Below are positions 1 to 64,000 of a stretch of DNA of 64,000 nucleotides, one piece after another (positions within the stretch are counted from its first letter, which is position 1; every line of letters starts with the position of its first letter). The notes under the pieces are model-generated. The model was not told the origin of the DNA. It searched no databases and was given only the letters and a program-made list of their open reading frames with translations. This stretch comes from a virus: IMG/VR virus record IMGVR_UViG_3300025137_000023, positions 1 to 64,000 of that record, one strand, 5' to 3'. The position numbers and the translations under genes were made by a program.

Positions 1-24
1 TCCTTTTGTTTAACTTACTTTATT

Positions 25-52
25 ATAATAACACAAAACGCCAATCTGTCAA
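25..52 (-). promoter_or_regulatory. sigma70-type early promoter (TTGACA-16-TGnTATTAT) firing leftward out of the window
   Basis: minus strand GGTTGACA N16 TATTAT with an extended TG; same pattern recurs at 40110-40137, 41313-41340 and 43087-43114. Confidence 0.65.
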
Positions 53-76
53 CCTTTTTACCGGTATTTTACCCAT

Positions 77-105
77 AAAAAAAGCCTTATAAAACAAGGC
101 TTTTT
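77..105. terminator. bidirectional intrinsic terminator
   Basis: AAAAAAAGCCTT-ATAAAAC-AAGGCTTTTT inverted repeat with A/T tails, downstream of the 138..626 ORF. Confidence 0.6.
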
Positions 106-137
106 AAACTTTTTTAATCTTTTTTAATTAAATTGTG

Positions 138-626
138 CTATTTGTACTCAAAGTTCTGTGTAGTTGAGCTAATTTTTATCAATTTTGCACCATTTCTTAT
201 GTGAAAATGTGTTGCCATTGGAGTCAATGGACTTAATGTTACCACACGTTTGATATGCGATAGTTCTTTATCAATATACTCTTTCAATTTAAGTATAATT
301 TCTCTACCAGCACCTCTCTTACGAGACCATACTGTATAGGCTATTGCTATTGTTGGATTGTTTTCTAAATTAGCAGTTTTACTCATTAGTTCCAGTTCCT
401 TTTCAGTTTCTGGCACTTCTTCAGTAAATGCTACACAAACAATACCTTCAATAGTATCTTCATACTTTAATCCGTAAATCTTTCTACCATAACTTGTTCT
501 AAACTCTAAGTCTAGTTTTGGTCTTACAGGATCTTCTGATACGTCGATTTCTTGTAGTTCAACTAGTTCGGTTCCTTTTATCCACCTAAAGAAGTCGTCT
601 ACCTTTTGATTATATTTCTTCAACAT
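138..626 (-). CDS. minimal malonyl-CoA decarboxylase-like / GNAT-fold protein
   Basis: motifs IAIAYTVWS, VVTLSP and FHIRNGAKL resemble MCD AVFYSIS, FVTLSP and FHLGNGARL. Confidence 0.5.
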   Translation of the reverse strand: MLKKYNQKVDDFFRWIKGTELVELQEIDVSEDPVRPKLDLEFRTSYGRKIYGLKYEDTIEGIVCVAFTEEVPETEKELELMSKTANLENNPTIAIAYTVWSRKRGAGREIILKLKEYIDKELSHIKRVVTLSPLTPMATHFHIRNGAKLIKISSTTQNFEYK

Positions 627-633
627 ATACTCT

Positions 634-867
634 CTATACTAGTTCTTCTAAGATGCCAAGTAACTCGGCAACAATTAATAATGCACCTGCCCACAAAAGG
701 TTCCCATAGAGGAGTGACCCTCCTGCGCCTATTCTTAAAACACTTTTGACCAAACTGACATAAAAATGGCCCTTGCTAGGATCTTTTGGGGCGGGTGATA
801 TCCCTTTAGGGGATTCTGTTTGTTCGCTAGGAACATAAACTCTTTCTGGTATTGGCATAGATGACAT
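634..867 (-). CDS. small membrane protein
   Basis: ORF with a hydrophobic C-terminal half; tightly packed in the operon. Confidence 0.6.
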   Translation of the reverse strand: MSSMPIPERVYVPSEQTESPKGISPAPKDPSKGHFYVSLVKSVLRIGAGGSLLYGNLLWAGALLIVAELLGILEELV

Positions 868-1182
868 TTAACCTCCGTAGTATGTAAATAAACCTATTAA
901 TAATATTGTCGTAAGTGTAGCATTCAACATAGTTAAGGCTCTATCATGCCAAAGCATTCCAACCCAAAACCATCCCATTGTGCCAATTAAACTAAACCAT
1001 AGATCTATTGCTGGAACTGTTCCGGCACTTCTAGCCGCAACGGCAATAAGAATAAAGAAACTTGCCGCCCACTTGATATACCAAGACAAGTCACCTTTAG
1101 GTGTTACTTTCTTAAAAACTCTTGTAGAGTTTAATTGCTTGATCTTATCGTCGAGCTTTTCTTTAATTGGTTCTATCGTCAT
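868..1182 (-). CDS. 3-TM membrane protein, paralog of 12744..12989
   Basis: three hydrophobic helices; W..VG.LW.(D/E)..L..LNA motif shared with 12744..12989. Confidence 0.65.
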   Translation of the reverse strand: MTIEPIKEKLDDKIKQLNSTRVFKKVTPKGDLSWYIKWAASFFILIAVAARSAGTVPAIDLWFSLIGTMGWFWVGMLWHDRALTMLNATLTTILLIGLFTYYGG

Positions 1183-1285
1183 TGTCCTTCTCTGTAATTT
1201 CTATAGCCTTGAAAATGACATACAGTACAATTCCTGAAACTAACATACCAAGAAAGAAAAGACCTATCCCGTAATCAACTGGCAT
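1163..1285 (-). CDS. 40-aa single-TM protein (not in ORF track)
   Basis: translated by hand: MPVDYGIGLFFLGMLVSGIVLYVIFKAIEITEKDNDDRTN; start overlaps the upstream stop (TAATG). Confidence 0.55.
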   Translation of the reverse strand: MPVDYGIGLFFLGMLVSGIVLYVIFKAIEITEKDNDDRTN

Positions 1286-1467
1286 TAACGTTTAACTCTA
1301 GTTCTACGTTTACTTGTCTGTGTCTTACGAGCAGATCTCTGTTTTTTCATATGCTTTTGTAACCAGTCCCAGTCTTTCTTTTCAACCATTGTACCGTCAT
1401 CAGCAATATGATAAACTACATCATTTTTATCAAGATTTTGAAAATCTTTTTTAACTTCATCAATCAT
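1285..1467 (-). CDS. hypothetical protein
   Basis: ORF coupled to its neighbours. Confidence 0.55.
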   Translation of the reverse strand: MIDEVKKDFQNLDKNDVVYHIADDGTMVEKKDWDWLQKHMKKQRSARKTQTSKRRTRVKR

Positions 1468-1663
1468 TGAAATCCGATCTAACTATATGTTTTCTCAATG
1501 CTCGAACAAGTTCTTCTATTTTATCAATTACAGAAATTAAACTTCTGTCTGTAATATACGATTGTTTTTCCCTTAACTTGTCATACTCTTTTAAAGGAAT
1601 AGTAACCGTACTTTGTTCGTTTTCAAACGTTGCATCATTGTCTCTATCATCAACACTTGTCAT
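1460..1663 (-). CDS. hypothetical protein
   Basis: ORF with AGGA RBS, in the operon. Confidence 0.6.
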   Translation of the reverse strand: MTSVDDRDNDATFENEQSTVTIPLKEYDKLREKQSYITDRSLISVIDKIEELVRALRKHIVRSDFND

Positions 1664-1669
1664 ATATTC

Positions 1670-2356
1670 CTATCTAGGAGCGAACTCCTGTTGTAGTTTG
1701 ATGTTATCCATGAACTCTTTTTTAGTGCCCATGTCTTCATTAAAAGCACCGTTAAGAACAGTAGTCTGTGTTAAACTACTGTGAGCCCCAATGCCTCTGT
1801 TCTCACAACAACCATGTGTTGCTTGAATATAAACACCTACGTTAGGACTTCCAGTTGCTGTCATTATCTCTTTAGCAATTACATTATTAAGTTCTTCTTG
1901 TAATGTTCCACGTCTTGCACACCATTGAGCAATTCGTGTATATTTAGATAAACCTATTAATTGATCTGCCGCGATAATTCCAATATATGCTACACCACTC
2001 ACTGGTTGGTGGTGATGAGAACACATACTTTTAATTTCACTTCTTACAACTAACATACCTTTATAACCATCTTCAACATGATTAGGAAATGCAGTTGCAT
2101 TAGGCATAGGATCATATCGTCCTGCCATTAGTTCATTGATATACATTTTAGCAAGTCGTCTGCCAGTATCCATACTATTGGGATCATTGTATCTATCGAT
2201 AACTAATCCATCTAATACTGATTCAAACTTTGGCGTAAGTTCATCGATAAGTTTCTGCTTATCGCCATCGTTTAAATACTTGCTAATATTATCTCCAGCC
2301 CAATGACGTCCGTTATCGGACTGAATTCTTTTTATTATTTCTTCACTTATAGTCAC
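1670..2356 (-). CDS. folE: GTP cyclohydrolase I
   Basis: SMCSHHHQP, IGLSKYTR, LQEEL, HGCCENRG and TKKEF motifs; GTG start with GGAGA RBS. Confidence 0.95.
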   Translation of the reverse strand: MTISEEIIKRIQSDNGRHWAGDNISKYLNDGDKQKLIDELTPKFESVLDGLVIDRYNDPNSMDTGRRLAKMYINELMAGRYDPMPNATAFPNHVEDGYKGMLVVRSEIKSMCSHHHQPVSGVAYIGIIAADQLIGLSKYTRIAQWCARRGTLQEELNNVIAKEIMTATGSPNVGVYIQATHGCCENRGIGAHSSLTQTTVLNGAFNEDMGTKKEFMDNIKLQQEFAPR

Positions 2357-2428
2357 TTTTTCTTCTCCTAGTTATACACGGCGAGACGTGTGTTATTGTT
2401 ATAGTTTACTACCTTATTTAGGTAAATG

Positions 2429-2632
2429 TCAACCAAAATATTTGTTCAACATTTCAAGTCTATCATGTGCAGTTGCCATCTTATCCAATTCTTTTTGAAT
2501 TGTTTCGATAATATCGGAATGTTCTCCAATTCCTACAACCTGTTGCATATATACTTCAATGTTGGCTTTATGAAGATCAATTTCTGCGTCGGCGTGTTTT
2601 TTAGCCGCATCAATTAGTGTTTGTCTCAACAT
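2429..2632 (-). CDS. conserved small phage protein (VGIGEHSDI type)
   Basis: ORF overlapping the end of the HIT gene. Confidence 0.65.
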   Translation of the reverse strand: MLRQTLIDAAKKHADAEIDLHKANIEVYMQQVVGIGEHSDIIETIQKELDKMATAHDRLEMLNKYFG

Positions 2633-2984
2633 AAGATCCTTTCCTGTAGTTGCCTTGTTCAGGAATAACGTGTCTTACGCCACCCCTGGGATCATCCATA
2701 TCGCCTTTGCGACGTGGAATCAAATGTATATGCGGATACTCGACAGTTTGTCCTGCTTCAACTCCAACATTTTGTCCAATGTTAAAACTGTCACAGTACT
2801 TTCTATCGACCCAATCGTATCCCCATTTATACGCCGCCTCCCAACACTTAACCATATGTTGCCAGTCTGCGACCTTAGGCACAAATAAAATGTGTCCTTC
2901 GGTTACTGGGTAGCCATCCTTAAAAACCGTAAATCCTTTAGCATCAAGTAAAATATCTTTCCATGGAATGTCTTTAAACTCCAT
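2610..2984 (-). CDS. HIT family hydrolase
   Basis: D.YPVT.GH.L.VPK, FNIGQNVG..AGQTV and HIHLIPRR histidine-triad motifs; probable start MEFKDIP at 2984. Confidence 0.9.
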   Translation of the reverse strand: MEFKDIPWKDILLDAKGFTVFKDGYPVTEGHILFVPKVADWQHMVKCWEAAYKWGYDWVDRKYCDSFNIGQNVGVEAGQTVEYPHIHLIPRRKGDMDDPRGGVRHVIPEQGNYRKGSYVETNTN

Positions 2985-4068
2985 CAACACTTTCCTTAAT
3001 TGTTTTATAAAGTTTTGTACCGTTAAAGAAATCATCTAATCTTGTTTTAAGCATATCATTTACGTCTTTATACTGTTCAAAATTTTCCATCATATCTTTA
3101 ATTTTGTCTGTTACTTCTGTAGGACTTTTTTCAAACCCTTCTAGTGTAACAGTTAATGCACTTGCATACTTCATTTCATCTGGATACATTTCAAAATAAC
3201 TTAATCTATTTGGTACTAATGGTAATGTATCAACCAAACAACCTTCGTATGCACTAATACCTAATGTTTCTTGTAAGTTAGCACTGAATACAATTTTTGC
3301 TTTACCTAGTAGTGTATGATATTCGTCTTTAGTAAGTTGTTTATCTTGACATACAACAAATTCATATTCTGGTAACAGTTCTTTTAGTTTAGCAAATATT
3401 TCAGGATTCTTTTCAGGTGCTACTCGATGTGGAAACAATATAATGTTTTCTTTCTTAATACCTTCATATGGCTTTAGTGTATCTTTTAAATACTCCATGG
3501 GCCAACCTACAATATGCATCTTACCTGTTTCTAAATTTTGATCAATATCTTTTGTATCAGTTAAGAAACTTTGTGCAAATAAATCTACATGGAAACGTGT
3601 AGCAAAGTAATTGTGATCATAACATTCAAACATACTTGCTTCTGCATAACGTACCCAAGGTTCAGCACCTATAAGTCTACCTAAAAAGTCTGCTGGATCA
3701 TAACTGCCGGCGTGCCACATACCACCAATTTTAATATTAATACCTAGTAGTTTTGCCATATACTTTAATTGTATAACAGTAGGATTCCAAGCATCAGTAT
3801 ACAGAAAGTAATCACCATCTTTAACTTTACCACTTGCTACCATGTCTGCTATTTGTAACATTTGCTGACTCTTATAACTGTTAGTTCCAGCAAAGTTTAA
3901 GAAAGCACCAGGCGTTGTTGTTTGAGGGACATCTCCTCCACTAATAACTTCTACGTTGTAATCTTCAGTACCTAAGTACTCAGACATTTGTATAGGTAAA
4001 TGTTTCTTCCATTGAGCCGTATATCTTGTTTCGACTGGCTCTAAGTCTACTATGTATATTGTTTTCAT
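2974..4068 (-). CDS. GT-B (GT4-like) glycosyltransferase
   Basis: ILFPHRVAPEK, and QETLGISAYEG matching the E-x7-E motif; probable start MKTIYIV at 4068. Confidence 0.75.
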   Translation of the reverse strand: MKTIYIVDLEPVETRYTAQWKKHLPIQMSEYLGTEDYNVEVISGGDVPQTTTPGAFLNFAGTNSYKSQQMLQIADMVASGKVKDGDYFLYTDAWNPTVIQLKYMAKLLGINIKIGGMWHAGSYDPADFLGRLIGAEPWVRYAEASMFECYDHNYFATRFHVDLFAQSFLTDTKDIDQNLETGKMHIVGWPMEYLKDTLKPYEGIKKENIILFPHRVAPEKNPEIFAKLKELLPEYEFVVCQDKQLTKDEYHTLLGKAKIVFSANLQETLGISAYEGCLVDTLPLVPNRLSYFEMYPDEMKYASALTVTLEGFEKSPTEVTDKIKDMMENFEQYKDVNDMLKTRLDDFFNGTKLYKTIKESVDGV

Positions 4069-4069
4069 A

Positions 4070-4450
4070 TTACTCATGTTCTCCACCAGGGTCGTTAGCC
4101 GGTAGGTTATATTTGTAAGGGTTACCTTTTTTATCCCTTAGGATCACATAGCCACGACCTCTGCCATATGAATGGTATCCTTTAATAAAGTTAAAAGATC
4201 CTGGACTACGTTCAGCGACCTTAAAAGTTGCTACAGTTATTACTATACCTGCAACAAACACCATATGTCCAATAGCACTAACACCAAATGCCCATACACT
4301 ATCTACAATTAATATTGCAAATATAGATGACCACATAAATGCTAGTATCTGCATCATCATATGTCTTACTTGCAAATCTGGAATATGTCTTAATGGGTTT
4401 TTGTTATGATCCATTATGCAGTTCCAAGATTCATAAATAAACTGCCTCAT
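4070..4450 (-). CDS. membrane protein
   Basis: two hydrophobic helices. Confidence 0.65.
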   Translation of the reverse strand: MRQFIYESWNCIMDHNKNPLRHIPDLQVRHMMMQILAFMWSSIFAILIVDSVWAFGVSAIGHMVFVAGIVITVATFKVAERSPGSFNFIKGYHSYGRGRGYVILRDKKGNPYKYNLPANDPGGEHE

Positions 4451-4656
4451 TACTTTCTGTAATTCCTTCTCATAGCCTTACCATCTCTTATCCATTGATT
4501 GTAAGGGCGTCTTTTGTTGGCAATACTTTTTTGCATATGCCCCCAAGGACTACTGTTGCGATCCAAATCTGCTTCGCTAAACGGATAACCGTTACTAACG
4601 CAGAACTGCCTATATTGATCAAGTCGATCAAAAATCTGCTCCATATGAGCCTTCAT
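4450..4656 (-). CDS. hypothetical protein
   Basis: ORF in the operon. Confidence 0.6.
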   Translation of the reverse strand: MKAHMEQIFDRLDQYRQFCVSNGYPFSEADLDRNSSPWGHMQKSIANKRRPYNQWIRDGKAMRRNYRK

Positions 4657-4661
4657 TGTGA

Positions 4662-5123
4662 TTAATCCTTCTTGTAATCATACTCTATTTGTGAACCATT
4701 TTCCCCGTCTTCACTAACTTCGATTTTCACAGAACGTTCGGGGTAACGTTCGCTAATTTGTTTAAATAGGTCATCACTTATCATTTCGCAAGACTTATAA
4801 TCAAGTTGTATAACATCTTCTTTATATAAGTTTTCTAACCAACGTTTAAATTGTATAAACTCTATATCTCTATCATCATGGAATACTTCGATAGCCACTT
4901 TAAAATGAAATATATGTCTATGCGGGTATCCTAAAAAACTAACATCATATTCGTCGCCAGTTGCTAGTTTAGGATCTTCTAATGCCGCAGGGTATTTATG
5001 AATACCTTCTTTTTTAAATGTTACCCAAATCATCTTACTTGAGTTTTGTAACTGCTTCTCTGTTGCGTCTTTAATAGCCGCCGCTCTCATTTCACTTATC
5101 ATATAATTATAATATTGCCCCAT
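4662..5123 (-). CDS. QueD-like T-fold protein, non-canonical (LxxxHRHxF; DpdL-like candidate)
   Basis: FLGYPHRHIF in place of QueD CxxxHGH; SCEMI and VSEDGENG correspond to QueD TAEN and VxET. Confidence 0.7.
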   Translation of the reverse strand: MGQYYNYMISEMRAAAIKDATEKQLQNSSKMIWVTFKKEGIHKYPAALEDPKLATGDEYDVSFLGYPHRHIFHFKVAIEVFHDDRDIEFIQFKRWLENLYKEDVIQLDYKSCEMISDDLFKQISERYPERSVKIEVSEDGENGSQIEYDYKKD

Positions 5124-5154
5124 CCATATTGACCTTTACAGTTGTTATTGTTAC

Positions 5155-5183
5155 AGTATACATAAAAACTCTAGTAAAGTCAA
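5155..5183 (-). promoter_or_regulatory. sigma70 promoter TTGACT-17-TATACT
   Basis: near-consensus hexamers upstream of the QueD-like gene. Confidence 0.65.
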
Positions 5184-5356
5184 GATTTACTTTTACTTAT
5201 TAACTCTTTAATTCTTAATTTTTCTTTCTTAAGTGCCAACAATTCTGATTTGCTTTTCCAACCTCTGTCGCCATTTCTAAGTTGTTCTGCTTCAGTTACT
5301 TGTCTTTTTAGATCTTTATGTTGTTTTCTAAGATCATCTGTTGTAGTTGCTATCAT
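5180..5356 (-). CDS. 58-aa coiled-coil protein, DUF465/YdcH-like (not in ORF track)
   Basis: translated by hand: MIATTTDDLRKQHKDLKRQV...LLALKKEKLRIKELISKSKS; GGAG RBS. Confidence 0.65.
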   Translation of the reverse strand: MIATTTDDLRKQHKDLKRQVTEAEQLRNGDRGWKSKSELLALKKEKLRIKELISKSKS

Positions 5357-5373
5357 TGTTTCCTCCTTAGGAT

Positions 5374-5928
5374 TTATTCAATGAATGTATCACCTGTGTA
5401 CTTGTCCCAATCCGAAAAGAATCGAGATTGTATAGCATCATCTAATGGCATACACCATACACCTGGATTTGTCTTGTTAAAGTCTACATCATCGAATTTT
5501 ATTGTGGCATTATGGCTATTCATATTCCATTGTTTCCAATAACCAAGTTTCAAACTCATCATAGGAATAAACTTCCTACTTTCAGTCCAGCCCATTTGTA
5601 ACATATCGTTACCATAAGTCATTAAATCAAAGTCTAGTGTTACCCACATATGAGCATCTAATAGACCTTTAATATAAGTGTCCCATGTCTTCCAGTCTTC
5701 GTCTGTTTTAGGAACAAACGTTGTGCCAGTTCCTAAATAGATATGAAATAGTTGAAGGTCTTTTGCATGATCCAAAGTTTTTTGTAAATCTTGTATACCA
5801 CATACAAACAAAGTTTGTTTACCATACATAGGAGTCTTCTCAACTTCTTTGTTCATAAAGAACTTTGCTTTATCAGTTGTAATAGTTCCACCGTCTTTAG
5901 TAGAATATGTTCTCATCATTTGTTTCAT
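5374..5928 (-). CDS. conserved hypothetical protein in the deazaguanine cluster
   Basis: ORF coupled to the MDR gene; motifs TLFV, HIY, DD.DF..TNPGVWC. Confidence 0.7.
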   Translation of the reverse strand: MKQMMRTYSTKDGGTITTDKAKFFMNKEVEKTPMYGKQTLFVCGIQDLQKTLDHAKDLQLFHIYLGTGTTFVPKTDEDWKTWDTYIKGLLDAHMWVTLDFDLMTYGNDMLQMGWTESRKFIPMMSLKLGYWKQWNMNSHNATIKFDDVDFNKTNPGVWCMPLDDAIQSRFFSDWDKYTGDTFIE

Positions 5929-6890
5929 GTGTTACCCTCTTGTTGCTTAACAATAGCCTGAGCTCGTTGCTCTTCGTATATCTTAAACATATGTTTCTCC
6001 CAAGTAATATAACCTCTGCTATATCCTATAGGTCTTTCTGAACCATCTTTAAATGCATTCTTCCAATCTATTTCTCTACTATAACTCTTTGTCCAAAAAC
6101 TATTAACATTTAATATACCATTAAAAATCATATTAACTGCATCTGTCATACAAAAATGAAAGTTTGGACTTCTAGGACTTGGAAATACCATACTTGCATT
6201 CTTCCAAAGTAAATTACTAAACGTTGTAGTGATACCTTTTTTCTCTGCCGCTAATACTACAGTTGCATTTTCATTTAATATATCTTGATCAAATACAAGT
6301 GTACTATCATCTTTTAAATCAATTACGATATCATACTTGCCATCGGGTTTATCCATTAACCTATCTTCCCAAAACTTTCTATTACTAGAACCTATTACAT
6401 TTATTTGATAGTTTGTATCTAAAGAATGTAACTTTTTGTATACCACTGTTGCTAGAAAGCCACTACCAATAATTAAAATACGTGGATCTTTAAGAATGTT
6501 TAGTTTGTCTATAATAGACATAACAATATTAAGACCACAAGCCACAGGCTCTACAATGTATTTAGGTTCAGCAGTAGGTACCTTTACATATTCCTGAGTT
6601 CTTACATTATAGTAATCAGCATAAGCAGGTTCACCTCTAGTAGCAACAAAGTCTCCTATACTAACATCATTAATATCTTTTCCTACCTTAGTTACTTGTC
6701 CTAGTCCTTCGTGTCCTTGCATATGTATTGGTAATGGACCAAAATTTCCATGCATCATATCAATATCACTTCTACAAACTCCAGTCATTAATGCCTTAAC
6801 TTCTATTTCACTAGAATTTATATCTGGCTTATTCCATTCGACTTCTTCGAATTTACCATTACCTGTTGTTTGTAATAGTTTTACTAACAT
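5925..6890 (-). CDS. Zn-dependent medium-chain (sugar/polyol) dehydrogenase
   Basis: GVCRSD, GHEGLGQV..VG, EPVAC and IIGSGF Rossmann motifs; probable start MLVKLLQT. Confidence 0.85.
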   Translation of the reverse strand: MLVKLLQTTGNGKFEEVEWNKPDINSSEIEVKALMTGVCRSDIDMMHGNFGPLPIHMQGHEGLGQVTKVGKDINDVSIGDFVATRGEPAYADYYNVRTQEYVKVPTAEPKYIVEPVACGLNIVMSIIDKLNILKDPRILIIGSGFLATVVYKKLHSLDTNYQINVIGSSNRKFWEDRLMDKPDGKYDIVIDLKDDSTLVFDQDILNENATVVLAAEKKGITTTFSNLLWKNASMVFPSPRSPNFHFCMTDAVNMIFNGILNVNSFWTKSYSREIDWKNAFKDGSERPIGYSRGYITWEKHMFKIYEEQRAQAIVKQQEGNT

Positions 6891-7759
6891 AGTTCTTCCA
6901 TTTGTTCGTGTATCCACATATCTTTTTTAAATTGATCTTCCCAATAAGTATCATTATGCAGGTTTTTCAGTCCAATGTCAATCATTCTTTTATATGCATC
7001 TTCTGGACATAACCCTAATTCTACACGTTCTACGTTACCTAGTATCTCAAAGTTCATACCAATATCATCATATAAATCAGTTTTCCAGTTAGCGATTAGG
7101 TTGTAATCGCAGAACTTTGTTTTAAATGTCATACCTGCTTCATCATCTACATCATATATACCTAAAGGATCTGCTACGCCGTAATCTGTATCAAGTAGTT
7201 CTTTTAATTTCCAATTACTTTTTGCTATCTTATCTGATGGAGGTGTTGTTTCGTAATTAGGATTGAATACTTGATACAGACTTAACAAGTGAGGAAGTAG
7301 GTCTCTACTTACACCACCGTATGCTAATTCTTTTGTTGTAAACCAAGAACCTGGATTAGGTACTCTATTTTTATTACACCAATTAATATCTACAACTCTA
7401 CTAGTTCTTGCCATATTGGCATACTCGTCAATGTTGTGTCTATATTGATTGTTCTTAACCATAGAGATTCTACACTCTGGAAAGTCATAATGTAAATCTG
7501 CCCATGCTTTACTAGATTCTAGTCCGGGCTTTTCAATAAACATTAAATGACACCATGGTGCAATAAATCTTGCTATGTCTTCGTGTGTATCATTTGGTGT
7601 ACAGATATGTACTGTATCATACATATCAATTGGAACTTCTTCAATAGTTCTAAAGTTTGCTGGTCTTTTAGGATCTACTGTTACAACGTCAATACCCATT
7701 TCTGTAAGTACTTTCATGTACAGTTGCCCTATACCCATTCCAACTATTAAACTTCTCAT
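6884..7759 (-). CDS. Gfo/Idh/MocA-family NAD(P) oxidoreductase
   Basis: IVGMGIG, VHICTPNDTH, IEKP and GG...DL.PH motifs; probable start MRSLIVG. Confidence 0.85.
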   Translation of the reverse strand: MRSLIVGMGIGQLYMKVLTEMGIDVVTVDPKRPANFRTIEEVPIDMYDTVHICTPNDTHEDIARFIAPWCHLMFIEKPGLESSKAWADLHYDFPECRISMVKNNQYRHNIDEYANMARTSRVVDINWCNKNRVPNPGSWFTTKELAYGGVSRDLLPHLLSLYQVFNPNYETTPPSDKIAKSNWKLKELLDTDYGVADPLGIYDVDDEAGMTFKTKFCDYNLIANWKTDLYDDIGMNFEILGNVERVELGLCPEDAYKRMIDIGLKNLHNDTYWEDQFKKDMWIHEQMEELC

Positions 7760-7766
7760 AATTTTC

Positions 7767-9230
7767 CTATGTAAATAAATTACTAAATTGTGCAGAACTG
7801 TTAACTGTCTTTTTGCCAACTGCTCCACGTGTACCAACGACTTTCATCCATAGTTTAGTATGTTCGTCGATAAGTGCTAGTGCTTTTTCTTTGCTATCTA
7901 ATTCAAATACTCTTGCAATAACATCTTTAACTTCACGTTTGTCAAATGTATCGTCTACAAGCATATTAGGATAATTGCCTTTATCATATTCTTGATTAGC
8001 AATCTGTACACTATTAATATGTGTGTATACGTTATGATTCATCATTAATGCATATGCAAAACTATCCCAACTAGTTTTAGTACTGACACCCATTCTGTTT
8101 ACATCATTAGGACCATATATACAAATATCATTTGCTTTTAATCCTTTTGTAATAGGAGTAGGCATCCATGTATGTCCATCTACTTGACTGAAATGTGCAT
8201 CACATAATTCATCATATGGAAACGTTTGTGTACTGTATGCTTTGTCATCTGGTGCACTAGACATCATATAACTCCACTTTTCATCTTGTACAGTTCTGTG
8301 TCCTGTATAAACTTGACCATTAGCAGTACATAGAAACGGACTAGCACAATCAAATGTTACAGTAAAGTTTTCATTATGATTCTTTCTAATACCACGTTGT
8401 ATTGCAGTAAGTACTAATGCCCATTCTAATTTACTTGTACCTAAGAAGTGCATTACATCATGTTTACCTTTTTCAAGTAAACCATCAAAACGAAGTTCTA
8501 CTACACGTTTCAATGCAAGATGTAAGTCACACATATTTTGTCCACCCATTGCCCAGCCATTAAAGTGTGCGTCAGGATATACTTTAGGATCACAATAGTG
8601 TTTCATCTGATTGTACCAATCATCTGCTTGTTGAAAGTTTTCACCTTGTAATACGTTTAAGAACTTACAATTACCATTTCTGTTCTTAATAAAATATTCG
8701 TTATTTTGTTGTGTGCCTTCTACTGCTTCTTGATACGAACTAATCTTACTTGCCGCGGCTCCTTCTGGAGAACGAGAAACCCAAGCCGGAATATCTAAAA
8801 TCATTCCGTAGTCCATAAATTTATCCATCCATCTTAAAACACCATCACGTTTTTTCTGTGCTTGTGGACAGCCACTGCCTTTACGCCAATCGCCTTCCCA
8901 CTTACCTTTACCAATCTGGAAGCCACCTGAATCACCAAGTAACCAACTAGTGTTTTTATCACGAACACGATACATATCTTCACGATACATATCCTTTACT
9001 AAATCTAGACTGGCGTGTCCTGCCGAGTGTAAACTCCACTTGTAACGCCATAAGCCCTCTGGTGCCAACCAGTTAATACTTTCTACGCCATGTTGTAAGA
9101 AACTTGGAACACGATTATAATCAATATACTCGTGTCTACGTTGCCTACCTACAAATAATGCATAAAAGGTACTGAGTGCCGGCAAAAAGAGTGCATAGTC
9201 TTTTTGTTCAGATGTAAGGTCTAGTTTCAT
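7767..9230 (-). CDS. TGT-fold DNA guanine transglycosylase (DpdA-like)
   Basis: DSGGFQ, ILDIP, LNVLQG, GWAMGG, HFLG and TFD motifs of the TGT barrel; no obvious CxCxxC Zn site of tRNA TGT; adjacent to clamp, polymerase and folE. Confidence 0.75.
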   Translation of the reverse strand: MKLDLTSEQKDYALFLPALSTFYALFVGRQRRHEYIDYNRVPSFLQHGVESINWLAPEGLWRYKWSLHSAGHASLDLVKDMYREDMYRVRDKNTSWLLGDSGGFQIGKGKWEGDWRKGSGCPQAQKKRDGVLRWMDKFMDYGMILDIPAWVSRSPEGAAASKISSYQEAVEGTQQNNEYFIKNRNGNCKFLNVLQGENFQQADDWYNQMKHYCDPKVYPDAHFNGWAMGGQNMCDLHLALKRVVELRFDGLLEKGKHDVMHFLGTSKLEWALVLTAIQRGIRKNHNENFTVTFDCASPFLCTANGQVYTGHRTVQDEKWSYMMSSAPDDKAYSTQTFPYDELCDAHFSQVDGHTWMPTPITKGLKANDICIYGPNDVNRMGVSTKTSWDSFAYALMMNHNVYTHINSVQIANQEYDKGNYPNMLVDDTFDKREVKDVIARVFELDSKEKALALIDEHTKLWMKVVGTRGAVGKKTVNSSAQFSNLFT

Positions 9231-9242
9231 TAACTAACCCCT

Positions 9243-9974
9243 CTATTTAGATTGTGCTGGAAGGATATAATCGTAAGCAATCATTCCGCTGTCTACAGAA
9301 ATCATACTAGCACCCTCATCTGAGAATCGCATAGTAATCTCGCCTGGAAGACTTAGAATACTAATTACTTGTTGCACGGGCCACTGCCAACCATGTTTCA
9401 ATGTACCAGTAATATCTGGTTGAAAAACAAAGTTACCTGCGTGTGTGCTATGGTCACCAAAGTAAAACTTTAAGTTGCCATCTTCTGTTTTAGCGATAAA
9501 AGTAGTTTCTTCGCTATGTACCTGTGCCTGCATCTTCAGTCTTTGTACTGCCGCTACAGTAGGTTTAATTTCAACGTTCCAGTTAACGCCTTTAAACTTA
9601 ACAGTCTTAAGTTTATCATTAATAACTTCGCTTGTCATAAAACGATAGTCATTTTTAAAGTCGCCTCTTACGTTTTCAAAATACAATCCAACTGGCACTT
9701 CTGCACCGTTACGTTCTTGTTTGCTGATTGTAATTTTTGCATCTTCCTTATATTCTTGAATACCAAGTAAGATTGCTAGTTTGCTTAAATTCGGCATACC
9801 GAATGTTCCCATAAACTCTGCGTATGGGCTTTTTAGTTTAGCCTGTACAATAACACTTCTGTCATCTGCTAAACCTTCAATATTTGTTTCAGTATCACTA
9901 CCGTTAACTTTAATTAAATCAATAAAGCCTAGGCTGTGTGTATGCTGAACAATATCATTTAGATAGTCTTTCAT
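9243..9974 (-). CDS. DNA polymerase sliding clamp (gp45/PCNA-like)
   Basis: 243 aa beta-rich protein ending YDYILPA; directly downstream of PolB. Confidence 0.6.
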   Translation of the reverse strand: MKDYLNDIVQHTHSLGFIDLIKVNGSDTETNIEGLADDRSVIVQAKLKSPYAEFMGTFGMPNLSKLAILLGIQEYKEDAKITISKQERNGAEVPVGLYFENVRGDFKNDYRFMTSEVINDKLKTVKFKGVNWNVEIKPTVAAVQRLKMQAQVHSEETTFIAKTEDGNLKFYFGDHSTHAGNFVFQPDITGTLKHGWQWPVQQVISILSLPGEITMRFSDEGASMISVDSGMIAYDYILPAQSK

Positions 9975-10001
9975 TATAATACTCCATCAGTTAATGTTAC
10001 A

Positions 10002-10030
10002 ATTATACTAATATTTAGGTTCAAAGTCAA
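10002..10030 (-). promoter_or_regulatory. sigma70 promoter TTGACT-17-TATAAT with an embedded TAAATA late motif
   Basis: drives the clamp-DpdA-oxidoreductase operon. Confidence 0.7.
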
Positions 10031-10037
10031 GTGCTTT

Positions 10038-12698
10038 CTACTCAAAACTAAATAAATCGTTAAATTTAGTAGCAGTATTAGAGTCTAACGTTAGATCCCA
10101 CTCTAAAACATCTAGTAAATTGTTAATCTTACTGTCAATTACTGTACTTTCCATAGCACCATCATCAAACGGTAATTCTTTAAACCACTGAGGTAAATGA
10201 GGTTCATCTGTTGGATAAGCCACACTAGTATAACCCAGTGGATTTGCCTTTAGTTTACAAACAATAACTTTAGCACCATCTTTAATTTCTGTGCTATACC
10301 TGTCACTGTTCATTTTACGCAATCTATTCCAGTTCATACTTGCTCTAACGTGTCCTGGCATATTTGCTTTCCCAAGTCTTTCTTCAAGTGCTTGAAACTT
10401 TGTCATATTGTTAGCACGTCTTGGACTTCCTTTTTCCCAAGCCGGACGTAACATAAATTCTTCTTTAAATACTTTTACTTTTTCAAGTGTTTCATCTCTA
10501 CCAAGTCCAGTAAGTACACCTTGTAACACATCACTTAAAAAGTTCTGTACAATCTTAGGTGTATCCGAACGTTTAAGATCAAGTCCCATTGCTTTAATCT
10601 TACCTGGACTATCTCCTGTATCTGTTCTGTAACCTTCCATGTCATAGATTAGAACTGCATATCTTTTCTTTGTAATAAACAATCCTTTAGTAGCAACCAT
10701 TTCTCTACCACCAACAATAATCTCTCCATTCTCTCTAGGAGCATTAAAAGCCTTTTTCATAAAGTTAGGAAAACTCTGGTTAACATTATCTGCAATTTGA
10801 TCATACAATGCAATACAAGTTTCTTTGTTCCATTCTAGTTCACCCTTTTCAACTTTGTCTTTAAGTACGGGCCATGCACTAAAATAAGCAGAGTCAGTAT
10901 CACCATATATAATAGTTTTACCTCTGTGATCATATTCACCTGTCAGACATTCATTAACATATGCGTCCATGTGTTTAGCAATACTTCTACCACATAGTGT
11001 TGTACTCTGACCAATACGTTTATCAAAGAATCTACAACCAGGATTAAGAATTGCACCATATAAACTGTTCAAGTTAATCTTTTTAACAAGTTGTCTTTTA
11101 TCCCAGAACTGTTTTTCTTCTGGAGAAGTTGCACTTGCTTTTACTTTTTGTATGTCTTGTCTTTCTCTATACCAACGTGCTAGTAGTCCAGGAACAACTC
11201 CTTCTTTCTCTGAATTAAAGATTGTACCATTTGCACTTAACATCCACGGTTTGTTACTTAAAAATATAAGTTTATAGATTTCTTTACCAGACATTATATC
11301 ATGAGAACCATCTTCCCACTCGAGAACTATTTCTTTATCAATGTCTTGTGCCATAACTAATTCATATTCAATACTACCAAACATACCTTCCCAAGCATCT
11401 GCAAACGACTTTTTATCATCCATACTACTTTTGACGTGTGTGTTTGTATAGTCAGGACGTAACTGTCCTACAATAGTTTCGTTTCCCATATTAAGGGCTC
11501 TAATAGCCGAAGGATACAAACTGTTAATATCAATACTACCTATCCAATCATGCAATCCTTTTTGAGGATATGCCACGTAAGCACCAGCCGCCTGTGTATG
11601 TCCAAGTTCATCTCTACTCTTACGACTTGGTACTACTAGTCCTTGTTCGTGTGCTTCATTAATAATTGCTTGTTCTGTAACTGCAACTGCACCCATTGTT
11701 GTTTGTAATAACACTGTATTAGAGTGTGCTAGTTCACTACTCAATTCCATAAACTTTAGTTTCTTATCAAGTTTATCTAGTAGTGCAGTATCCTGTCTGG
11801 AGTAATCAATAAACTTTTCAAAGTCATTGTTATATAACTGATCAAGTGTTCCTTCATACTGAACCTTACGTTCATCTAGTTCGTATTCACCGATAGCATC
11901 TAAACTGTAACTGTGCATTTCATGATATGTATATTTTCTATACAGTTGCATATAGTCCATATGCACTCTTCCAATAGTATCAAATGTTAATGTTTCTGCA
12001 CCAAATCTTTCAAACGTTCTTGGCTTAGGATATGCTCCCCATAAACAAAAACGTCTTGTATCATCTTTACTTAACACACGTTTAACTCTGTTTACTAGAT
12101 AAGGAATATCATAACCTTCACTGTTCCATCCTGATAAAATATCAGCATCATCAATTAGTGTTAAGAATGTATCAAGTAATTGCGACTCTTCTTCAAAGAA
12201 GAAACAGTTTTCAAACTTCTCACATATCTTTGTGGATTCTTCTTTATCCATATACTTAGGTGGAATAGCCAACGTAATAAGTTGATCAGTCCATTGCAAG
12301 TATAAAGATATAGCAGTTACAGGATTAAAAGGATCTTCCGGAGGACTAAATCCACGTTCGCTGTCAAAGTCAACCTCAATATCAAAGAAACAAGTATTCA
12401 GTTTCGGTGCATCTTGCCCGAGGTAGTTTTCTTCTAATATGCGGAATACAGGATTAAAATCACTTTCATAAAGTTTCTTTTTGCCTACGAGCTTTAGTTC
12501 TCTACGGAAGTCTTTAATTGTACGGCATTGAATCCTGCTTACAGGATTGCCGTGAATACTTTTATGCTTTCCTTTCGGATCGTCATAGTAAAATATATAT
12601 TTTGCGGGATAATCACGATACTCTCTTTTACCGTGTTTGTTTCGTTCTACGATTTGTATTAAGTCTTTTTCTCTGTCAAAGAGTGCGTCAACGTACAT
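10038..12698 (-). CDS. family B DNA polymerase (gp43-like)
   Basis: exonuclease motifs DIE, GWNSEGYD, YSLD; polymerase motifs DINSLYPS, KINLNSLYG, YGDTDS, KKRY. Confidence 0.97.
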   Translation of the reverse strand: MYVDALFDREKDLIQIVERNKHGKREYRDYPAKYIFYYDDPKGKHKSIHGNPVSRIQCRTIKDFRRELKLVGKKKLYESDFNPVFRILEENYLGQDAPKLNTCFFDIEVDFDSERGFSPPEDPFNPVTAISLYLQWTDQLITLAIPPKYMDKEESTKICEKFENCFFFEEESQLLDTFLTLIDDADILSGWNSEGYDIPYLVNRVKRVLSKDDTRRFCLWGAYPKPRTFERFGAETLTFDTIGRVHMDYMQLYRKYTYHEMHSYSLDAIGEYELDERKVQYEGTLDQLYNNDFEKFIDYSRQDTALLDKLDKKLKFMELSSELAHSNTVLLQTTMGAVAVTEQAIINEAHEQGLVVPSRKSRDELGHTQAAGAYVAYPQKGLHDWIGSIDINSLYPSAIRALNMGNETIVGQLRPDYTNTHVKSSMDDKKSFADAWEGMFGSIEYELVMAQDIDKEIVLEWEDGSHDIMSGKEIYKLIFLSNKPWMLSANGTIFNSEKEGVVPGLLARWYRERQDIQKVKASATSPEEKQFWDKRQLVKKINLNSLYGAILNPGCRFFDKRIGQSTTLCGRSIAKHMDAYVNECLTGEYDHRGKTIIYGDTDSAYFSAWPVLKDKVEKGELEWNKETCIALYDQIADNVNQSFPNFMKKAFNAPRENGEIIVGGREMVATKGLFITKKRYAVLIYDMEGYRTDTGDSPGKIKAMGLDLKRSDTPKIVQNFLSDVLQGVLTGLGRDETLEKVKVFKEEFMLRPAWEKGSPRRANNMTKFQALEERLGKANMPGHVRASMNWNRLRKMNSDRYSTEIKDGAKVIVCKLKANPLGYTSVAYPTDEPHLPQWFKELPFDDGAMESTVIDSKINNLLDVLEWDLTLDSNTATKFNDLFSFE

Positions 12699-12743
12699 TT
12701 CTATTTCCTTGTTCTTATGGCGAACATTGCCTTGTTACTTGCT

Positions 12744-12989
12744 CTATTGAGCGATAAAGTTTTCAATTATGCCAATTAAATAAATTATTGTTAAGCCTGC
12801 ATTTAAAACAATCAACGACTTTTCTTTCCAAAGTACACCAACTAGTACCCAAATTAGGTTTGCTAGTGTAAATGCATAACTATACCAAGGGTATATGTTA
12901 AAACTTGCCATTGTTGCCGCTACTAAAAGTATTGCAGTTCCTGTCCATGCTACCCACTGATGTGGTTTAGCAATTTCTGTCGTATTCAT
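12744..12989 (-). CDS. 3-TM membrane protein
   Basis: paralog of 868..1182. Confidence 0.65.
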   Translation of the reverse strand: MNTTEIAKPHQWVAWTGTAILLVAATMASFNIYPWYSYAFTLANLIWVLVGVLWKEKSLIVLNAGLTIIYLIGIIENFIAQ

Positions 12990-13143
12990 TTTTATCTATC
13001 ATTTCTAATACTACTGCATCCATTTTAGCATCTTTGTATAAAATGTCAACCGTTTCCATTAAGTTTGGATATGTTTTTTCATACAAATAAATTGTTGCTT
13101 CTTGTGTGCCTCTAGTTACTATTGCCTTATAATATTCTGCCAT
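12967..13143 (-). CDS. hypothetical protein
   Basis: ORF; probable start MAEYYK. Confidence 0.5.
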   Translation of the reverse strand: MAEYYKAIVTRGTQEATIYLYEKTYPNLMETVDILYKDAKMDAVVLEMIDKNEYDRNC

Positions 13144-13183
13144 AATGTGCCTAAGTGATAGGGGTGTTGCCACCCCTATACTA

Positions 13184-13726
13184 TTATTTGTTTTGGAGGT
13201 ATGTAATCATATTCTCTGGAGTAGTTTCAACATACGGATCATTATCTGATCCACTGTTGTTGATGCCAGGTTCCTGCCACCATTTTTCAACTATACCATT
13301 ATCAATGACACACATATATCGCCAAGAGCGATTACCAAAACCCCTATGATTTTTGCCGATAAGCATACCCATAAATCTTGTAAAGTTACCTGATCCATCA
13401 GGAATAACTTTCACGTTTTTGATTTTAAGCACTTCAGCCCAAGCATTCATTACAAACGTATCGTTGACACTACAACAATAAATTTCATCAATGCCCATAG
13501 CCTTAATGTCATCATAGTTTTCTTCAAAACTAGGAAGTTGTGTTGATGTACAAGTTGGTGTAAATGCGCCAGGTAAACTAAAAAGTACTACACGTTTACC
13601 TTTAAAGTAATCGTCTGTAGTAGTTTCTGTCCATTTACCTTCGTCAAAACTACAACCATCTTCTAATACAACATCTCCTTCTCTAACTTTAAATTTTGTT
13701 AAAGGGATAGGAAATCCTTCAATCAT
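13184..13726 (-). CDS. peroxiredoxin (Prx5/AhpC-like)
   Basis: LPGAFTPTCT, SVND.FVM.AW and RSWRY motifs. Confidence 0.93.
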   Translation of the reverse strand: MIEGFPIPLTKFKVREGDVVLEDGCSFDEGKWTETTTDDYFKGKRVVLFSLPGAFTPTCTSTQLPSFEENYDDIKAMGIDEIYCCSVNDTFVMNAWAEVLKIKNVKVIPDGSGNFTRFMGMLIGKNHRGFGNRSWRYMCVIDNGIVEKWWQEPGINNSGSDNDPYVETTPENMITYLQNK

Positions 13727-13752
13727 ATCGTCGTCCTATTGTTAGGTTATTA

Positions 13753-14034
13753 TTACCACCAATTTGCCGCTATACCATAACCAAATATGTTTACTAAACT
13801 AAAATAGAATGTAAGTACAGTAACCCAAGCGGCTCCTCTGCGTATTGATGAATAACACTGAGTAACGGATCCTACAAAGAATCCAGGATATACTATTAAC
13901 ATATTTGGATCTCTGGCATTGAATGCCAAAGTTAAACTAGCACCTACTGTAAATACAAAACTTACTAGTTCAAAGTAGAATGCAATTTTATCACTATTAT
14001 AAGAGGTAGCCCAAAAGGCTTTAATCTTCTCCAA
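13753..14034 (-). CDS. 3-TM membrane protein
   Basis: three hydrophobic segments. Confidence 0.6.
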   Translation of the reverse strand: MEKIKAFWATSYNSDKIAFYFELVSFVFTVGASLTLAFNARDPNMLIVYPGFFVGSVTQCYSSIRRGAAWVTVLTFYFSLVNIFGYGIAANWW

Positions 14035-14316
14035 TTACTGTCCTGATCCAAGACCACCAATTTTACCAACTGTTGCTAGAATGTTTTCCATGCTACCATA
14101 ATCTTCTGCATTTTCTTGGAAGTTTCCTTTGTGTGCAGTTCTGATTGCTTTCTTTAGTACTGCTGGTTTAATTTGCATTTCTTCTGCAATCGCTTTTACA
14201 GTATCTGAAAGACCTTCATTTAAATCTTCTACTTCTTGCATCACACTGATGCCCTCATTTATAACTTGAGTTAATTTTGCTTTTTCTTCTGGATTGAATA
14301 CTTTATCTGCACTCAT
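14035..14316 (-). CDS. dsDNA-binding protein (T4 DsbA / GapR-like)
   Basis: helical 93 aa protein with L.D.VK.IAEE..IKP.VLKKAIR pattern. Confidence 0.55.
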   Translation of the reverse strand: MSADKVFNPEEKAKLTQVINEGISVMQEVEDLNEGLSDTVKAIAEEMQIKPAVLKKAIRTAHKGNFQENAEDYGSMENILATVGKIGGLGSGQ

Positions 14317-14396
14317 AATTTCTCCTATCTAGTCATTAGATTGTTGATGTATTAGTTATTATAATACACTAAATGGGAGTGGTTGTCAACCGTATT

Positions 14397-15461
14397 TTAA
14401 GATAATTTAGGATTGAACTGGAATAGCATTTCTTGTGGTTTTCCAGTAGTTACGATTGCTGGGTTTTTCTTTGCAGTTGTTACTTTATTAAAGTCTTCAC
14501 CTGTTCTCATTACACCTATGCAATTATCAGCAATACTAATACCGGCCAATAGTTCCCAGGCTCCGCCCATGTCACTATCTTTATACCATTCAAAGTTTGC
14601 TTGAATATATGCTTTTCTTACTTCATTAGGGTCTACGTTTTTCTTTTGGAACGAACTTACAATTATTGCACTTTTTCCAGGGAAGATTTTATTAAATAAT
14701 TCGTCACCTAGTTTCTTACGTTCTGGAGTATCAACACCAGTTGCATTAACAATACCTACAAAGTTCTCAACATTTAAACTTGCTTGTTTTGTTAAGTATT
14801 CATCTACAGGGCCTGCTAACCATTCATAACTTCTAATGATTTCTAAGATTGTATCTCTACTTGGTATGTTTCCAGTTTCGCCAAACCTTCCACCACCTGA
14901 TCCTTTTTTCTCACCAATTGCGGCTTTAACTTCTACAGGAGTTTTACCTACAGTAACATCTCCTTTACCTTTAATGCTGATAGTTGCACTTAAAATAGCC
15001 AATGCGTGTTCACATGGACCTTTCATAAGTTGTCCAACACCAAAGTCTTTTAAGTGTAAGAATACTTCTTTGTTAACTGCACTATCATAGCATAGTTTAT
15101 CAAGTGTATATGTTCCGGGTGTAATTAATACTTTAGGGTTAATAACTTTATTAGATGCCAAGTTATCAGTAAACTTCATCTTCTCTTGGTAACTTAATGG
15201 AGCCTGAGCAATTTTGCCAGCAATCTTCATAACCTGTGTGTCGTTATATTCGTCTTTGAGTACGGATGGTAGTACAGATGTAAAACGATCCAACACTTGG
15301 CTTTTATTTAAGACTGTGTAGATTTTATCTAATACTGCTTCTGCTTTTGCTCTAGCGTCCTCATCTTTAGAATCAGGGTCTATAGCATTAATACTTTGCA
15401 GAATTTCCTTCTTGGCTGTGCCTAAGTCAGTATATTCTCTTAAAAAATCTCTTGCTCTCAT
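14397..15461 (-). CDS. putative PD-(D/E)xK nuclease-like late protein
   Basis: GPCE...GKGDV.VG..VEVKA motif; MRARDFLRE N-terminus; upstream ATAAATA. Confidence 0.5.
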   Translation of the reverse strand: MRARDFLREYTDLGTAKKEILQSINAIDPDSKDEDARAKAEAVLDKIYTVLNKSQVLDRFTSVLPSVLKDEYNDTQVMKIAGKIAQAPLSYQEKMKFTDNLASNKVINPKVLITPGTYTLDKLCYDSAVNKEVFLHLKDFGVGQLMKGPCEHALAILSATISIKGKGDVTVGKTPVEVKAAIGEKKGSGGGRFGETGNIPSRDTILEIIRSYEWLAGPVDEYLTKQASLNVENFVGIVNATGVDTPERKKLGDELFNKIFPGKSAIIVSSFQKKNVDPNEVRKAYIQANFEWYKDSDMGGAWELLAGISIADNCIGVMRTGEDFNKVTTAKKNPAIVTTGKPQEMLFQFNPKLS

Positions 15462-15491
15462 GGTTAATTCCTATAATATAAAGTATTTATC

Positions 15492-15779
15492 TTAATCAGA
15501 TACTATCTCTACAACCAATTCACCTTCACCTTTGATTACCCTATGATACTCTTTTTTAGGGATAAAATGCGATTCGCCCATTATTAAGTCCTTAGGCAGT
15601 TCATTGTCCATTTGCAATTTCCAACCATTGCTACTAATAACTTTAATAGTACGGTCTTCTTTATCTCGGTGCCATACTAAATCGTCTTCCCAGATTGTCT
15701 CTGGAAATGTTCTAATTCTTGTATTGTTTGAAAGTGTTTCCTCTACGAAAGGGAAAACATTACCACCAAGTTCCGCCAC
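15492..15779 (-). CDS. small cupin-like protein
   Basis: WHRD.EDR and YHRVIKG cupin histidine motifs. Confidence 0.6.
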   Translation of the reverse strand: MAELGGNVFPFVEETLSNNTRIRTFPETIWEDDLVWHRDKEDRTIKVISSNGWKLQMDNELPKDLIMGESHFIPKKEYHRVIKGEGELVVEIVSD

Positions 15780-16335
15780 CGCTTAATCCTAAACTTTTTG
15801 CATAACGTGGTAAACGGCAACTCCAATAACCTGCTTTAGTCTTGTCGTTCTTTTGATCGCAGTTGTGTCTATCTGCAAAGGCTTTTCTTGCCTTTGGATC
15901 TCTTAACTTAACTGCTAATTTTCCACCGCCACTGTCGGCACCAAAGGATACTTTAATAGTATTACCTTTTTTGTTTTTTGTATACACATAAAACTTTTTA
16001 CTGCCACCACGTTTAGGTTTATTTAAACTTACTTTTTTACCTTGATACTCTGCTTCTAAGAATGCTTGATGATTCTCTTCGCTAATAATCATATCTAAAG
16101 GTACATTACCTATTCTCAACTGTTCCCACTCTCCTAGTAGTGTATCGCGAAGTATCTCTTCATCATATGGGTGTAAGTTTTTTAACTTACCTTCTGCATA
16201 TAGTTTCCTTGCATCTCTAAACATCTGAAAGTATTCGTCACTACCTAGACGAAATATACTTTCGTGTAGTGGGATCTTATTAGTTTGGTGGTATTGCACA
16301 CCTTCGTTGACTGGTAATATTTCTTTGTACTTCAT
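15760..16335 (-). CDS. two-module probable internal head protein with a basic C-terminal domain
   Basis: MKYKEILPVNE start; LEAEYQGKKV...RHNC...AGYWSC module. Confidence 0.65.
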   Translation of the reverse strand: MKYKEILPVNEGVQYHQTNKIPLHESIFRLGSDEYFQMFRDARKLYAEGKLKNLHPYDEEILRDTLLGEWEQLRIGNVPLDMIISEENHQAFLEAEYQGKKVSLNKPKRGGSKKFYVYTKNKKGNTIKVSFGADSGGGKLAVKLRDPKARKAFADRHNCDQKNDKTKAGYWSCRLPRYAKSLGLSGGGTWW

Positions 16336-16343
16336 ATTAGTAT

Positions 16344-17054
16344 TTAGCTCAAAAATTTATTAAAGTATTTTGCTAACGCATTATGCCCTAGTTGATTGGG
16401 GTGTTGCGTATTGTCAAATAATGCACTATTCATAGTAAAGTCCGTTCTTTCAAAGTGTGCTTTACGCCAATTACTATCACAGTTCTTATCTAGCCATGCT
16501 TGTCCAAATTCATTAGGTTCTTGTAAGTATCCTAATTCATATACAGGACAGTTGTACATAAGATATCTTTGTTTTTCTTCGAAGTGTAATAAGTTAATTA
16601 AACTATATTGTAAAAAAGGTTCTTGTTTCCTCCAGTAGTCGTCATCTTCGAAGACAGGGATAAAATGTACTTGACAATCCCAGGTTTGTTTTGCTATACA
16701 TTCGATTGCATGGAAATTATATAATGAATACTCCATAACATTCTTTAGTGTTACGCCATCATCAAATACTCTTTTTTGTGCATCTGCATACCAAGGGTCT
16801 GGATGTTGTGATATACATAATTCACTATTAACACTGATGTTAAGTGTCATTCGATTAATGCTTGTAAATGCAATTATAATTGCTTCTACATCTTCATCTG
16901 GGTAATCAAGACTTGCTTCGCATACTTGATCCACTATTTGTCTATTACTTGCTCCTGCATTAGCAAAATTTTTAGTTTCTTTATTTAATAACTCGGGCCA
17001 TGGTTTATGGCTTTGCCATTTTGCAGTCCAACTATCTCCAAATGTAAATATCAT
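16344..17054 (-). CDS. SGNH/GDSL hydrolase-like protein
   Basis: FGDSWT, NFA.AGASN and D...HPN..GH motifs. Confidence 0.7.
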   Translation of the reverse strand: MIFTFGDSWTAKWQSHKPWPELLNKETKNFANAGASNRQIVDQVCEASLDYPDEDVEAIIIAFTSINRMTLNISVNSELCISQHPDPWYADAQKRVFDDGVTLKNVMEYSLYNFHAIECIAKQTWDCQVHFIPVFEDDDYWRKQEPFLQYSLINLLHFEEKQRYLMYNCPVYELGYLQEPNEFGQAWLDKNCDSNWRKAHFERTDFTMNSALFDNTQHPNQLGHNALAKYFNKFLS

Positions 17055-17773
17055 GATACAAATTCTGTAAAAATACTTAACCCTGTTTTCTCTTCCATAC
17101 CATTTTCTAAGAAGTTACTAGCACAATGAAGTCTAGCACAATCAAAGATAATTGCATCTCCAGGTACCCAATTACATTCTGCTTCTACACTAAACCCTTC
17201 CAGCCATTCGTCTTTCATATGACCTGTACTAACATCTGGTACTCTATTGTCTTCGTGCAAGTTGTATACATCTTCGTATGTAAATATTGGTTCATTACCT
17301 TTAGCATACATCTTTGCCGCTTCTTTATTTTTAAAACATTTAACAGGACGATCAAAATACATTTGATCAAATATATAAAATTTAGCATCATCTAACATAG
17401 GCAGTTGATATTTTGTATATACTTTTTCTAAAGGCAATACAATACACTTGCCAGGAATTGTTGCATGATCCTTGGGTACGTCGTTATGTAATATATGTGG
17501 TTTTTTAACTGTAAAGTAATTTCCGCCAAAAGGCTTTACCTTACGTTTAAGTACTTCTTCAACTCTGCTTAAAATATTTTGATAGTGTTTATCTGATTTA
17601 TGTGGTAACTTACTAGCAATAGGACCTGTGACTTTAAATACTTTTTCTGAGTCTGGTCTATCCTTATGAATGTTTAGTAAGTGTATTAGTTCTGGTTCAG
17701 ATAGGAAGTTTTTAAGTTTTAGTGTGGGTGAACAAGTTTCTAAGATTTTTTCTTGTCTGTTTTTGATTCGCAT
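17051..17773 (-). CDS. 2OG-Fe(II) dioxygenase-like protein
   Basis: HND triad start; W.PGD.IIFD..RLH. Confidence 0.65.
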   Translation of the reverse strand: MRIKNRQEKILETCSPTLKLKNFLSEPELIHLLNIHKDRPDSEKVFKVTGPIASKLPHKSDKHYQNILSRVEEVLKRKVKPFGGNYFTVKKPHILHNDVPKDHATIPGKCIVLPLEKVYTKYQLPMLDDAKFYIFDQMYFDRPVKCFKNKEAAKMYAKGNEPIFTYEDVYNLHEDNRVPDVSTGHMKDEWLEGFSVEAECNWVPGDAIIFDCARLHCASNFLENGMEEKTGLSIFTEFVS

Positions 17774-17907
17774 GATTCACATCTACAATGTTTACAAACT
17801 TCTATTTGTCTGTATTCGGCTTGTTGTTCTGAGGGATAGTCTACTACTTCTTTCCAGAGTGGTCCTCCGCAGTGGCTATTGTGTCCGCAATTTTGGCATC
17901 CAGTCAT
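17740..17907 (-). CDS. small Cys-rich zinc-binding protein
   Basis: CQNCGH.SHC and C..CRC..C. Confidence 0.55.
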   Translation of the reverse strand: MTGCQNCGHNSHCGGPLWKEVVDYPSEQQAEYRQIEVCKHCRCESCESKTDKKKS

Positions 17908-17940
17908 TGATTCTTTCTTCATTGACCTAAACACGGTCTA

Positions 17941-20286
17941 TTAAAGACCAGATAAGTGTTTGAGTCTGTCGATTTCGTTGTCTTGACTTGCGGCTAATTT
18001 TTCTTTTTTATCTGCATCAAGCATTTTTGCTAGTTCAGGATCAGCAACATATCTATCGTCGCCTTTCATAAAGTTTTGGTATGCAGGTGTGTTTGCTTTC
18101 TTATCCGCTAGTGTTACAGTCATCTTATCCATACTGCTATCCTTTATTGGTAATTCAGGGTCATATGCTTTCCATTCATCATATGTCATATACATATCTG
18201 TATCTGGATCATAGTACTTGCCTTCTACATTATCGTAGTAAACAACTTTACCTGAACGTGTCATAATAGGACCTTCTAGTCCATCACGTTCTTGATACTT
18301 TTCTCTGTCAATTGACGGAAGTATTGCATATCCTTCCATCTCTGTGTTATCAGATTGTACCATTGCTTGTTTAGTTCTTTTTGTGTTTTGCAAAGTGTTA
18401 AGTACATTCTCTGTCTTTTTCTTCTTTGGAGAATGTTCTGCACCGCAGGCTTCATTTGCTCTTTTTAGTGCATTTGCTACTGATGGATGATCTGCTAAAC
18501 CTGGTGCAACTTTATTAATAACTTCAACTGCTCCACTATAGTTACCACCTTTAAACTTTGGATCGTTTAAAATACCAAATGCCATTTTAATTTGTTTATC
18601 TGTAAATTCATCATCATCGTGTGATCCTGCGTGTCCCATTAATTTTTGAGATATCGCTTTACCATATTCTTCAATACGTTTTGCCATTTCTGAATCTATT
18701 TTTACAGTGCCTTCAAATATACCTAAACTGTCTAGTTCATCATTCATATATTCTACAGGATCACCATCTCTGGCTTTTTGTGTTCCGTATGGCATTCCTT
18801 CTTCTGAAAAATACTGAAATAAATCCATATATAACTCTGTATCATAAATTTCCATCATGTCACCATCACTTGCTTTTAATTGTGCATATGCTTGAGGGTG
18901 TTTACGCATTATATCCATTACATGGTCTTTTTCACTTTTAAATTTTGTTGCTTTAGGAAAGTCTGGATGTGTAGAATCAAAATCTTCATTGGCGTGCATA
19001 GCCGCCATATGTTTCTTATACTTTGCAGTACCTTTTTTGTGTGGGCTTTTGCCTTCTGTTGCGCCTTTATTCTGTTTGTTTAACATTCCAAAGACTGCGT
19101 TAGTAAGTTTATAAAAGCCTTCTTTAGTTCCCATCATATCAATCATTTTCTTTTGATTTGCAGGATTAACTTTATCAAATACTTTAGTTATTGCACTTGC
19201 AGAGTATAAATCAACTTTCATTTGACCATCTGCAAACTTAACAGGCATATTTTGTTTGTCTGTTACAATTTTTCGTAATGTATCTAATGCTACGTTACTA
19301 GGTGTCTCTTGTTCTTCTGGACTTGCTACTTCTAACATTGGATAGTATTTTCTAACATAACTATCACGTTCTTCTTGTTCTGCAGGTTCGATGTGACCAC
19401 GTGTGTTGTGTGCAGTCATAATCATTTCCATACGTTTAATTTCTTGTTCAGTACCAAACTTTGCTACAAGTTCCATTGCATTTTCAGTATGCATATTCTC
19501 ATCTTCGTTAGCAAGGAAATCTGCTTTAGTAAAGTCATATTCAACTTGACCACCTGGTGTCATATCATATGATTCGTTTTCAATACTCTTTGTTTGAAAA
19601 GCAGATAGTTCTTCTATACTATCAAATGGTCCGCCAACCATTTTACCGTTTCTAAATGCGTAGAACTTACCGTTCTTATGTACTGCCGAAATACCATACT
19701 TGTTCATTTGCGGAACCGCTTCATGCATTTCATCATCACTCATTAAGTTGCCATCTGGCATAACGTGATATCCGTCAGGTATAGGTTTACACATACCTGA
19801 TGATTTGCAAAAGTATTGACCATCTTTACATTGGTCTTTTGATTCAGCAACAATTGGCTGTACTGGTGTTAGTGTAGAAACACCTGCTAATTTCATAATT
19901 TGTTCTATATCTGCATCAGCATTTTCTACTGATGTAGGCTTAGGTAATTTATTATCAATTCCTAGCATCTTCGCAATTTTTTGAAAGCCTTCCCAACTAG
20001 TAACCATTGACTCTGCACTTTTTTTATCTTTAGGTTCTCTTCTTGCTACCCAACTATTAATTCGTCCAGCAATCGTAGGATCAATTTCAACTGTGTAACC
20101 ATCATCGAATCTAACAGGGTGTGCACCTGATTTTCTCATTTCAATATTTTGTAATACTCTATATGGGTCTGCTTGTTTAATAGGTGTATTCTTTTTACCT
20201 AACCCAAATAATTCTACTAGTTCTTCTTCTGAATAATATCTACGAGATTCTAGTTCTACGTTACTGTTTACTTCGTTAACTTTCAT
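17941..20286 (-). CDS. large modular acidic late protein (probable internal head polyprotein)
   Basis: probable start MKVNEV with GGAG RBS; internally repeated PV.F.DG and I..LAG/LSG modules. Confidence 0.7.
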   Translation of the reverse strand: MKVNEVNSNVELESRRYYSEEELVELFGLGKKNTPIKQADPYRVLQNIEMRKSGAHPVRFDDGYTVEIDPTIAGRINSWVARREPKDKKSAESMVTSWEGFQKIAKMLGIDNKLPKPTSVENADADIEQIMKLAGVSTLTPVQPIVAESKDQCKDGQYFCKSSGMCKPIPDGYHVMPDGNLMSDDEMHEAVPQMNKYGISAVHKNGKFYAFRNGKMVGGPFDSIEELSAFQTKSIENESYDMTPGGQVEYDFTKADFLANEDENMHTENAMELVAKFGTEQEIKRMEMIMTAHNTRGHIEPAEQEERDSYVRKYYPMLEVASPEEQETPSNVALDTLRKIVTDKQNMPVKFADGQMKVDLYSASAITKVFDKVNPANQKKMIDMMGTKEGFYKLTNAVFGMLNKQNKGATEGKSPHKKGTAKYKKHMAAMHANEDFDSTHPDFPKATKFKSEKDHVMDIMRKHPQAYAQLKASDGDMMEIYDTELYMDLFQYFSEEGMPYGTQKARDGDPVEYMNDELDSLGIFEGTVKIDSEMAKRIEEYGKAISQKLMGHAGSHDDDEFTDKQIKMAFGILNDPKFKGGNYSGAVEVINKVAPGLADHPSVANALKRANEACGAEHSPKKKKTENVLNTLQNTKRTKQAMVQSDNTEMEGYAILPSIDREKYQERDGLEGPIMTRSGKVVYYDNVEGKYYDPDTDMYMTYDEWKAYDPELPIKDSSMDKMTVTLADKKANTPAYQNFMKGDDRYVADPELAKMLDADKKEKLAASQDNEIDRLKHLSGL

Positions 20287-21235
20287 TGCGTATTTCTCCG
20301 TCTTCATTACTTTCATTCTTTGCAACGAAGTCTTTAATCATTTTATATATGTCTTCACCTGCCTTAACGTATGCTTTAGCAAACTCATCTTCGCTATAAC
20401 CCATTAAGGAAGCAAGTCCTGGCTCGCCGTCACCTTTGTACATATCTATTAAATCTTTTTCCATAGAAGATGATAGAGACGTCATGCCTTCTTCAACTTC
20501 ATCACCATATGTTACACATGGGTCTTGTCCACAACCGCAGTTTTTCTTTTCTACTACTGCTTCTGCTTCTGCTGGCTCTTCGTTTAAAGCCGCTTCTAAT
20601 TCTGCTTTTAATTTACTATCAGTTACAATGTGTGCCATTGAACGATAGTGACCATCTTCTAATGCCTCATAGGCATTTGATAATGATTCTTGTATACTAC
20701 TGCAACACCCAGTATCACCACCAATAGCATCAATCTTTTTATGCATTAAGCCATCGGGTCTAAATACTTTCTCTAATGAGTTAATCATTGCTTGAGCTTT
20801 TTGAAACATATTCTCAACATAGTTCTCATCTGGTGTGCCTTCTTTAACTTCTTCTTCTTTAAAAGTATGACCTTCGTCTTCAGCCGTTTGTGCGAATGCT
20901 TCTAATACTTCATCAGTAGTTCCAAAGTCATCATTGTCAATAGTAAATGCTTTATCATTTCTATCGTATTGACCTTGTGCAACTATTTTATTATCAATTA
21001 ATACATCTAAATCATATGTGTCTGTGTGTGACTCTGTCATACGCATTTCAATATTGCCTTTAGATGCAATAAGGTTGTCATTTTCTTCTGATACACTATT
21101 AAACTTATCTAAGATGCCACGCATATCATCTGCAGACTCAGTAACAACTTCTTTATTGTTGTTCTCTGCGTTCTGATAATTCTCTTCTGACATTTGGTTA
21201 AGTTTGTTAACTAGTGTTGCAAAATCGTCTGACAT
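20276..21235 (-). CDS. acidic hypothetical protein (head/scaffold-associated?)
   Basis: ORF with GGAG RBS; very E/D-rich. Confidence 0.65.
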   Translation of the reverse strand: MSDDFATLVNKLNQMSEENYQNAENNNKEVVTESADDMRGILDKFNSVSEENDNLIASKGNIEMRMTESHTDTYDLDVLIDNKIVAQGQYDRNDKAFTIDNDDFGTTDEVLEAFAQTAEDEGHTFKEEEVKEGTPDENYVENMFQKAQAMINSLEKVFRPDGLMHKKIDAIGGDTGCCSSIQESLSNAYEALEDGHYRSMAHIVTDSKLKAELEAALNEEPAEAEAVVEKKNCGCGQDPCVTYGDEVEEGMTSLSSSMEKDLIDMYKGDGEPGLASLMGYSEDEFAKAYVKAGEDIYKMIKDFVAKNESNEDGEIRNES

Positions 21236-21236
21236 A

Positions 21237-21602
21237 TTACTCTCCTTTAATTGATTCCTGTGGTTCTATTACTGGCATTTCTTCGCTTGGTAATTCCGTT
21301 GGCACCTCTGCAGGTCGCTCTACTTTTTGAATATCAATTTCTGGCTTCAGCATATCATATTCTAAATGATGTTTAACTGAGCTCATGTAATCTGCTGATT
21401 TTGTAATTTTGGCTTGTACCCAACCTTCTAAGCCTTCTTGTTCAGAAACGTTGGCTAACATTTTATGCAATTCGATTGCATACTTGGCAATTTTATAACA
21501 ATCACTACGAGCCATTTGCACTTCGTGGTCTTGTTCCATTACAGCCGCTTCTGAGGACAAATTTTCTTTTAAAGGTTTTTTAATAAATTGTCTTTTTCTC
21601 AT
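21237..21602 (-). CDS. conserved phage hypothetical protein
   Basis: DHEVQMA...LEGWVQAKIT; GGAG RBS; upstream ATAAATA. Confidence 0.7.
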   Translation of the reverse strand: MRKRQFIKKPLKENLSSEAAVMEQDHEVQMARSDCYKIAKYAIELHKMLANVSEQEGLEGWVQAKITKSADYMSSVKHHLEYDMLKPEIDIQKVERPAEVPTELPSEEMPVIEPQESIKGE

Positions 21603-21710
21603 AATAACTCCAATTATATCTTTGCTTATGTTGTATTTATTCTTTTACAACAAATAAACTATCTCATAACTGCCCACGAATACACTTAATAGTAGAATAA
21701 TATACTACTG

Positions 21711-21935
21711 TTAAGCGAAGATTGATTTAACTTTCTTCGTATACGGGGGAAATTTAGTCTTTTTCTTCTTGGGTGTTGTATAACCATATGGATCTACTGC
21801 TTTTCGAGCCTTTTTAGGGTCTCCAAACAATGGAAATGCCACAGCCGCTCCAGCCACTGCACTACTATCTGTAGCACCAGGCGTTGCGTCTTCTTTGACA
21901 TTATTGTCCGTTGATGTAACTTCCCAAATTTTCAT
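21711..21935 (-). CDS. small late protein
   Basis: MKIWEV start; TAAATA immediately upstream. Confidence 0.6.
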   Translation of the reverse strand: MKIWEVTSTDNNVKEDATPGATDSSAVAGAAVAFPLFGDPKKARKAVDPYGYTTPKKKKTKFPPYTKKVKSIFA

Positions 21936-21951
21936 ACTAGTATTTAGTTAA

Positions 21952-22737
21952 TTAATGATGTTCGGTCATACTCAATACCTTCAACACGTTTTCCCATGTT
22001 TTGGGTACGTTCATTACTAAATGTATAATGTTATCGTCCCAAGCCGCGGTTCTGTGTGTTTTTCTTGTATCGCAGTAATATAATCTCATTGGCTCAATGT
22101 CTACAGGTCTATAATCATGTACCCATTGAAATCCTTGGTGTCCGCAATTTTCACTTAAAAATCCGACAATTCTAAAACAATCTCTACTGAGGTATGGCGA
22201 ATCTCTGTGTGGTGGGAACCAACCTCCTTTATTCAGTTTAACTAACATACATCTTCCTAATGATTCGAAAGCATTAAAGATAGGGTGTAATGCAGTTAAA
22301 TTATGATATGCTTCTGTTGGGTAATGTAAGTCTGCTTCTAGTATACGTTCGCCTGGCTTCTCACCTAGACGTTTTCTTACTTCTGGCATACTTAAACTGT
22401 CACCTACTGCGTCTCCTTCGGCTCCTACTAACAATAATCCTTCACGGTCATTAGTAACACCTTCACGTCTTAAGTAAGGTACCCATTTATCTTTGTACTG
22501 TTTTAATTCTTTATCAAATAAATCTTTATCTATTTTAGTATCTAATGGAGCAAAGTCTCCAATGGCGTTTAACTGTAACTCACAACGAATATCTTCTTCA
22601 GTTGGTTCTGGCATTTTATATCCAGTAACACCATCATTAATGAAATAATGCTTATAATAATTAGGTGCATTCTTTCTAGGTGGTATCCAGTCAATTTTTT
22701 TACCGTCTTTGGTAAACTCGTCGTCTCTATGTGCCAT
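21952..22737 (-). CDS. Asp/Asn beta-hydroxylase-like 2OG-Fe(II) oxygenase
   Basis: GGWFPPHRD, DTRKTH and IHLV motifs; own TTGACA-17-TATAGT promoter at 22763-22791. Confidence 0.7.
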   Translation of the reverse strand: MAHRDDEFTKDGKKIDWIPPRKNAPNYYKHYFINDGVTGYKMPEPTEEDIRCELQLNAIGDFAPLDTKIDKDLFDKELKQYKDKWVPYLRREGVTNDREGLLLVGAEGDAVGDSLSMPEVRKRLGEKPGERILEADLHYPTEAYHNLTALHPIFNAFESLGRCMLVKLNKGGWFPPHRDSPYLSRDCFRIVGFLSENCGHQGFQWVHDYRPVDIEPMRLYYCDTRKTHRTAAWDDNIIHLVMNVPKTWENVLKVLSMTEHH

Positions 22738-22794
22738 GTTTGATTGTTTTCCTTATGCTTGTACTATACATAACTTTGATGTGAATGTCAAGAA

Positions 22795-22992
22795 CTATTT
22801 AGAACCCATGTAACCAGCAATGATGCCAATTAATCCTGTGAGTGCCATTTTCATTAATGTAATAACACTTTCGTCTACAGGTCTATTCTCTTGTAGTGCA
22901 ACATAATAGTCTCCTATGATTATTACACCTAGTAATGTGAGTACTCCACCTACTAATAGTACTATAACTAAATCTTTTAAATTTTTTATCAT
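22795..22992 (-). CDS. 2-TM membrane protein
   Basis: two hydrophobic helices. Confidence 0.6.
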   Translation of the reverse strand: MIKNLKDLVIVLLVGGVLTLLGVIIIGDYYVALQENRPVDESVITLMKMALTGLIGIIAGYMGSK

Positions 22993-22993
22993 A

Positions 22994-23296
22994 TTATTTC
23001 TTTACTGTATTGGAAACGTTCTTAGCCTTACCTTTACGGTTTTTACTAGGATCATCTCTGCGTTTCTTATTAACAGCCGCCGCGATTGCTTTTTTGCCGC
23101 CTTTGGCTCTTAAACTTGCCGCACGTGATTTAGATAAACACTTAGGCTTACCTTCGCCTTTGCTTCTGTCTCCGCATTTACCAATACGTTCTCCTTTGGT
23201 ATTATAACGATCCCAACCGCCTCCACCTGCTCCGCCTTTTTTTCCTTTGCCGAACCATGCTCGTAGGTCTTCTGATATAATCTCTGAGTATCGCAT
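22994..23296 (-). CDS. highly basic probable internal head protein
   Basis: MRYSEIISE start followed by DLRAWF...KCG...KPKCL. Confidence 0.65.
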   Translation of the reverse strand: MRYSEIISEDLRAWFGKGKKGGAGGGGWDRYNTKGERIGKCGDRSKGEGKPKCLSKSRAASLRAKGGKKAIAAAVNKKRRDDPSKNRKGKAKNVSNTVKK

Positions 23297-23779
23297 TTAT
23301 TTTTTACTCTTGCCCCAATTAGCCGCACCAACTTTTCTACATTTTGTCAATGCACCACTGGCATATGCACTAGGCCATACCTTGTAACGTGATTTTACTT
23401 TATGATAACAAGCATCTTTTTCGCCTGCCTTTTCATCAAACTGTTCTTCAGTTAATGCTTTTTGTTGTGTAAGTTCTATTAATTTCATTTGTTTATCTTC
23501 GGCTACCTTAAAGTTATATGCAAAATTAACTTGCTTTGCTAATTGGTTGCCTCTATCTCTTTCACTTTTCTTAGAGCTTTTTTTTAAGTGATTTGCTTTA
23601 GCTCTAAGGTTTTTTAAATCTGTCTTACTTATCTTGTCTCCAGCACCTTTACCTAAGTATTGTGCCGCTTTGCGTTTTAAACTTCCTGGACGACTCCCAG
23701 GTTTGGCTTTGCCAGTGAAGTCTTCAAGTAAACTATCTAGTTCCTCAATAACCCATTGGACTCTATCTTGATAATCCAT
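23297..23779 (-). CDS. basic two-module late protein
   Basis: C-terminal KDACYHKVKSRYKVWPSAYASGAL module. Confidence 0.65.
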   Translation of the reverse strand: MDYQDRVQWVIEELDSLLEDFTGKAKPGSRPGSLKRKAAQYLGKGAGDKISKTDLKNLRAKANHLKKSSKKSERDRGNQLAKQVNFAYNFKVAEDKQMKLIELTQQKALTEEQFDEKAGEKDACYHKVKSRYKVWPSAYASGALTKCRKVGAANWGKSKK

Positions 23780-23798
23780 AACAAGTCTCCTTGTCTTA

Positions 23799-25208
23799 TT
23801 ATTTATTCCCTATACCTAAGTTACTTAATGTATTAGGGTCACTGTTCTTTGCCGCTGACTTATGCATCAACGGAGGGTTACCATTTTTATCAATGATAAG
23901 ACCCAATTTTTTTGCCTGTCGTTGTGTTTCTCCTGGCTTAACGTCTACTGTCGTATTTTGTTTAGTAATAATGCCATTTTCTATTATCGCTCTATCTCCA
24001 TATATTTCAGCATATGTCTTCATTAAGTTACGCCAATCTAAATTTTTAATAGTACGTCCTAGTTGTTGTGCATAGTATCCTGAAGTATGTTTTAAAGGTT
24101 CAGGAAATCTTTCTGCTTTCTTTCTTACCATTAAATCGTGTAGTAAGTCAGCCGCTCTCTTATATAAACTCGGGTGTGTTTTAAGGTTTGCAAATCTTTT
24201 AATATCATCTACAAAATCTTCATTAATTTCAGAGTCTAATTTAGATATAGTTCTATCTATAGTTTTGTTATTATGCTTAATAGCAATACCACCTGCTTGT
24301 TCCCATTTACGAATATTATCACCATAGTCGTCAATTAAACCGTTTGGAGTTCCGTCTGGTTGTTTAGCATACTTAGATTTGTTTGGATCAATAATAATCT
24401 TTTGTGGTGGGAATGATCCTAAATGTTTTTTAATCCATTCACGTTTCTGTGGTTCTGAGTTTTTGTCTCCTGGTAATGGAGCACTTAATATATTATACTT
24501 GCCTTTGTATGCTTTAATGGCACTTAATAATTGTAATGCGTTGCTTGTCATTGGAATATTAATCCAAAAGTCTTTTTGTTGTTTAACTTTTTCTAATGCT
24601 TGTGGAACGTCTTTGATATTACGCCAGTTGTCTACACCTATTAACTTTGCCCAACTTCCAAAAAAGTCTGCAAGTACGCCGTCCATGTCTACAAACAATT
24701 CTGAATTAGGTGCTAGTTCTTCAAATATATCTGTTCCAGCATAATCACCGTACATCTCTTGCCACTGTCTAGTATTATCTTCTTCTGCTTCAGTCCAACT
24801 AAATTCTTCTACTGCAAATTCAGGGTTGCTAGTTTTAAAATCTTTCTTACGCATCACAGTTTTTGCAACTAAATCTAATTCGTTATTAGCATTGTCCCAT
24901 TGTAAAACAAAAGGTATGTTAACATCAGTTCTCATATCTTTCATTACTGCTTCTGCATCTGGGCCTAATTGTGCAATTTTCTTACCGTAGTACTTGTACT
25001 CTTGTTTAAATATTCTTATAAGTTCAGCAACTGAAATTTGTTTATCGTTTCGTGAATCGTTTACTCTATCTAAGAAGTGTCTAGTAAACTCTACATCAAC
25101 ACCTACTTTAGCAAACAATCTATCAGCATAGTCTTCAAGTTTATTCAAGTCACCTTGTGTAACTGGTACACTATCTTTTGAATACTCTCTTAACCATTTA
25201 TACGACAT
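23799..25208 (-). CDS. multidomain protein: possible BECR/RelE-like domain, 5'(3')-deoxyribonucleotidase (NT5C-like HAD) domain, C-terminal modules
   Basis: FTRHFLDRV...AKTVMRK; FVDMDGVLADF, ILSAP and LIDD..N...W..AGG. Confidence 0.7.
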   Translation of the reverse strand: MSYKWLREYSKDSVPVTQGDLNKLEDYADRLFAKVGVDVEFTRHFLDRVNDSRNDKQISVAELIRIFKQEYKYYGKKIAQLGPDAEAVMKDMRTDVNIPFVLQWDNANNELDLVAKTVMRKKDFKTSNPEFAVEEFSWTEAEEDNTRQWQEMYGDYAGTDIFEELAPNSELFVDMDGVLADFFGSWAKLIGVDNWRNIKDVPQALEKVKQQKDFWINIPMTSNALQLLSAIKAYKGKYNILSAPLPGDKNSEPQKREWIKKHLGSFPPQKIIIDPNKSKYAKQPDGTPNGLIDDYGDNIRKWEQAGGIAIKHNNKTIDRTISKLDSEINEDFVDDIKRFANLKTHPSLYKRAADLLHDLMVRKKAERFPEPLKHTSGYYAQQLGRTIKNLDWRNLMKTYAEIYGDRAIIENGIITKQNTTVDVKPGETQRQAKKLGLIIDKNGNPPLMHKSAAKNSDPNTLSNLGIGNK

Positions 25209-25504
25209 TATTTCTTCTTCCATTTACTTTCTTTGTTAGCATCAAACATATCTTCAACAGTTGTTTTACAATTCTCGTGCCAGTATCTGCCACTTTCTCT
25301 TAACTGTTCATTGTCTGTTCTTAGCATCTCCAATTTTTTCATTATCATCTTGTGTTGCCACTGTGATAGTTTTTGTTTGTCTTGTACCTTTTGTATTCTT
25401 TCTAGTATGTCATCTACTGTAGGACAAGTAAAGTCCGGATACTTAGGCGACTTCTTTTTTAACTTTGTCCAGTACTGTCTTTGGTCAACCTTTTTCTTTG
25501 CCAT
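25208..25504 (-). CDS. hypothetical protein
   Basis: ORF; PDFTCP and LR..N..LR..G.YW pattern. Confidence 0.6.
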   Translation of the reverse strand: MAKKKVDQRQYWTKLKKKSPKYPDFTCPTVDDILERIQKVQDKQKLSQWQHKMIMKKLEMLRTDNEQLRESGRYWHENCKTTVEDMFDANKESKWKKK

Positions 25505-26787
25505 GATTCCCTCAAATCTTTCTCAAAATTATCAAAAACATTTTTAGGGATACCTCGGCTGGCTTTTCCACCTGCACGTCTAGTATTTTCAATTTGAGTA
25601 AAAGCAGTGTCTAGTGATTTAACCATTAACTGCAATATTCCACTATCTAGTCTATTTTTAATATTTTTAAAATTAGTTGGTTCATTTTTACCTGCCTCAC
25701 TAGCCAAGTCTTTTAACTTGTTGTGTACGTCCATCATTAGTGTTTTAATTGTATAACGACCGACACCTTGAACAAGTACTTCACTGTTCATAATGTCTTC
25801 CTTATCTAATGCATACAGGCTTTCAACAATCTTTGTGTTGTTATGTATTTGAACTACTGCTTTCAACTGTTCTAGTTTACTATTGATCTTCATGGAGTCT
25901 TGAACTGTTAACTGTTTTTCCTCTTTTAATTTTTTTACTTCCGCTTTTATTGATTCCATTCTACTAATAAATGGCTTTTTCTTTTTACTACTTAATCCAA
26001 GTTTTTTAACGTTTGCATATTCACTGCCAACAGGACTATCTTTAGTTGCGTTTTGTTTTGTAACAATACCAACACCTGCTTCTGGCATTTTTTCAAGTTC
26101 TTTTCTTCTTACAAACTTGCTTGGTTTAGTTTGAATTTTTAAATTTGGTAACTTTTTATCTTTTTTCCATTGTCCTGTTTCTTTATGACCTGGATTCTTA
26201 ACAACAAACTCTGTAATTTTTGATGTCATTAATTTGTGTACTTCTGCATCATACTTGCCAAATAAATCTGTTACCATTTTTTTCTGTGTTTCATTATCTG
26301 CTTTTGCAAAATTACTTCTAAATTCTGTTGCACTTTTCATTGGCTTACCTAATACTTTAAAACTTAAAGTAGGCACTGCAATAATGTATCCGTGCTTGTC
26401 TAGTGACTGCATATCCTTACCTGCTTTTTGAAAGTAACTTGGGCTACCATCTTTTTTAGGTTTGAATGTAAAACGTGGATCTTCAGCCATATCCTTTTCA
26501 CTTACTGCAAACATTAATATAGTATCTGCAGGATCATACTTTGATACAAGCTCTTGTGCTTGGTATGGATTCTTAGTTTGGATAATAGCATTTGCAGGAA
26601 TGCCTGCAACTATCATCATCTTCTTTTTTTCTTCAAATGTAAAAGGACTTTTGGGAGGAGTAACTTTATCGCTTGTTGCTATGAATACTTTATCCGCACC
26701 AAACTTATTAACTAGTGAATTATATACACTAGCATGACCCTTATGGAAAGGATGGAATCTTCCTGGATAAATTACTAAATGATTCAT
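25459..26787 (-). CDS. HIGH-superfamily nucleotidyltransferase with C-terminal extension
   Basis: YPGRFHPFHKGH, SPF.F.EK and SATEFR (SST-like) motifs. Confidence 0.8.
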   Translation of the reverse strand: MNHLVIYPGRFHPFHKGHASVYNSLVNKFGADKVFIATSDKVTPPKSPFTFEEKKKMMIVAGIPANAIIQTKNPYQAQELVSKYDPADTILMFAVSEKDMAEDPRFTFKPKKDGSPSYFQKAGKDMQSLDKHGYIIAVPTLSFKVLGKPMKSATEFRSNFAKADNETQKKMVTDLFGKYDAEVHKLMTSKITEFVVKNPGHKETGQWKKDKKLPNLKIQTKPSKFVRRKELEKMPEAGVGIVTKQNATKDSPVGSEYANVKKLGLSSKKKKPFISRMESIKAEVKKLKEEKQLTVQDSMKINSKLEQLKAVVQIHNNTKIVESLYALDKEDIMNSEVLVQGVGRYTIKTLMMDVHNKLKDLASEAGKNEPTNFKNIKNRLDSGILQLMVKSLDTAFTQIENTRRAGGKASRGIPKNVFDNFEKDLRESWQRKRLTKDSTGQS

Positions 26788-26819
26788 TGTTTCTCCTATA
26801 TAGTGTATTTATTATTTAA

Positions 26820-27512
26820 TTAAGAGAACGTGTGATAACCTGCATGGCCCAATTTAACGTCATTATGTGCCCATACTTTACCGCCCATATCACGCCAACG
26901 TTTACAAAATGTAAAGTCTTCGCTTAAATAGTTGCCATCGGGTAATAACCAAGTATCAAATAGTGCATACATAAATGGCTCAAACTTGCTATCTAAATTT
27001 AAAGTATTCTTATACTTTAAATCTACATAACGTTCAAACATCTTTTCTATAACGTGTCTTTTTATTAATAAAAAGCCAGTACCAATATCGTGTACTTCTT
27101 GTGTGCCTGATTCTTGTTGTACTTCATCTGGTAAAGGATTAATTACATATTGTATTGGGTAGTTCTTTTTAGGATATAATCCACCTATAACATCTTTATC
27201 AGCGGCTACTAATTTATAAACGTCTAATGTTTCAAATCCAATATCCGCATCTATAAACATTAAGTGAGTTGCTTGTGTGTTTGCCATTCCTTTTGCAACA
27301 AGATTATTTCTTGCTCTTGTAACTAAACTTTCGTTTGCAATAGTTTCTAATGAAAACCTTAAATTGTTTCCATTCATATTAATAACGTGTCTAGTAAAAC
27401 TAACAAAGAAATTTTCAAATACGGCGCCACCGTAACATGGAACCATAAAAGAAATATGGCTGTTTTTAATTAATGAAACTTCTGCTTCATTAAAGGCATT
27501 TTGTTGAGACAA
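26820..27512 (-). CDS. GT-A / GT2-like glycosyltransferase
   Basis: RARN.LV, FIDADI, GTGFLLI and SEDF.FC..W motifs. Confidence 0.8.
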   Translation of the reverse strand: MSQQNAFNEAEVSLIKNSHISFMVPCYGGAVFENFFVSFTRHVINMNGNNLRFSLETIANESLVTRARNNLVAKGMANTQATHLMFIDADIGFETLDVYKLVAADKDVIGGLYPKKNYPIQYVINPLPDEVQQESGTQEVHDIGTGFLLIKRHVIEKMFERYVDLKYKNTLNLDSKFEPFMYALFDTWLLPDGNYLSEDFTFCKRWRDMGGKVWAHNDVKLGHAGYHTFS

Positions 27513-27521
27513 AGGAACCCC

Positions 27522-27884
27522 TTAATAGTTGAATTGTACTTTTGTAAGTGTGCCGGCTGTGAAACTAGTTACTTTAGTTCTTATCCAAGTAAAGTTTCCT
27601 GTAAAATTATGTGTAACATTTGTGCTTGTTGCCGAACTACCATCACCAATTGTAACGCCAGGTATGTCTACCCAGTCTGTACTTGCTGGATCTTGTTCCA
27701 ATGTTCCTTGAAACGTAAGTATACCAATAAAACCATTGGGGAATACTGCGACTGTGTGTAAACCATCTGTGTATCCATAGTATCCATCTCCAGCAGATTT
27801 AACGCCAAAGAATGAAGTATCAGTGCCGTTATAATTGTCAGTTGGTGTACCGTGTGTAGTGGTTGCTATAAGTGTTTGTGTCAT
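27522..27884 (-). CDS. Thr/Gly-rich probable virion protein
   Basis: beta-rich; TATAAATA late promoter at about 27903-27910. Confidence 0.6.
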   Translation of the reverse strand: MTQTLIATTTHGTPTDNYNGTDTSFFGVKSAGDGYYGYTDGLHTVAVFPNGFIGILTFQGTLEQDPASTDWVDIPGVTIGDGSSATSTNVTHNFTGNFTWIRTKVTSFTAGTLTKVQFNY

Positions 27885-27905
27885 ATTATATTCCTATACT
27901 GTTAT

Positions 27906-28610
27906 TTATACAATTCTGTATGTGTATATTTGATTAATCACATTGCCAGCCATTAAGTTAAGCATAGTAATACTTTCTTCATTTAAAGCATAAATGTATT
28001 CAGGCAAAGGCTTTTCCCTTGATCTGTTAACATACATTCTTCTAGTTTCCCAAGTCCAAGGAAACCTAATTTCTCCTGCTTCTTGGTAGTTTAATAGTGC
28101 TTCTACAACATCTTCAGGAACCCAAGTATACTTTGTTATACATTTTAGGTTGTATATACCATATGGCAGTTTGTCTGTAATGATAACGTTAGGTTCGTCT
28201 GTTAAACTTTCACTAAACTCAATTGCATTAAGTCCTGTATCTTCTGCTTTCTTTATGTAATCAACTTCATTAGTATAAAAGTCAATCATAGGAGATTCAA
28301 CTCTTATTTTACCAAACATATCGAACTGTTGTCTATAAGCAAATATCTTTAATAATGCTTCTACTTCTCTAGCATCTAAAGACCAGATACTTTTAAAACC
28401 ATATCCTGTTTGTGTAAATCCTGTTGGAGTATTTTGAAAGTCTTTTTCACGTTCACGCATTTCATTTAGTGCGTCAAGTATTGCCGTTTCACTATCGTAT
28501 TGATAACAAGTTCGCAATAAAGACACGCCTCTTCTTAAAATGAATCGTACGCGATATTTAAATCTATTATAAAATAGTCTTTCGTTAGTACCCATACTAG
28601 TACTTATCAA
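27906..28610 (-). CDS. hypothetical protein
   Basis: ORF of 234 aa. Confidence 0.6.
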   Translation of the reverse strand: MISTSMGTNERLFYNRFKYRVRFILRRGVSLLRTCYQYDSETAILDALNEMREREKDFQNTPTGFTQTGYGFKSIWSLDAREVEALLKIFAYRQQFDMFGKIRVESPMIDFYTNEVDYIKKAEDTGLNAIEFSESLTDEPNVIITDKLPYGIYNLKCITKYTWVPEDVVEALLNYQEAGEIRFPWTWETRRMYVNRSREKPLPEYIYALNEESITMLNLMAGNVINQIYTYRIV

Positions 28611-28629
28611 CTATTTTTTTATGGAAAAA

Positions 28630-30960
28630 TTATGCTTCTTTTGGTTTGAATTGATCTAAGACAATTAGTCCGTCTTGATCCACGCCAGGTGCCTGTGCAA
28701 TCTTATCAATTATAATATTATCTGTTTTATATTCAAATTCAAATTTGTCTTTAACATACTTTAGTATAATTTTTGTTCCTGCTATAGGCTTGTCTATAAT
28801 AATTGATTTAGCCAACGGAATTTTAATGTCGTTTTCAATTACACGTCTTAAAGGTCTTGCACCCATTAACGGATCGTAACCACGTTTAGAAAGTTCTTCT
28901 ACTGCACTCTCTGAAACTGTTAGATGTAAACCTTTTTCAATCATTAATTCATTTATGTCATCAATAAACTTAATAACAATCTTTCTCATAATACCACTGT
29001 CTAACTTGTTAAACTTAATAGTACCATCTAATCTATTTCTAAATTCAGGAGCAAAAAACTTTTTAACTTCTTCTGTACTAGCATTGTCATTTTCTGTAGC
29101 ACCAAATCCAATACCCATTTTCTCTGACTCTTTAGCACCTAAGTTACTTGTCATTAATACAATACAGTTTCTAGCATCTGCTTTTTTACCATTTGTACTT
29201 GTTACAAATCCTTCATCCATTAAACTTAACAATACATTTGTTACGTCTGGGTGTGCTTTTTCAATCTCATCAAATAAAATAATTGCATTAGGATCTTTTT
29301 CAACTTGACTCACAAGTAATCCACCACCTAAGTTTCCATCTTCATAACCAACATATCCTGGAGGTGCACCAATAAGTCTTGCGACTGTGTGTTTCTCTTG
29401 ATACTCTCCCATATCAAACCTTAGTAGTTTCATATGTAAATGTTCACTTAACAGTTTAGCCATTTCTGTTTTACCAGTACCAGTAGGTCCTACCATTAAG
29501 TAACTACCGATTGGCTTGTTATGTGCTTTAAGTCCTGCTCTTGTTATTGTAATTCTGTCCATAACTGTATCAACTGCTTTATCTTGCCCAAACAAGTTCG
29601 CTTTAATATCTGTATGAATCTTATCTAAATTTTCTTCTACTTTAACACCACTACTAGCACTACCTAATTGATCAACAGGAATCTTAACTGCTTTACTTAA
29701 TTCTTCTAGTATGTTTGGCTTGTTAATTGTAAAATTACTTCTGTTTAATAGTCTTTGTTTAGCACAAGCACTATCAATTAAGTCAATTGCTTTATCAGGC
29801 AATCTCTTGTCTGTCTGATATCTTACACTTAAATCGACACTTGCCTCAATGGCTTCTTGTGTAATTTTAGCAGTATGATATGTTTCAAACTCTTTTTTAA
29901 GTCCTTTTAATATATCTTTCGCAACTGCTGGAGTTGGCTCATCGATAGTAAGTCTATAGAACCTTCTCATTAATGCTCTATCTTTTTCAAAACTTGTATT
30001 GTATTCTTCCCACGTTGTACTTGCAATAACTCTTAATCCTTTTGTAATGTAAGGTTTAATCATCTGTGCAAAGTCAGGGCCACTACCACTAGTAGATCCT
30101 GCACCTCTCATTGTGTGTGCTTCGTCTATAAAAACAATACTACCTTTTTTAGATTGTAAACTATCAAAGACATCTTTAATTTTTTCTTCAAACTCGCCTC
30201 TGTACTTACTACCTGCAACTAGTCCACCTATATCTAAACTATAGATTGTTGCTTCTTTTAAGTACTCAGGTACTTCACCGTTTATAATTTTATTTGCTAG
30301 TCCTTCTGCAATAGCAGTTTTACCAACACCAGGATCACCAACTAACAACACGTTAGACTTGTTACGTTTACCTAGTATTTGACATAACTCTGCAAGTTCT
30401 TTACTTCTACCAATAACAGGATCAACTTTACCAGAGGTTGCTTGTACGTTTAAATTTGTACAGTACTCACTTAATGTACGTTCAACTTCTTGTGGACTAA
30501 ACGTTGCTTCTGGGTTTTCGTGTACATATGTTTCGTTAAAGAATTCTGTTAACTGTTGTTTTCCTATTCCAAATTTCTTAAACAAATATAAAGAATAACT
30601 TTTTTCTTCTGCACAAATACTTAAAAATACATCAATAGTTTGCATATGTTCTCTACCACCAAATAGTACTTGTGTGTATGCTCTATTAAATACTCTTTCT
30701 AAACCTTGTGTTCTTAAAAGTTTTACTTCACCTTCTGCATCAACTTTTTTACCAAACTTGTTGTCTGTAAGGTACTTGTTAAAAGCATCATTCAGACCTT
30801 CAAAGTCTGCACCATACTCTTCAAGCATAATTTTAAAATTCTTATAGTTGATTAATGCTAGTGATAGATGCTCAGTTGTAACGTATGAATGTCCATACTT
30901 AACTGCAAACTCACTTGCTTTTTCTACAATTAGTTCTATCTCTGGATTAGGTCTTAACAT
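28630..30960 (-). CDS. clpA: ClpA-type Hsp100 AAA+ unfoldase
   Basis: Clp N-domain (EHL), two Walker A motifs (GDPGVGKT, GPTGTGKT), GAPPGYVG, DEIEKAHPDV, IGF ClpP-docking loop; no ClpB M-domain. Confidence 0.9.
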   Translation of the reverse strand: MLRPNPEIELIVEKASEFAVKYGHSYVTTEHLSLALINYKNFKIMLEEYGADFEGLNDAFNKYLTDNKFGKKVDAEGEVKLLRTQGLERVFNRAYTQVLFGGREHMQTIDVFLSICAEEKSYSLYLFKKFGIGKQQLTEFFNETYVHENPEATFSPQEVERTLSEYCTNLNVQATSGKVDPVIGRSKELAELCQILGKRNKSNVLLVGDPGVGKTAIAEGLANKIINGEVPEYLKEATIYSLDIGGLVAGSKYRGEFEEKIKDVFDSLQSKKGSIVFIDEAHTMRGAGSTSGSGPDFAQMIKPYITKGLRVIASTTWEEYNTSFEKDRALMRRFYRLTIDEPTPAVAKDILKGLKKEFETYHTAKITQEAIEASVDLSVRYQTDKRLPDKAIDLIDSACAKQRLLNRSNFTINKPNILEELSKAVKIPVDQLGSASSGVKVEENLDKIHTDIKANLFGQDKAVDTVMDRITITRAGLKAHNKPIGSYLMVGPTGTGKTEMAKLLSEHLHMKLLRFDMGEYQEKHTVARLIGAPPGYVGYEDGNLGGGLLVSQVEKDPNAIILFDEIEKAHPDVTNVLLSLMDEGFVTSTNGKKADARNCIVLMTSNLGAKESEKMGIGFGATENDNASTEEVKKFFAPEFRNRLDGTIKFNKLDSGIMRKIVIKFIDDINELMIEKGLHLTVSESAVEELSKRGYDPLMGARPLRRVIENDIKIPLAKSIIIDKPIAGTKIILKYVKDKFEFEYKTDNIIIDKIAQAPGVDQDGLIVLDQFKPKEA

Positions 30961-31420
30961 AAATTAACTCTTTCGGTATGTTAGTGTTATCAGTTCTTTG
31001 ATGAAACGTTATTCCGTTTAAATGATCGTATTCATGTAAACAGACTCTTGCTTGTAAACCATTCAACATTTTTTTACTTTTATTTCCTTTATGATCTTGC
31101 CATTCGAATTTAATTTCTTCAGGTCTACTTACAATAATATTTTCACCTTCAAAACTTAAACACCCTTCGTCAAAATCTACCATTTTATCACTCCATTCCA
31201 AAAGTTTTGGATTGAAGAAACTATTATATTTTCCTTCTACGAAAGTAACAAATAAACTAGTATCAATACCACATTGATTCGCGGCTAGACCAATACCATG
31301 GCTTTCTCTCATAAAGCCAAACATTATAACAGATAAACGTTCGTTTTCTATTTTCTGTTCCATAGTATCAAAAACCACAGGTTGTGTAGTGATGTTTAAT
31401 AGATCATTAGTTAGTTTCAT
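30947..31420 (-). CDS. def: peptide deformylase
   Basis: GIGLAANQ, EGCLS and HEYDHLNG motifs. Confidence 0.95.
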   Translation of the reverse strand: MKLTNDLLNITTQPVVFDTMEQKIENERLSVIMFGFMRESHGIGLAANQCGIDTSLFVTFVEGKYNSFFNPKLLEWSDKMVDFDEGCLSFEGENIIVSRPEEIKFEWQDHKGNKSKKMLNGLQARVCLHEYDHLNGITFHQRTDNTNIPKELIYVKT

Positions 31421-32232
31421 AATTTCCCATTCATTATACTTAATATAACTTGTTTTTGCGAATCTGTCAAGTCTTTTGGTACATTTACCCGTAATATAAC
31501 ATAATGGTGACCATTCTGTATACCTTGATTGGCTAGTTTTATGCGGGTTTCTGGCTGACTCCCTGGTTTTATTGAATATTTGACCTTTCGACCATTAACA
31601 GTTTCTAATTCTTTCTCGGTTCCTATTATTGCTTCCCAAACAGTAATTTCTTGCATACTAAAGATATCATTTCCGCTACGTTCAAATCTAGGATGCTCAG
31701 TTTGGTTTACTACAATAAACAAATCTCCTTTTTCTACAGGACCAGGATTGCCTTTTCCTTTGTATCTAACTCTTTGCCCGTTTGGCATTCCAGGTGGTAC
31801 AGTAATATTTAATACTTCATTTTTACCAGCAATAGTAACACTTATTGTTTTACTAACTCCACTAGCAATTTCTTCTAAAGACATTGGCATTTGTAACTGA
31901 ATGTCTGATCCTTTTTGTCTGGCTCTGTGCATACCACCAGGTCTTCCAAACATACTAGCAAATAAATCTGCTACACCTTCGGGGACTTCTCCGTCAAATG
32001 AAAATGCATTACTGCCTGGGCCTCCGAATTGAAATTGACTTTGTGGATTATCGTATTGTTTACGTTTTTGTGGATCTTTGAGTGTACTATATGCTTCGTT
32101 AATTTCTTTAAACTTTTCTTCGTCTCCACCTTTGTCAGGATGATGCTTCAACCCTAACTTTTTAAATGCAGTTTTTATTTCTGCTTCAGTGGCGTTTTTA
32201 TTAACACCTAATATACTATAGTAATCTTTCAT
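31417..32232 (-). CDS. class II J-domain protein (DnaJ/CbpA-like, no Zn finger)
   Basis: DYYSILGV, HPD, G/F region, DnaJ C-terminal domain. Confidence 0.92.
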   Translation of the reverse strand: MKDYYSILGVNKNATEAEIKTAFKKLGLKHHPDKGGDEEKFKEINEAYSTLKDPQKRKQYDNPQSQFQFGGPGSNAFSFDGEVPEGVADLFASMFGRPGGMHRARQKGSDIQLQMPMSLEEIASGVSKTISVTIAGKNEVLNITVPPGMPNGQRVRYKGKGNPGPVEKGDLFIVVNQTEHPRFERSGNDIFSMQEITVWEAIIGTEKELETVNGRKVKYSIKPGSQPETRIKLANQGIQNGHHYVILRVNVPKDLTDSQKQVILSIMNGKL

Positions 32233-32275
32233 GACTATATTATACTACATCTTGTGTTAAGATGCAAGTGTTTAT

Positions 32276-32572
32276 TTAACTTTTGTTTTTGGAAGTTCCA
32301 GTGTATAAACCAAACCAAGCCGCGCCTGCACCAACTACGATACTTACTAAACCTGATTGTTCCATTGATGGACTTGGCAATGCCATATACCATAATACAA
32401 CTTTGTATAATAATACAATGTATACTGTTAAGAATAATCTTGGGAATATTCTCCAACTGTCTACTGCTTTTGCTAAATGAATTAACCATTGAAACGGGTT
32501 CTTGCTACTATCTACTTGGTTTGTGTCAACCTCAAGCTCGATGTTGATTTTCTTCTTTTGTACTTCTGACAT
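32276..32572 (-). CDS. 2-TM membrane protein (possible holin)
   Basis: WRIFPR and two TM helices; near the lysis genes. Confidence 0.5.
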   Translation of the reverse strand: MSEVQKKKINIELEVDTNQVDSSKNPFQWLIHLAKAVDSWRIFPRLFLTVYIVLLYKVVLWYMALPSPSMEQSGLVSIVVGAGAAWFGLYTGTSKNKS

Positions 32573-32620
32573 AGATACGATCTCCTAGTGTATTCTTAAC
32601 TACACTGATATTTATCGTAT

Positions 32621-33331
32621 CTAGGTGTTTTTAGGGGGTCTTTCACTATACCAGCCAACTAAACTAAATCTAGGTTCTGGTGCTACAAAACTAACAGGAC
32701 TAACGAAATGCTTGTTAAACGACGGCTTTGACACGTCTAAGAGCACTAATCTGTTGCCTATTGGGAGTATAGTTGTATGTACTTTACCCTGTTCATCTTG
32801 TAAACATAACTGCCCGCCGTACTCTGCTTTCCACTCTTTTGTAAGGTAAAACAAATAAGCAACTTTTCTAGTAGGATCATAATGTGATGTAATCCAGTTA
32901 TCGTACTTATAAAAACTAAATGTAGGGTAAGCGGTATATAGGTTATCAAACCCGGTAATGCTTTCTACCCATTCCTTAAACACTTTGCCCAAGTTAATTT
33001 CTTGTGCAAACTCTTCTGTATGTTTATTTGTGTATTTGCTATCTCTTCTAACTTTTGCAATTCTATGAAAAAATGAAAAATCATCATTGAACATAGAGTG
33101 CTGAACTTTTTGTTTTAATAGTTCACCTAAAGCAGGTTTAGTATATGGTACTTCCTCATACCAATCACCAACTCCGCCTCTGAAATCATAATTTAATGTA
33201 GGGACAGTTTCGTATAATTGATTAATATATTCTTGTGTTAATATATTATCAAGTGTTAGATAGCCCTTGTCAGCGAAATGATCCTTGTACGCCTGTTGTA
33301 CATCTGGATCGAAAACTCCCAGATTGAACAT
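32621..33331 (-). CDS. 2OG-Fe(II) prolyl-hydroxylase-like oxygenase
   Basis: H.D, YL...W..EYGG.L, H.VSPV and R.SL.GWY motifs. Confidence 0.8.
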   Translation of the reverse strand: MFNLGVFDPDVQQAYKDHFADKGYLTLDNILTQEYINQLYETVPTLNYDFRGGVGDWYEEVPYTKPALGELLKQKVQHSMFNDDFSFFHRIAKVRRDSKYTNKHTEEFAQEINLGKVFKEWVESITGFDNLYTAYPTFSFYKYDNWITSHYDPTRKVAYLFYLTKEWKAEYGGQLCLQDEQGKVHTTILPIGNRLVLLDVSKPSFNKHFVSPVSFVAPEPRFSLVGWYSERPPKNT

Positions 33332-33589
33332 TTACTTTTTCTTTTCTAACTTTTCTAATCTTGCTTCTATTTTATCTAATCTAGATGGCTGTTGTTGAAA
33401 CCAAGTCCAACCCCAACGATTTACTAAAAAATCTATAGTAGCATCAAACTTACTGTATAACCAAAGTCCAATTCTTGTACTTTTAAAATAAGTTGAAAAT
33501 GCTAATCCAAATAATGAACCAACTAAAGCAGTCCATATCCATAAACGATTGCTCGCCATCTCAGATATCATGTTTGAAATATATTCCAT
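33332..33589 (-). CDS. membrane protein
   Basis: N-terminal TM helix and coiled-coil tail. Confidence 0.6.
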   Translation of the reverse strand: MEYISNMISEMASNRLWIWTALVGSLFGLAFSTYFKSTRIGLWLYSKFDATIDFLVNRWGWTWFQQQPSRLDKIEARLEKLEKKK

Positions 33590-33614
33590 ATTAATCCTTT
33601 ATTAGTATTATTTA

Positions 33615-33842
33615 TTAAAACGGACAGGACAATAATGCTTTAGGCTGTATACGAATAGTATGATCGCCTATTACTTCAACATCATTAGATTGCTTGTCTG
33701 ATTGTTCTACGCCGTCTTTGTTTACTTCAACTTTTTTCTCTTGTACTGTAACATCGGCGCTTGGATCTATTTTACAGTTTTTGTATTGTAGACTGCATCC
33801 ACTCATAAGAACTACGAGTGTAGACAATAACACAAGTCTCAT
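33615..33842 (-). CDS. small lipoprotein
   Basis: signal peptide with MSGC lipobox. Confidence 0.6.
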   Translation of the reverse strand: MRLVLLSTLVVLMSGCSLQYKNCKIDPSADVTVQEKKVEVNKDGVEQSDKQSNDVEVIGDHTIRIQPKALLSCPF

Positions 33843-34027
33843 TACTTTCTTACTGAATCTATAAAGTTGTAAACTCTGCCAAATTGTTTATCAATACTAA
33901 TTAAATCTTGTTGAATCATATTGACTAAAATTTGAAGTTCCATTAACGTAATTAACGTCCAAGAAGCCAACCCTAATAGGATCGTACCTAATAAGCCTAT
34001 CAGCATTGTATTAGTTTTTCTTGTCAT
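33842..34027 (-). CDS. single-TM protein
   Basis: TM helix and coiled coil; coupled to the spanin. Confidence 0.55.
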   Translation of the reverse strand: MTRKTNTMLIGLLGTILLGLASWTLITLMELQILVNMIQQDLISIDKQFGRVYNFIDSVRK

Positions 34028-34413
34028 TATTTGTCTTTTGGAGAATCTTTAGGTTCGTAGTATTCTTTATACTCGTTGATTATATTATCTTGTTGAATTA
34101 AATATGCTCTAATTTGAGCAAAGTTAATAGATAATGCTTCATAGCCTTCATCAGTTAAACCAAATATAACTGCATCAGTATTTTGTTCTTTTAATTTAGC
34201 AAATACTTCTTCAGCATTTTCACTGTTAATGATAATCCATTTGATATCAGATAAGTTTGCCGGAACCGGTTTCTCTAAATTAAGAGGTAGTCTCGGTTCT
34301 TCTTTAGTAAAAATTTCTAACTGTTTGACTGCCGTGCTACAACTAGTAAGGAACGTAACTAGGATTAGCAAGACTAGGACATTCAGGATTGATTTCTGAC
34401 TTCTTAGTAGCAT
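34027..34413 (-). CDS. o-spanin-like lipoprotein
   Basis: LTSC lipobox; overlaps the 3' end of the i-spanin candidate. Confidence 0.65.
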   Translation of the reverse strand: MLLRSQKSILNVLVLLILVTFLTSCSTAVKQLEIFTKEEPRLPLNLEKPVPANLSDIKWIIINSENAEEVFAKLKEQNTDAVIFGLTDEGYEALSINFAQIRAYLIQQDNIINEYKEYYEPKDSPKDK

Positions 34414-34828
34414 TTTTCTCTTTCTCGGTTAAAGGACTGCCCATTGCAATATCAAAACATCTTTTTGCGTTTGCACTTCCTTTATTGATTATTTTCTCTA
34501 TTACTTTTGATTTCTTAATGGCAAGGTCACCCAAATCTCTCTGGTCTCCTTTGCCATTAACTTTATTAAATTTGTTGTCTAATACTTTTATTTCTTTGTT
34601 TAGTGTATCGACTAAAACATTAAGTCTTTTATTAGTTTCGTTAATTGCCACAAAGTCTGCTTTCATTTGAGCAAGTGCCTGTTTTTGATCTTCAACACCT
34701 TGTTCTAATAACATATTGTTGGCTTCACTTGTTGCCAAATCGGCTTTAAGATTCTTAACGTAAATAAACCCGCCACCTGCTCCTGCAAGTACGAGTAACA
34801 ATAATCCTATTTTTAGTCCACTAAACAT
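34343..34828 (-). CDS. i-spanin-like protein
   Basis: N-terminal TM, long coiled coil, C-terminal Cys residues; follows the endolysin. Confidence 0.65.
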   Translation of the reverse strand: MFSGLKIGLLLLVLAGAGGGFIYVKNLKADLATSEANNMLLEQGVEDQKQALAQMKADFVAINETNKRLNVLVDTLNKEIKVLDNKFNKVNGKGDQRDLGDLAIKKSKVIEKIINKGSANAKRCFDIAMGSPLTEKEKNATKKSEINPECPSLANPSYVPY

Positions 34829-34834
34829 AAAGTA

Positions 34835-35347
34835 TTAACCTACTAATTTTTTTGCTAGTTCTGTGGTTTCATTAACACGTCTTGTCCAGCCTCTGCCAAA
34901 TGTAGCAAAGTGACTTAATTTTTCATAATAGGCTTGTCTGTTACTTTGATAAGTTTCAATAGTATCTACAAGTCCATTATCGTCCACATATTCTTTTAAT
35001 TTTGCTAAAGTGTTAGGACCAATTCCGCCGTCTGCTACTGTACCAATCATTGTTTGTAAGTATTTTGCGGCTCTACCGGGACCTGCGTTTACACCAAAGT
35101 CGAATACACATAAGTCTAATCCACCTGGTAGTTCATCGCCTTTCATTTTATCCCAATATCCTTTTTTGTAAATTGGTGCGACGTCTTCGACTAACAAGTC
35201 TTTCATATCTTTTGTGCCGCCGTGTTCTAAGTACACTTTTTTTGTAACTCCTAGGTTAGTTTCCCCACCTGGATCGTTAGGGTGATTTACATAACCACCT
35301 TCGTGATGTAGAATTGCTTCTAAACATTTATCATAATTTGATTGCAT
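34835..35347 (-). CDS. endolysin, glycoside hydrolase family 108
   Basis: HEGGYVNHPNDPGGETNLGVT, FDFGVNAG, DG.IGP.T and FGRGW..R motifs. Confidence 0.93.
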   Translation of the reverse strand: MQSNYDKCLEAILHHEGGYVNHPNDPGGETNLGVTKKVYLEHGGTKDMKDLLVEDVAPIYKKGYWDKMKGDELPGGLDLCVFDFGVNAGPGRAAKYLQTMIGTVADGGIGPNTLAKLKEYVDDNGLVDTIETYQSNRQAYYEKLSHFATFGRGWTRRVNETTELAKKLVG

Positions 35348-35360
35348 TGTCTTTGCCTTT

Positions 35361-35930
35361 TTAAGTTTTTATATTGGCAAGAGACTGTATGAATGATGTG
35401 TCTTTATCTTTAGGCGCTTTTCGATATCTTTTATTAGGATCTAAGCCAGCCTGCATCATCATATCATCAAGCTCTTGTTCCTGCATTAGTCTATTTCTGT
35501 ATGCTTTAGGACTAGTTGGAATAACTTTTAAATTTTCTTCTGTTACAGGTAAAGGGTATTCGTTCTTATAATATGCAAATTGCCAATCCTGCTCTTTAGT
35601 AAGATGATTTAAGTCGCCTAATAATTCAACAATTTTATTCGGTGAATTAGTTCTACGATTAAATTCAACAAATACTGTAACTTTGCCTCTATCATCTGTT
35701 GCTGGACTTTGATTGGCATCTAGTACCCATTCATATCCAGATTCAATAAATTCAACTAGATCTTTTGCCGCTTCTTTGTGCATGGCTTTAAAACCTAAAA
35801 CAACAACTTGATCATCTTCGCCCATTTTACTTTTGAATCTATCAATAGTTACTGTGGGATCGATTAGATCAAATAAGTCTCCATTACGAAGACCTTCAAA
35901 TAATTTATTCTTGGGATTCTGTGTTGTCAT
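35361..35930 (-). CDS. conserved hypothetical late protein
   Basis: LFEGL...ID.FKSKMG.D; coupled to the next ORF. Confidence 0.65.
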   Translation of the reverse strand: MTTQNPKNKLFEGLRNGDLFDLIDPTVTIDRFKSKMGEDDQVVVLGFKAMHKEAAKDLVEFIESGYEWVLDANQSPATDDRGKVTVFVEFNRRTNSPNKIVELLGDLNHLTKEQDWQFAYYKNEYPLPVTEENLKVIPTSPKAYRNRLMQEQELDDMMMQAGLDPNKRYRKAPKDKDTSFIQSLANIKT

Positions 35931-36420
35931 TTTCTGTACCATCTAAATCTAGGTCTTGTTGATAAGCACTGTTAATATCATCTAAGTCTACTTTTTCACC
36001 TTCAATTTCCATTGTGCCACGATATATATCTGACATAATAGTTTTAGGCATTCTGATTTCAACTAACCAAATAGGATCTGTTTTTAATTTAGGATATCTT
36101 CCACCTGGAGCATAATCGTCTGGTGCTTTAACAGTTACAGGACTTTCTAATACATCTTTTTTATAGTTAACTTTGATGTTATAGTCAAGTAATCTTTTTG
36201 CACCTATAGGCTCTGGCATCATTTTATGAGGCCACATAAAACTACACGTTACCCAATGTTTATCAACTTTAGGTCCCGCTACTAGTTCGCCTTTAATCCA
36301 GTTTTCGTAAACATATAAATGAACACTGTCTAAAACACGTTCAAAGTCTACTAGTGTAGCCATAAAACTTTCGGCTTGGTATAGTTTATTAACGTTTTCC
36401 GCTATATCTTTTGAATTCAT
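35905..36420 (-). CDS. conserved hypothetical late protein
   Basis: DFERVLD...NW..GELV.GP; ATAAATA upstream at about 36452. Confidence 0.65.
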   Translation of the reverse strand: MNSKDIAENVNKLYQAESFMATLVDFERVLDSVHLYVYENWIKGELVAGPKVDKHWVTCSFMWPHKMMPEPIGAKRLLDYNIKVNYKKDVLESPVTVKAPDDYAPGGRYPKLKTDPIWLVEIRMPKTIMSDIYRGTMEIEGEKVDLDDINSAYQQDLDLDGTENDNTESQE

Positions 36421-36568
36421 GATTTACTTACCGTCTTTTCGTTACTCAAAGTATTTATCCTTTTTAAAGGTTCTAACTTATTATCGCTTATTTCTCGTCT
36501 AGAAGAGTTAAATATTTTTAAGTATATGACAACTCATATACCCCAACATTAAACGCAGGAGGTTCAAA

Positions 36569-37297
36569 TTGGGCAAACGTAGACACAGAAAAGAAGAATA
36601 TATGTATATCTCACAAGATAATCACTATAATAACACTGCACGACATAAAAAACAAGTCAATATAATTCCTAGAAGTAGAACGCAGGAATCCTATGTAGAT
36701 GCATTACTCACGTCAAATAAGAGTATTGTATTTGCTTCAGGACCAGCAGGAACGGGTAAAACCCTTATTGCTATGCTTTCGGCTATTAAACATTTTAAAC
36801 AAGGAGAAGTTGATAAAATTATTATGACCAGACCAGCAGTTGGTGTAGATGATGAGAAACATGGATTCTTACCAGGTGATCTCAACCAAAAAATGGAACC
36901 ATGGACTCGTCCATTGTTCGATGTTTTACACGAATATTACTCTCCTAAAGAAACAGCCAAAATGCTAGACGAACAAATCATCGAAATATCACCCCTAGCA
37001 TTTATGAGAGGTCGCACATTTAAAAATGCATATATCGTCGCAGACGAAATGCAAAATGCAACGCCAAATCAGATGAAGATGCTATTGACCAGAATCGGCG
37101 AAGGAAGTAAAATTGTTGTAACCGGAGATGTTAAACAGACTGATCGAAGTAATAAAGACAACGGCTTATTAGATTTCATGAAACTTGTACAAACAAAAGA
37201 TTCAAAATATATTGAATGTGTACAATTTTCACATAATGATATTGAACGTCATCCAGCAGTAACGGAGGTATTAGCAATTTATGGTGATAATGATTAA
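36569..37297 (+). CDS. phoH: PhoH-like ATPase
   Basis: GPAGTGKT, GFLPGDL, AFMRGRTF, DEMQN, LTRIG and GD..Q.D motifs; TTG start with GGAGG RBS. Confidence 0.95.
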   Translation: MGKRRHRKEEYMYISQDNHYNNTARHKKQVNIIPRSRTQESYVDALLTSNKSIVFASGPAGTGKTLIAMLSAIKHFKQGEVDKIIMTRPAVGVDDEKHGFLPGDLNQKMEPWTRPLFDVLHEYYSPKETAKMLDEQIIEISPLAFMRGRTFKNAYIVADEMQNATPNQMKMLLTRIGEGSKIVVTGDVKQTDRSNKDNGLLDFMKLVQTKDSKYIECVQFSHNDIERHPAVTEVLAIYGDND

Positions 37298-37311
37298 GTA
37301 AATTTTATAAT

Positions 37312-37378
37312 GTAGTGTTCCGGACACTACTGCTATGAATACTGTATCGGTGATTATGGGTGAGCCGAAACCCACCCA
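37312..37378. terminator. two hairpins between the convergent phoH and transporter genes
   Basis: GTAGTGT-TCCGG-ACACTAC and TGGGTG-N10-CACCCA. Confidence 0.45.
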
Positions 37379-37384
37379 CTATCT

Positions 37385-38347
37385 TTAAAATCCGTTTGGT
37401 ATTAATACATAGTGAATTGTAATAACAATACCTACTGATGCTAACAATCCTGTTATCATCTTAAGAAAGTCTTTGCCAACTAAAGGAAATACTACTTTTA
37501 GTTTTCCATTGCCTAGCATAGTTGCCATTGCAAGTTCACGTCCACATAATAGTCCAACAAATACCCATGTTGTTGACATTGGGATATCATTGAGTTCTTT
37601 AAAGAACCAAAGCACTAACCAATAAAACAAATCAATTAACGTTGCACTTCTTACATATCTTGTATTGTGCTTTTCTAATACAATTTGTTGTATTTTTCCT
37701 CCACGTTCTCTAAACATAAAGAACAAGCCTATAACAAACACAAGGCTTATCATAACCATTAATTCAAAGTTTACTTGTCTTGGCAGGAATACGGCAATGT
37801 TTGCCATGTCATGACTTAACCAAGTCCACCATAAAAAACCAGTAGTTACCCATTGACCAACTCGCCAATATACTTTGTGTTTTTCTTTTACAGGGTCGTG
37901 CTTTTCATCTATAAATTTAGTTATAACAATCCATATGGCATAAGCCGCCACTGCCGCGACTGCATAACCCATAATAGATTTCATTAACATTTTTTCTAAT
38001 ACAAATGTACTAGCAAATGCCGACAATACTAAAAATGATGTACTAACAGGAATACCTACCCTTGTTAGTATTAAAAGTAAAGCAGGTGCCATTGCATGAT
38101 ACCATTTTACTTCTTGCCACGGTATCCTATTAAGACGTCCGTATGATATATCTCCTCCATTCACTGTCCAGCCATACCATAAGGCCCAAAGCAAAACCGC
38201 CGATGCGGCGATCCATAAAGTTTTCCAATTAAATTTTTCGTTGTTTGATGCAATCCATGTACCGAGAGTTTGTACTGAATCGTTTGCGATAACTGAATAA
38301 GCGGCTAGTAAAAAACCTACACCCATCCAAAGTGTTAATGCGTCCAT
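37385..38347 (-). CDS. PiT/PHO4-like inorganic phosphate transporter
   Basis: about 9-10 TM; IANDSVQTLG and HDMAN resemble the duplicated GAND.AN motif; IPVSTS/IPMSTT repeats. Confidence 0.6.
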   Translation of the reverse strand: MDALTLWMGVGFLLAAYSVIANDSVQTLGTWIASNNEKFNWKTLWIAASAVLLWALWYGWTVNGGDISYGRLNRIPWQEVKWYHAMAPALLLILTRVGIPVSTSFLVLSAFASTFVLEKMLMKSIMGYAVAAVAAYAIWIVITKFIDEKHDPVKEKHKVYWRVGQWVTTGFLWWTWLSHDMANIAVFLPRQVNFELMVMISLVFVIGLFFMFRERGGKIQQIVLEKHNTRYVRSATLIDLFYWLVLWFFKELNDIPMSTTWVFVGLLCGRELAMATMLGNGKLKVVFPLVGKDFLKMITGLLASVGIVITIHYVLIPNGF

Positions 38348-38470
38348 TTTATATCTCCATTCGACCAAGCTCGACGTTGCTTGAATTGATTTATATATTA
38401 TTTCATTGTAACACTATTTACTTGGTAATGTCAAAAGAAAGATTACAGTTTTGTTAAATGATTTGCAACC

Positions 38471-39052
38471 TTAGACTGTTACAATATTATAGATGTGTTC
38501 CCAATCCTTTGCTATTGGGTAAGGATACTCGCCATTCATGTTGTGTCCATGTTCTACAAGTATAGGTTTAAGTCCTGCTTTTGATCCTGCTTCGCAGTTT
38601 ACAGGTTTGTCTTCAATCCACCAAAGTTTGGATCCTTTGTATTGTGCAAGTGTTTCATCTTTATCGTCTCCAGTACCTAAACAAATTAGTTTAGTAAAGA
38701 CTCCTTCTCCGAACAACTTGTCTAAATTTTTCTGTCTTAGCCTTTTTGCATATTTGTTGTTACTTAATGATGTAATGCAATGAAACTCCCAACCTTCGTC
38801 AGCAAGTTTTGTAACATATTGAACTGCGTCACGTAGAGCAGGTAAGTATCCGATTGTAGCACTTTCATTAAACTGTCTAATTAGTGTTTTAACTTGTGCT
38901 TTCGGAATACCATAACGTTCAGCCATATCGTATTTGAACTGGTATCCTTTTGTAGTTTTAAATCCATGTTCTTCCATCCAACAGTTAAAGGCGAACTCCC
39001 AATTAAGTAGTACACCATCTGCATCTGTTAATATAATTTTTTTCAATTTCAT
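38471..39052 (-). CDS. HAD-family phosphatase / 5'-nucleotidase (T4 gp30.2-like)
   Basis: LTDADGVL, ITSL and WIEDK..N motifs. Confidence 0.8.
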   Translation of the reverse strand: MKLKKIILTDADGVLLNWEFAFNCWMEEHGFKTTKGYQFKYDMAERYGIPKAQVKTLIRQFNESATIGYLPALRDAVQYVTKLADEGWEFHCITSLSNNKYAKRLRQKNLDKLFGEGVFTKLICLGTGDDKDETLAQYKGSKLWWIEDKPVNCEAGSKAGLKPILVEHGHNMNGEYPYPIAKDWEHIYNIVTV

Positions 39053-39094
39053 CTTCTTCTTTTATTGTTTAACTTACAATACTAATATAGCACA

Positions 39095-39265
39095 TTATGT
39101 CGTTTTGTCAACCTTTTTTGCTTTAGATTTACCTTTCCAGCGATTTAATTTTTGCACGTCATCGGTTCTAGCACCCGGTTCACACACTGTAATTTTATTG
39201 CCTTTTGCTAACCATTCTTGTACTAGTTTATCGTGCTTAATTTGTTCTTCTTGAGTTATAGCCAT
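39095..39265 (-). CDS. small SutA-like RNAP-binding protein candidate
   Basis: EWLAKGNKITVCEPG resembles the SutA FL..GG.(V/I)..I.P pattern; probable start MAITQEE. Confidence 0.45.
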   Translation of the reverse strand: MAITQEEQIKHDKLVQEWLAKGNKITVCEPGARTDDVQKLNRWKGKSKAKKVDKTT

Positions 39266-39286
39266 GTTAAGCCTTTCTGTAAGGTT

Positions 39287-39353
39287 GAACCCCCAGCGAC
39301 GGTACAACACTGGGGGTTCGTGTAAGTTAAGAAGGAGATCGTACCGTTAACTT
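39287..39353 (-). ncRNA. structured RNA element: two hairpins with complementary (kissing) loops
   Basis: AAGTTAA/TTAACTT stem with loop CGGTACGA; 12-bp GAACCCCCAGTG/CGCTGGGGGTTC stem with loop TTGTACCGT. Confidence 0.55.
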
Positions 39354-39356
39354 GGT

Positions 39357-40079
39357 TCACGTTATCTTAACGTAATTAAGTTGTGATTCTTTAACACCAT
39401 CGTACCACCTACTGAAATCAGTACGTTTTACTTTAGCATAAATTTTTACTTCTTTATTAACTTTATCAAGCCAATTATGTTGACTCCAAAAAGTAATTAG
39501 TTGATTATTGTTAGTAATACCAACATAGATATAACTAGTATAGTTACGACTATAAATTCCTGAAATAAGTTTAGCAGTAGTATTAATCTTAGTACCAACT
39601 GAACCAATCCAATCTCCTGTACAGGTTGCTAGTATCATATCTTCTAAACTCTCACGTTTTATAGTTCTTAAATATGTTTGTGGAATACTTGCAATTAATC
39701 CAAAATCGTAAGTAGTAATATCATCTTTTTCAAATGTTGCATATAAGTTAGATTCAAAACCATTTAGGTCTCCTGCTATGGCTCTCATAGCCAATCCTTC
39801 TAACCATTCAGAACATTCTTTTGAATTTTGTTTGTCTTTTTTTGAAGGGGTAATTTCTGTCTTGTTTAAGAGATCGATTGTTTCTGGTGTCATACCATAA
39901 TGTACATCACTTAAATTAAATCGAATAATTTCTTTATTAGAAACTGTTTTAGGAACAGCCTTATTATCGATCATCTCGATTTCAGTATCCTTAACGTATT
40001 TCTTGTTGAAGGATTGTGAAGCAAATGCCATTGCTAATACGTCTGTGAATTTGAAAGTTTCTTTACCAAATTTTGACAT
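39357..40079 (-). CDS. hypothetical protein with a C-terminal OB-fold-like segment
   Basis: GGAG RBS; own sigma70 promoter; ends ESQLNYVKI. Confidence 0.65.
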   Translation of the reverse strand: MSKFGKETFKFTDVLAMAFASQSFNKKYVKDTEIEMIDNKAVPKTVSNKEIIRFNLSDVHYGMTPETIDLLNKTEITPSKKDKQNSKECSEWLEGLAMRAIAGDLNGFESNLYATFEKDDITTYDFGLIASIPQTYLRTIKRESLEDMILATCTGDWIGSVGTKINTTAKLISGIYSRNYTSYIYVGITNNNQLITFWSQHNWLDKVNKEVKIYAKVKRTDFSRWYDGVKESQLNYVKIT

Positions 40080-40143
40080 CTACTTCTCCTTTTAATTAAC
40101 TATAATTACAATATAACACAAAATGCCGTATTGTCAACCTTTT

Positions 40144-40269
40144 TTATAGTCTTTTTGCGATTTTTTCTTTAGTAAATTCTGCCGCACCTGTAACATCTTT
40201 TCCAATGCCAGCAACAGTTGAACAAGCACCTAGAGATAGTGCTATTATAATAATCATAATGTATTTCAT
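40144..40269 (-). CDS. entericidin A/B-like small lipoprotein (not in ORF track)
   Basis: MKYIMIIIIALSLGACSTVAGIGKDVTGAAE matches the LxACxTxxGxGKD pattern. Confidence 0.75.
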   Translation of the reverse strand: MKYIMIIIIALSLGACSTVAGIGKDVTGAAEFTKEKIAKRL

Positions 40270-40421
40270 TGATCTTCTTCCTTTTTTATGTAAAAATGTG
40301 GATACGCCTTTGGACGTTGTTCTTTGACCTGTTCTAAATACTCATTTGCATCCGACTCAGAGTCAAACTTTGCAACGACAACTTCGTCGTGTACTCTCGG
40401 AATGTATATGACTTGAAACAT
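40266..40421 (-). CDS. 51-aa hypothetical protein (not in ORF track)
   Basis: MFQVIYIPRVHDEVVVAKFDSESDANEYLEQ...; ATGA coupling to the next gene. Confidence 0.55.
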   Translation of the reverse strand: MFQVIYIPRVHDEVVVAKFDSESDANEYLEQVKEQRPKAYPHFYIKKEEDQ

Positions 40422-40748
40422 CTACTCACCCACCCAAGCCTTTTCAAGTTTTTCGGCGTGCTTTTGTTTAAGCATATCTAGTTTCTTTTTATTTTTAGGT
40501 GCATGAATTTCTTTATTTGCATAATCGATTAATTGCATCTCTTCTGGCTTTAAGTCTTTGGCTCTGATGCTCCAAAGTTCTCCAAACCTACTTAAACGAT
40601 ATCCTAAGTCAGATAGTTTATTTGCTCTGATATCATCTTTTTCGATAAATGCTAGATCCATCATATCCTTACCTAATTGCATAACTTCCATCTCATTGGA
40701 AGTAATGTCGTAAATGCTCATGGTTTTACCCGTCATTTGATTAGTCAT
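40422..40748 (-). CDS. hypothetical protein
   Basis: ORF in the early cluster. Confidence 0.6.
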   Translation of the reverse strand: MTNQMTGKTMSIYDITSNEMEVMQLGKDMMDLAFIEKDDIRANKLSDLGYRLSRFGELWSIRAKDLKPEEMQLIDYANKEIHAPKNKKKLDMLKQKHAEKLEKAWVGE

Positions 40749-40771
40749 TGTAGCCCTCTTCTATGTTTTGA

Positions 40772-41278
40772 TTATTTAAGTTTAAGTGTCGTGTCTTTGT
40801 GGTCTTGATTACAAGTCCACTTTTGTTTAGATAACTTGTTCGCTTGAGCCCAGCGGATAAACAAACCAAGTTCTCTGCCATGTGCTTCAACTTCCCAAGG
40901 GTAGTCGTAGTAATTTTCGTCATTTTCTTCAAACATCTTACCGCACCAACGTATTTTGTCAGCCCGGGCCATGTCAACCATTTCGCCTTTAGCAAACTGT
41001 TTAACGTGAACCATTTCGTGTGCAATAGTTTCAAGTAACCTACGAAGTCGTAATTTACTATCTGCTCGGACAGTAAACTCACGTGGTCTCCAGTTGTTGT
41101 CTTCCCAACATGAATCACCATACACTTGCTCCTTTTTCATTAAATTGGCTACAAGTTGTATTTCGACGTCTAAGTTCTTTTGGAGTCGCTTTGACATCAG
41201 AGTGTCTGCCGCAAATCTGGCTAGACTCTCTACATAATTTCGCTGGGTTTTGCACCCACCTGTCACTGAAATTTTCAT
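40772..41278 (-). CDS. zincin-like metallopeptidase domain protein
   Basis: TIAHEMVHVKQ (HExxH) and PWEVEAH third ligand. Confidence 0.75.
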   Translation of the reverse strand: MKISVTGGCKTQRNYVESLARFAADTLMSKRLQKNLDVEIQLVANLMKKEQVYGDSCWEDNNWRPREFTVRADSKLRLRRLLETIAHEMVHVKQFAKGEMVDMARADKIRWCGKMFEENDENYYDYPWEVEAHGRELGLFIRWAQANKLSKQKWTCNQDHKDTTLKLK

Positions 41279-41409
41279 ATCTGTTCTCTATACTATTTAA
41301 CATCATACACACATTATAACATAAGCAGATTATCTGTCAACCTATAAAAAACCCTTTATTTTCAACGATTGCGATATTTTGTAATAAAAATTATTTAAAA
41401 AAGATATCA

Positions 41410-41886
41410 TTAAACTACCATATTATCCTTTTTTCTACCCAGATAATCCTGTTCCATAATAGTTTTGATATTATGGCACGTTTTACATAATGCACTTATA
41501 TTCTCCTGTGTATCGTCTCCGCCCATGGATTTAAGCACTTGATGATCTCCATCCATAACAGATCTCATTGCTCTTAATCTAACAAAAGGATCCTCTATTT
41601 GATCAAATCTTGGATCTTCTTGTACATTATATCCACAGCCAGGAAAACTTTCAGTACCTACACACACCCAGCCTCTATAGAATGTATGTGGTCTATCAGG
41701 TTTACCAAGTCCTCCATATGGAACACTTTTTAACTGATGATCTCTGCATAAACAATCTCCACCAGGACCTTGATGTACACTTAATAGTTTATTACAATCC
41801 ACTAGTTTACACGTTAAGCCTAATTGTGCTTGTTTCATTCTTACACTAGAACTTTTAAGTTTGTCTTTGTTAGGATCTCTAATCAT
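41410..41886 (-). CDS. HNH nuclease-like Cys-rich protein
   Basis: DGDH..LKS.GGDD..ENISALCKTCHNIKT. Confidence 0.75.
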   Translation of the reverse strand: MIRDPNKDKLKSSSVRMKQAQLGLTCKLVDCNKLLSVHQGPGGDCLCRDHQLKSVPYGGLGKPDRPHTFYRGWVCVGTESFPGCGYNVQEDPRFDQIEDPFVRLRAMRSVMDGDHQVLKSMGGDDTQENISALCKTCHNIKTIMEQDYLGRKKDNMVV

Positions 41887-43027
41887 TCCAAAGATCCATT
41901 TTATCTACTGCCCAAAGATGTTTATACTTTGGTGTTTTAAGTTTTGTACTCTTTTTCATTTGTGCAATTAAGAATGGTACACCAAATCTGGGCTCTGTAG
42001 TAAAGTTACTTTTTTGCTTTTCTGCCCAGGCTTCAGGGTTAGATTTTTTAAACCAATTTTCATATGCAATTTTTACTTTGCTCCAGAATGGTCCTTTTTC
42101 TGACCAATTACTATTAAGATAATCTTTTACAAATGAAACAAATTCTAATAGATACTTGTCATCAACTTTTATATTATCTTTTAAACAGTGGTCAAAATAA
42201 TCATAAAGTACTCTAGCCTCTTTTGCCTGTACAGGTCTATTAGCATTCATGTATTGCCAATACCTACCAAACATTTTTGTAACTTCAACATCTTTACGTT
42301 TCTCTGGAGTTTTTGACATAATTGTATCAGACAACAAAGTAAATGCACCTACTTGAGTATGATCACCAAACTTTTCAGCAGTTGCAAACAAACCACATTT
42401 TTCAAAAATGTTGTTTATCTCTGCACTCTTAATCCAATTTGGATCATCACTGTTATCTACATTTACACCAAAAACGTGTCCAGTATACAAGTCAATTGGT
42501 TGTACTTGTAGTTTACCTTCTTGCGAATTTAGTTTAATATAGTTTTCACGAATTTCTAATCTTTTGCTAACAGGATATATGTTACAAGGAACTTCTACTT
42601 CTACTTGTCTTTGTCCAAATACTCTTGTTAATATAATATACCAAACAATCGATGTGTGCTGACCTTCCCAACATACATAATTGCCATCTTGCTTATAAAC
42701 TTGCAAAGGCATACACATTGTTTCTCTAAAGTTACCAAGTATATCTGTTACCCAAGTCAAGTCTAGTGGACGTTGCATTGTTGTATCAATTAATATCTCA
42801 TCGAACTTTACTGGAATTCCTTGTACAAGGCCCTTCATATCACTAAACTTTTTTAAGTTAGGATGACGCCTTTTGAATTCATCTACTATTTGTTCTATTA
42901 TGGGAAGGAAATATTGTGATTTATTTAAGGCTTCTTCTAGCCTTGTTTCTAAATCTACATAATTGCTCTCTATTTTGCTATACTTTGAATTTACTTCATC
43001 TGCATAACGAGTAAAGGGTTGACTCAT
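41879..43027 (-). CDS. ParB/Srx-like (DGQHR-type) domain protein
   Basis: ID.TMQRPLD and CWEGQHT correspond to the QR and DGQHR motifs. Confidence 0.55.
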   Translation of the reverse strand: MSQPFTRYADEVNSKYSKIESNYVDLETRLEEALNKSQYFLPIIEQIVDEFKRRHPNLKKFSDMKGLVQGIPVKFDEILIDTTMQRPLDLTWVTDILGNFRETMCMPLQVYKQDGNYVCWEGQHTSIVWYIILTRVFGQRQVEVEVPCNIYPVSKRLEIRENYIKLNSQEGKLQVQPIDLYTGHVFGVNVDNSDDPNWIKSAEINNIFEKCGLFATAEKFGDHTQVGAFTLLSDTIMSKTPEKRKDVEVTKMFGRYWQYMNANRPVQAKEARVLYDYFDHCLKDNIKVDDKYLLEFVSFVKDYLNSNWSEKGPFWSKVKIAYENWFKKSNPEAWAEKQKSNFTTEPRFGVPFLIAQMKKSTKLKTPKYKHLWAVDKMDLWND

Positions 43028-43176
43028 TTTTTGCTCCTATTCTTTATCGGCTTTTTAGCCTTAGGTTTTTATTAACTTATATACATATAATAACATATCT
43101 AGTCAGTCTGTCAACCGGTTTTTTTGCACTTTTTTAAATAAATATGTATGAAGGGCATAATTTATAAGGAGATATC

Positions 43177-43596
43177 ATGGATATCAAAAAAGTTATGACC
43201 TGGCTTCCTATCGCCCTTGCCCTGATAGGTTCTCTATATACTGGTATAAATGTGGTATCTAAACTTAACAATACCATAGAACAACATACTATTAGCATCA
43301 ATAGTTTGACTGCTACAGTAAAAGGTTTAGACGACAAATACACTATAGAGATTAAAAATTTAACACAAAAATACACTGAAGCAAGAGAAGAACTTGTTGC
43401 TGAAATGACTCGTGTATGGACAGAGATTGCACAAGTAAGAGCTAAATCAGATTCTTTACAACAAGGGTCATATAAAACAGCCAGCCAAGCAGAATTAAGA
43501 GCATTAGAAGATAGTTACTACAAACTATACGATTCTTTACAACAACTCACATACGATATAAAAGATTTAAAACGTGAATTGACGGGTGGGTATTAA
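43177..43596 (+). CDS. membrane-anchored coiled-coil protein
   Basis: N-terminal TM; GGAG RBS; TAAATA upstream. Confidence 0.7.
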   Translation: MDIKKVMTWLPIALALIGSLYTGINVVSKLNNTIEQHTISINSLTATVKGLDDKYTIEIKNLTQKYTEAREELVAEMTRVWTEIAQVRAKSDSLQQGSYKTASQAELRALEDSYYKLYDSLQQLTYDIKDLKRELTGGY

Positions 43597-43597
43597 T

Positions 43598-44104
43598 ATG
43601 GAGAGTATAAGGATGGACTTACGTTTTACATTTTTGTTATTAACATTATTAGCCTTATTGGCATTATTTGTTAAACCAGCTCATGCAAGAAACGACTACT
43701 TACAATACGACCAGCATTGTCAAGGTATTACACTAGAACCATATATGGAATACAGTCAAAGTACTAACAGAGGTACTGGATCAAGTAATAGTGGATATAA
43801 TGATGATAGAGGTAGTATTGGTGTACGTTTAAGTATTCCTTTACAATCTACTTGCTCAAAACGTTATAGAGGAATTGTAACAGAAAATGCCGCCATTAGA
43901 CAGCAACTTGAATTGTTAAAAATGTGTGGTAGATACAAAGGACTTGAATTAGGACCTGACTTTAAAGAACTTAAAGATAAGTGTTCTCAAGTTTGGAAAT
44001 CTGAAGAATTACAGAAAAAGCAAGACGCAGAAGAGTTAGAATTTAAAAAGCAACAAGAAGAATTAAACAAGTCATTTGAAAATCTTAAAAAAGATACAAA
44101 ATAA
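43598..44104 (+). CDS. secreted/exported protein
   Basis: signal peptide ending AHA; four Cys. Confidence 0.65.
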   Translation: MESIRMDLRFTFLLLTLLALLALFVKPAHARNDYLQYDQHCQGITLEPYMEYSQSTNRGTGSSNSGYNDDRGSIGVRLSIPLQSTCSKRYRGIVTENAAIRQQLELLKMCGRYKGLELGPDFKELKDKCSQVWKSEELQKKQDAEELEFKKQQEELNKSFENLKKDTK

Positions 44105-44112
44105 TAAGTCAT

Positions 44113-44154
44113 AAAAAAGCCCGGGTATCGTTTTATCGTCCCGGGCTTATTTTT
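44113..44154. terminator. bidirectional intrinsic terminator
   Basis: AAGCCCGGG-N14-CCCGGGCTT with A/T tails, between convergent genes. Confidence 0.75.
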
Positions 44155-44156
44155 AA

Positions 44157-44762
44157 TTAAAAGTTAATAATCATACCAAGTGCTAATTCCTTGTCTTCAA
44201 GGTCAAAGCCATTTGAACGATCTTCAACAATAGATGCACTTAATGTCATCTTGTCGCTTACCTTAAATAAAGATCCGTATTCTAGATAAGAATCATTTCT
44301 ATCAAAATCAGTAAAGCCACCACTCTTAGACTGCCAGTCAAAACCGACCTCTACAAAAGGTGTTAGTGCATTCATTTCTTTTTGAACACCTATATACGGA
44401 GAAGCAGTTAATGTTTCATCAGTTAAACTATCTCCCCATTTATAAGCCATTCCGGCACCAACATATGTTTCTGCAAATGGATCGGTATCAATACCGCCAC
44501 CTAATGGAAACATTAATTGCTTTGTTGCTTTTAATTGGTAATCTTGTACACTACCATTTTGAAAGAACTTAAATTCACCATTAAATGCACCTAAGTTTTT
44601 GGCGATGCCATACTCGTTTGCACCAGTTTCTGGTGTTTTAATTGATACTGCATAATCGTCAGTAACTGCTACTAACTCTATCGTACCGTTATTATAGTTT
44701 TCTGCAAACGCCGATGTTGCCATCAGTGTTAACAATGCTACTACACTCATTAATTTTTTCAT
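44157..44762 (-). CDS. outer-membrane beta-barrel protein
   Basis: signal peptide ending AFA, amphipathic strands, C-terminal Phe (LGMIINF). Confidence 0.7.
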   Translation of the reverse strand: MKKLMSVVALLTLMATSAFAENYNNGTIELVAVTDDYAVSIKTPETGANEYGIAKNLGAFNGEFKFFQNGSVQDYQLKATKQLMFPLGGGIDTDPFAETYVGAGMAYKWGDSLTDETLTASPYIGVQKEMNALTPFVEVGFDWQSKSGGFTDFDRNDSYLEYGSLFKVSDKMTLSASIVEDRSNGFDLEDKELALGMIINF

Positions 44763-44873
44763 ATATATTTTTCCTTATTATGAATATACAATTACGTCCT
44801 GTAATTGTGTTAATCACAACAATAGACACCTATCGGTGCCTAAAGTTGTAAGTCTTACGGGTTGTGTCTTAGA

Positions 44874-45791
44874 TTAAATCTGAGATAGTTCAACCAATGT
44901 TGCTGAAAGATTGATCTCTGGATCGCTAACTAGAGAATGATTAACTAAACCATTTCTAATTGTTAGGATCGCTTTGTCTTGTCCTTCTTCTGTTTCGCTC
45001 CAAAGTTCCAAGTTATCATACATCCAACGAAACAAGTCTTCCATTTCGTCTGCCCTTACTTGGCTAGTTAATAGTTTTCTTGCTTCACGAATTTTACCTT
45101 CTTTAAACAAGTCCACCATTGCTAGTTTATAATCAGCAGTAGTATTTTCACTTTCTTTTGGACTTTGTAGCTCACCATCGACATTATTCATCTGGCATAA
45201 GTTTAAACTCTTACGCAAGTCTGGATATGTCGCTTTAACGTAACTGTCTAATACATCTAATTCAAACTTTACATTCTCGTCAATAAGAACTTTGGCAACT
45301 CTTGCCGTAAATTCTGTTGTATCAATTTTTTCAATATGAAAGCCTTGACAACGACTATGTAATGCTGGAATTACTCTATTTGGATAGTTACACGTTAATA
45401 CAAATCTAGCAGTACTGGCATATGTTTCCATAACACCACGTAATGCCGCCTGACCATTTGGACTAATATAGTCCGCTTCGTCTAAAAGCACAATCTTAAA
45501 TTCTCCAAAAGGCATTGTTTGTACAAAGCCAGTTATCTTATCTCTAATTGTGTCTACGGAATTTTCTCTACTAGCATTTATTTCTAGTACATCATACTCA
45601 TCAATGCCTAGTTCGTTAATTAGAATCTTTGCTAGTGTAGTCTTACCGACGCCTGGTGCCCCACTGAAAAGCAGATGAGGAATGGCGCCGGATAAGACCC
45701 AAGATTCTACTTGTTTCTTTTGTGCTTCATCTCGAAACACATAATCCCCTACAGAAGAGGGTCTATACTTTTCAGTCCATAATTCTTTCAT
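44874..45791 (-). CDS. clamp loader subunit (gp44/RFC-like)
   Basis: LWTEKYRP, GAPGVGKTT, LDEAD and SRC motifs. Confidence 0.93.
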   Translation of the reverse strand: MKELWTEKYRPSSVGDYVFRDEAQKKQVESWVLSGAIPHLLFSGAPGVGKTTLAKILINELGIDEYDVLEINASRENSVDTIRDKITGFVQTMPFGEFKIVLLDEADYISPNGQAALRGVMETYASTARFVLTCNYPNRVIPALHSRCQGFHIEKIDTTEFTARVAKVLIDENVKFELDVLDSYVKATYPDLRKSLNLCQMNNVDGELQSPKESENTTADYKLAMVDLFKEGKIREARKLLTSQVRADEMEDLFRWMYDNLELWSETEEGQDKAILTIRNGLVNHSLVSDPEINLSATLVELSQI

Positions 45792-45820
45792 TGAGCACCT
45801 TTATTAAGTAGTTAAACTAT

Positions 45821-45849
45821 ATTATATATAATTTACCGCCCAATGTCAA
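45821..45849 (-). promoter_or_regulatory. consensus sigma70 promoter TTGACA-17-TATAAT
   Basis: perfect hexamers and spacing upstream of the clamp loader. Confidence 0.8.
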
Positions 45850-45867
45850 GAACTTTTGGACTTAAAA

Positions 45868-46125
45868 TTATATTTCTACTTTTTCGATTTTAGTAACTGT
45901 AAATGCTTTAGTAGTCAAGTTTGGAAAAAAAGCGTCGAATTGAGCTTGATCTTCAAATATGATTGTTCTACGTATTCCAACCGGTGGATCTAGTATTTCA
46001 AATTGAATACCAGTACAACCTGGATTGTTAGCACCGCATGGTCCGTGTTCAGCCTTGAAAGCCTCTACGTCTGCGTATGATTTACCTGCGTCGTCTTTTA
46101 AATCAGATATATGTCTAATTGCCAT
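45868..46125 (-). CDS. hypothetical protein
   Basis: AAGGAG RBS; late motif upstream. Confidence 0.65.
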   Translation of the reverse strand: MAIRHISDLKDDAGKSYADVEAFKAEHGPCGANNPGCTGIQFEILDPPVGIRRTIIFEDQAQFDAFFPNLTTKAFTVTKIEKVEI

Positions 46126-46214
46126 TGTGTTTCTCCTTAACGTCTATCCTTCTAGCATTTCTGCCTCGAGGCGTGTAGTTAGATTAAAATAATGTACTTA
46201 TTGTACAGTATTAT

Positions 46215-46577
46215 TTATCGAGAATGATCACTTTGGTCTTCATCAGATACCAGCATTAATGCGTCTGGATCTACTTTACGAATTTTAAACTCGTTTCCGT
46301 CTTTATCTTTTACATTGACACCACGTGTCCATCTTCCATGGTCAACATAAACCCATTGACCTGGTTTTACGTCGTTTTGCTCAGGACCAACTGCGTATAC
46401 TTCAGCCCACCTGGCTCTTACACCATCACTGGTGCCATCGTCACTTCGTAGAATAATACCACCAGTAGTGATTCTTTCTTCAAAGTTCATATCTTTAACT
46501 AGAACGTTTTCGTGTAAGGCCCTTACGGTCCCTATTTCATACGTTCCTTCGTATGAGGGTTTATGATTTACTTGCAT
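46215..46577 (-). CDS. GroES-like co-chaperonin
   Basis: L...VLV, T.GGIIL and V.AVGP...VK.G motifs. Confidence 0.85.
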   Translation of the reverse strand: MQVNHKPSYEGTYEIGTVRALHENVLVKDMNFEERITTGGIILRSDDGTSDGVRARWAEVYAVGPEQNDVKPGQWVYVDHGRWTRGVNVKDKDGNEFKIRKVDPDALMLVSDEDQSDHSR

Positions 46578-47113
46578 TATATTCTCTTTATACCTGTTTT
46601 AGATCTTGCTTTTTGTTTAGGTGTTTGTTCTTTAGGAACACTCACGGATTTTTGTGGTGCTAATGCATCTGCAATACCTTTAGTAGTTTTCTTTTCCAGG
46701 TCTTCTGGTCTAACAAAATTACCTTCAGCATCTTCAACCCATTCATCTTCACTTACAGGTTCGTCTAATGGACCTGATGGATCTTCGTCAACAATTTTAT
46801 CTGCTTCTACTGTAGGAGCAGGTACTTGTTGTACTGGTTCGTCGGCTTGTACTTGATTATTTACAACACCTTCACCTTCGATGTTTGGATCTCTAGGCAT
46901 AGCATCATCTTTAGGAACAATAGAGTTAGAAGTTGCATAATGCTCTTTCATAACATCTTCTCGAGTCCTAACAATTTTACCACCAGCGCCTAACTGATCT
47001 CCACGGGCATTTACACTCATATTTCCGACAGCAATTACTGTTTCGTTTTGTAGAGTTAATGTACCCATATCGACTTGCTTACCGTTAGCAGTTCTGTATG
47101 TCTTATTTGCCAT
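46577..47113 (-). CDS. hypothetical late protein
   Basis: RTANGK.VDM and GNM.VNARGD.LG.GG motifs. Confidence 0.65.
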   Translation of the reverse strand: MANKTYRTANGKQVDMGTLTLQNETVIAVGNMSVNARGDQLGAGGKIVRTREDVMKEHYATSNSIVPKDDAMPRDPNIEGEGVVNNQVQADEPVQQVPAPTVEADKIVDEDPSGPLDEPVSEDEWVEDAEGNFVRPEDLEKKTTKGIADALAPQKSVSVPKEQTPKQKARSKTGIKRI

Positions 47114-47143
47114 ATTATTTCTCCAATTATATACTACTATTAT

Positions 47144-47668
47144 TTATCTAAGGAACTCGCCCACATCTAAATCATAGTACATACTGTTAACTTTGTGTAC
47201 TCCTAATTTATATAAAACAAAACTTGAGACACTAGAACCTCTTCCAAGTCCCATTACCACATTGTTTTTCTTCATAGTTTCTACAAAATACTTTAAAAAC
47301 TTCAATAGTTCTATTAATTTACGTTCTTGGTACATGAGTAATTCAGCACCAACTCGTTGTAATTCTTCGTCATTATCACATTGTTCTAGTAGCCATTTAC
47401 ATATATCAAAATCTGCATATTCTTTAGGCATATTCCAATGGCTTTGATTTTCAATGTCAAAATCTTCTACAGAAATGCTTGGCTTTTCAATTGACTGTAA
47501 TCTAGGACCTTCACTATATAACTTATTCGCACTGCTATTATACGCCTCTGGATCTAATACATTAAACTTACTAATATCTAAATTAGGGTTTTCATATAAT
47601 GCTTTAAAAAGATCAAGTTCGTTATGATATACAATACCGTATTCGTCTGTGTGCATATTACTTTCCAT
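47144..47668 (-). CDS. DNA polymerase III alpha (DnaE)-like fragment
   Basis: R...EL, GLGRGSSVSS.VLY.LG and Y.L...EFL motifs; ends before PDIDxD. Confidence 0.75.
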   Translation of the reverse strand: MESNMHTDEYGIVYHNELDLFKALYENPNLDISKFNVLDPEAYNSSANKLYSEGPRLQSIEKPSISVEDFDIENQSHWNMPKEYADFDICKWLLEQCDNDEELQRVGAELLMYQERKLIELLKFLKYFVETMKKNNVVMGLGRGSSVSSFVLYKLGVHKVNSMYYDLDVGEFLR

Positions 47669-47697
47669 ATAATACTATATTATACAGTATATGGTGA

Positions 47698-47937
47698 CTA
47701 TTTGTCAAGTATATTATTATTCTTCTTTTCTTGCTTTTCTATCTGCATTTGACTAGATTTTGCCCATCTCTTTTCTTGTTCCATATTGGCTTCTCCTAGC
47801 ATAACAGTAATTTGTTGTATTGCGCCAGTATTTCCAGTCTTATAAAAGAAGTTGTGTCTTTTGTGTAAGTCGCTAATTCTATCAGTTAATTTATCATCAC
47901 TGAGTTTAGTTATATCTTCTTGTCTAGGATCAAACAT
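47698..47937 (-). CDS. hypothetical protein
   Basis: ORF coupled to rpiB. Confidence 0.55.
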   Translation of the reverse strand: MFDPRQEDITKLSDDKLTDRISDLHKRHNFFYKTGNTGAIQQITVMLGEANMEQEKRWAKSSQMQIEKQEKKNNNILDK

Positions 47938-48391
47938 TTCTTAATTTTCCTAATCTTTTAGTATGTCTTCCACCTTCAAATTTAGTAGTAAAAAATGCAC
48001 GGACAATTTCCCATACATCTTTTTGTTTTACAAAATCTGCTCCTAAACATAATACATTAATATCGTTATGCTTACGAGCCATGTGTGCATCTTTAACAGT
48101 TCTACAATTTGCCGCTCTAATATGTGGATATCTATTTGCGGCAATAGTTACACCAAACCCTGACCCACAGACTAAGATACCATGTGTTTGGAATTCTAAA
48201 TTACTTGCTAATTCTTTTACAATATCTGGATAGTCAACAGACTTATCATTGTACGCACCTACATCTATTAGTACACCAATACCAAATTTTGTAGGCTCTT
48301 CGTCTGTATTGGGTGCAACGTAATTATAAATCCAGTCTTTAAGTTTTAGACCTCTATGGTCACTTCCTATCGATAAACTAATGTCTTGCAT
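47930..48391 (-). CDS. rpiB: ribose-5-phosphate isomerase B
   Basis: SDH.G, DYPD, CGSGFG..IAANR, R.HND.NVLCLG and FEGGRH motifs. Confidence 0.93.
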   Translation of the reverse strand: MQDISLSIGSDHRGLKLKDWIYNYVAPNTDEEPTKFGIGVLIDVGAYNDKSVDYPDIVKELASNLEFQTHGILVCGSGFGVTIAANRYPHIRAANCRTVKDAHMARKHNDINVLCLGADFVKQKDVWEIVRAFFTTKFEGGRHTKRLGKLRNV

Positions 48392-48408
48392 AATAGTATT
48401 TACTCATT

Positions 48409-49647
48409 TTAAAAGTAGTTCTGTATTTCTCCTTCTCGAACAGTATCTAATGTTAAACAATGTAGACCCCCGTCCCAGAAGTTTCTATGCCTAAAACGGC
48501 AGTATATTGGTTCTATTCCATGTTGTTTTAACTTATTGTGTACTTGTTTTTGGTAGTTCATTGATAAAATAGTACTTTCATTTACACTCAACATATTAAC
48601 TTCAAATTGTGTTTCTTCTGCATATCCTACCCACTGATCTAACCACGATTCAATAAATTTAGTATACTCTGGATTATCTTTAGCATCAGGTGTCCACCAT
48701 TTTCCTTGTGTAAGATGTTTCTCTTCTTGCCAACTACCATATTCTGACTGCATAGTTTTTGCTTTACCTGTACCAATTTGTAAAACTTCCCAACCTGGTA
48801 ATGTTTCTTTAAAATCATCTTTGTCTAAATACGAAGCGGCAATAACAAGACCTGGCTTTGGTAAATTAAACGTTGCATCACTATGACCACCATTAGCAGT
48901 ATTAGTACGTCTAAACTCTGGGTACAATTCTATCATAGCATCATCTAAATTTTCAACATCTTTTGTGTCAATAATTAAAGTGTTGCCTACTCTAGTAACA
49001 GTTGGTGCCCAGAACCCCCAAGTATAACTCATTGCTCTAATATAGTCAGGGTCACTAGAAAACGTACCTTCTGGAATACTTGGATCAAACCATTCTGCTT
49101 TATATTTTGTATCGTATTCAACGTAGGACTTTCTAGGTATAAACGGTCCTCTAAATTTTCTTTTCTTTGGATCAATAGTTAATCTTAAATCTAAACAATC
49201 TGGATTAATAAAGTTTTGTCCACTTGTTGTCATAAACTTATGGAATTCTGGATACTGTTGAGTTAACAATATCTTTTTACCCATTGTTATAAGATAATCT
49301 CTAGGCATTAAAGCAGGTTTAGGTATTCCTCTAAAACCTTCTTTTTGATCTTCGTAATATTCCATAATACTTGAATACCCAACTCCGTGAGTACTAGTAT
49401 CTGATAACGTTGCCGCCTGTGTTAAGTTAGGGTGCAATCTAACAACATCTACACCTAAATCTTCTAGTGTCTTTTGTATGTTGTCTAAGTCTTCGTGTGT
49501 CTCGTATAAAAGTTTTTGTAACAAGTCTCTTAACTTGTGATCTTTTAAGTCTTCAAAAAATTCTGGTTTAAAAACATTTCCTAAAACAACTTGCTTTAAT
49601 GGATCCCAACCATTCCATGCGTTTGCTTTATTAATTCTATAATCCAT
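48409..49647 (-). CDS. amidinotransferase (pentein fold; glycine/inosamine amidinotransferase family)
   Basis: N.WDPLKQVVLG, PRD, H.D, VNMLS and GGLHC.TLD..R motifs. Confidence 0.85.
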   Translation of the reverse strand: MDYRINKANAWNGWDPLKQVVLGNVFKPEFFEDLKDHKLRDLLQKLLYETHEDLDNIQKTLEDLGVDVVRLHPNLTQAATLSDTSTHGVGYSSIMEYYEDQKEGFRGIPKPALMPRDYLITMGKKILLTQQYPEFHKFMTTSGQNFINPDCLDLRLTIDPKKRKFRGPFIPRKSYVEYDTKYKAEWFDPSIPEGTFSSDPDYIRAMSYTWGFWAPTVTRVGNTLIIDTKDVENLDDAMIELYPEFRRTNTANGGHSDATFNLPKPGLVIAASYLDKDDFKETLPGWEVLQIGTGKAKTMQSEYGSWQEEKHLTQGKWWTPDAKDNPEYTKFIESWLDQWVGYAEETQFEVNMLSVNESTILSMNYQKQVHNKLKQHGIEPIYCRFRHRNFWDGGLHCLTLDTVREGEIQNYF

Positions 49648-49808
49648 TAGTCTTCTTTTAATCTAAATTTAATATTGCAATATCCACATATTGCTTCTCC
49701 ACCATCTGGTATATTATAATATACTTTAGGATGATCATCATCTTCTCCAGTACATGACACCTGCTTACTGCTTACATATATTATTGTTTCTTCTATTTTG
49801 TCTTCCAC
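49647..49808 (-). CDS. zf-CHCC zinc-finger protein (not in ORF track)
   Basis: translated by hand from GTG: VSCTG...HPKVY...CGYCNIKF. Confidence 0.75.
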   Translation of the reverse strand: MEDKIEETIIYVSSKQVSCTGEDDDHPKVYYNIPDGGEAICGYCNIKFRLKED

Positions 49809-50242
49809 TACAGTGGGCCTAGCCTTTCAAATCCTTGTATATTCTCTTTATATTTGTGTGCTGGTCCTAAATACATATATTTGTAACCTTTTGCTTTATA
49901 TATTGCACATTCATGACGTAAACTTTTTATTCCTAAATGTAATTTAGGATTTTTGTAGTCCCAAGCAAATTGATATGCTTCAACATTTTTATCATCATAA
50001 TTTTGTATAATACTAAATGCAACTAATTCGTCTTTGTCATAATATCCCATAATATCATTCTGCTCAAATTCGGCAGGAAATATTGGCATGAAACTTTTAA
50101 ACTTTTTATACCTGCAATAGTCTTCATAGATACTTAACAATCTTTCGATTGGAGGATCTTGCAGTATCTTTGCATTTTTAATTTGTTTGTAGTTAGTCTT
50201 TTGTAAATTTATTCGACAGTGGATAAGTTCAAATTCTTCCAT
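49808..50242 (-). CDS. ATE1/Bpt C-terminal-like GNAT (aminoacyl-tRNA protein transferase-like)
   Basis: LVAFS, FAWDY..PKL.LG..SL..E...K..G.KYMYLG...YK. Confidence 0.55.
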   Translation of the reverse strand: MEEFELIHCRINLQKTNYKQIKNAKILQDPPIERLLSIYEDYCRYKKFKSFMPIFPAEFEQNDIMGYYDKDELVAFSIIQNYDDKNVEAYQFAWDYKNPKLHLGIKSLRHECAIYKAKGYKYMYLGPAHKYKENIQGFERLGPL

Positions 50243-50271
50243 TCAAATACTCCTAATTAGTAGAGTAGTAT

Positions 50272-50751
50272 TTATTTGAATCTCCATGTCACTACATCAT
50301 CATAGTGATCCTTATCCCATTCTTTGTAATAACCTTTTTTCTTTAAAATTTTACTTGCTTGATTAAGTTTAGAAAGCCTTTGCACTAATATTAGAATACA
50401 CTTTCCAAAGTTTAAACTGACGGTTTTCCATTCCTCTGCGTCATCTGGGTGATCTTCTAATGCTACTATATCTTTATCCATAGCATTATTATTAAAAGCA
50501 TCAACCAGTTCTACTAATTGCACTGGTGTAAATTCTTTTGTATCTGCATATAAGCAAACAACTTCAAATTTATCATTCCAATTATCAACCAAATGTACTA
50601 GTGTTGACAGTGTATTACTTTTATCTACTTCTCTGTATTCAATTTTATTAGATACTAAGGCTTGTTTGGCAAATGGACATGGAATTTGGTCTATAGTGGT
50701 ATTATGCACCGACACAAATTCTTCTATCCATTTTTTAATTTCATCAATCAA
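50272..50751 (-). CDS. DUF1415-like hypothetical protein
   Basis: W...FV, CPFAK and HPD motifs. Confidence 0.5.
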   Translation of the reverse strand: MIDEIKKWIEEFVSVHNTTIDQIPCPFAKQALVSNKIEYREVDKSNTLSTLVHLVDNWNDKFEVVCLYADTKEFTPVQLVELVDAFNNNAMDKDIVALEDHPDDAEEWKTVSLNFGKCILILVQRLSKLNQASKILKKKGYYKEWDKDHYDDVVTWRFK

Positions 50752-51158
50752 AGATCGCCTTCTTTACGATTCTCTGAATAATGTACATCAAATTCTCCGC
50801 CTGGATAACGTGACTTTAATTTATGCACGTTTTCTTCTATAACTGCATTAGGATCCAAATCCAAAGCACGGCAAGAATTAATCCAATACCACATAATATC
50901 GCCCAACTCTCGTTTGGCATGAAATATAGTTTCATCGTCCAATGGTTTACCTTGGAAGATACATTTTTTAACAATTTCAGCAAATTCACCTCCTTCACTT
51001 GCTATACCTATTGAACCGGTTAACAATAATGCCATATTAACACCACTGTCTTTTTCAAGTTTTTCTAACTGTGCAGTTAGTCCACCAGTTTCGTTACTTT
51101 GTAGAGAAGTTACCTTCTCTACGAATTCTTTATACTTGTTTAAATCAACTTGGTTCAT
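50748..51158 (-). CDS. mazG: MazG-like nucleotide pyrophosphohydrolase
   Basis: E.GEF.EIVKK, ELGDIMWY and N..KL..RYP motifs. Confidence 0.88.
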   Translation of the reverse strand: MNQVDLNKYKEFVEKVTSLQSNETGGLTAQLEKLEKDSGVNMALLLTGSIGIASEGGEFAEIVKKCIFQGKPLDDETIFHAKRELGDIMWYWINSCRALDLDPNAVIEENVHKLKSRYPGGEFDVHYSENRKEGDL

Positions 51159-51159
51159 A

Positions 51160-51246
51160 TTAAGATACCTGTATTGCTACATAGATTAAAACTCCAAGTA
51201 TGCTGAAATTAATAATCATATTGATATAGTTTGGGTTTGGTGTCAT
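51160..51246 (-). CDS. 28-aa single-TM micropeptide (not in ORF track)
   Basis: MTPNPNYINMIINFSILGVLIYVAIQVS; GGAG RBS; fills the prs-mazG gap exactly. Confidence 0.45.
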   Translation of the reverse strand: MTPNPNYINMIINFSILGVLIYVAIQVS

Positions 51247-51247
51247 A

Positions 51248-52204
51248 TTATTTTACTCCATTATTAAATAAACTGCTTACAGATTCTTCGTTTGTAATTC
51301 TACGAATTGCTTCGCCAAATAATTGTCCTGTTGAAAGTTGAAATGTCTTTTTGCAATCATCTGGACAACGCCATTTAATCGAATCTGTAATTACTAACTC
51401 TTCTAAAACACTTCCTTCAACTTTTTTACAAGCGTCATTTGTAAGAACACCATGTGTAATATATGCTCTAACAGATAATGCTCCTTGATCCATAATTGTT
51501 TTGGCGGCATTTACAAGTGTGCCTCCACTATCAATAATGTCATCAACTATAATTGCGTGTTTATCTTTAACGTCACCTATAAGTCCCATTACTTCACTTA
51601 CACCTGCTTTAGGTCTACGTTTATCTACAATAGCAATATCGCCATTGAACATATCTGCAAACTTACGAGCTCGTGCAGTACCTCCTGCATCAGGACTAAC
51701 AAATACTGTTTCTGATTGTGTTGTATCTGATAAGTTTAATTTTCGTTTAATATCTTTTGCAAATACAATTCGACTTGTTAAGTCATCAACTGGTATATCA
51801 AAAAATCCTTGTATTTGTCCTGCGTGTAGATCCATAGTTAAAACTCTATCGGCTCCAGCAGTAGTAATTAAATTTGCAACCAACTTTGCAGTAATAGGTG
51901 TACGACTTGCACTCTTCCTATCTTGCCTAGCATAACCAAAGTATGGCATAACTGCCGTAATACGTTTTGCACTACTACGTTTGGCGGCATCAATCATAAC
52001 CATTAATTCCATAAGGCTATCATTAACTGGTGTACTTGTTGATTGTATAATAAAGACGTCTTCGCCCCTGACATTTTCTAAAAACTCTACACTGCTTTCG
52101 CCATCTGCAAAGGTTGAAATATTAGAAGGGACTATGTTTGTGAAACAATGTTCAGAAACATCATTAGCAAGTTGGGGATTGCTATTTCCTGCGATAATCT
52201 TCAT
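51248..52204 (-). CDS. prs: ribose-phosphate pyrophosphokinase
   Basis: FADGE, YFGYARQDRK, DLHAGQIQGFFD, SPDAGG and DDIIDSGGT motifs. Confidence 0.96.
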   Translation of the reverse strand: MKIIAGNSNPQLANDVSEHCFTNIVPSNISTFADGESSVEFLENVRGEDVFIIQSTSTPVNDSLMELMVMIDAAKRSSAKRITAVMPYFGYARQDRKSASRTPITAKLVANLITTAGADRVLTMDLHAGQIQGFFDIPVDDLTSRIVFAKDIKRKLNLSDTTQSETVFVSPDAGGTARARKFADMFNGDIAIVDKRRPKAGVSEVMGLIGDVKDKHAIIVDDIIDSGGTLVNAAKTIMDQGALSVRAYITHGVLTNDACKKVEGSVLEELVITDSIKWRCPDDCKKTFQLSTGQLFGEAIRRITNEESVSSLFNNGVK

Positions 52205-52278
52205 AGAAACTCCGTGAATTAATTATAAGTTATTATAATATATTCAAGTGTCTAAAGTCAAGTAAAAAGTAAGATTTA

Positions 52279-53022
52279 TTACCAAGTAAGTGTTGTTCTT
52301 GTCCAGATTGCAGTACTGCCATCATAGTTTGCTACACAAACATATAGATATTCTGTTGAGCCATCTTTACCACGGCATACCATGCCTTTTGTGTCGCCTG
52401 CGGCACCAGTATTTGTAGTAATTACACGTTCTGGAATACCTTTTGCAACCTGTGGTCCTGATAAAACTGTTACAGTTATTGTAGTACCGTTGTCGTCTGT
52501 AGAGAATCTAAACAGATGTTTACCTGTAGAAGCAAAAGTAATCACGTTACTTGCAATTCCTTGGATACTTGAAGTACCTAATGAAACTGCTGAAGGTAAT
52601 GTTAAAGTGTGTGTAACATTTGTAACATCAATTTCAACGTGTAGTTCTGCATACTTGCCTGTTGCGGGCCAGTTGCTAAAACCTAATGTAACGGAACCAC
52701 TAGTTGATAGTGTAGAAAGTTCGCCACTTTGGAAGTTTAATGTTACAGTACCTGTTACAGTTCCTGCTGAATTTTTAGTTTTAACTACTCTGTTTAATTC
52801 AACGTTATATATAGTATTTCCACCTAAATCGTTATCAAGTGATCCACCTGTTAACGCAGATTTGAAAATACCTTTAGTTTGTAGGTCTTCAATTTCAGTT
52901 TTCGCATAACCTAGGTTAGTCTTTACGTTAGTAAAGTTATCTCTAAATCCTTGTGAACTGTTATCCTGTCCTGCAACTGGAAACGTACCGTCTATATTTG
53001 TTGTATTAATTGAACTAGCCAT
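52279..53022 (-). CDS. virion (tail/baseplate) structural protein
   Basis: FPVAGQDN.SQGFRDNF N-terminus; T/G-rich; C-terminal YLYVC...W module shared with 57204..57896. Confidence 0.7.
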   Translation of the reverse strand: MASSINTTNIDGTFPVAGQDNSSQGFRDNFTNVKTNLGYAKTEIEDLQTKGIFKSALTGGSLDNDLGGNTIYNVELNRVVKTKNSAGTVTGTVTLNFQSGELSTLSTSGSVTLGFSNWPATGKYAELHVEIDVTNVTHTLTLPSAVSLGTSSIQGIASNVITFASTGKHLFRFSTDDNGTTITVTVLSGPQVAKGIPERVITTNTGAAGDTKGMVCRGKDGSTEYLYVCVANYDGSTAIWTRTTLTW

Positions 53023-53072
53023 ATTTCTTAAACTCCGTATTACTTTTGTAATATATATTTATTTATCATTTA

Positions 53073-55439
53073 TTATGGTAAGTTTATTATCGTGTCCCTA
53101 GGGAATTTGACATAAACATTGCCATCTGTTATTTCTTTACGTTTTGTATCGATATTTGGGAAAAATCTTGTATTTTTGCCATCTAGGCTAGTTTTAGTTG
53201 AATCGAATGTTGTTTCATCTCCTACTAACCATGCCTTTGGACTACTTGTTTTGTCATAATTATTACTGAAATATGCATCTAGTACATACCTGTCCACAGT
53301 AAAATTAATTTTATTTAAGTTAATGGCAGTATTAATATTTAAATAATAAAGTATACGTTCTCCACTACCTGGTTTTAAATATGCTACTACGCAGGCTGGT
53401 GTGTATCCTAATACTGTTCCATCATCTTGTACACTAGTCATCCATCTTGGTAAAGTTCTACTATCTTGGATTCCTAGTTTGTCCTCAACACGTTTTTTCA
53501 TACGTTGTAAACTTGCTGGGTATAATCTTTTATTATTGTTTGCACTTGCTCTTAAATTAGCATTGTCTATATGACCGGCTCCTTCTGCCGTAATAGGATT
53601 ATTAATTGAAGAGTATGTAACTTCTAAATTTGCAGTTGTACCAACTGGTGGATCAAACACATCAGTTATTTCAGCATAAACAACATCATATATATGATTG
53701 TTGTCGTTGTCTGTTGCTTTTGCATATTTAAAATTACCAAATCTTAAATTTATAGTATGATGATTTCTATATACTGATTCAAAGTATTTTGAAAGTGTGT
53801 TTGCTGGTAGTCCTGGTAAGAAAAGCATTCTTGCTTTTTCTTGTCTACCAAAGTAAATATCGGTTGGTCTATATAATGCTTCATCTGGAATATCTTGTCT
53901 ATTGAAAACAACATTATCCCAAACTTTTCTATCTGCTGAAGTTGGTAATAAGTCAATATATAAATCTTCGTAAGGTGCACTATACTCGTTGTTAACTATA
54001 ATATTAAATGCTCTGTCATTAAACAAAGTACCAGTGTTATCTCTGGCTCTAATAGTAAACTTGTATGTTCCGTCAACTGTAGTTGTTGCTGAACTTGATA
54101 CTACATCTAATTTTGTTGTTCCTGAATCTAATTGGAATGTTTTAAAACTAGCTCTGCCTTCAATTTCTCCTCTAGAGTTTAAAGCCAAACCTTGTGGTAA
54201 CTTACTATTAGGTCTCATTTCGTAAATTAAATTTGTACCGTTTTTAGCAGTTGCCGAAACACCTAATGTACTAACTGATCCTGCTTGTAATACACCTAAA
54301 TCTGAAAGTGTATTCCATGTAATATCTAAATCTTTATTAGATTGTATTGTTAAGTTAAATTCGTGCGAATCAAAAAAGTTACTTGGATCACTTGTTCTTG
54401 CCGCTCTAACAATAAAAGTATAATCCTTAACTACTTGATTTAAGAAAGGAAGTTTTCCATGTATCCAGCCTGTAGTAGGATCAATAGTTAATCCACTTGG
54501 TAATACACCTGCTCTTGCATCAAATAATTCTGCATCATAACCTGCATTATCATAACTAGCATTACCTGTATATATACTGTAAGTAATACCAGCACCACTA
54601 TAATCAATAGCATCTACTTTAAAACTAAACATATTATCATGTAAAAATGTTCCAATGTTTGCTTTGCTATGTCTAATAATCGGACCATATTCACTGCTTG
54701 TATCTGCTTGAATTAATAAATCGTTTTTATCAGCACTAATTGTATCACTATCTGCTTTTAAATCAAATGCACCATATACATATATACTAAATTCTTTAAC
54801 AATAAATGCTTTTCCGTCAGTTGCTCTTGCAACAAAACGATACATTTTACTATAACTACCTACACCTGTACCAAAGTCAAAAAGTACAGTATCATATGCT
54901 GAAGTATCAAAACTTCCTGCCGCACTAGAACCTTCAACTAGTTTTGGTTGTATAAATCCTCTTACATAACCATCAGATGTTAGTGTTGCTCCTGTTGGTA
55001 ATTCGCCACTTAAAAATTCATATGATAATGTATCATCACTATCAGGATCATTTACTAATAATTGTTTATCTAGATATTGGAAGTCGATATAACTTCCTAA
55101 AAATTGTGTTGTTTCCCATACAGGAATATCTTGCCCTGTTACTGTTAATTGAAATGTTCTATCATTAACAATACCTGTAGAATCTGTTGCTCTTACTGTG
55201 AATTTACTTGTTACGTCTTGGCTTACTTCCATAGGAACGCCTTGCACCACTTTTCTAGGGTGTCCAAAAAGTGTTCCATTAGTTGCTAGTTCAATACCAT
55301 CAGGCAGTTTACCAGATACTGTTGAATATGCAATCGACCCACTTGCTGGATCTCTGGCATCAAGAGCAAAATGATAAAATTGACCTTCTTGTATTACGCC
55401 TAGGTTAGTTGCAGTAGTGTACCAAACAGGTGCCGCCAT
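53073..55439 (-). CDS. Ig/cadherin-repeat virion (baseplate) protein
   Basis: repeated G.LP.G..L...G...G.P and F.VRA.D units. Confidence 0.75.
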   Translation of the reverse strand: MAAPVWYTTATNLGVIQEGQFYHFALDARDPASGSIAYSTVSGKLPDGIELATNGTLFGHPRKVVQGVPMEVSQDVTSKFTVRATDSTGIVNDRTFQLTVTGQDIPVWETTQFLGSYIDFQYLDKQLLVNDPDSDDTLSYEFLSGELPTGATLTSDGYVRGFIQPKLVEGSSAAGSFDTSAYDTVLFDFGTGVGSYSKMYRFVARATDGKAFIVKEFSIYVYGAFDLKADSDTISADKNDLLIQADTSSEYGPIIRHSKANIGTFLHDNMFSFKVDAIDYSGAGITYSIYTGNASYDNAGYDAELFDARAGVLPSGLTIDPTTGWIHGKLPFLNQVVKDYTFIVRAARTSDPSNFFDSHEFNLTIQSNKDLDITWNTLSDLGVLQAGSVSTLGVSATAKNGTNLIYEMRPNSKLPQGLALNSRGEIEGRASFKTFQLDSGTTKLDVVSSSATTTVDGTYKFTIRARDNTGTLFNDRAFNIIVNNEYSAPYEDLYIDLLPTSADRKVWDNVVFNRQDIPDEALYRPTDIYFGRQEKARMLFLPGLPANTLSKYFESVYRNHHTINLRFGNFKYAKATDNDNNHIYDVVYAEITDVFDPPVGTTANLEVTYSSINNPITAEGAGHIDNANLRASANNNKRLYPASLQRMKKRVEDKLGIQDSRTLPRWMTSVQDDGTVLGYTPACVVAYLKPGSGERILYYLNINTAINLNKINFTVDRYVLDAYFSNNYDKTSSPKAWLVGDETTFDSTKTSLDGKNTRFFPNIDTKRKEITDGNVYVKFPRDTIINLP

Positions 55440-55473
55440 GATTTATCCTTAAATTACACTAGTATTTAGCAGA

Positions 55474-57189
55474 TTACAGTGCCGCTATTCTCGACTGGAA
55501 GTCAGCAAAGTCTGAACTCGCCGCCACAGTTGATTTTAATGTCGCTAAAGTAATCGTCTCAACGTTTGTAAGTCCACTTCCATCTCCAACAAAATTAGTT
55601 ACTGATAGTGTTTCAGTACTAGCATTATATGTGTATGCACTTCCATCTGTTTTAACTGTTAAGGCGCCTATTTGTCCTGTTCCAAACATTGGAAAACAAG
55701 TTGTGTCTGAACTTTCATCACCTACATTAACGCCGTCAGCATAGTCACCTGCATTGGCTAACTTTATCCAGTTACCACCATGTGCAAAATAACCTGCTCC
55801 AGTGCCATGTACGTGAGCAAACATACCGTGATATGTAGTTGCATTTGGTAAATCCGCTTCTGCAGAATACATATTTGAATATAAAATTTTACCTGTAGTA
55901 GTAATATTAAATGCTTGAGCATCTAAGTTACCACCAAGTTGTGGTGTTGTATCTGATACAACACTTGCAATACCGCCATCGGTTATTCCATAACCTGCTA
56001 TTGTAGTTGGCTTACCTGTTAAACTTGCGAATGATTGTGCCGGAACACTTGTTAAGTAAGTTCCTAAATCACTAATTTGTGATTCTGTAATACTTAATGA
56101 CGCTTGGTGTTGTGTTACTGCACTTGCTGGAACATTTGCATCTGGAATGTTTGCCCATGTTACTGCCGCAGTTAAATCGTTTACTTCTGAACCACCGCCA
56201 ACTGTGCCTGGTTCCCATTCTAAATTACTATTGTTCCAAACTAGTGCTTGTCCATTAGTTGGAGGTGTTGTTGAAGTATCAACATCACTTAAATTATTAA
56301 TGCCTGTTGGAATGTCAGATATAAATGCTACTGTACCACTTGCATTTTTAAATGAGATTGTATTATCCTGTGTAGGATTTACTACAGTTACAATAGTTTC
56401 GTGTGCATCAGCAGTACTTCCTTCAAATGTAATTTGGTTGTTAACTAAAACATCATTTGTTTCTAAAGTAGTTGTTGTACCTTGTACAACTAAATCGCCC
56501 GTTACAGTTAAGTTTTGAACGTTACTAGGGCCAGTTGCAGTTAAGTTAACAGTCGTTATGTTAGTATTGTTTACGTCACTAGCAATAGTACTGTTTACTG
56601 TTCCAGTAAATGTACCTGTAATAGTTCCACTAGCGTCAATGTTTGTTGTGTTTAATGTTCCCCAACGATTACTTACTGCACCTAAATTTTGTGTAGTACT
56701 AACTGGAAGAAAATCCGTTGCCGCTTTGGCATTGTAAGTAACTGTATCTGTATTAGCATTACCTAGTACAGTATTACCTGATATACTTACAGTTGCTAGT
56801 GTTGTTGAGCCTGAAACTTTTGCATCACCTGTTACATCAAGTGCTACTGTAGGAGCATTATTTTTAATACCAACAAACCCGCTACTTCCTTTAACATATA
56901 AAACATCACTTGCTAAATCTGTGTTAACAGTAAAATTAAAATTACCGTTATCTGGATTTATGATGGTATCACCGGCTACTTTAAAAGCGCCTGTATCTGC
57001 AGGATCTATGATAACATCAGTTGTACCAACAATACTGTTGGCAGTAATATTTAAATTACTGTTAACTGCGCCATATGTCCATATGTCGTCAAAGTTTAAG
57101 TTTATTTTTTCAAATGCCGAACGAAGTAAGTCGCCTGTACCGTCGTCTGCGTTTGTTCCTATATTAATTACTCTTTTAGTTCCAGCCAT
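55474..57189 (-). CDS. tail fibre / baseplate-attached fibre
   Basis: INIG..ADDGTGD.LR.AF.KIN N-terminus; TPQLGGNLD and L.DVD...GQALVW fibre modules. Confidence 0.8.
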   Translation of the reverse strand: MAGTKRVINIGTNADDGTGDLLRSAFEKINLNFDDIWTYGAVNSNLNITANSIVGTTDVIIDPADTGAFKVAGDTIINPDNGNFNFTVNTDLASDVLYVKGSSGFVGIKNNAPTVALDVTGDAKVSGSTTLATVSISGNTVLGNANTDTVTYNAKAATDFLPVSTTQNLGAVSNRWGTLNTTNIDASGTITGTFTGTVNSTIASDVNNTNITTVNLTATGPSNVQNLTVTGDLVVQGTTTTLETNDVLVNNQITFEGSTADAHETIVTVVNPTQDNTISFKNASGTVAFISDIPTGINNLSDVDTSTTPPTNGQALVWNNSNLEWEPGTVGGGSEVNDLTAAVTWANIPDANVPASAVTQHQASLSITESQISDLGTYLTSVPAQSFASLTGKPTTIAGYGITDGGIASVVSDTTPQLGGNLDAQAFNITTTGKILYSNMYSAEADLPNATTYHGMFAHVHGTGAGYFAHGGNWIKLANAGDYADGVNVGDESSDTTCFPMFGTGQIGALTVKTDGSAYTYNASTETLSVTNFVGDGSGLTNVETITLATLKSTVAASSDFADFQSRIAAL

Positions 57190-57203
57190 AACCTATTCTC
57201 CTA

Positions 57204-57896
57204 TTACCAAGTTGATACTAATACACGTTTCCAAATGTCAGCACTGCCGTCATGTGTTCCTGTGCAATAGTATATGTAACTTGAATCAAAGGCTACATCT
57301 CCATTAATATCACCTGCGGCTCCTTTAGCCGTTGCTGGTGTATATGTTGTAGAAACATTTATTCTGTCGCCTGATGCCGTTAATTTTGTTCCAAAGATCC
57401 CACGCCATACGTTTGCCGCTGATCCTAAATCTTTTGTGTTTGTTGCATTACTTAAAATGTGACCTGAAACGTTAACTTCGCCACCACCTGGTACTAAATT
57501 AATGTCGTTTGCTGTCGCTGTCAATGTAGTTGTAGTACCGTTAATTACTAGGTCGCCCATAGTAACTGTTGTACCGTCATCAACTACAGAACTTACTACT
57601 ACATTACCACTTGCATCAAACTTTAAGATTGAATTGTCAGTGTGTGTAGTAAACTGTAAATTTTTGGAAGTGTCAACAATGATTGCACCTGTACCGTTCG
57701 GACTTAATGTAATATTTCCGTTAGTATCATCTGATCCAATAGTATTACCTGAAATGCTGATATTACTTAAACTTGATCCACCTAATTCTGTATAGACTTC
57801 AGTGAAGTTTTCGTTAATCTTATTAAAGGCAGTTCTTAAAGGATCACCTGCGCCATCATTTGCACTGCTTCCAATGTTAATTGCTTGTTTCGCCAT
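57204..57896 (-). CDS. baseplate/fibre connector (gp9/gp10-like N-terminus)
   Basis: MAKQAINIG..ANDG.GDPLRTAF.KIN.NF.EVY. Confidence 0.75.
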   Translation of the reverse strand: MAKQAINIGSSANDGAGDPLRTAFNKINENFTEVYTELGGSSLSNISISGNTIGSDDTNGNITLSPNGTGAIIVDTSKNLQFTTHTDNSILKFDASGNVVVSSVVDDGTTVTMGDLVINGTTTTLTATANDINLVPGGGEVNVSGHILSNATNTKDLGSAANVWRGIFGTKLTASGDRINVSTTYTPATAKGAAGDINGDVAFDSSYIYYCTGTHDGSADIWKRVLVSTW

Positions 57897-57987
57897 TGTT
57901 ATAACTCCTGCAGATTATATAATTTTGTCTACAAGTATTTATCCATCTTATTCAATAGCCGAATGCTAATAACGAATAAATACTTGT

Positions 57988-58266
57988 ATGTATTTAGGTT
58001 ATACATTTATTAAACAGTGGCATCAACGACAGCAGAAATCAGTCAAACGTAATCTTCAAGTTTACGCCTTAATGTGTGATAATTGTTTCAACCTTTTCTT
58101 AAGAAGTTCAAAAAACATTAGCAAAAGTCGATTAAACAGATGGGTTAATCATTACTGCGGATCCTGTGGAGACGTTTATAAACTTGCACAAAAAGATAGT
58201 GCATTACGAAAGAGGACATTAAAATATGACGCGAGTTCAACAATGCCTATTAATCGTTTGCGTTAG
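57988..58266 (+). CDS. small Zn-ribbon protein
   Basis: CDNC...YCGSC; ATAAATA immediately upstream. Confidence 0.55.
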   Translation: MYLGYTFIKQWHQRQQKSVKRNLQVYALMCDNCFNLFLRSSKNISKSRLNRWVNHYCGSCGDVYKLAQKDSALRKRTLKYDASSTMPINRLR

Positions 58267-59317
58267 TTTCTTTACATTTTGTGGCTGGACTTCAGTTGCA
58301 AATAGTAGTTTACCAAACATTGAAAATAATTTACATTCAACTGTTTTAGTTGCTACTAAAAATGTAACACCGAGACTGGACGAAACTACACATAATATGG
58401 CTCCGGTTCCAGCACCGGATATTACGAATCCTGGAATGGGAACAGGTATTATTATGACTGATAAAGGTCATATTATTACTAACTACCATGTTGTTGAAAA
58501 GGGCAATACAATTTCTGTATGGATGTATGAAGATGAAACTATGACAGAATATGATGCAACTATCGTGGGCTTCGATAAACTGTCTGATATAGCAGTTATT
58601 AAAATTGATTTACCAAAAGATTACAATTTTAAAAAAGTAGAATGGGGAAGATCACCTGATTATGGTGATGATATCTATGTAATAGGGCATCCACAAGGAA
58701 TGATATGGAGTGTGAGTAAAGGAGTTGTTAGTCATCCTAAAAGATTTGTAACATCACCTTGGCAAACACTTATTCAATCTGATGCTTTAATAATGCCTGG
58801 TAATAGTGGCGGTCCACTCTTTGACCACCATGGTGATTTAGTAGGTATAAACACTCTTATGATTTTGAGTCGTGATCCAACTGCCAAGACCCAAGCATGG
58901 GCAATGAGTATTCATTTAGATGATGTGAGATGGGTTTACGACAGAATAATTGAGTACGGTAGAGTACGAAGACCTGCTTTAAACATCGAAGTTGATTTCG
59001 ACGTTGAGAATAAGTTGGTAAAAATAAAGGCTGGACCGGACACCGCATTAGGAAAGTTAGGAATGAAAGAATCTTATCTTTTAGAAATTGACGGAATAGA
59101 GGTCAAAGAATATGGCGACATCTTTAATTACTTAAGAAGTAAATTAGATGGGGATACTGCTATTATTAAGGTTAAAGAGTTAGAATCAGGAGAGGTTAAG
59201 TCGCTAACATTCAAATTAGCGGATTGGGAGGCTTTACAGTCTAATAAGGAAAAAGATAAAGTGTTGGAGAAAGAAGAGGAACTAGAAATACCACATGGTA
59301 TTCCTTCGCCTAAGTAG
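58226..59317 (+). CDS. HtrA/DegP-family serine protease with degenerate PDZ
   Basis: GTG.I, TNYHVV, SDIAVIK and IQSDA.I.PGNSGGPL motifs. Confidence 0.92.
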   Translation: MTRVQQCLLIVCVSFFTFCGWTSVANSSLPNIENNLHSTVLVATKNVTPRLDETTHNMAPVPAPDITNPGMGTGIIMTDKGHIITNYHVVEKGNTISVWMYEDETMTEYDATIVGFDKLSDIAVIKIDLPKDYNFKKVEWGRSPDYGDDIYVIGHPQGMIWSVSKGVVSHPKRFVTSPWQTLIQSDALIMPGNSGGPLFDHHGDLVGINTLMILSRDPTAKTQAWAMSIHLDDVRWVYDRIIEYGRVRRPALNIEVDFDVENKLVKIKAGPDTALGKLGMKESYLLEIDGIEVKEYGDIFNYLRSKLDGDTAIIKVKELESGEVKSLTFKLADWEALQSNKEKDKVLEKEEELEIPHGIPSPK

Positions 59318-59320
59318 AAT

Positions 59321-59656
59321 TTAAAATCCTACAGATTCTCCACAACCACAAGAACTAGTGGCTTGGGGGTTTTCGATTACAATTTGAGAGCCTCCAAAGT
59401 CTTCTTTGAAGTCTATTACACAACCCATAAGATAAAATAAACTTACACCATCAATAATTAAATTTTTAACTTCATTTAATTTTATTAAGTGATCTTTAGG
59501 ATTGATTTCTTCTGTTTTGATTGTAGACCAGTCGTATTTGAATCCTGCACAACCTCCACCTTTAACTCCAAAGTGTACATTCGTGGCATCATTCTTATCA
59601 GCCATTGTAATTAAATAATCTTTAGCGGAATCTGTGATAGTCGGTAACATATTCAT
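59321..59656 (-). CDS. A-type Fe-S carrier (HesB/IscA/ErpA)
   Basis: GGGCAGF.Y and NP.A.SSCGCGES motifs. Confidence 0.93.
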   Translation of the reverse strand: MNMLPTITDSAKDYLITMADKNDATNVHFGVKGGGCAGFKYDWSTIKTEEINPKDHLIKLNEVKNLIIDGVSLFYLMGCVIDFKEDFGGSQIVIENPQATSSCGCGESVGF

Positions 59657-60050
59657 CTTCTCCTGTGTCTCCGTCTAGGTTAAGTGTCATTTGTGCTAGT
59701 TCACTCATTTGTGATGGGCTAAACGTAGGTTCAAATGTCATCTCAACTTCTACTTCGTTAATACCAGGTACTTTTAATAATGCTTCTTTTGTCCATATTG
59801 GCATTTCGCCTGCTACTGGACAAAAAGGACTTGTAAGTGTCATAAGTGTAATACATTTACCATCTATAACATCACAATGATATATTAATCCTAGCTCAAA
59901 TATATTTATACTGATTTCGGGATCGTATACTTCGCGAAGTTCTTTTTTTATGTCTTCTTGTTTTACGTTTTTATCTTGAATTTCTAGATTAAAACTTCCG
60001 TCTTCAGACGCACTACGGTTAAAATCTTTTACTGCAATAGTACTGCTCAT
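59622..60050 (-). CDS. SufT / DUF59 Fe-S assembly protein
   Basis: VYDPEI.INIFELGLIY and MTLTSP.CP motifs. Confidence 0.9.
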   Translation of the reverse strand: MSSTIAVKDFNRSASEDGSFNLEIQDKNVKQEDIKKELREVYDPEISINIFELGLIYHCDVIDGKCITLMTLTSPFCPVAGEMPIWTKEALLKVPGINEVEVEMTFEPTFSPSQMSELAQMTLNLDGDTGEDEYVTDYHRFR

Positions 60051-60156
60051 ATTTTATAGTTGGCCCTTATAAGGTGTTCCGCAGGCACTCATAAAGCGGT
60101 GCCTGAGGAATTATTGTTGAAATTAAACTTGCCTTGTATTAGGCGTTGGCGAGATG

Positions 60157-60318
60157 CTAACCTTTTTTATAGATTTGCCATGCTCCGTAACCTATGGCTA
60201 CATAAGCCGCCAATTTAGCAAAAGGTCCAGCAATTAGAACTATTACTCCAATAGCGACTAGAGCCGCTCCAGAGTGAGACGTTCTTTCTTTTACTCTCTC
60301 TTTTATCCAATTTGTCAT
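60157..60318 (-). CDS. 53-aa 2-TM protein (not in ORF track)
   Basis: MTNWIKERVKERTSHSGAALVAIGVIVLIAGPFAKLAAYVAIGYGAWQIYKKG; GGAG RBS. Confidence 0.65.
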   Translation of the reverse strand: MTNWIKERVKERTSHSGAALVAIGVIVLIAGPFAKLAAYVAIGYGAWQIYKKG

Positions 60319-60349
60319 TTATTTGTCTCCTTATTAAATGGTATCACTA

Positions 60350-60583
60350 TTACTTTCTAGTAAAAATGTGATACAACACCCAAATTGCTACTAAACCTAC
60401 TAAACCATTTGCTGAAAAACCAGCAATGATATTTTGTATATTTGCAATAACTCCGATGTTTGGCCAGAACGGTATGTTCTGTCCGTTAAAAAGTACTTCT
60501 AGTACGACTCCTACAGATATTAAACTAATACCTGCTTCTGTTAGAGCGCCTGCCCATCCTTTTACTTTGTTAAGTATGTCCAT
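60350..60583 (-). CDS. small membrane protein
   Basis: GGAG RBS; two hydrophobic segments. Confidence 0.65.
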   Translation of the reverse strand: MDILNKVKGWAGALTEAGISLISVGVVLEVLFNGQNIPFWPNIGVIANIQNIIAGFSANGLVGLVAIWVLYHIFTRK

Positions 60584-60598
60584 ATTTGACTCCTTTTG

Positions 60599-60820
60599 TT
60601 ATTTGTGTCGATAACTGATTCGTCCTTTATGCATATCATAAGGACTCAGTTCTATGTCAACTCTGTCTCCCAACAATACTTTAATATTGTTTTTTCGCAT
60701 TTTCCCGTTAAGGTGTGCGACAATGGAAACGTTATGTCCGTCGACTTTTACTTTGAAGAGAGTGTTTGGCAATAGTTGTTCAACTACACCCTCCACTTTG
60801 ATTGTGCTATCTTTTGCCAT
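60599..60820 (-). CDS. infA: translation initiation factor IF-1
   Basis: MAK...I.VEG.V...LPN..F.V, GKMRKN.I.VL.GDRV..ELSPYD..KGRI.YR. Confidence 0.95.
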   Translation of the reverse strand: MAKDSTIKVEGVVEQLLPNTLFKVKVDGHNVSIVAHLNGKMRKNNIKVLLGDRVDIELSPYDMHKGRISYRHK

Positions 60821-60837
60821 GTGTAGTATTTATCGGT

Positions 60838-61275
60838 TTAACGCCTCATTCTTGCCAATTCCTTGGCATCTTCGTCGCTAAATACGGGCACTAGATTGCT
60901 TTTGTGCATAGTTGCTATGCCTAACAAACGTCTTTCACCACTATATTGCATAGGTTTTCTTGCCTTGCATGGTGCAAACGTTTTTTCTGAAATAACACTA
61001 GGATAATCTGCAATAGTTTCTCTTTTATAGTCTCCTGCAGACTCGTGCCATGGTGTATTCAAAACTGGTTGTGTTTTTGGTTTATAGTTACCTTGTGTGT
61101 AATCTGTGTATTCTTTTAAATTCATTACTAAATTAGGACACCCAAGTTTTTTCATATACTTGTTGTGTTCTCGCATTTGTACTTCAAGTTTTGAAATCTT
61201 ACTTTCGGTAAGTTTTTTCTTTTTTCTTTTTTTAGTATTTAGAGTTGTAAGTCCTCTATCTAAATGCATTGTCAT
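60838..61275 (-). CDS. conserved T4-like hypothetical protein
   Basis: YSG...LGIATMHKSNLVPV motif. Confidence 0.7.
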   Translation of the reverse strand: MTMHLDRGLTTLNTKKRKKKKLTESKISKLEVQMREHNKYMKKLGCPNLVMNLKEYTDYTQGNYKPKTQPVLNTPWHESAGDYKRETIADYPSVISEKTFAPCKARKPMQYSGERRLLGIATMHKSNLVPVFSDEDAKELARMRR

Positions 61276-62288
61276 TTGGCGTTCCTGTTTGTTGCTTTAA
61301 GTTTATCGATACAAAATTTGTTACATATTACAGATTGTCTATTGTCTATAATATCTGATAGTCTCTTATTATACCATGAATTTGATAAAATGTCAAGTAA
61401 CTTGTGGTTGTATATGTTATTTTCTTGTGGATTAAATCCTGGCAAATCCATAGGTTCTGCACCGGCTTCAGGAGCCCTAGCGGCTGTCCAACAACAGGGC
61501 CATATAGTTCCCCAAGGATCTACTTGTATTCTCATATCGTCATACCATGCACAAGGAGTATCAAAATTTGCTTTCTCTGGTACAGGGTAATTTTTATATG
61601 TATTTTTCTTAAATTCTACTAACTTTGATTTAAAGTTTCTAACTTTTTTATGTGTAACTTGATAACTTTTATCTTGTACTGTTAGTGTTTTGTTTCTATC
61701 AAAACTGGGTCTAATATAATGTGTATAAGCACCTAATTCTTTTGCTAGTTCGGTAATTTTATCTAGTTGTTCTAAGTTATGATCAAATGCAGTTGTAATA
61801 ACTTCAGCAACTCCGCCGGCATTAGTAAATGCTTTAATATTTTCGCATATCTTTTTAAAACTTGTATTACGTCTATATAAATGATGTGTATCCTCTAAAC
61901 CATCAATAGCAAATTCAATCTTATGTGAATGTGCTTGTTGTAATACACTAGAAAGTTCTATCCACCAATTTTTATCTCGCATACTACCATTTGTAGCAAT
62001 ACCAATAGATGTTTTAGGATGATTGTTTACAATACTTTTACAGATGGAAATAAAGTCAGGGTGCATACAAGCATCTCCCCAAACTCCGTTGAAATGAACT
62101 TTTTTAAATAAAAATCCTTTAGTATCCTCGGACATAACTCTGTCCCATATTTTAGGATCTAAATGATTTAGTTTTAAACTTGGGATCGTGTCCCCGCCGT
62201 CTATGTTTCTTACACAACTAACACACTTGGCGTTACAATAACTAGTAGGATCTACTTGTATAAATTGAACACGTTCTGACCATTGCAT
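61272..62288 (-). CDS. radical SAM enzyme with Twitch/SPASM domain
   Basis: CNAKCVSC, TNG, IDG...H..YR and C...I.VD..G...PCC motifs. Confidence 0.9.
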   Translation of the reverse strand: MQWSERVQFIQVDPTSYCNAKCVSCVRNIDGGDTIPSLKLNHLDPKIWDRVMSEDTKGFLFKKVHFNGVWGDACMHPDFISICKSIVNNHPKTSIGIATNGSMRDKNWWIELSSVLQQAHSHKIEFAIDGLEDTHHLYRRNTSFKKICENIKAFTNAGGVAEVITTAFDHNLEQLDKITELAKELGAYTHYIRPSFDRNKTLTVQDKSYQVTHKKVRNFKSKLVEFKKNTYKNYPVPEKANFDTPCAWYDDMRIQVDPWGTIWPCCWTAARAPEAGAEPMDLPGFNPQENNIYNHKLLDILSNSWYNKRLSDIIDNRQSVICNKFCIDKLKATNRNAK

Positions 62289-62575
62289 TACTCAACTTCG
62301 GCCCACTCTTTTTCTTCCTGTTCTTTGTTAGAGTCTTTACCTAATTCTTTTATTTTCTTCACATCACCTGATCCTAGAGCTCTAAAGAATTGCCCTATTG
62401 CAGTAGTTGTGGGATCGTATTTGTTAGGTATCGAACAACCAACTAGTGCTACAAGTATTAATACTACTACAACACCTTTAAAGAAAGAAACCCACATAAA
62501 ACCATAATTTGTCATTCCGAATGCGTCTTGCATTCTTGCTATGTGTTTTTTATGCCATTCGATAAATTTCTTCAT
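62288..62575 (-). CDS. membrane protein / lipoprotein
   Basis: hydrophobic stretch ending LVGC. Confidence 0.55.
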   Translation of the reverse strand: MKKFIEWHKKHIARMQDAFGMTNYGFMWVSFFKGVVVVLILVALVGCSIPNKYDPTTTAIGQFFRALGSGDVKKIKELGKDSNKEQEEKEWAEVE

Positions 62576-62577
62576 AA

Positions 62578-62766
62578 TTACTCAATCGGTTTTTTAATCG
62601 TTTCTGCACCTGATCGAATCTTTGCCGCAAACTCAGGATCATTCTCTAGATCCTTTCTCATACGTTTAGCCATTTTATAAGCCTTTCGAGCATTTTCTCT
62701 TCTTACTGCTCTACTTTCGTTATTTTCGGCTTTCGACTGCATAAAGTCGCCTACTTTATTGAACAT
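62578..62766 (-). CDS. small basic hypothetical protein
   Basis: ORF in the operon. Confidence 0.5.
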   Translation of the reverse strand: MFNKVGDFMQSKAENNESRAVRRENARKAYKMAKRMRKDLENDPEFAAKIRSGAETIKKPIE

Positions 62767-62767
62767 A

Positions 62768-63004
62768 TTATCTAACCTTTACTTTGACTTCTTCTTCTTC
62801 AGATTTTACAGGTTCTTGTTGATGTGACTGAATTACTAAATCTAACAATTCTGACGTATCATGCTTTTGAGTGTCTAACTGTTCTATTGCGTCACCAACA
62901 TCTTTAGCAACACCAGTTCTAATCATTCTTGCCACAACAAGGATCAGCTCGTTTTTACTGTATCCAGTAGTATTTATAGTATCTTGTGTGAAAACTCTTC
63001 CCAT
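62768..63004 (-). CDS. hypothetical protein
   Basis: ORF downstream of a TTGACA-16-TATAAT promoter at 63040-63067. Confidence 0.55.
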   Translation of the reverse strand: MGRVFTQDTINTTGYSKNELILVVARMIRTGVAKDVGDAIEQLDTQKHDTSELLDLVIQSHQQEPVKSEEEEVKVKVR

Positions 63005-63077
63005 ATTATGCCTTTCAAGTTAAATTGTTATTATAGTTCATTATAGCACTTTTAAACTTAATGTCAAGCACTTATTT

Positions 63078-63151
63078 TGGCTGGGATACAAGGATTCGAA
63101 CCTCGATTGACTGGATCAAAACCAGTTGTCCTACCATTAGACGATATCCCA
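63078..63151 (-). tRNA. tRNA-Gln(UUG)
   Basis: TGGGATA/TATCCCA acceptor, ACTGG-TTTTGAT-CCAGT anticodon arm, GGTTCGAATCC, encoded CCA. Confidence 0.93.
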
Positions 63152-63172
63152 ACGTTTTTGTTAATTTCTGGG

Positions 63173-63258
63173 TGGTGCGAATGGAGGGACTCGAACCCAC
63201 ACACCTTAAAGATAACGGATTTTAAGTCCGTTGCGTCTACCTATTCCGCCACACTCGC
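63173..63258 (-). tRNA. tRNA-Leu(UAA)
   Basis: GCGAGTG/CATTCGC acceptor, ACGGA-CTTAAAA-TCCGT arm, long variable arm, encoded CCA. Confidence 0.93.
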
Positions 63259-63260
63259 TT

Positions 63261-63461
63261 CTACTCACCCAAATTAGGTTTTTTTCTTAAATCGCTAACT
63301 CGTTCTTTCATCCAACCAATAGCAGTATGTATGTGTCCAGTATCATGTGGTTCTAAACACGACTTCGCATATGCTATTTCTTCTTTTAAAATACGAATTT
63401 TTGTTGTAGTATCTAATATATTAGTAGATAGGTCTAGTTCTAATTGTTTTGCTTTTTCCAT
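63261..63461 (-). CDS. hypothetical protein between tRNAs
   Basis: GGAG RBS; DTGHIHTAI motif. Confidence 0.6.
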   Translation of the reverse strand: MEKAKQLELDLSTNILDTTTKIRILKEEIAYAKSCLEPHDTGHIHTAIGWMKERVSDLRKKPNLGE

Positions 63462-63473
63462 AATGTTCTCCGT

Positions 63474-63559
63474 TGGCAGAGGTGAAAGGATTCGAACCTA
63501 TTTGACTTTACGCCCTGGTTTTGGAGACCAGTGTGCCACTCCAACTGCACCGCACCCCC
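63474..63559 (-). tRNA. tRNA with CCA (Trp) anticodon and an atypical long variable region
   Basis: GGGGGTG/CACCTCT acceptor, CTGGT-CTCCAAA-ACCAG arm, GGTTCGAATCC, G73, encoded CCA; 13-nt variable region. Confidence 0.8.
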
Positions 63560-63618
63560 TCATTTGCAACGTTTATAATTTAATGTAGCAAAGAAAGTGC
63601 CGTTTGTCAACTGTTTTT

Positions 63619-63999
63619 TTACTCTAATGGTAAAATAAATTCACCCTTGTTGTGTTTATCCACTACATCGTTATATGTTTCTCCGTTTGTTCGAAAACGT
63701 AAAACAACTCTATAATCTTTCATTTCTTCAACACTGTGAATTGCTTTGCCTGTAACTAGTGTTGGATGTTCTGTACTGTAGTAAACTTTGTAAATTTCTT
63801 TTCCTGGGTTTCTGAAGTCGTCACCTTCTAAAAATGTTAATGGTTCTCCTCCATCTTTAGGAATGATAGGTATCATAATACTTAATTCAACTTCCTGGTC
63901 AATATGTGGTACAAATTCAAAGCCAGGTTCGTATGCTAATATCTGTACATCTGTTATTCCTAACGGAACTTTAAAATTAAACTGTTTAATAAACTTTTG
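63619..63999 (-). CDS. 2OG-Fe(II) oxygenase-like protein (5' end beyond the window)
   Basis: frame is open to the window edge; FVPHID (HxD), IHSV and R.VL.F motifs. Confidence 0.65.
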   Translation of the reverse strand, partial: QKFIKQFNFKVPLGITDVQILAYEPGFEFVPHIDQEVELSIMIPIIPKDGGEPLTFLEGDDFRNPGKEIYKVYYSTEHPTLVTGKAIHSVEEMKDYRVVLRFRTNGETYNDVVDKHNKGEFILPLE

Positions 64000-64000
64000 T

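Follow-up and report, generated by a model that had tools for sequence, protein, structure and literature searches.

Elimination of GCWGC from a jumbo phage lineage, probably under pressure from a host restriction enzyme

Gene content, GCWGC counts and alanine codons

The stretch of DNA analysed in this work, referred to as the window, comprises positions 1 to 64,000 of the 83,290-bp record IMGVR_UViG_3300025137_000023, which holds 24% of a phage genome, the other 76% lying outside it. The minus strand of the window encodes a family B DNA polymerase of 886 aa (10038..12698), used as the marker for finding relatives, and adjoining it a 487-aa protein (7767..9230), a candidate guanine-exchange (DpdA-like) enzyme. 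The same strand carries the gene for GTP cyclohydrolase I (FolE; 1670..2356, E 3.6e-37), which catalyses the first step of 7-deazaguanine synthesis, and that for a radical SAM protein, possibly QueE-like (61272..62288, E 2.2e-8); a QueC-like gene is found past the end of the window (65553..66140 of the record, partial match, E 8.8e-11), and the ORF at 4662..5123, proposed to be QueD-like, had no Pfam match. Also on the minus strand are the genes for a 354-aa PD-(D/E)xK-like protein, a probable nuclease as judged from its sequence and structure model (14397..15461), for an HNH endonuclease domain protein of 158 aa (41410..41886), and for a 382-aa protein without a family that was found in one related locus only (41879..43027).

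The window is free of GCWGC from end to end (1..64000, irrespective of strand): by exact count GCAGC and GCTGC are both absent, and GCGGC and GCCGC occur 16 and 50 times (66 GCSGC in all). In 100 dinucleotide-preserving shuffles of the window, 49.51 copies of GCWGC (sd 6.40) were expected. The initial annotation had described an apparent complete absence in the range 4981..62630, where we count no GCWGC and 61 GCSGC; the absence turned out to be stronger than claimed, given that it extends to the end of the record (0 GCWGC, 72 GCSGC) and stands against an expectation of 50-63 copies. This expectation includes synonymous-codon shuffles of 136 crudely called ORFs of the whole record (77,715 nt), which gave a mean of 62.7 GCWGC with a genome-wide codon pool (sd 4.0, minimum 51, 500 shuffles), and of 56.7 when codons were shuffled within each gene (sd 4.1, minimum 44, 500 shuffles; 56.2 in a repeat, sd 4.3, minimum 47, 300 shuffles). 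The observed zero is thus far below the lowest shuffle. GCSGC was expected 18-25 times in codon shuffles of the whole record, against the 72 copies observed.

Most of the expected sites fall in one reading frame, 48.9 of them in Ala-Ala pairs (GCW GCN) and 3.8 and 3.5 in the remaining two frames. It had been proposed that the first alanine codon of such pairs is always GCG or GCC, and this holds for all 67 pairs of the record (GCG 48, GCC 19, GCA/GCT 0; GCG 45 and GCC 18 in the window). In contrast, alanine ahead of other codons starting with G is encoded by GCA 278 times, GCT 83, GCC 34 and GCG 13. The seven places named as examples all read GCS-GC on the coding strand; for instance, GCG GCG GCT encodes the Ala-Ala-Ala at the start of ORF 4662..5123 (5077..5084, minus strand) and an Ala-Ala run at 23076..23083 (minus strand), and GCC GCC is found in a plus-strand gene (43889..43893). 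The ratio of GCG to GCC within the pairs (48:19) is 2.5, as is that of GCA to GCT elsewhere (895:359), a pattern expected from single transitions off the ancestral codons. The purge would have proceeded mainly at third codon positions of Ala-Ala pairs, by transitions from GCA to GCG and from GCT to GCC. A small number of sites may also have been lost by amino-acid replacement; residue shuffles give 93 Ala-Ala dipeptides (sd 8.7), and 67 are observed.

GCWGC in related phages

The same recoding can be followed in the polymerase alignment. At column 369 an Ala-Ala pair is encoded by GCG/GCC-GCN in 7 of the 7 rows whose polymerase gene lacks GCWGC (six of the window's clade and L029), and by GCA/GCT-GCN in all five rows whose gene carries it. 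In the clade of the window, Ala-Ala is replaced by GK/GA and AS at columns 470 and 785. Over longer sequences, GCWGC is absent from the window's record and three related contigs (G000, G001, G002 and G003; expected 47, 48, 51 and 19), that is, from 284 kb in which about 165 copies are expected, and it occurs 3 times in G004, where 25 are expected. In contrast, the 316-kb relative G006 (91% complete) retains GCWGC, with 815 copies against 845 expected, despite a composition similar to that of the GCWGC-free phage. Among 71 testable loci of the 80 found with the polymerase, unflanked GCWGC is purged in 23, weakly depleted in 21 and not depleted in 27; among 63 testable loci of the 71 found with the HNH protein these classes number 39, 6 and 18. 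With a three-class labelling, no fewer than 7-8 changes of state are required on the polymerase tree.

Relatives also differ in which words are purged. TGCA is purged in G002 (21 observed, 210 expected) and G004 (20 and 140), AGCT is kept in G002 (297 and 427), and G006 purges AAGCTT, GTGCAC, CTGCAG and AGCGCT; this variation is what changing repertoires of host enzymes would produce. Identity of the polymerase to those of named jumbo phages does not exceed 49%, and megablast of 20 kb of the record gave no match to a named phage, so there is no cultured relative or host to borrow. The only hints of a host come from relatives with 66-69% polymerase identity that were binned in metagenome-assembled genomes named Haliscomenobacter, Chitinophagales and Polynucleobacter; a search of genome contigs for relatives gave four, all mis-binned, and no host.

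Flank-dependent loss of other words and a predicted guanine modification

About 15 words are purged in the record, GCWGC being one of them. Most of these words, AGCT, CATG and GCGC for example, remain only where a guanine followed by a purine (a G-purine step) touches the site. Copies of AGCT without such a step are absent (122 expected), and those with it are as frequent as expected (33 against 32); for GCGC the corresponding figures are 0 against 23 and 18 against 12. Unshielded copies of CATG and CTWAG are absent as well (78.5 and 47 expected), and their shielded copies are below expectation (154 against 199 and 76 against 128, respectively). GCWGC and GCWWGC have no survivors in the record, flanked or not: G-flanked GCWGC is absent where 14-20 copies are expected, and GGCWGC/GCWGCC copies are also gone in the window's record and in G001-G003. 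G-flanked GCWGC does survive in sister lineages (L013, 15 against 21.5 expected; L016, 14 against 19.4; L003, 13 against 6.3).

From this pattern, it is probable that the survivors are the footprint of a phage-made guanine modification. The phage clade would protect guanines that precede a purine, a 7-deazaguanine base being the probable shield, and many restriction words would then be tolerated only in contact with such a step; GCWGC could not be shielded from inside, because both of its guanines precede C. In this lineage, a shielded guanine in the flank would not be enough, and no copy of GCWGC would be tolerated. The candidate for the exchange reaction is the 487-aa protein, whose gene is a conserved neighbour of the polymerase gene in 56 of the 80 related loci and whose family conserves the motif DSGGFQ, which we take to be a hallmark of TGT. 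This protein has a weak tblastn match to a 'TGT domain-containing protein' (22% identity, E 2e-4); the TGT family PF01702 was not found in the record and matches 1 of 25 members of the family, at E 0.25. Against the PDB, the family profile gave no match and phmmer gave a single match, at chance level (E 0.79).

In phage CAjan, DpdA-made 7-deazaguanine has been reported at GA and GGC, where sites with GA or GGC are protected and those with GC or GT are cut (PMC7544227), and in phage iggy the modification is reported in GA only (PMC10484667). The record resembles these systems in having FolE, the QueC-like gene and the radical SAM gene, and the surviving words, each of them in contact with a GA or GG step, resemble the CAjan motifs. 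It differs from them in that the candidate transglycosylase lacks a significant TGT match, the modification being predicted from the sequence, and in the behaviour of GGCC, which is reported as protected in CAjan but is depleted here (32 observed, 68 expected) although it always contains GG, a misfit to a simple G-purine shield.

The other word lost in full, GCWWGC, was not found as a word in the literature searched. Given that Cac8I recognises GCNNGC, GCWWGC was considered as the unshieldable subset of the sites of an enzyme of that type. This candidate was dropped, since GCACGC/GCGTGC, likewise an unshieldable member of GCNNGC, is kept (10 copies seen in G000-G005 against about 12 expected, 10 of 10 G-flanked) whereas G-flanked GCWWGC is absent in G000. 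A single agent for GCWGC and GCWWGC was also rejected because the two purges are separable across loci: L003 lacks GCWWGC only, by total count, and L022, L032 and L067 lack GCWGC only.

Source of the selection

The initial annotation ascribed the absence of GCWGC to strong selection, a view backed by the site counts, by the codon changes and by what the relatives show, and named as possible causes a host restriction-modification system or a nuclease of the phage. A host system is the best-supported, though still inferred, cause. We consider it probable that GCWGC was eliminated from this lineage by a host Type II restriction enzyme cutting GCWGC or GCAGC. The phage would be a virulent jumbo phage of a probably freshwater, Gram-negative host, and the enzyme would be either of the palindrome-reading TseI/ApeKI type or of the BbvI type. 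BbvI recognises GCAGC, and an enzyme of this type leaves the same footprint because GCAGC and its complement together make up GCWGC on double-stranded DNA; with zero sites in the genome the two types are indistinguishable. For both, the avoided word is the recognition sequence, and the enzyme gene itself would belong to the host. TseI is reported to recognise G^CWGC (PMC3643589), and an assay with this enzyme agrees with a GCWGC specificity (PMC6329791); the avoided word is therefore that of a known restriction enzyme. In addition, GCWGC methyltransferases are described as widespread in bacteria (PMC11347163), and have been reported in freshwater Chloroflexi and Microcystis (PMC6329791, PMC4730716).

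Non-temperate phages are known to avoid orthodox Type II sites (PMC6286503). In the survey of Rusinov et al. (2018, PMC6286503), as in our case, a Type II word may be fully lost, with synonymous recoding, from a phage that looks non-temperate, and several words may be avoided, the set varying between relatives. The present purge differs in that it spans a clade of uncultured jumbo phages (0 sites in 284 kb); moreover, the flank-dependent rule followed by the other words is not described in the portion of that survey available to us.

An enzyme with Fnu4HI-like specificity, as the initial annotation also suggested, would cut GCNGC, and in its plain form is a misfit to the excess of GCSGC; it survives only if the GG step is protected, so that a modified internal guanine makes GCSGC safe and GCWGC alone is removed. 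Each GCSGC does have an internal G-purine step on one strand, its 72 copies are abundant, and for about 15 other words the unshielded copies are absent and the shielded ones persist. However, the excess of GCSGC is fully explained as a by-product of the Ala-Ala recoding, the modification that would protect it is itself a prediction, and among phages with known hosts the share of genomes reported to under-represent the site, out of those analysed for it, is 66.3% for GCWGC and 22.5% for GCNGC (PMC6286503); we regard this specificity as unlikely. Still less likely is avoidance of modification-dependent enzymes (BisI family, Type IIM/IV), in which one host would methylate the cytosine of GCWGC and the next would cut it. 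BisI-family enzymes are reported to cut multiply methylated GCNGC, predicted GCWGC methyltransferases being widespread (PMC11347163), and the listed Type IIM sites include GCWGC (PMC6286503). Nevertheless, this family reads GCNGC and GCSGC is not avoided here, no sign of cytosine methylation genes was seen in the 83-kb record, and the avoidance reported for modification-dependent enzymes is only weak (PMC6286503). Mutation bias, such as deamination of methylated cytosine, or an artefact of sequencing or assembly was considered since AT-rich DNA holds few short GC-rich words; nothing was found in its favour, and it can be practically discarded. With dinucleotides, codon usage and protein sequence kept, 50-63 GCWGC are still expected, the replacements are third-position W to S and not C to T as deamination would give, GCWGC is retained in a relative of similar composition, and the absence is due to in-frame synonymous recoding, which no artefact can produce, so that a faulty assembly is excluded.

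A nuclease of the phage that degrades host DNA at GCWGC, the phage being protected by its own lack of sites, is also improbable, though less so than the modification-dependent enzymes. The 354-aa protein has D168 and E177-x-K179, predicted in a beta-hairpin (strands 169-171 and 174-181 of the structure model) and invariant in 13 sequences. Its core gave weak structure matches to HhaI (Z 3.8, 130 residues), MspI (Z 3.7, 147) and HinP1I (Z 3.6, 148), and also to NhoI, NaeI and PvuII; with VIA-align the best Z was 4.2, and many Type II enzymes fell at Z 3.0-3.8 over 94-148 aligned residues. The closest family-bearing Atlas clusters are three restriction-enzyme families (score 0.79-0.80), and an enzyme of this kind would agree with the lack of DNA methyltransferase families in the 83 kb (C5 and N4/N6 searched), the gene having no methyltransferase as a neighbour. 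On the other hand, all these structure matches are below Z 5, VIA-align of the full model matched the N-terminal helices only, Foldseek with both models gave nothing at E <= 0.001, and phmmer against the PDB gave nothing usable for this protein or the 382-aa one.

Neither of the products for which this role had been suggested (14397..15461 and 41410..43027) tracks the purge, and the proposal is unsupported for both. Homologues of the 354-aa protein with 57% identity occur in DNA with normal GCWGC (61 observed and 59 expected in L118, 65 and 55 in L119, 93 and 84 in L120), and tblastn found no counterpart of it in the 83 kb of G002, which lacks GCWGC, although the genes on either side do have matches there, at 12-16 kb. 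Of 65 loci that carry homologues of the HNH protein and have enough expected sites, 32 avoid GCWGC, 14 avoid it in part and 19 do not, and a nuclease role is unsupported for the 382-aa protein. Besides, about 15 purged words would need many nucleases. No restriction-enzyme family was found among 77 ORFs of the record searched against Pfam, where only the HNH domain and UvdE appeared, or among ten ORFs searched against PHROGs (eight of them also among the 77), and a C5 methyltransferase is absent from ten related records, all fragments except G006. A phage-borne enzyme could be encoded in the unseen 76% of the genome. Given how common the purge is among related aquatic phages, its cause may be intrinsic to such phages.

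With a host enzyme as the probable cause, this is a very clean case of the imprint that restriction enzymes leave on a phage genome: no sites in 284 kb from four diverged relatives, a recoding that can be read codon by codon, and a near-complete relative that retains GCWGC. Restriction-site avoidance itself is textbook knowledge; what is gained is the distinction between an absolute and a flank-conditional purge, and the word GCWWGC. As a tentative proposal, the spectrum of missing words may report both the G-purine context of a very divergent DpdA-like enzyme and the restriction specificities of uncultured freshwater hosts; the total loss of GCWGC would then denote a host enzyme insensitive to flanking modification, and that of GCWWGC an undescribed specificity. 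The purged-word set, together with the flank rule, predicts the enzymes of unseen hosts and the probable modification sites of the phage.

The absence of GCWGC and the loss of its sites

The word GCWGC is absent from the window and from the full 83,290-bp record, which bears out what the initial annotation had noticed by eye; dinucleotide shuffles of the window predict 49.5 copies (sd 6.4), and a maximal-order Markov model predicts 47 for the record. Synonymous-codon shuffles, in which every protein and the codon usage were held constant, give an expectation of 56-63 copies, with a minimum of 44 in 500 shuffles, and 49 of the expected sites fall in Ala-Ala codon pairs. GCSGC is enriched, with 70 copies in the ORFs versus 18-25 expected from the codon shuffles. 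The companion observation, that the first codon of an Ala-Ala pair is restricted to GCG or GCC, also holds: the seven example places cited for it are all real, and wherever one Ala codon is followed by another (67 cases), the first is GCG (48) or GCC (19) with no exception. Before other codons starting with G, the Ala codon ends in A or T in 361 of 408 cases. In Ala-Ala pairs GCG outnumbers GCC by a factor of 2.5, just as GCA outnumbers GCT elsewhere, which is the pattern expected if each ancestral site had been removed by one transition.

The family B DNA polymerase gene (10038..12698, minus strand) shows the same contrast among related phages. At column 369 of the alignment, a conserved Ala-Ala is encoded by GCG/GCC-GCN in 7 rows whose gene lacks GCWGC, and by GCA/GCT-GCN in 5 rows whose gene carries it. 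At columns 470 and 785, the Ala-Ala present in these five GCWGC-bearing rows is replaced in the clade of the window by GK or GA, and by AS, respectively. The record has 67 Ala-Ala dipeptides versus 93 (sd 8.7) in residue shuffles; given this deficit and the replacements in the polymerase, a minority of the sites seem to have been lost at the protein level.

A shield rule for other purged words

Other words are purged conditionally. A site was considered shielded when, on either strand, A or G follows a G that lies within the site or directly 5' of it, and expectations for both classes were obtained from order-2 Markov simulations. Unshielded copies are missing for AGCT (0 observed, 122 expected; shielded, 33 and 32), CATG (0 and 78.5; shielded, 154 and 199), CTWAG (0 and 47; shielded, 76 and 128) and GCGC (0 and 23; shielded, 18 and 12). 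CTTAAG, CAATTG and CGCG obey the rule as CTWAG does, and several hexamers likewise have no unshielded copies; for the words under the rule, the record holds 0 unshielded copies versus 7-122 expected. All the AGCT sites (33/33, as GAGCT) and all the GCGC sites (18/18, as GGCGC) carry a G just 5' of the site on one strand or both, and the 154 CATG sites all read CATGR on one strand or both; in G006, a near-complete 316-kb contig of a related phage, the shares for these three words are 35%, 45% and 71%. The CATG pattern could also be produced by a plain RCATGY enzyme, the sequence that NspI recognises. GGCC fits the rule poorly, since it always holds GG and yet has 32 copies in the record versus 68 expected; 27 of these 32 are GGGCC. 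Two related contigs that are otherwise ordinary lack CATG completely: L048 (7.2 kb, 0 copies) and L128 (21 kb, 0 versus 76 expected).

In G006 (L096-L111) the rule governs another set of words, AAGCTT, GTGCAC, CTGCAG, CACGTG, CAGCTG and CGCG; unshielded copies are 0 versus 85 expected for AAGCTT, 0 versus 73 for GTGCAC and 0 versus 57 for CTGCAG, there are none of AGCGCT, ACGCGT or CACGTG, and GCACGC is G-flanked in 21 of 21 cases. The related contigs G002 (L085-L089) and G004 (L092-L093) have purged TGCA (21 versus 210 and 20 versus 140 expected), and G002 keeps AGCT (297 versus 427). Since the same rule applies to different words, the shield rule is a trait of the phage clade and the list of purged words differs by lineage. 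A conserved protection of the phage combined with variable restriction enzymes of the hosts would fit this arrangement.

For GCWGC, the shielded copies are gone together with the unshielded ones (0 versus 20 and 0 versus 39 expected). Both guanines of this word precede C on both strands, so that shielding is possible only through a flanking G. Among the related contigs, no GCWGC was found in G001 (80 kb, polymerase identity 94%, 48 expected), G003 (38 kb, 86%, 19 expected) or G002 (83 kb, 72%, 51 expected); G005 (26 kb, 79%) has 14 versus 18 expected, 13 of them G-flanked, G004 (40 kb, about 70%) has 3 versus 25, all G-flanked, and G006 (67%) has 815 versus 845. In the polymerase tree the window lies within an 11-row clade with full support, in which unflanked GCWGC is gone from every testable member, and further purged lineages are dispersed outside this clade. 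Loci were classified as purged when unflanked GCWGC was gone, the purge being absolute if G-flanked copies were gone too and conditional if only GGCWGC/GCWGCC were left. Among 80 loci found through the polymerase gene 71 were testable: 23 purged (5 absolute, 14 conditional, 4 too short for this distinction), 21 weakly depleted and 27 unaffected. For the HNH gene, 63 of 71 loci were testable, with 39 purged (20 absolute, 15 conditional, 4 again too short), 6 weakly depleted and 18 unaffected. The window is an absolute case, with 0 G-flanked copies versus 14.4 (codon shuffles) to 20 (Markov simulation) expected.

GCWWGC (GCAAGC/GCTTGC, GCATGC, GCTAGC) behaves in a similar way: the full record has 0 copies, where the codon shuffle predicts 24.5 and the Markov model 31, and in the shield analysis both classes are empty (unshielded, 0 versus 24.7; shielded, 0 versus 13.8). 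Counts are 0 versus 16 in G003, 1 versus 30 in G002 and 3 versus 33 in G001, and 10 of the 11 survivors in G001-G005 are G-flanked. G006 keeps the word (406 versus 416), and the purge of GCWWGC is separable from that of GCWGC. GCWWGC appeared in no paper of the literature searched.

The phage and its possible hosts

The IMG/VR virus record, of which the window is bases 1-64000, is linear, 24% complete according to CheckV, with a G+C content of 34.6% and 123 of 136 crude ORFs on the minus strand. It encodes, besides the polymerase, a clamp-loader-like AAA protein, PhoH, DnaJ, a ClpA/B-like ATPase, a GH108 lysozyme, T4 gp9/10-like baseplate proteins, tail-fibre proteins, PRPP synthetase, RpiB, an ATP-dependent ligase and UvdE. 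The two-ring ClpA/B-like ATPase, the full DnaJ and a protein whose C-terminal domain is that of an arginyl-tRNA-protein transferase (28630..32232 and 49808..50242, minus strand) form a chaperone/proteolysis set that is unusual in a phage. Three tRNA genes (Gln-TTG, Leu-TAA and Trp-CCA) are clustered at 63078..63559, minus strand. No DNA-level match to any named phage was found; the polymerase shares no more than 49% identity with its counterparts in named jumbo phages (e.g. Phosso, Atu_ph07 and jumbo phages of E. coli), and IMG/VR has at least 600 stretches that encode a related polymerase, one of them the 316-kb record G006, 91% complete. The window is therefore assigned to the genome of an uncultured jumbo phage.

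Shine-Dalgarno-like words precede 63 of the 136 ORF starts versus 9% of control positions, and the type of lysozyme points to a Gram-negative host. Four relatives with 66-69% polymerase identity (L201-L204) were placed in MAG bins named Haliscomenobacter sp. (two, one of these contigs being 183 kb), uncultured Chitinophagales and uncultured Polynucleobacter; they are probably phage contigs co-binned with bacteria, and the bin names hint at fresh water and do not identify the host.

A probable guanine modification, candidate host enzymes and phage nucleases

We infer that the shield is a guanine modification of the phage DNA. The record carries FolE (family match), a QueC-like gene (partial match) and a radical SAM gene, and in 56 of 80 related loci a 487-aa protein adjoins the clamp and polymerase genes. 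This protein has a conserved DSGGFQ motif and a weak tblastn match to a phage "TGT domain-containing protein", and gave no significant match as a transglycosylase in any test run. In phage CAjan, preQ0 is described as placed at GA and GGC, with sites that contain these steps protected and sites containing GC or GT cut (PMC7544227); the shield rule, derived here from genome sequence, resembles this protection pattern well.

G-flanked GCWGC is tolerated in sister lineages and gone in the lineage of the window. The simplest account of this difference, offered as a guess, would be a host enzyme that is not blocked by modification of the flank. A candidate would be a BbvI-type enzyme, which reads GCAGC and cuts at a distance; alternatively, several enzymes might act together. 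According to PMC11347163, GCWGC methyltransferases are widespread among bacteria. Such enzymes were demonstrated or detected in freshwater Chloroflexi (M.AbaBS3I, tested with TseI; PMC6329791) and Microcystis (PMC4730716).

A less likely source of the purge would be a phage-encoded, self-sparing nuclease that cuts GCWGC, possibly located in the 76% of the genome outside the record; given that about 15 words are purged, such nucleases are not parsimonious as a general cause. The initial annotation had pointed to two places within the window. The ORF at 14397..15461 (minus strand) has no family match, but its predicted structure (core pLDDT 86.9) places the invariant residues D168, E177 and K179 on a beta-hairpin, with weak matches (Z 3.1-3.8) to HhaI, the ThaI-like 3ndh, NhoI, MspI, HinP1I, NaeI and PvuII; its nearest named Atlas clusters are three restriction-enzyme families, with scores that often arise by chance. 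The product is probably a PD-(D/E)xK nuclease, and no methyltransferase was found near it in the 83 kb. Against a role in the purge, the phage DNA around its homologues has a normal content of GCWGC (L118-L120), of AGCT or of both, and GCWGC-free G002 has the flanking genes and no match to this one. Which words are avoided varies across its 17 related loci. The HNH protein (41410..41886) has homologues in avoiding and non-avoiding loci alike, and its 382-aa neighbour (41879..43027) is uninformative.

That non-temperate phages avoid orthodox Type II sites is established, and a phage survey lists GCWGC among the sites often under-represented (PMC6286503). Our literature search on GCWGC avoidance in phages returned only this survey and an archaeal review, and nothing was found on under-represented TseI sites in bacteriophages. 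The absence of GCWGC described here is a very clean example of this known restriction-site avoidance, and it stands out for the orphan nuclease-like gene at 14397..15461, for the loss of GCWWGC in parallel with GCWGC, and for an absolute purge of GCWGC in spite of a shield that works for other words.
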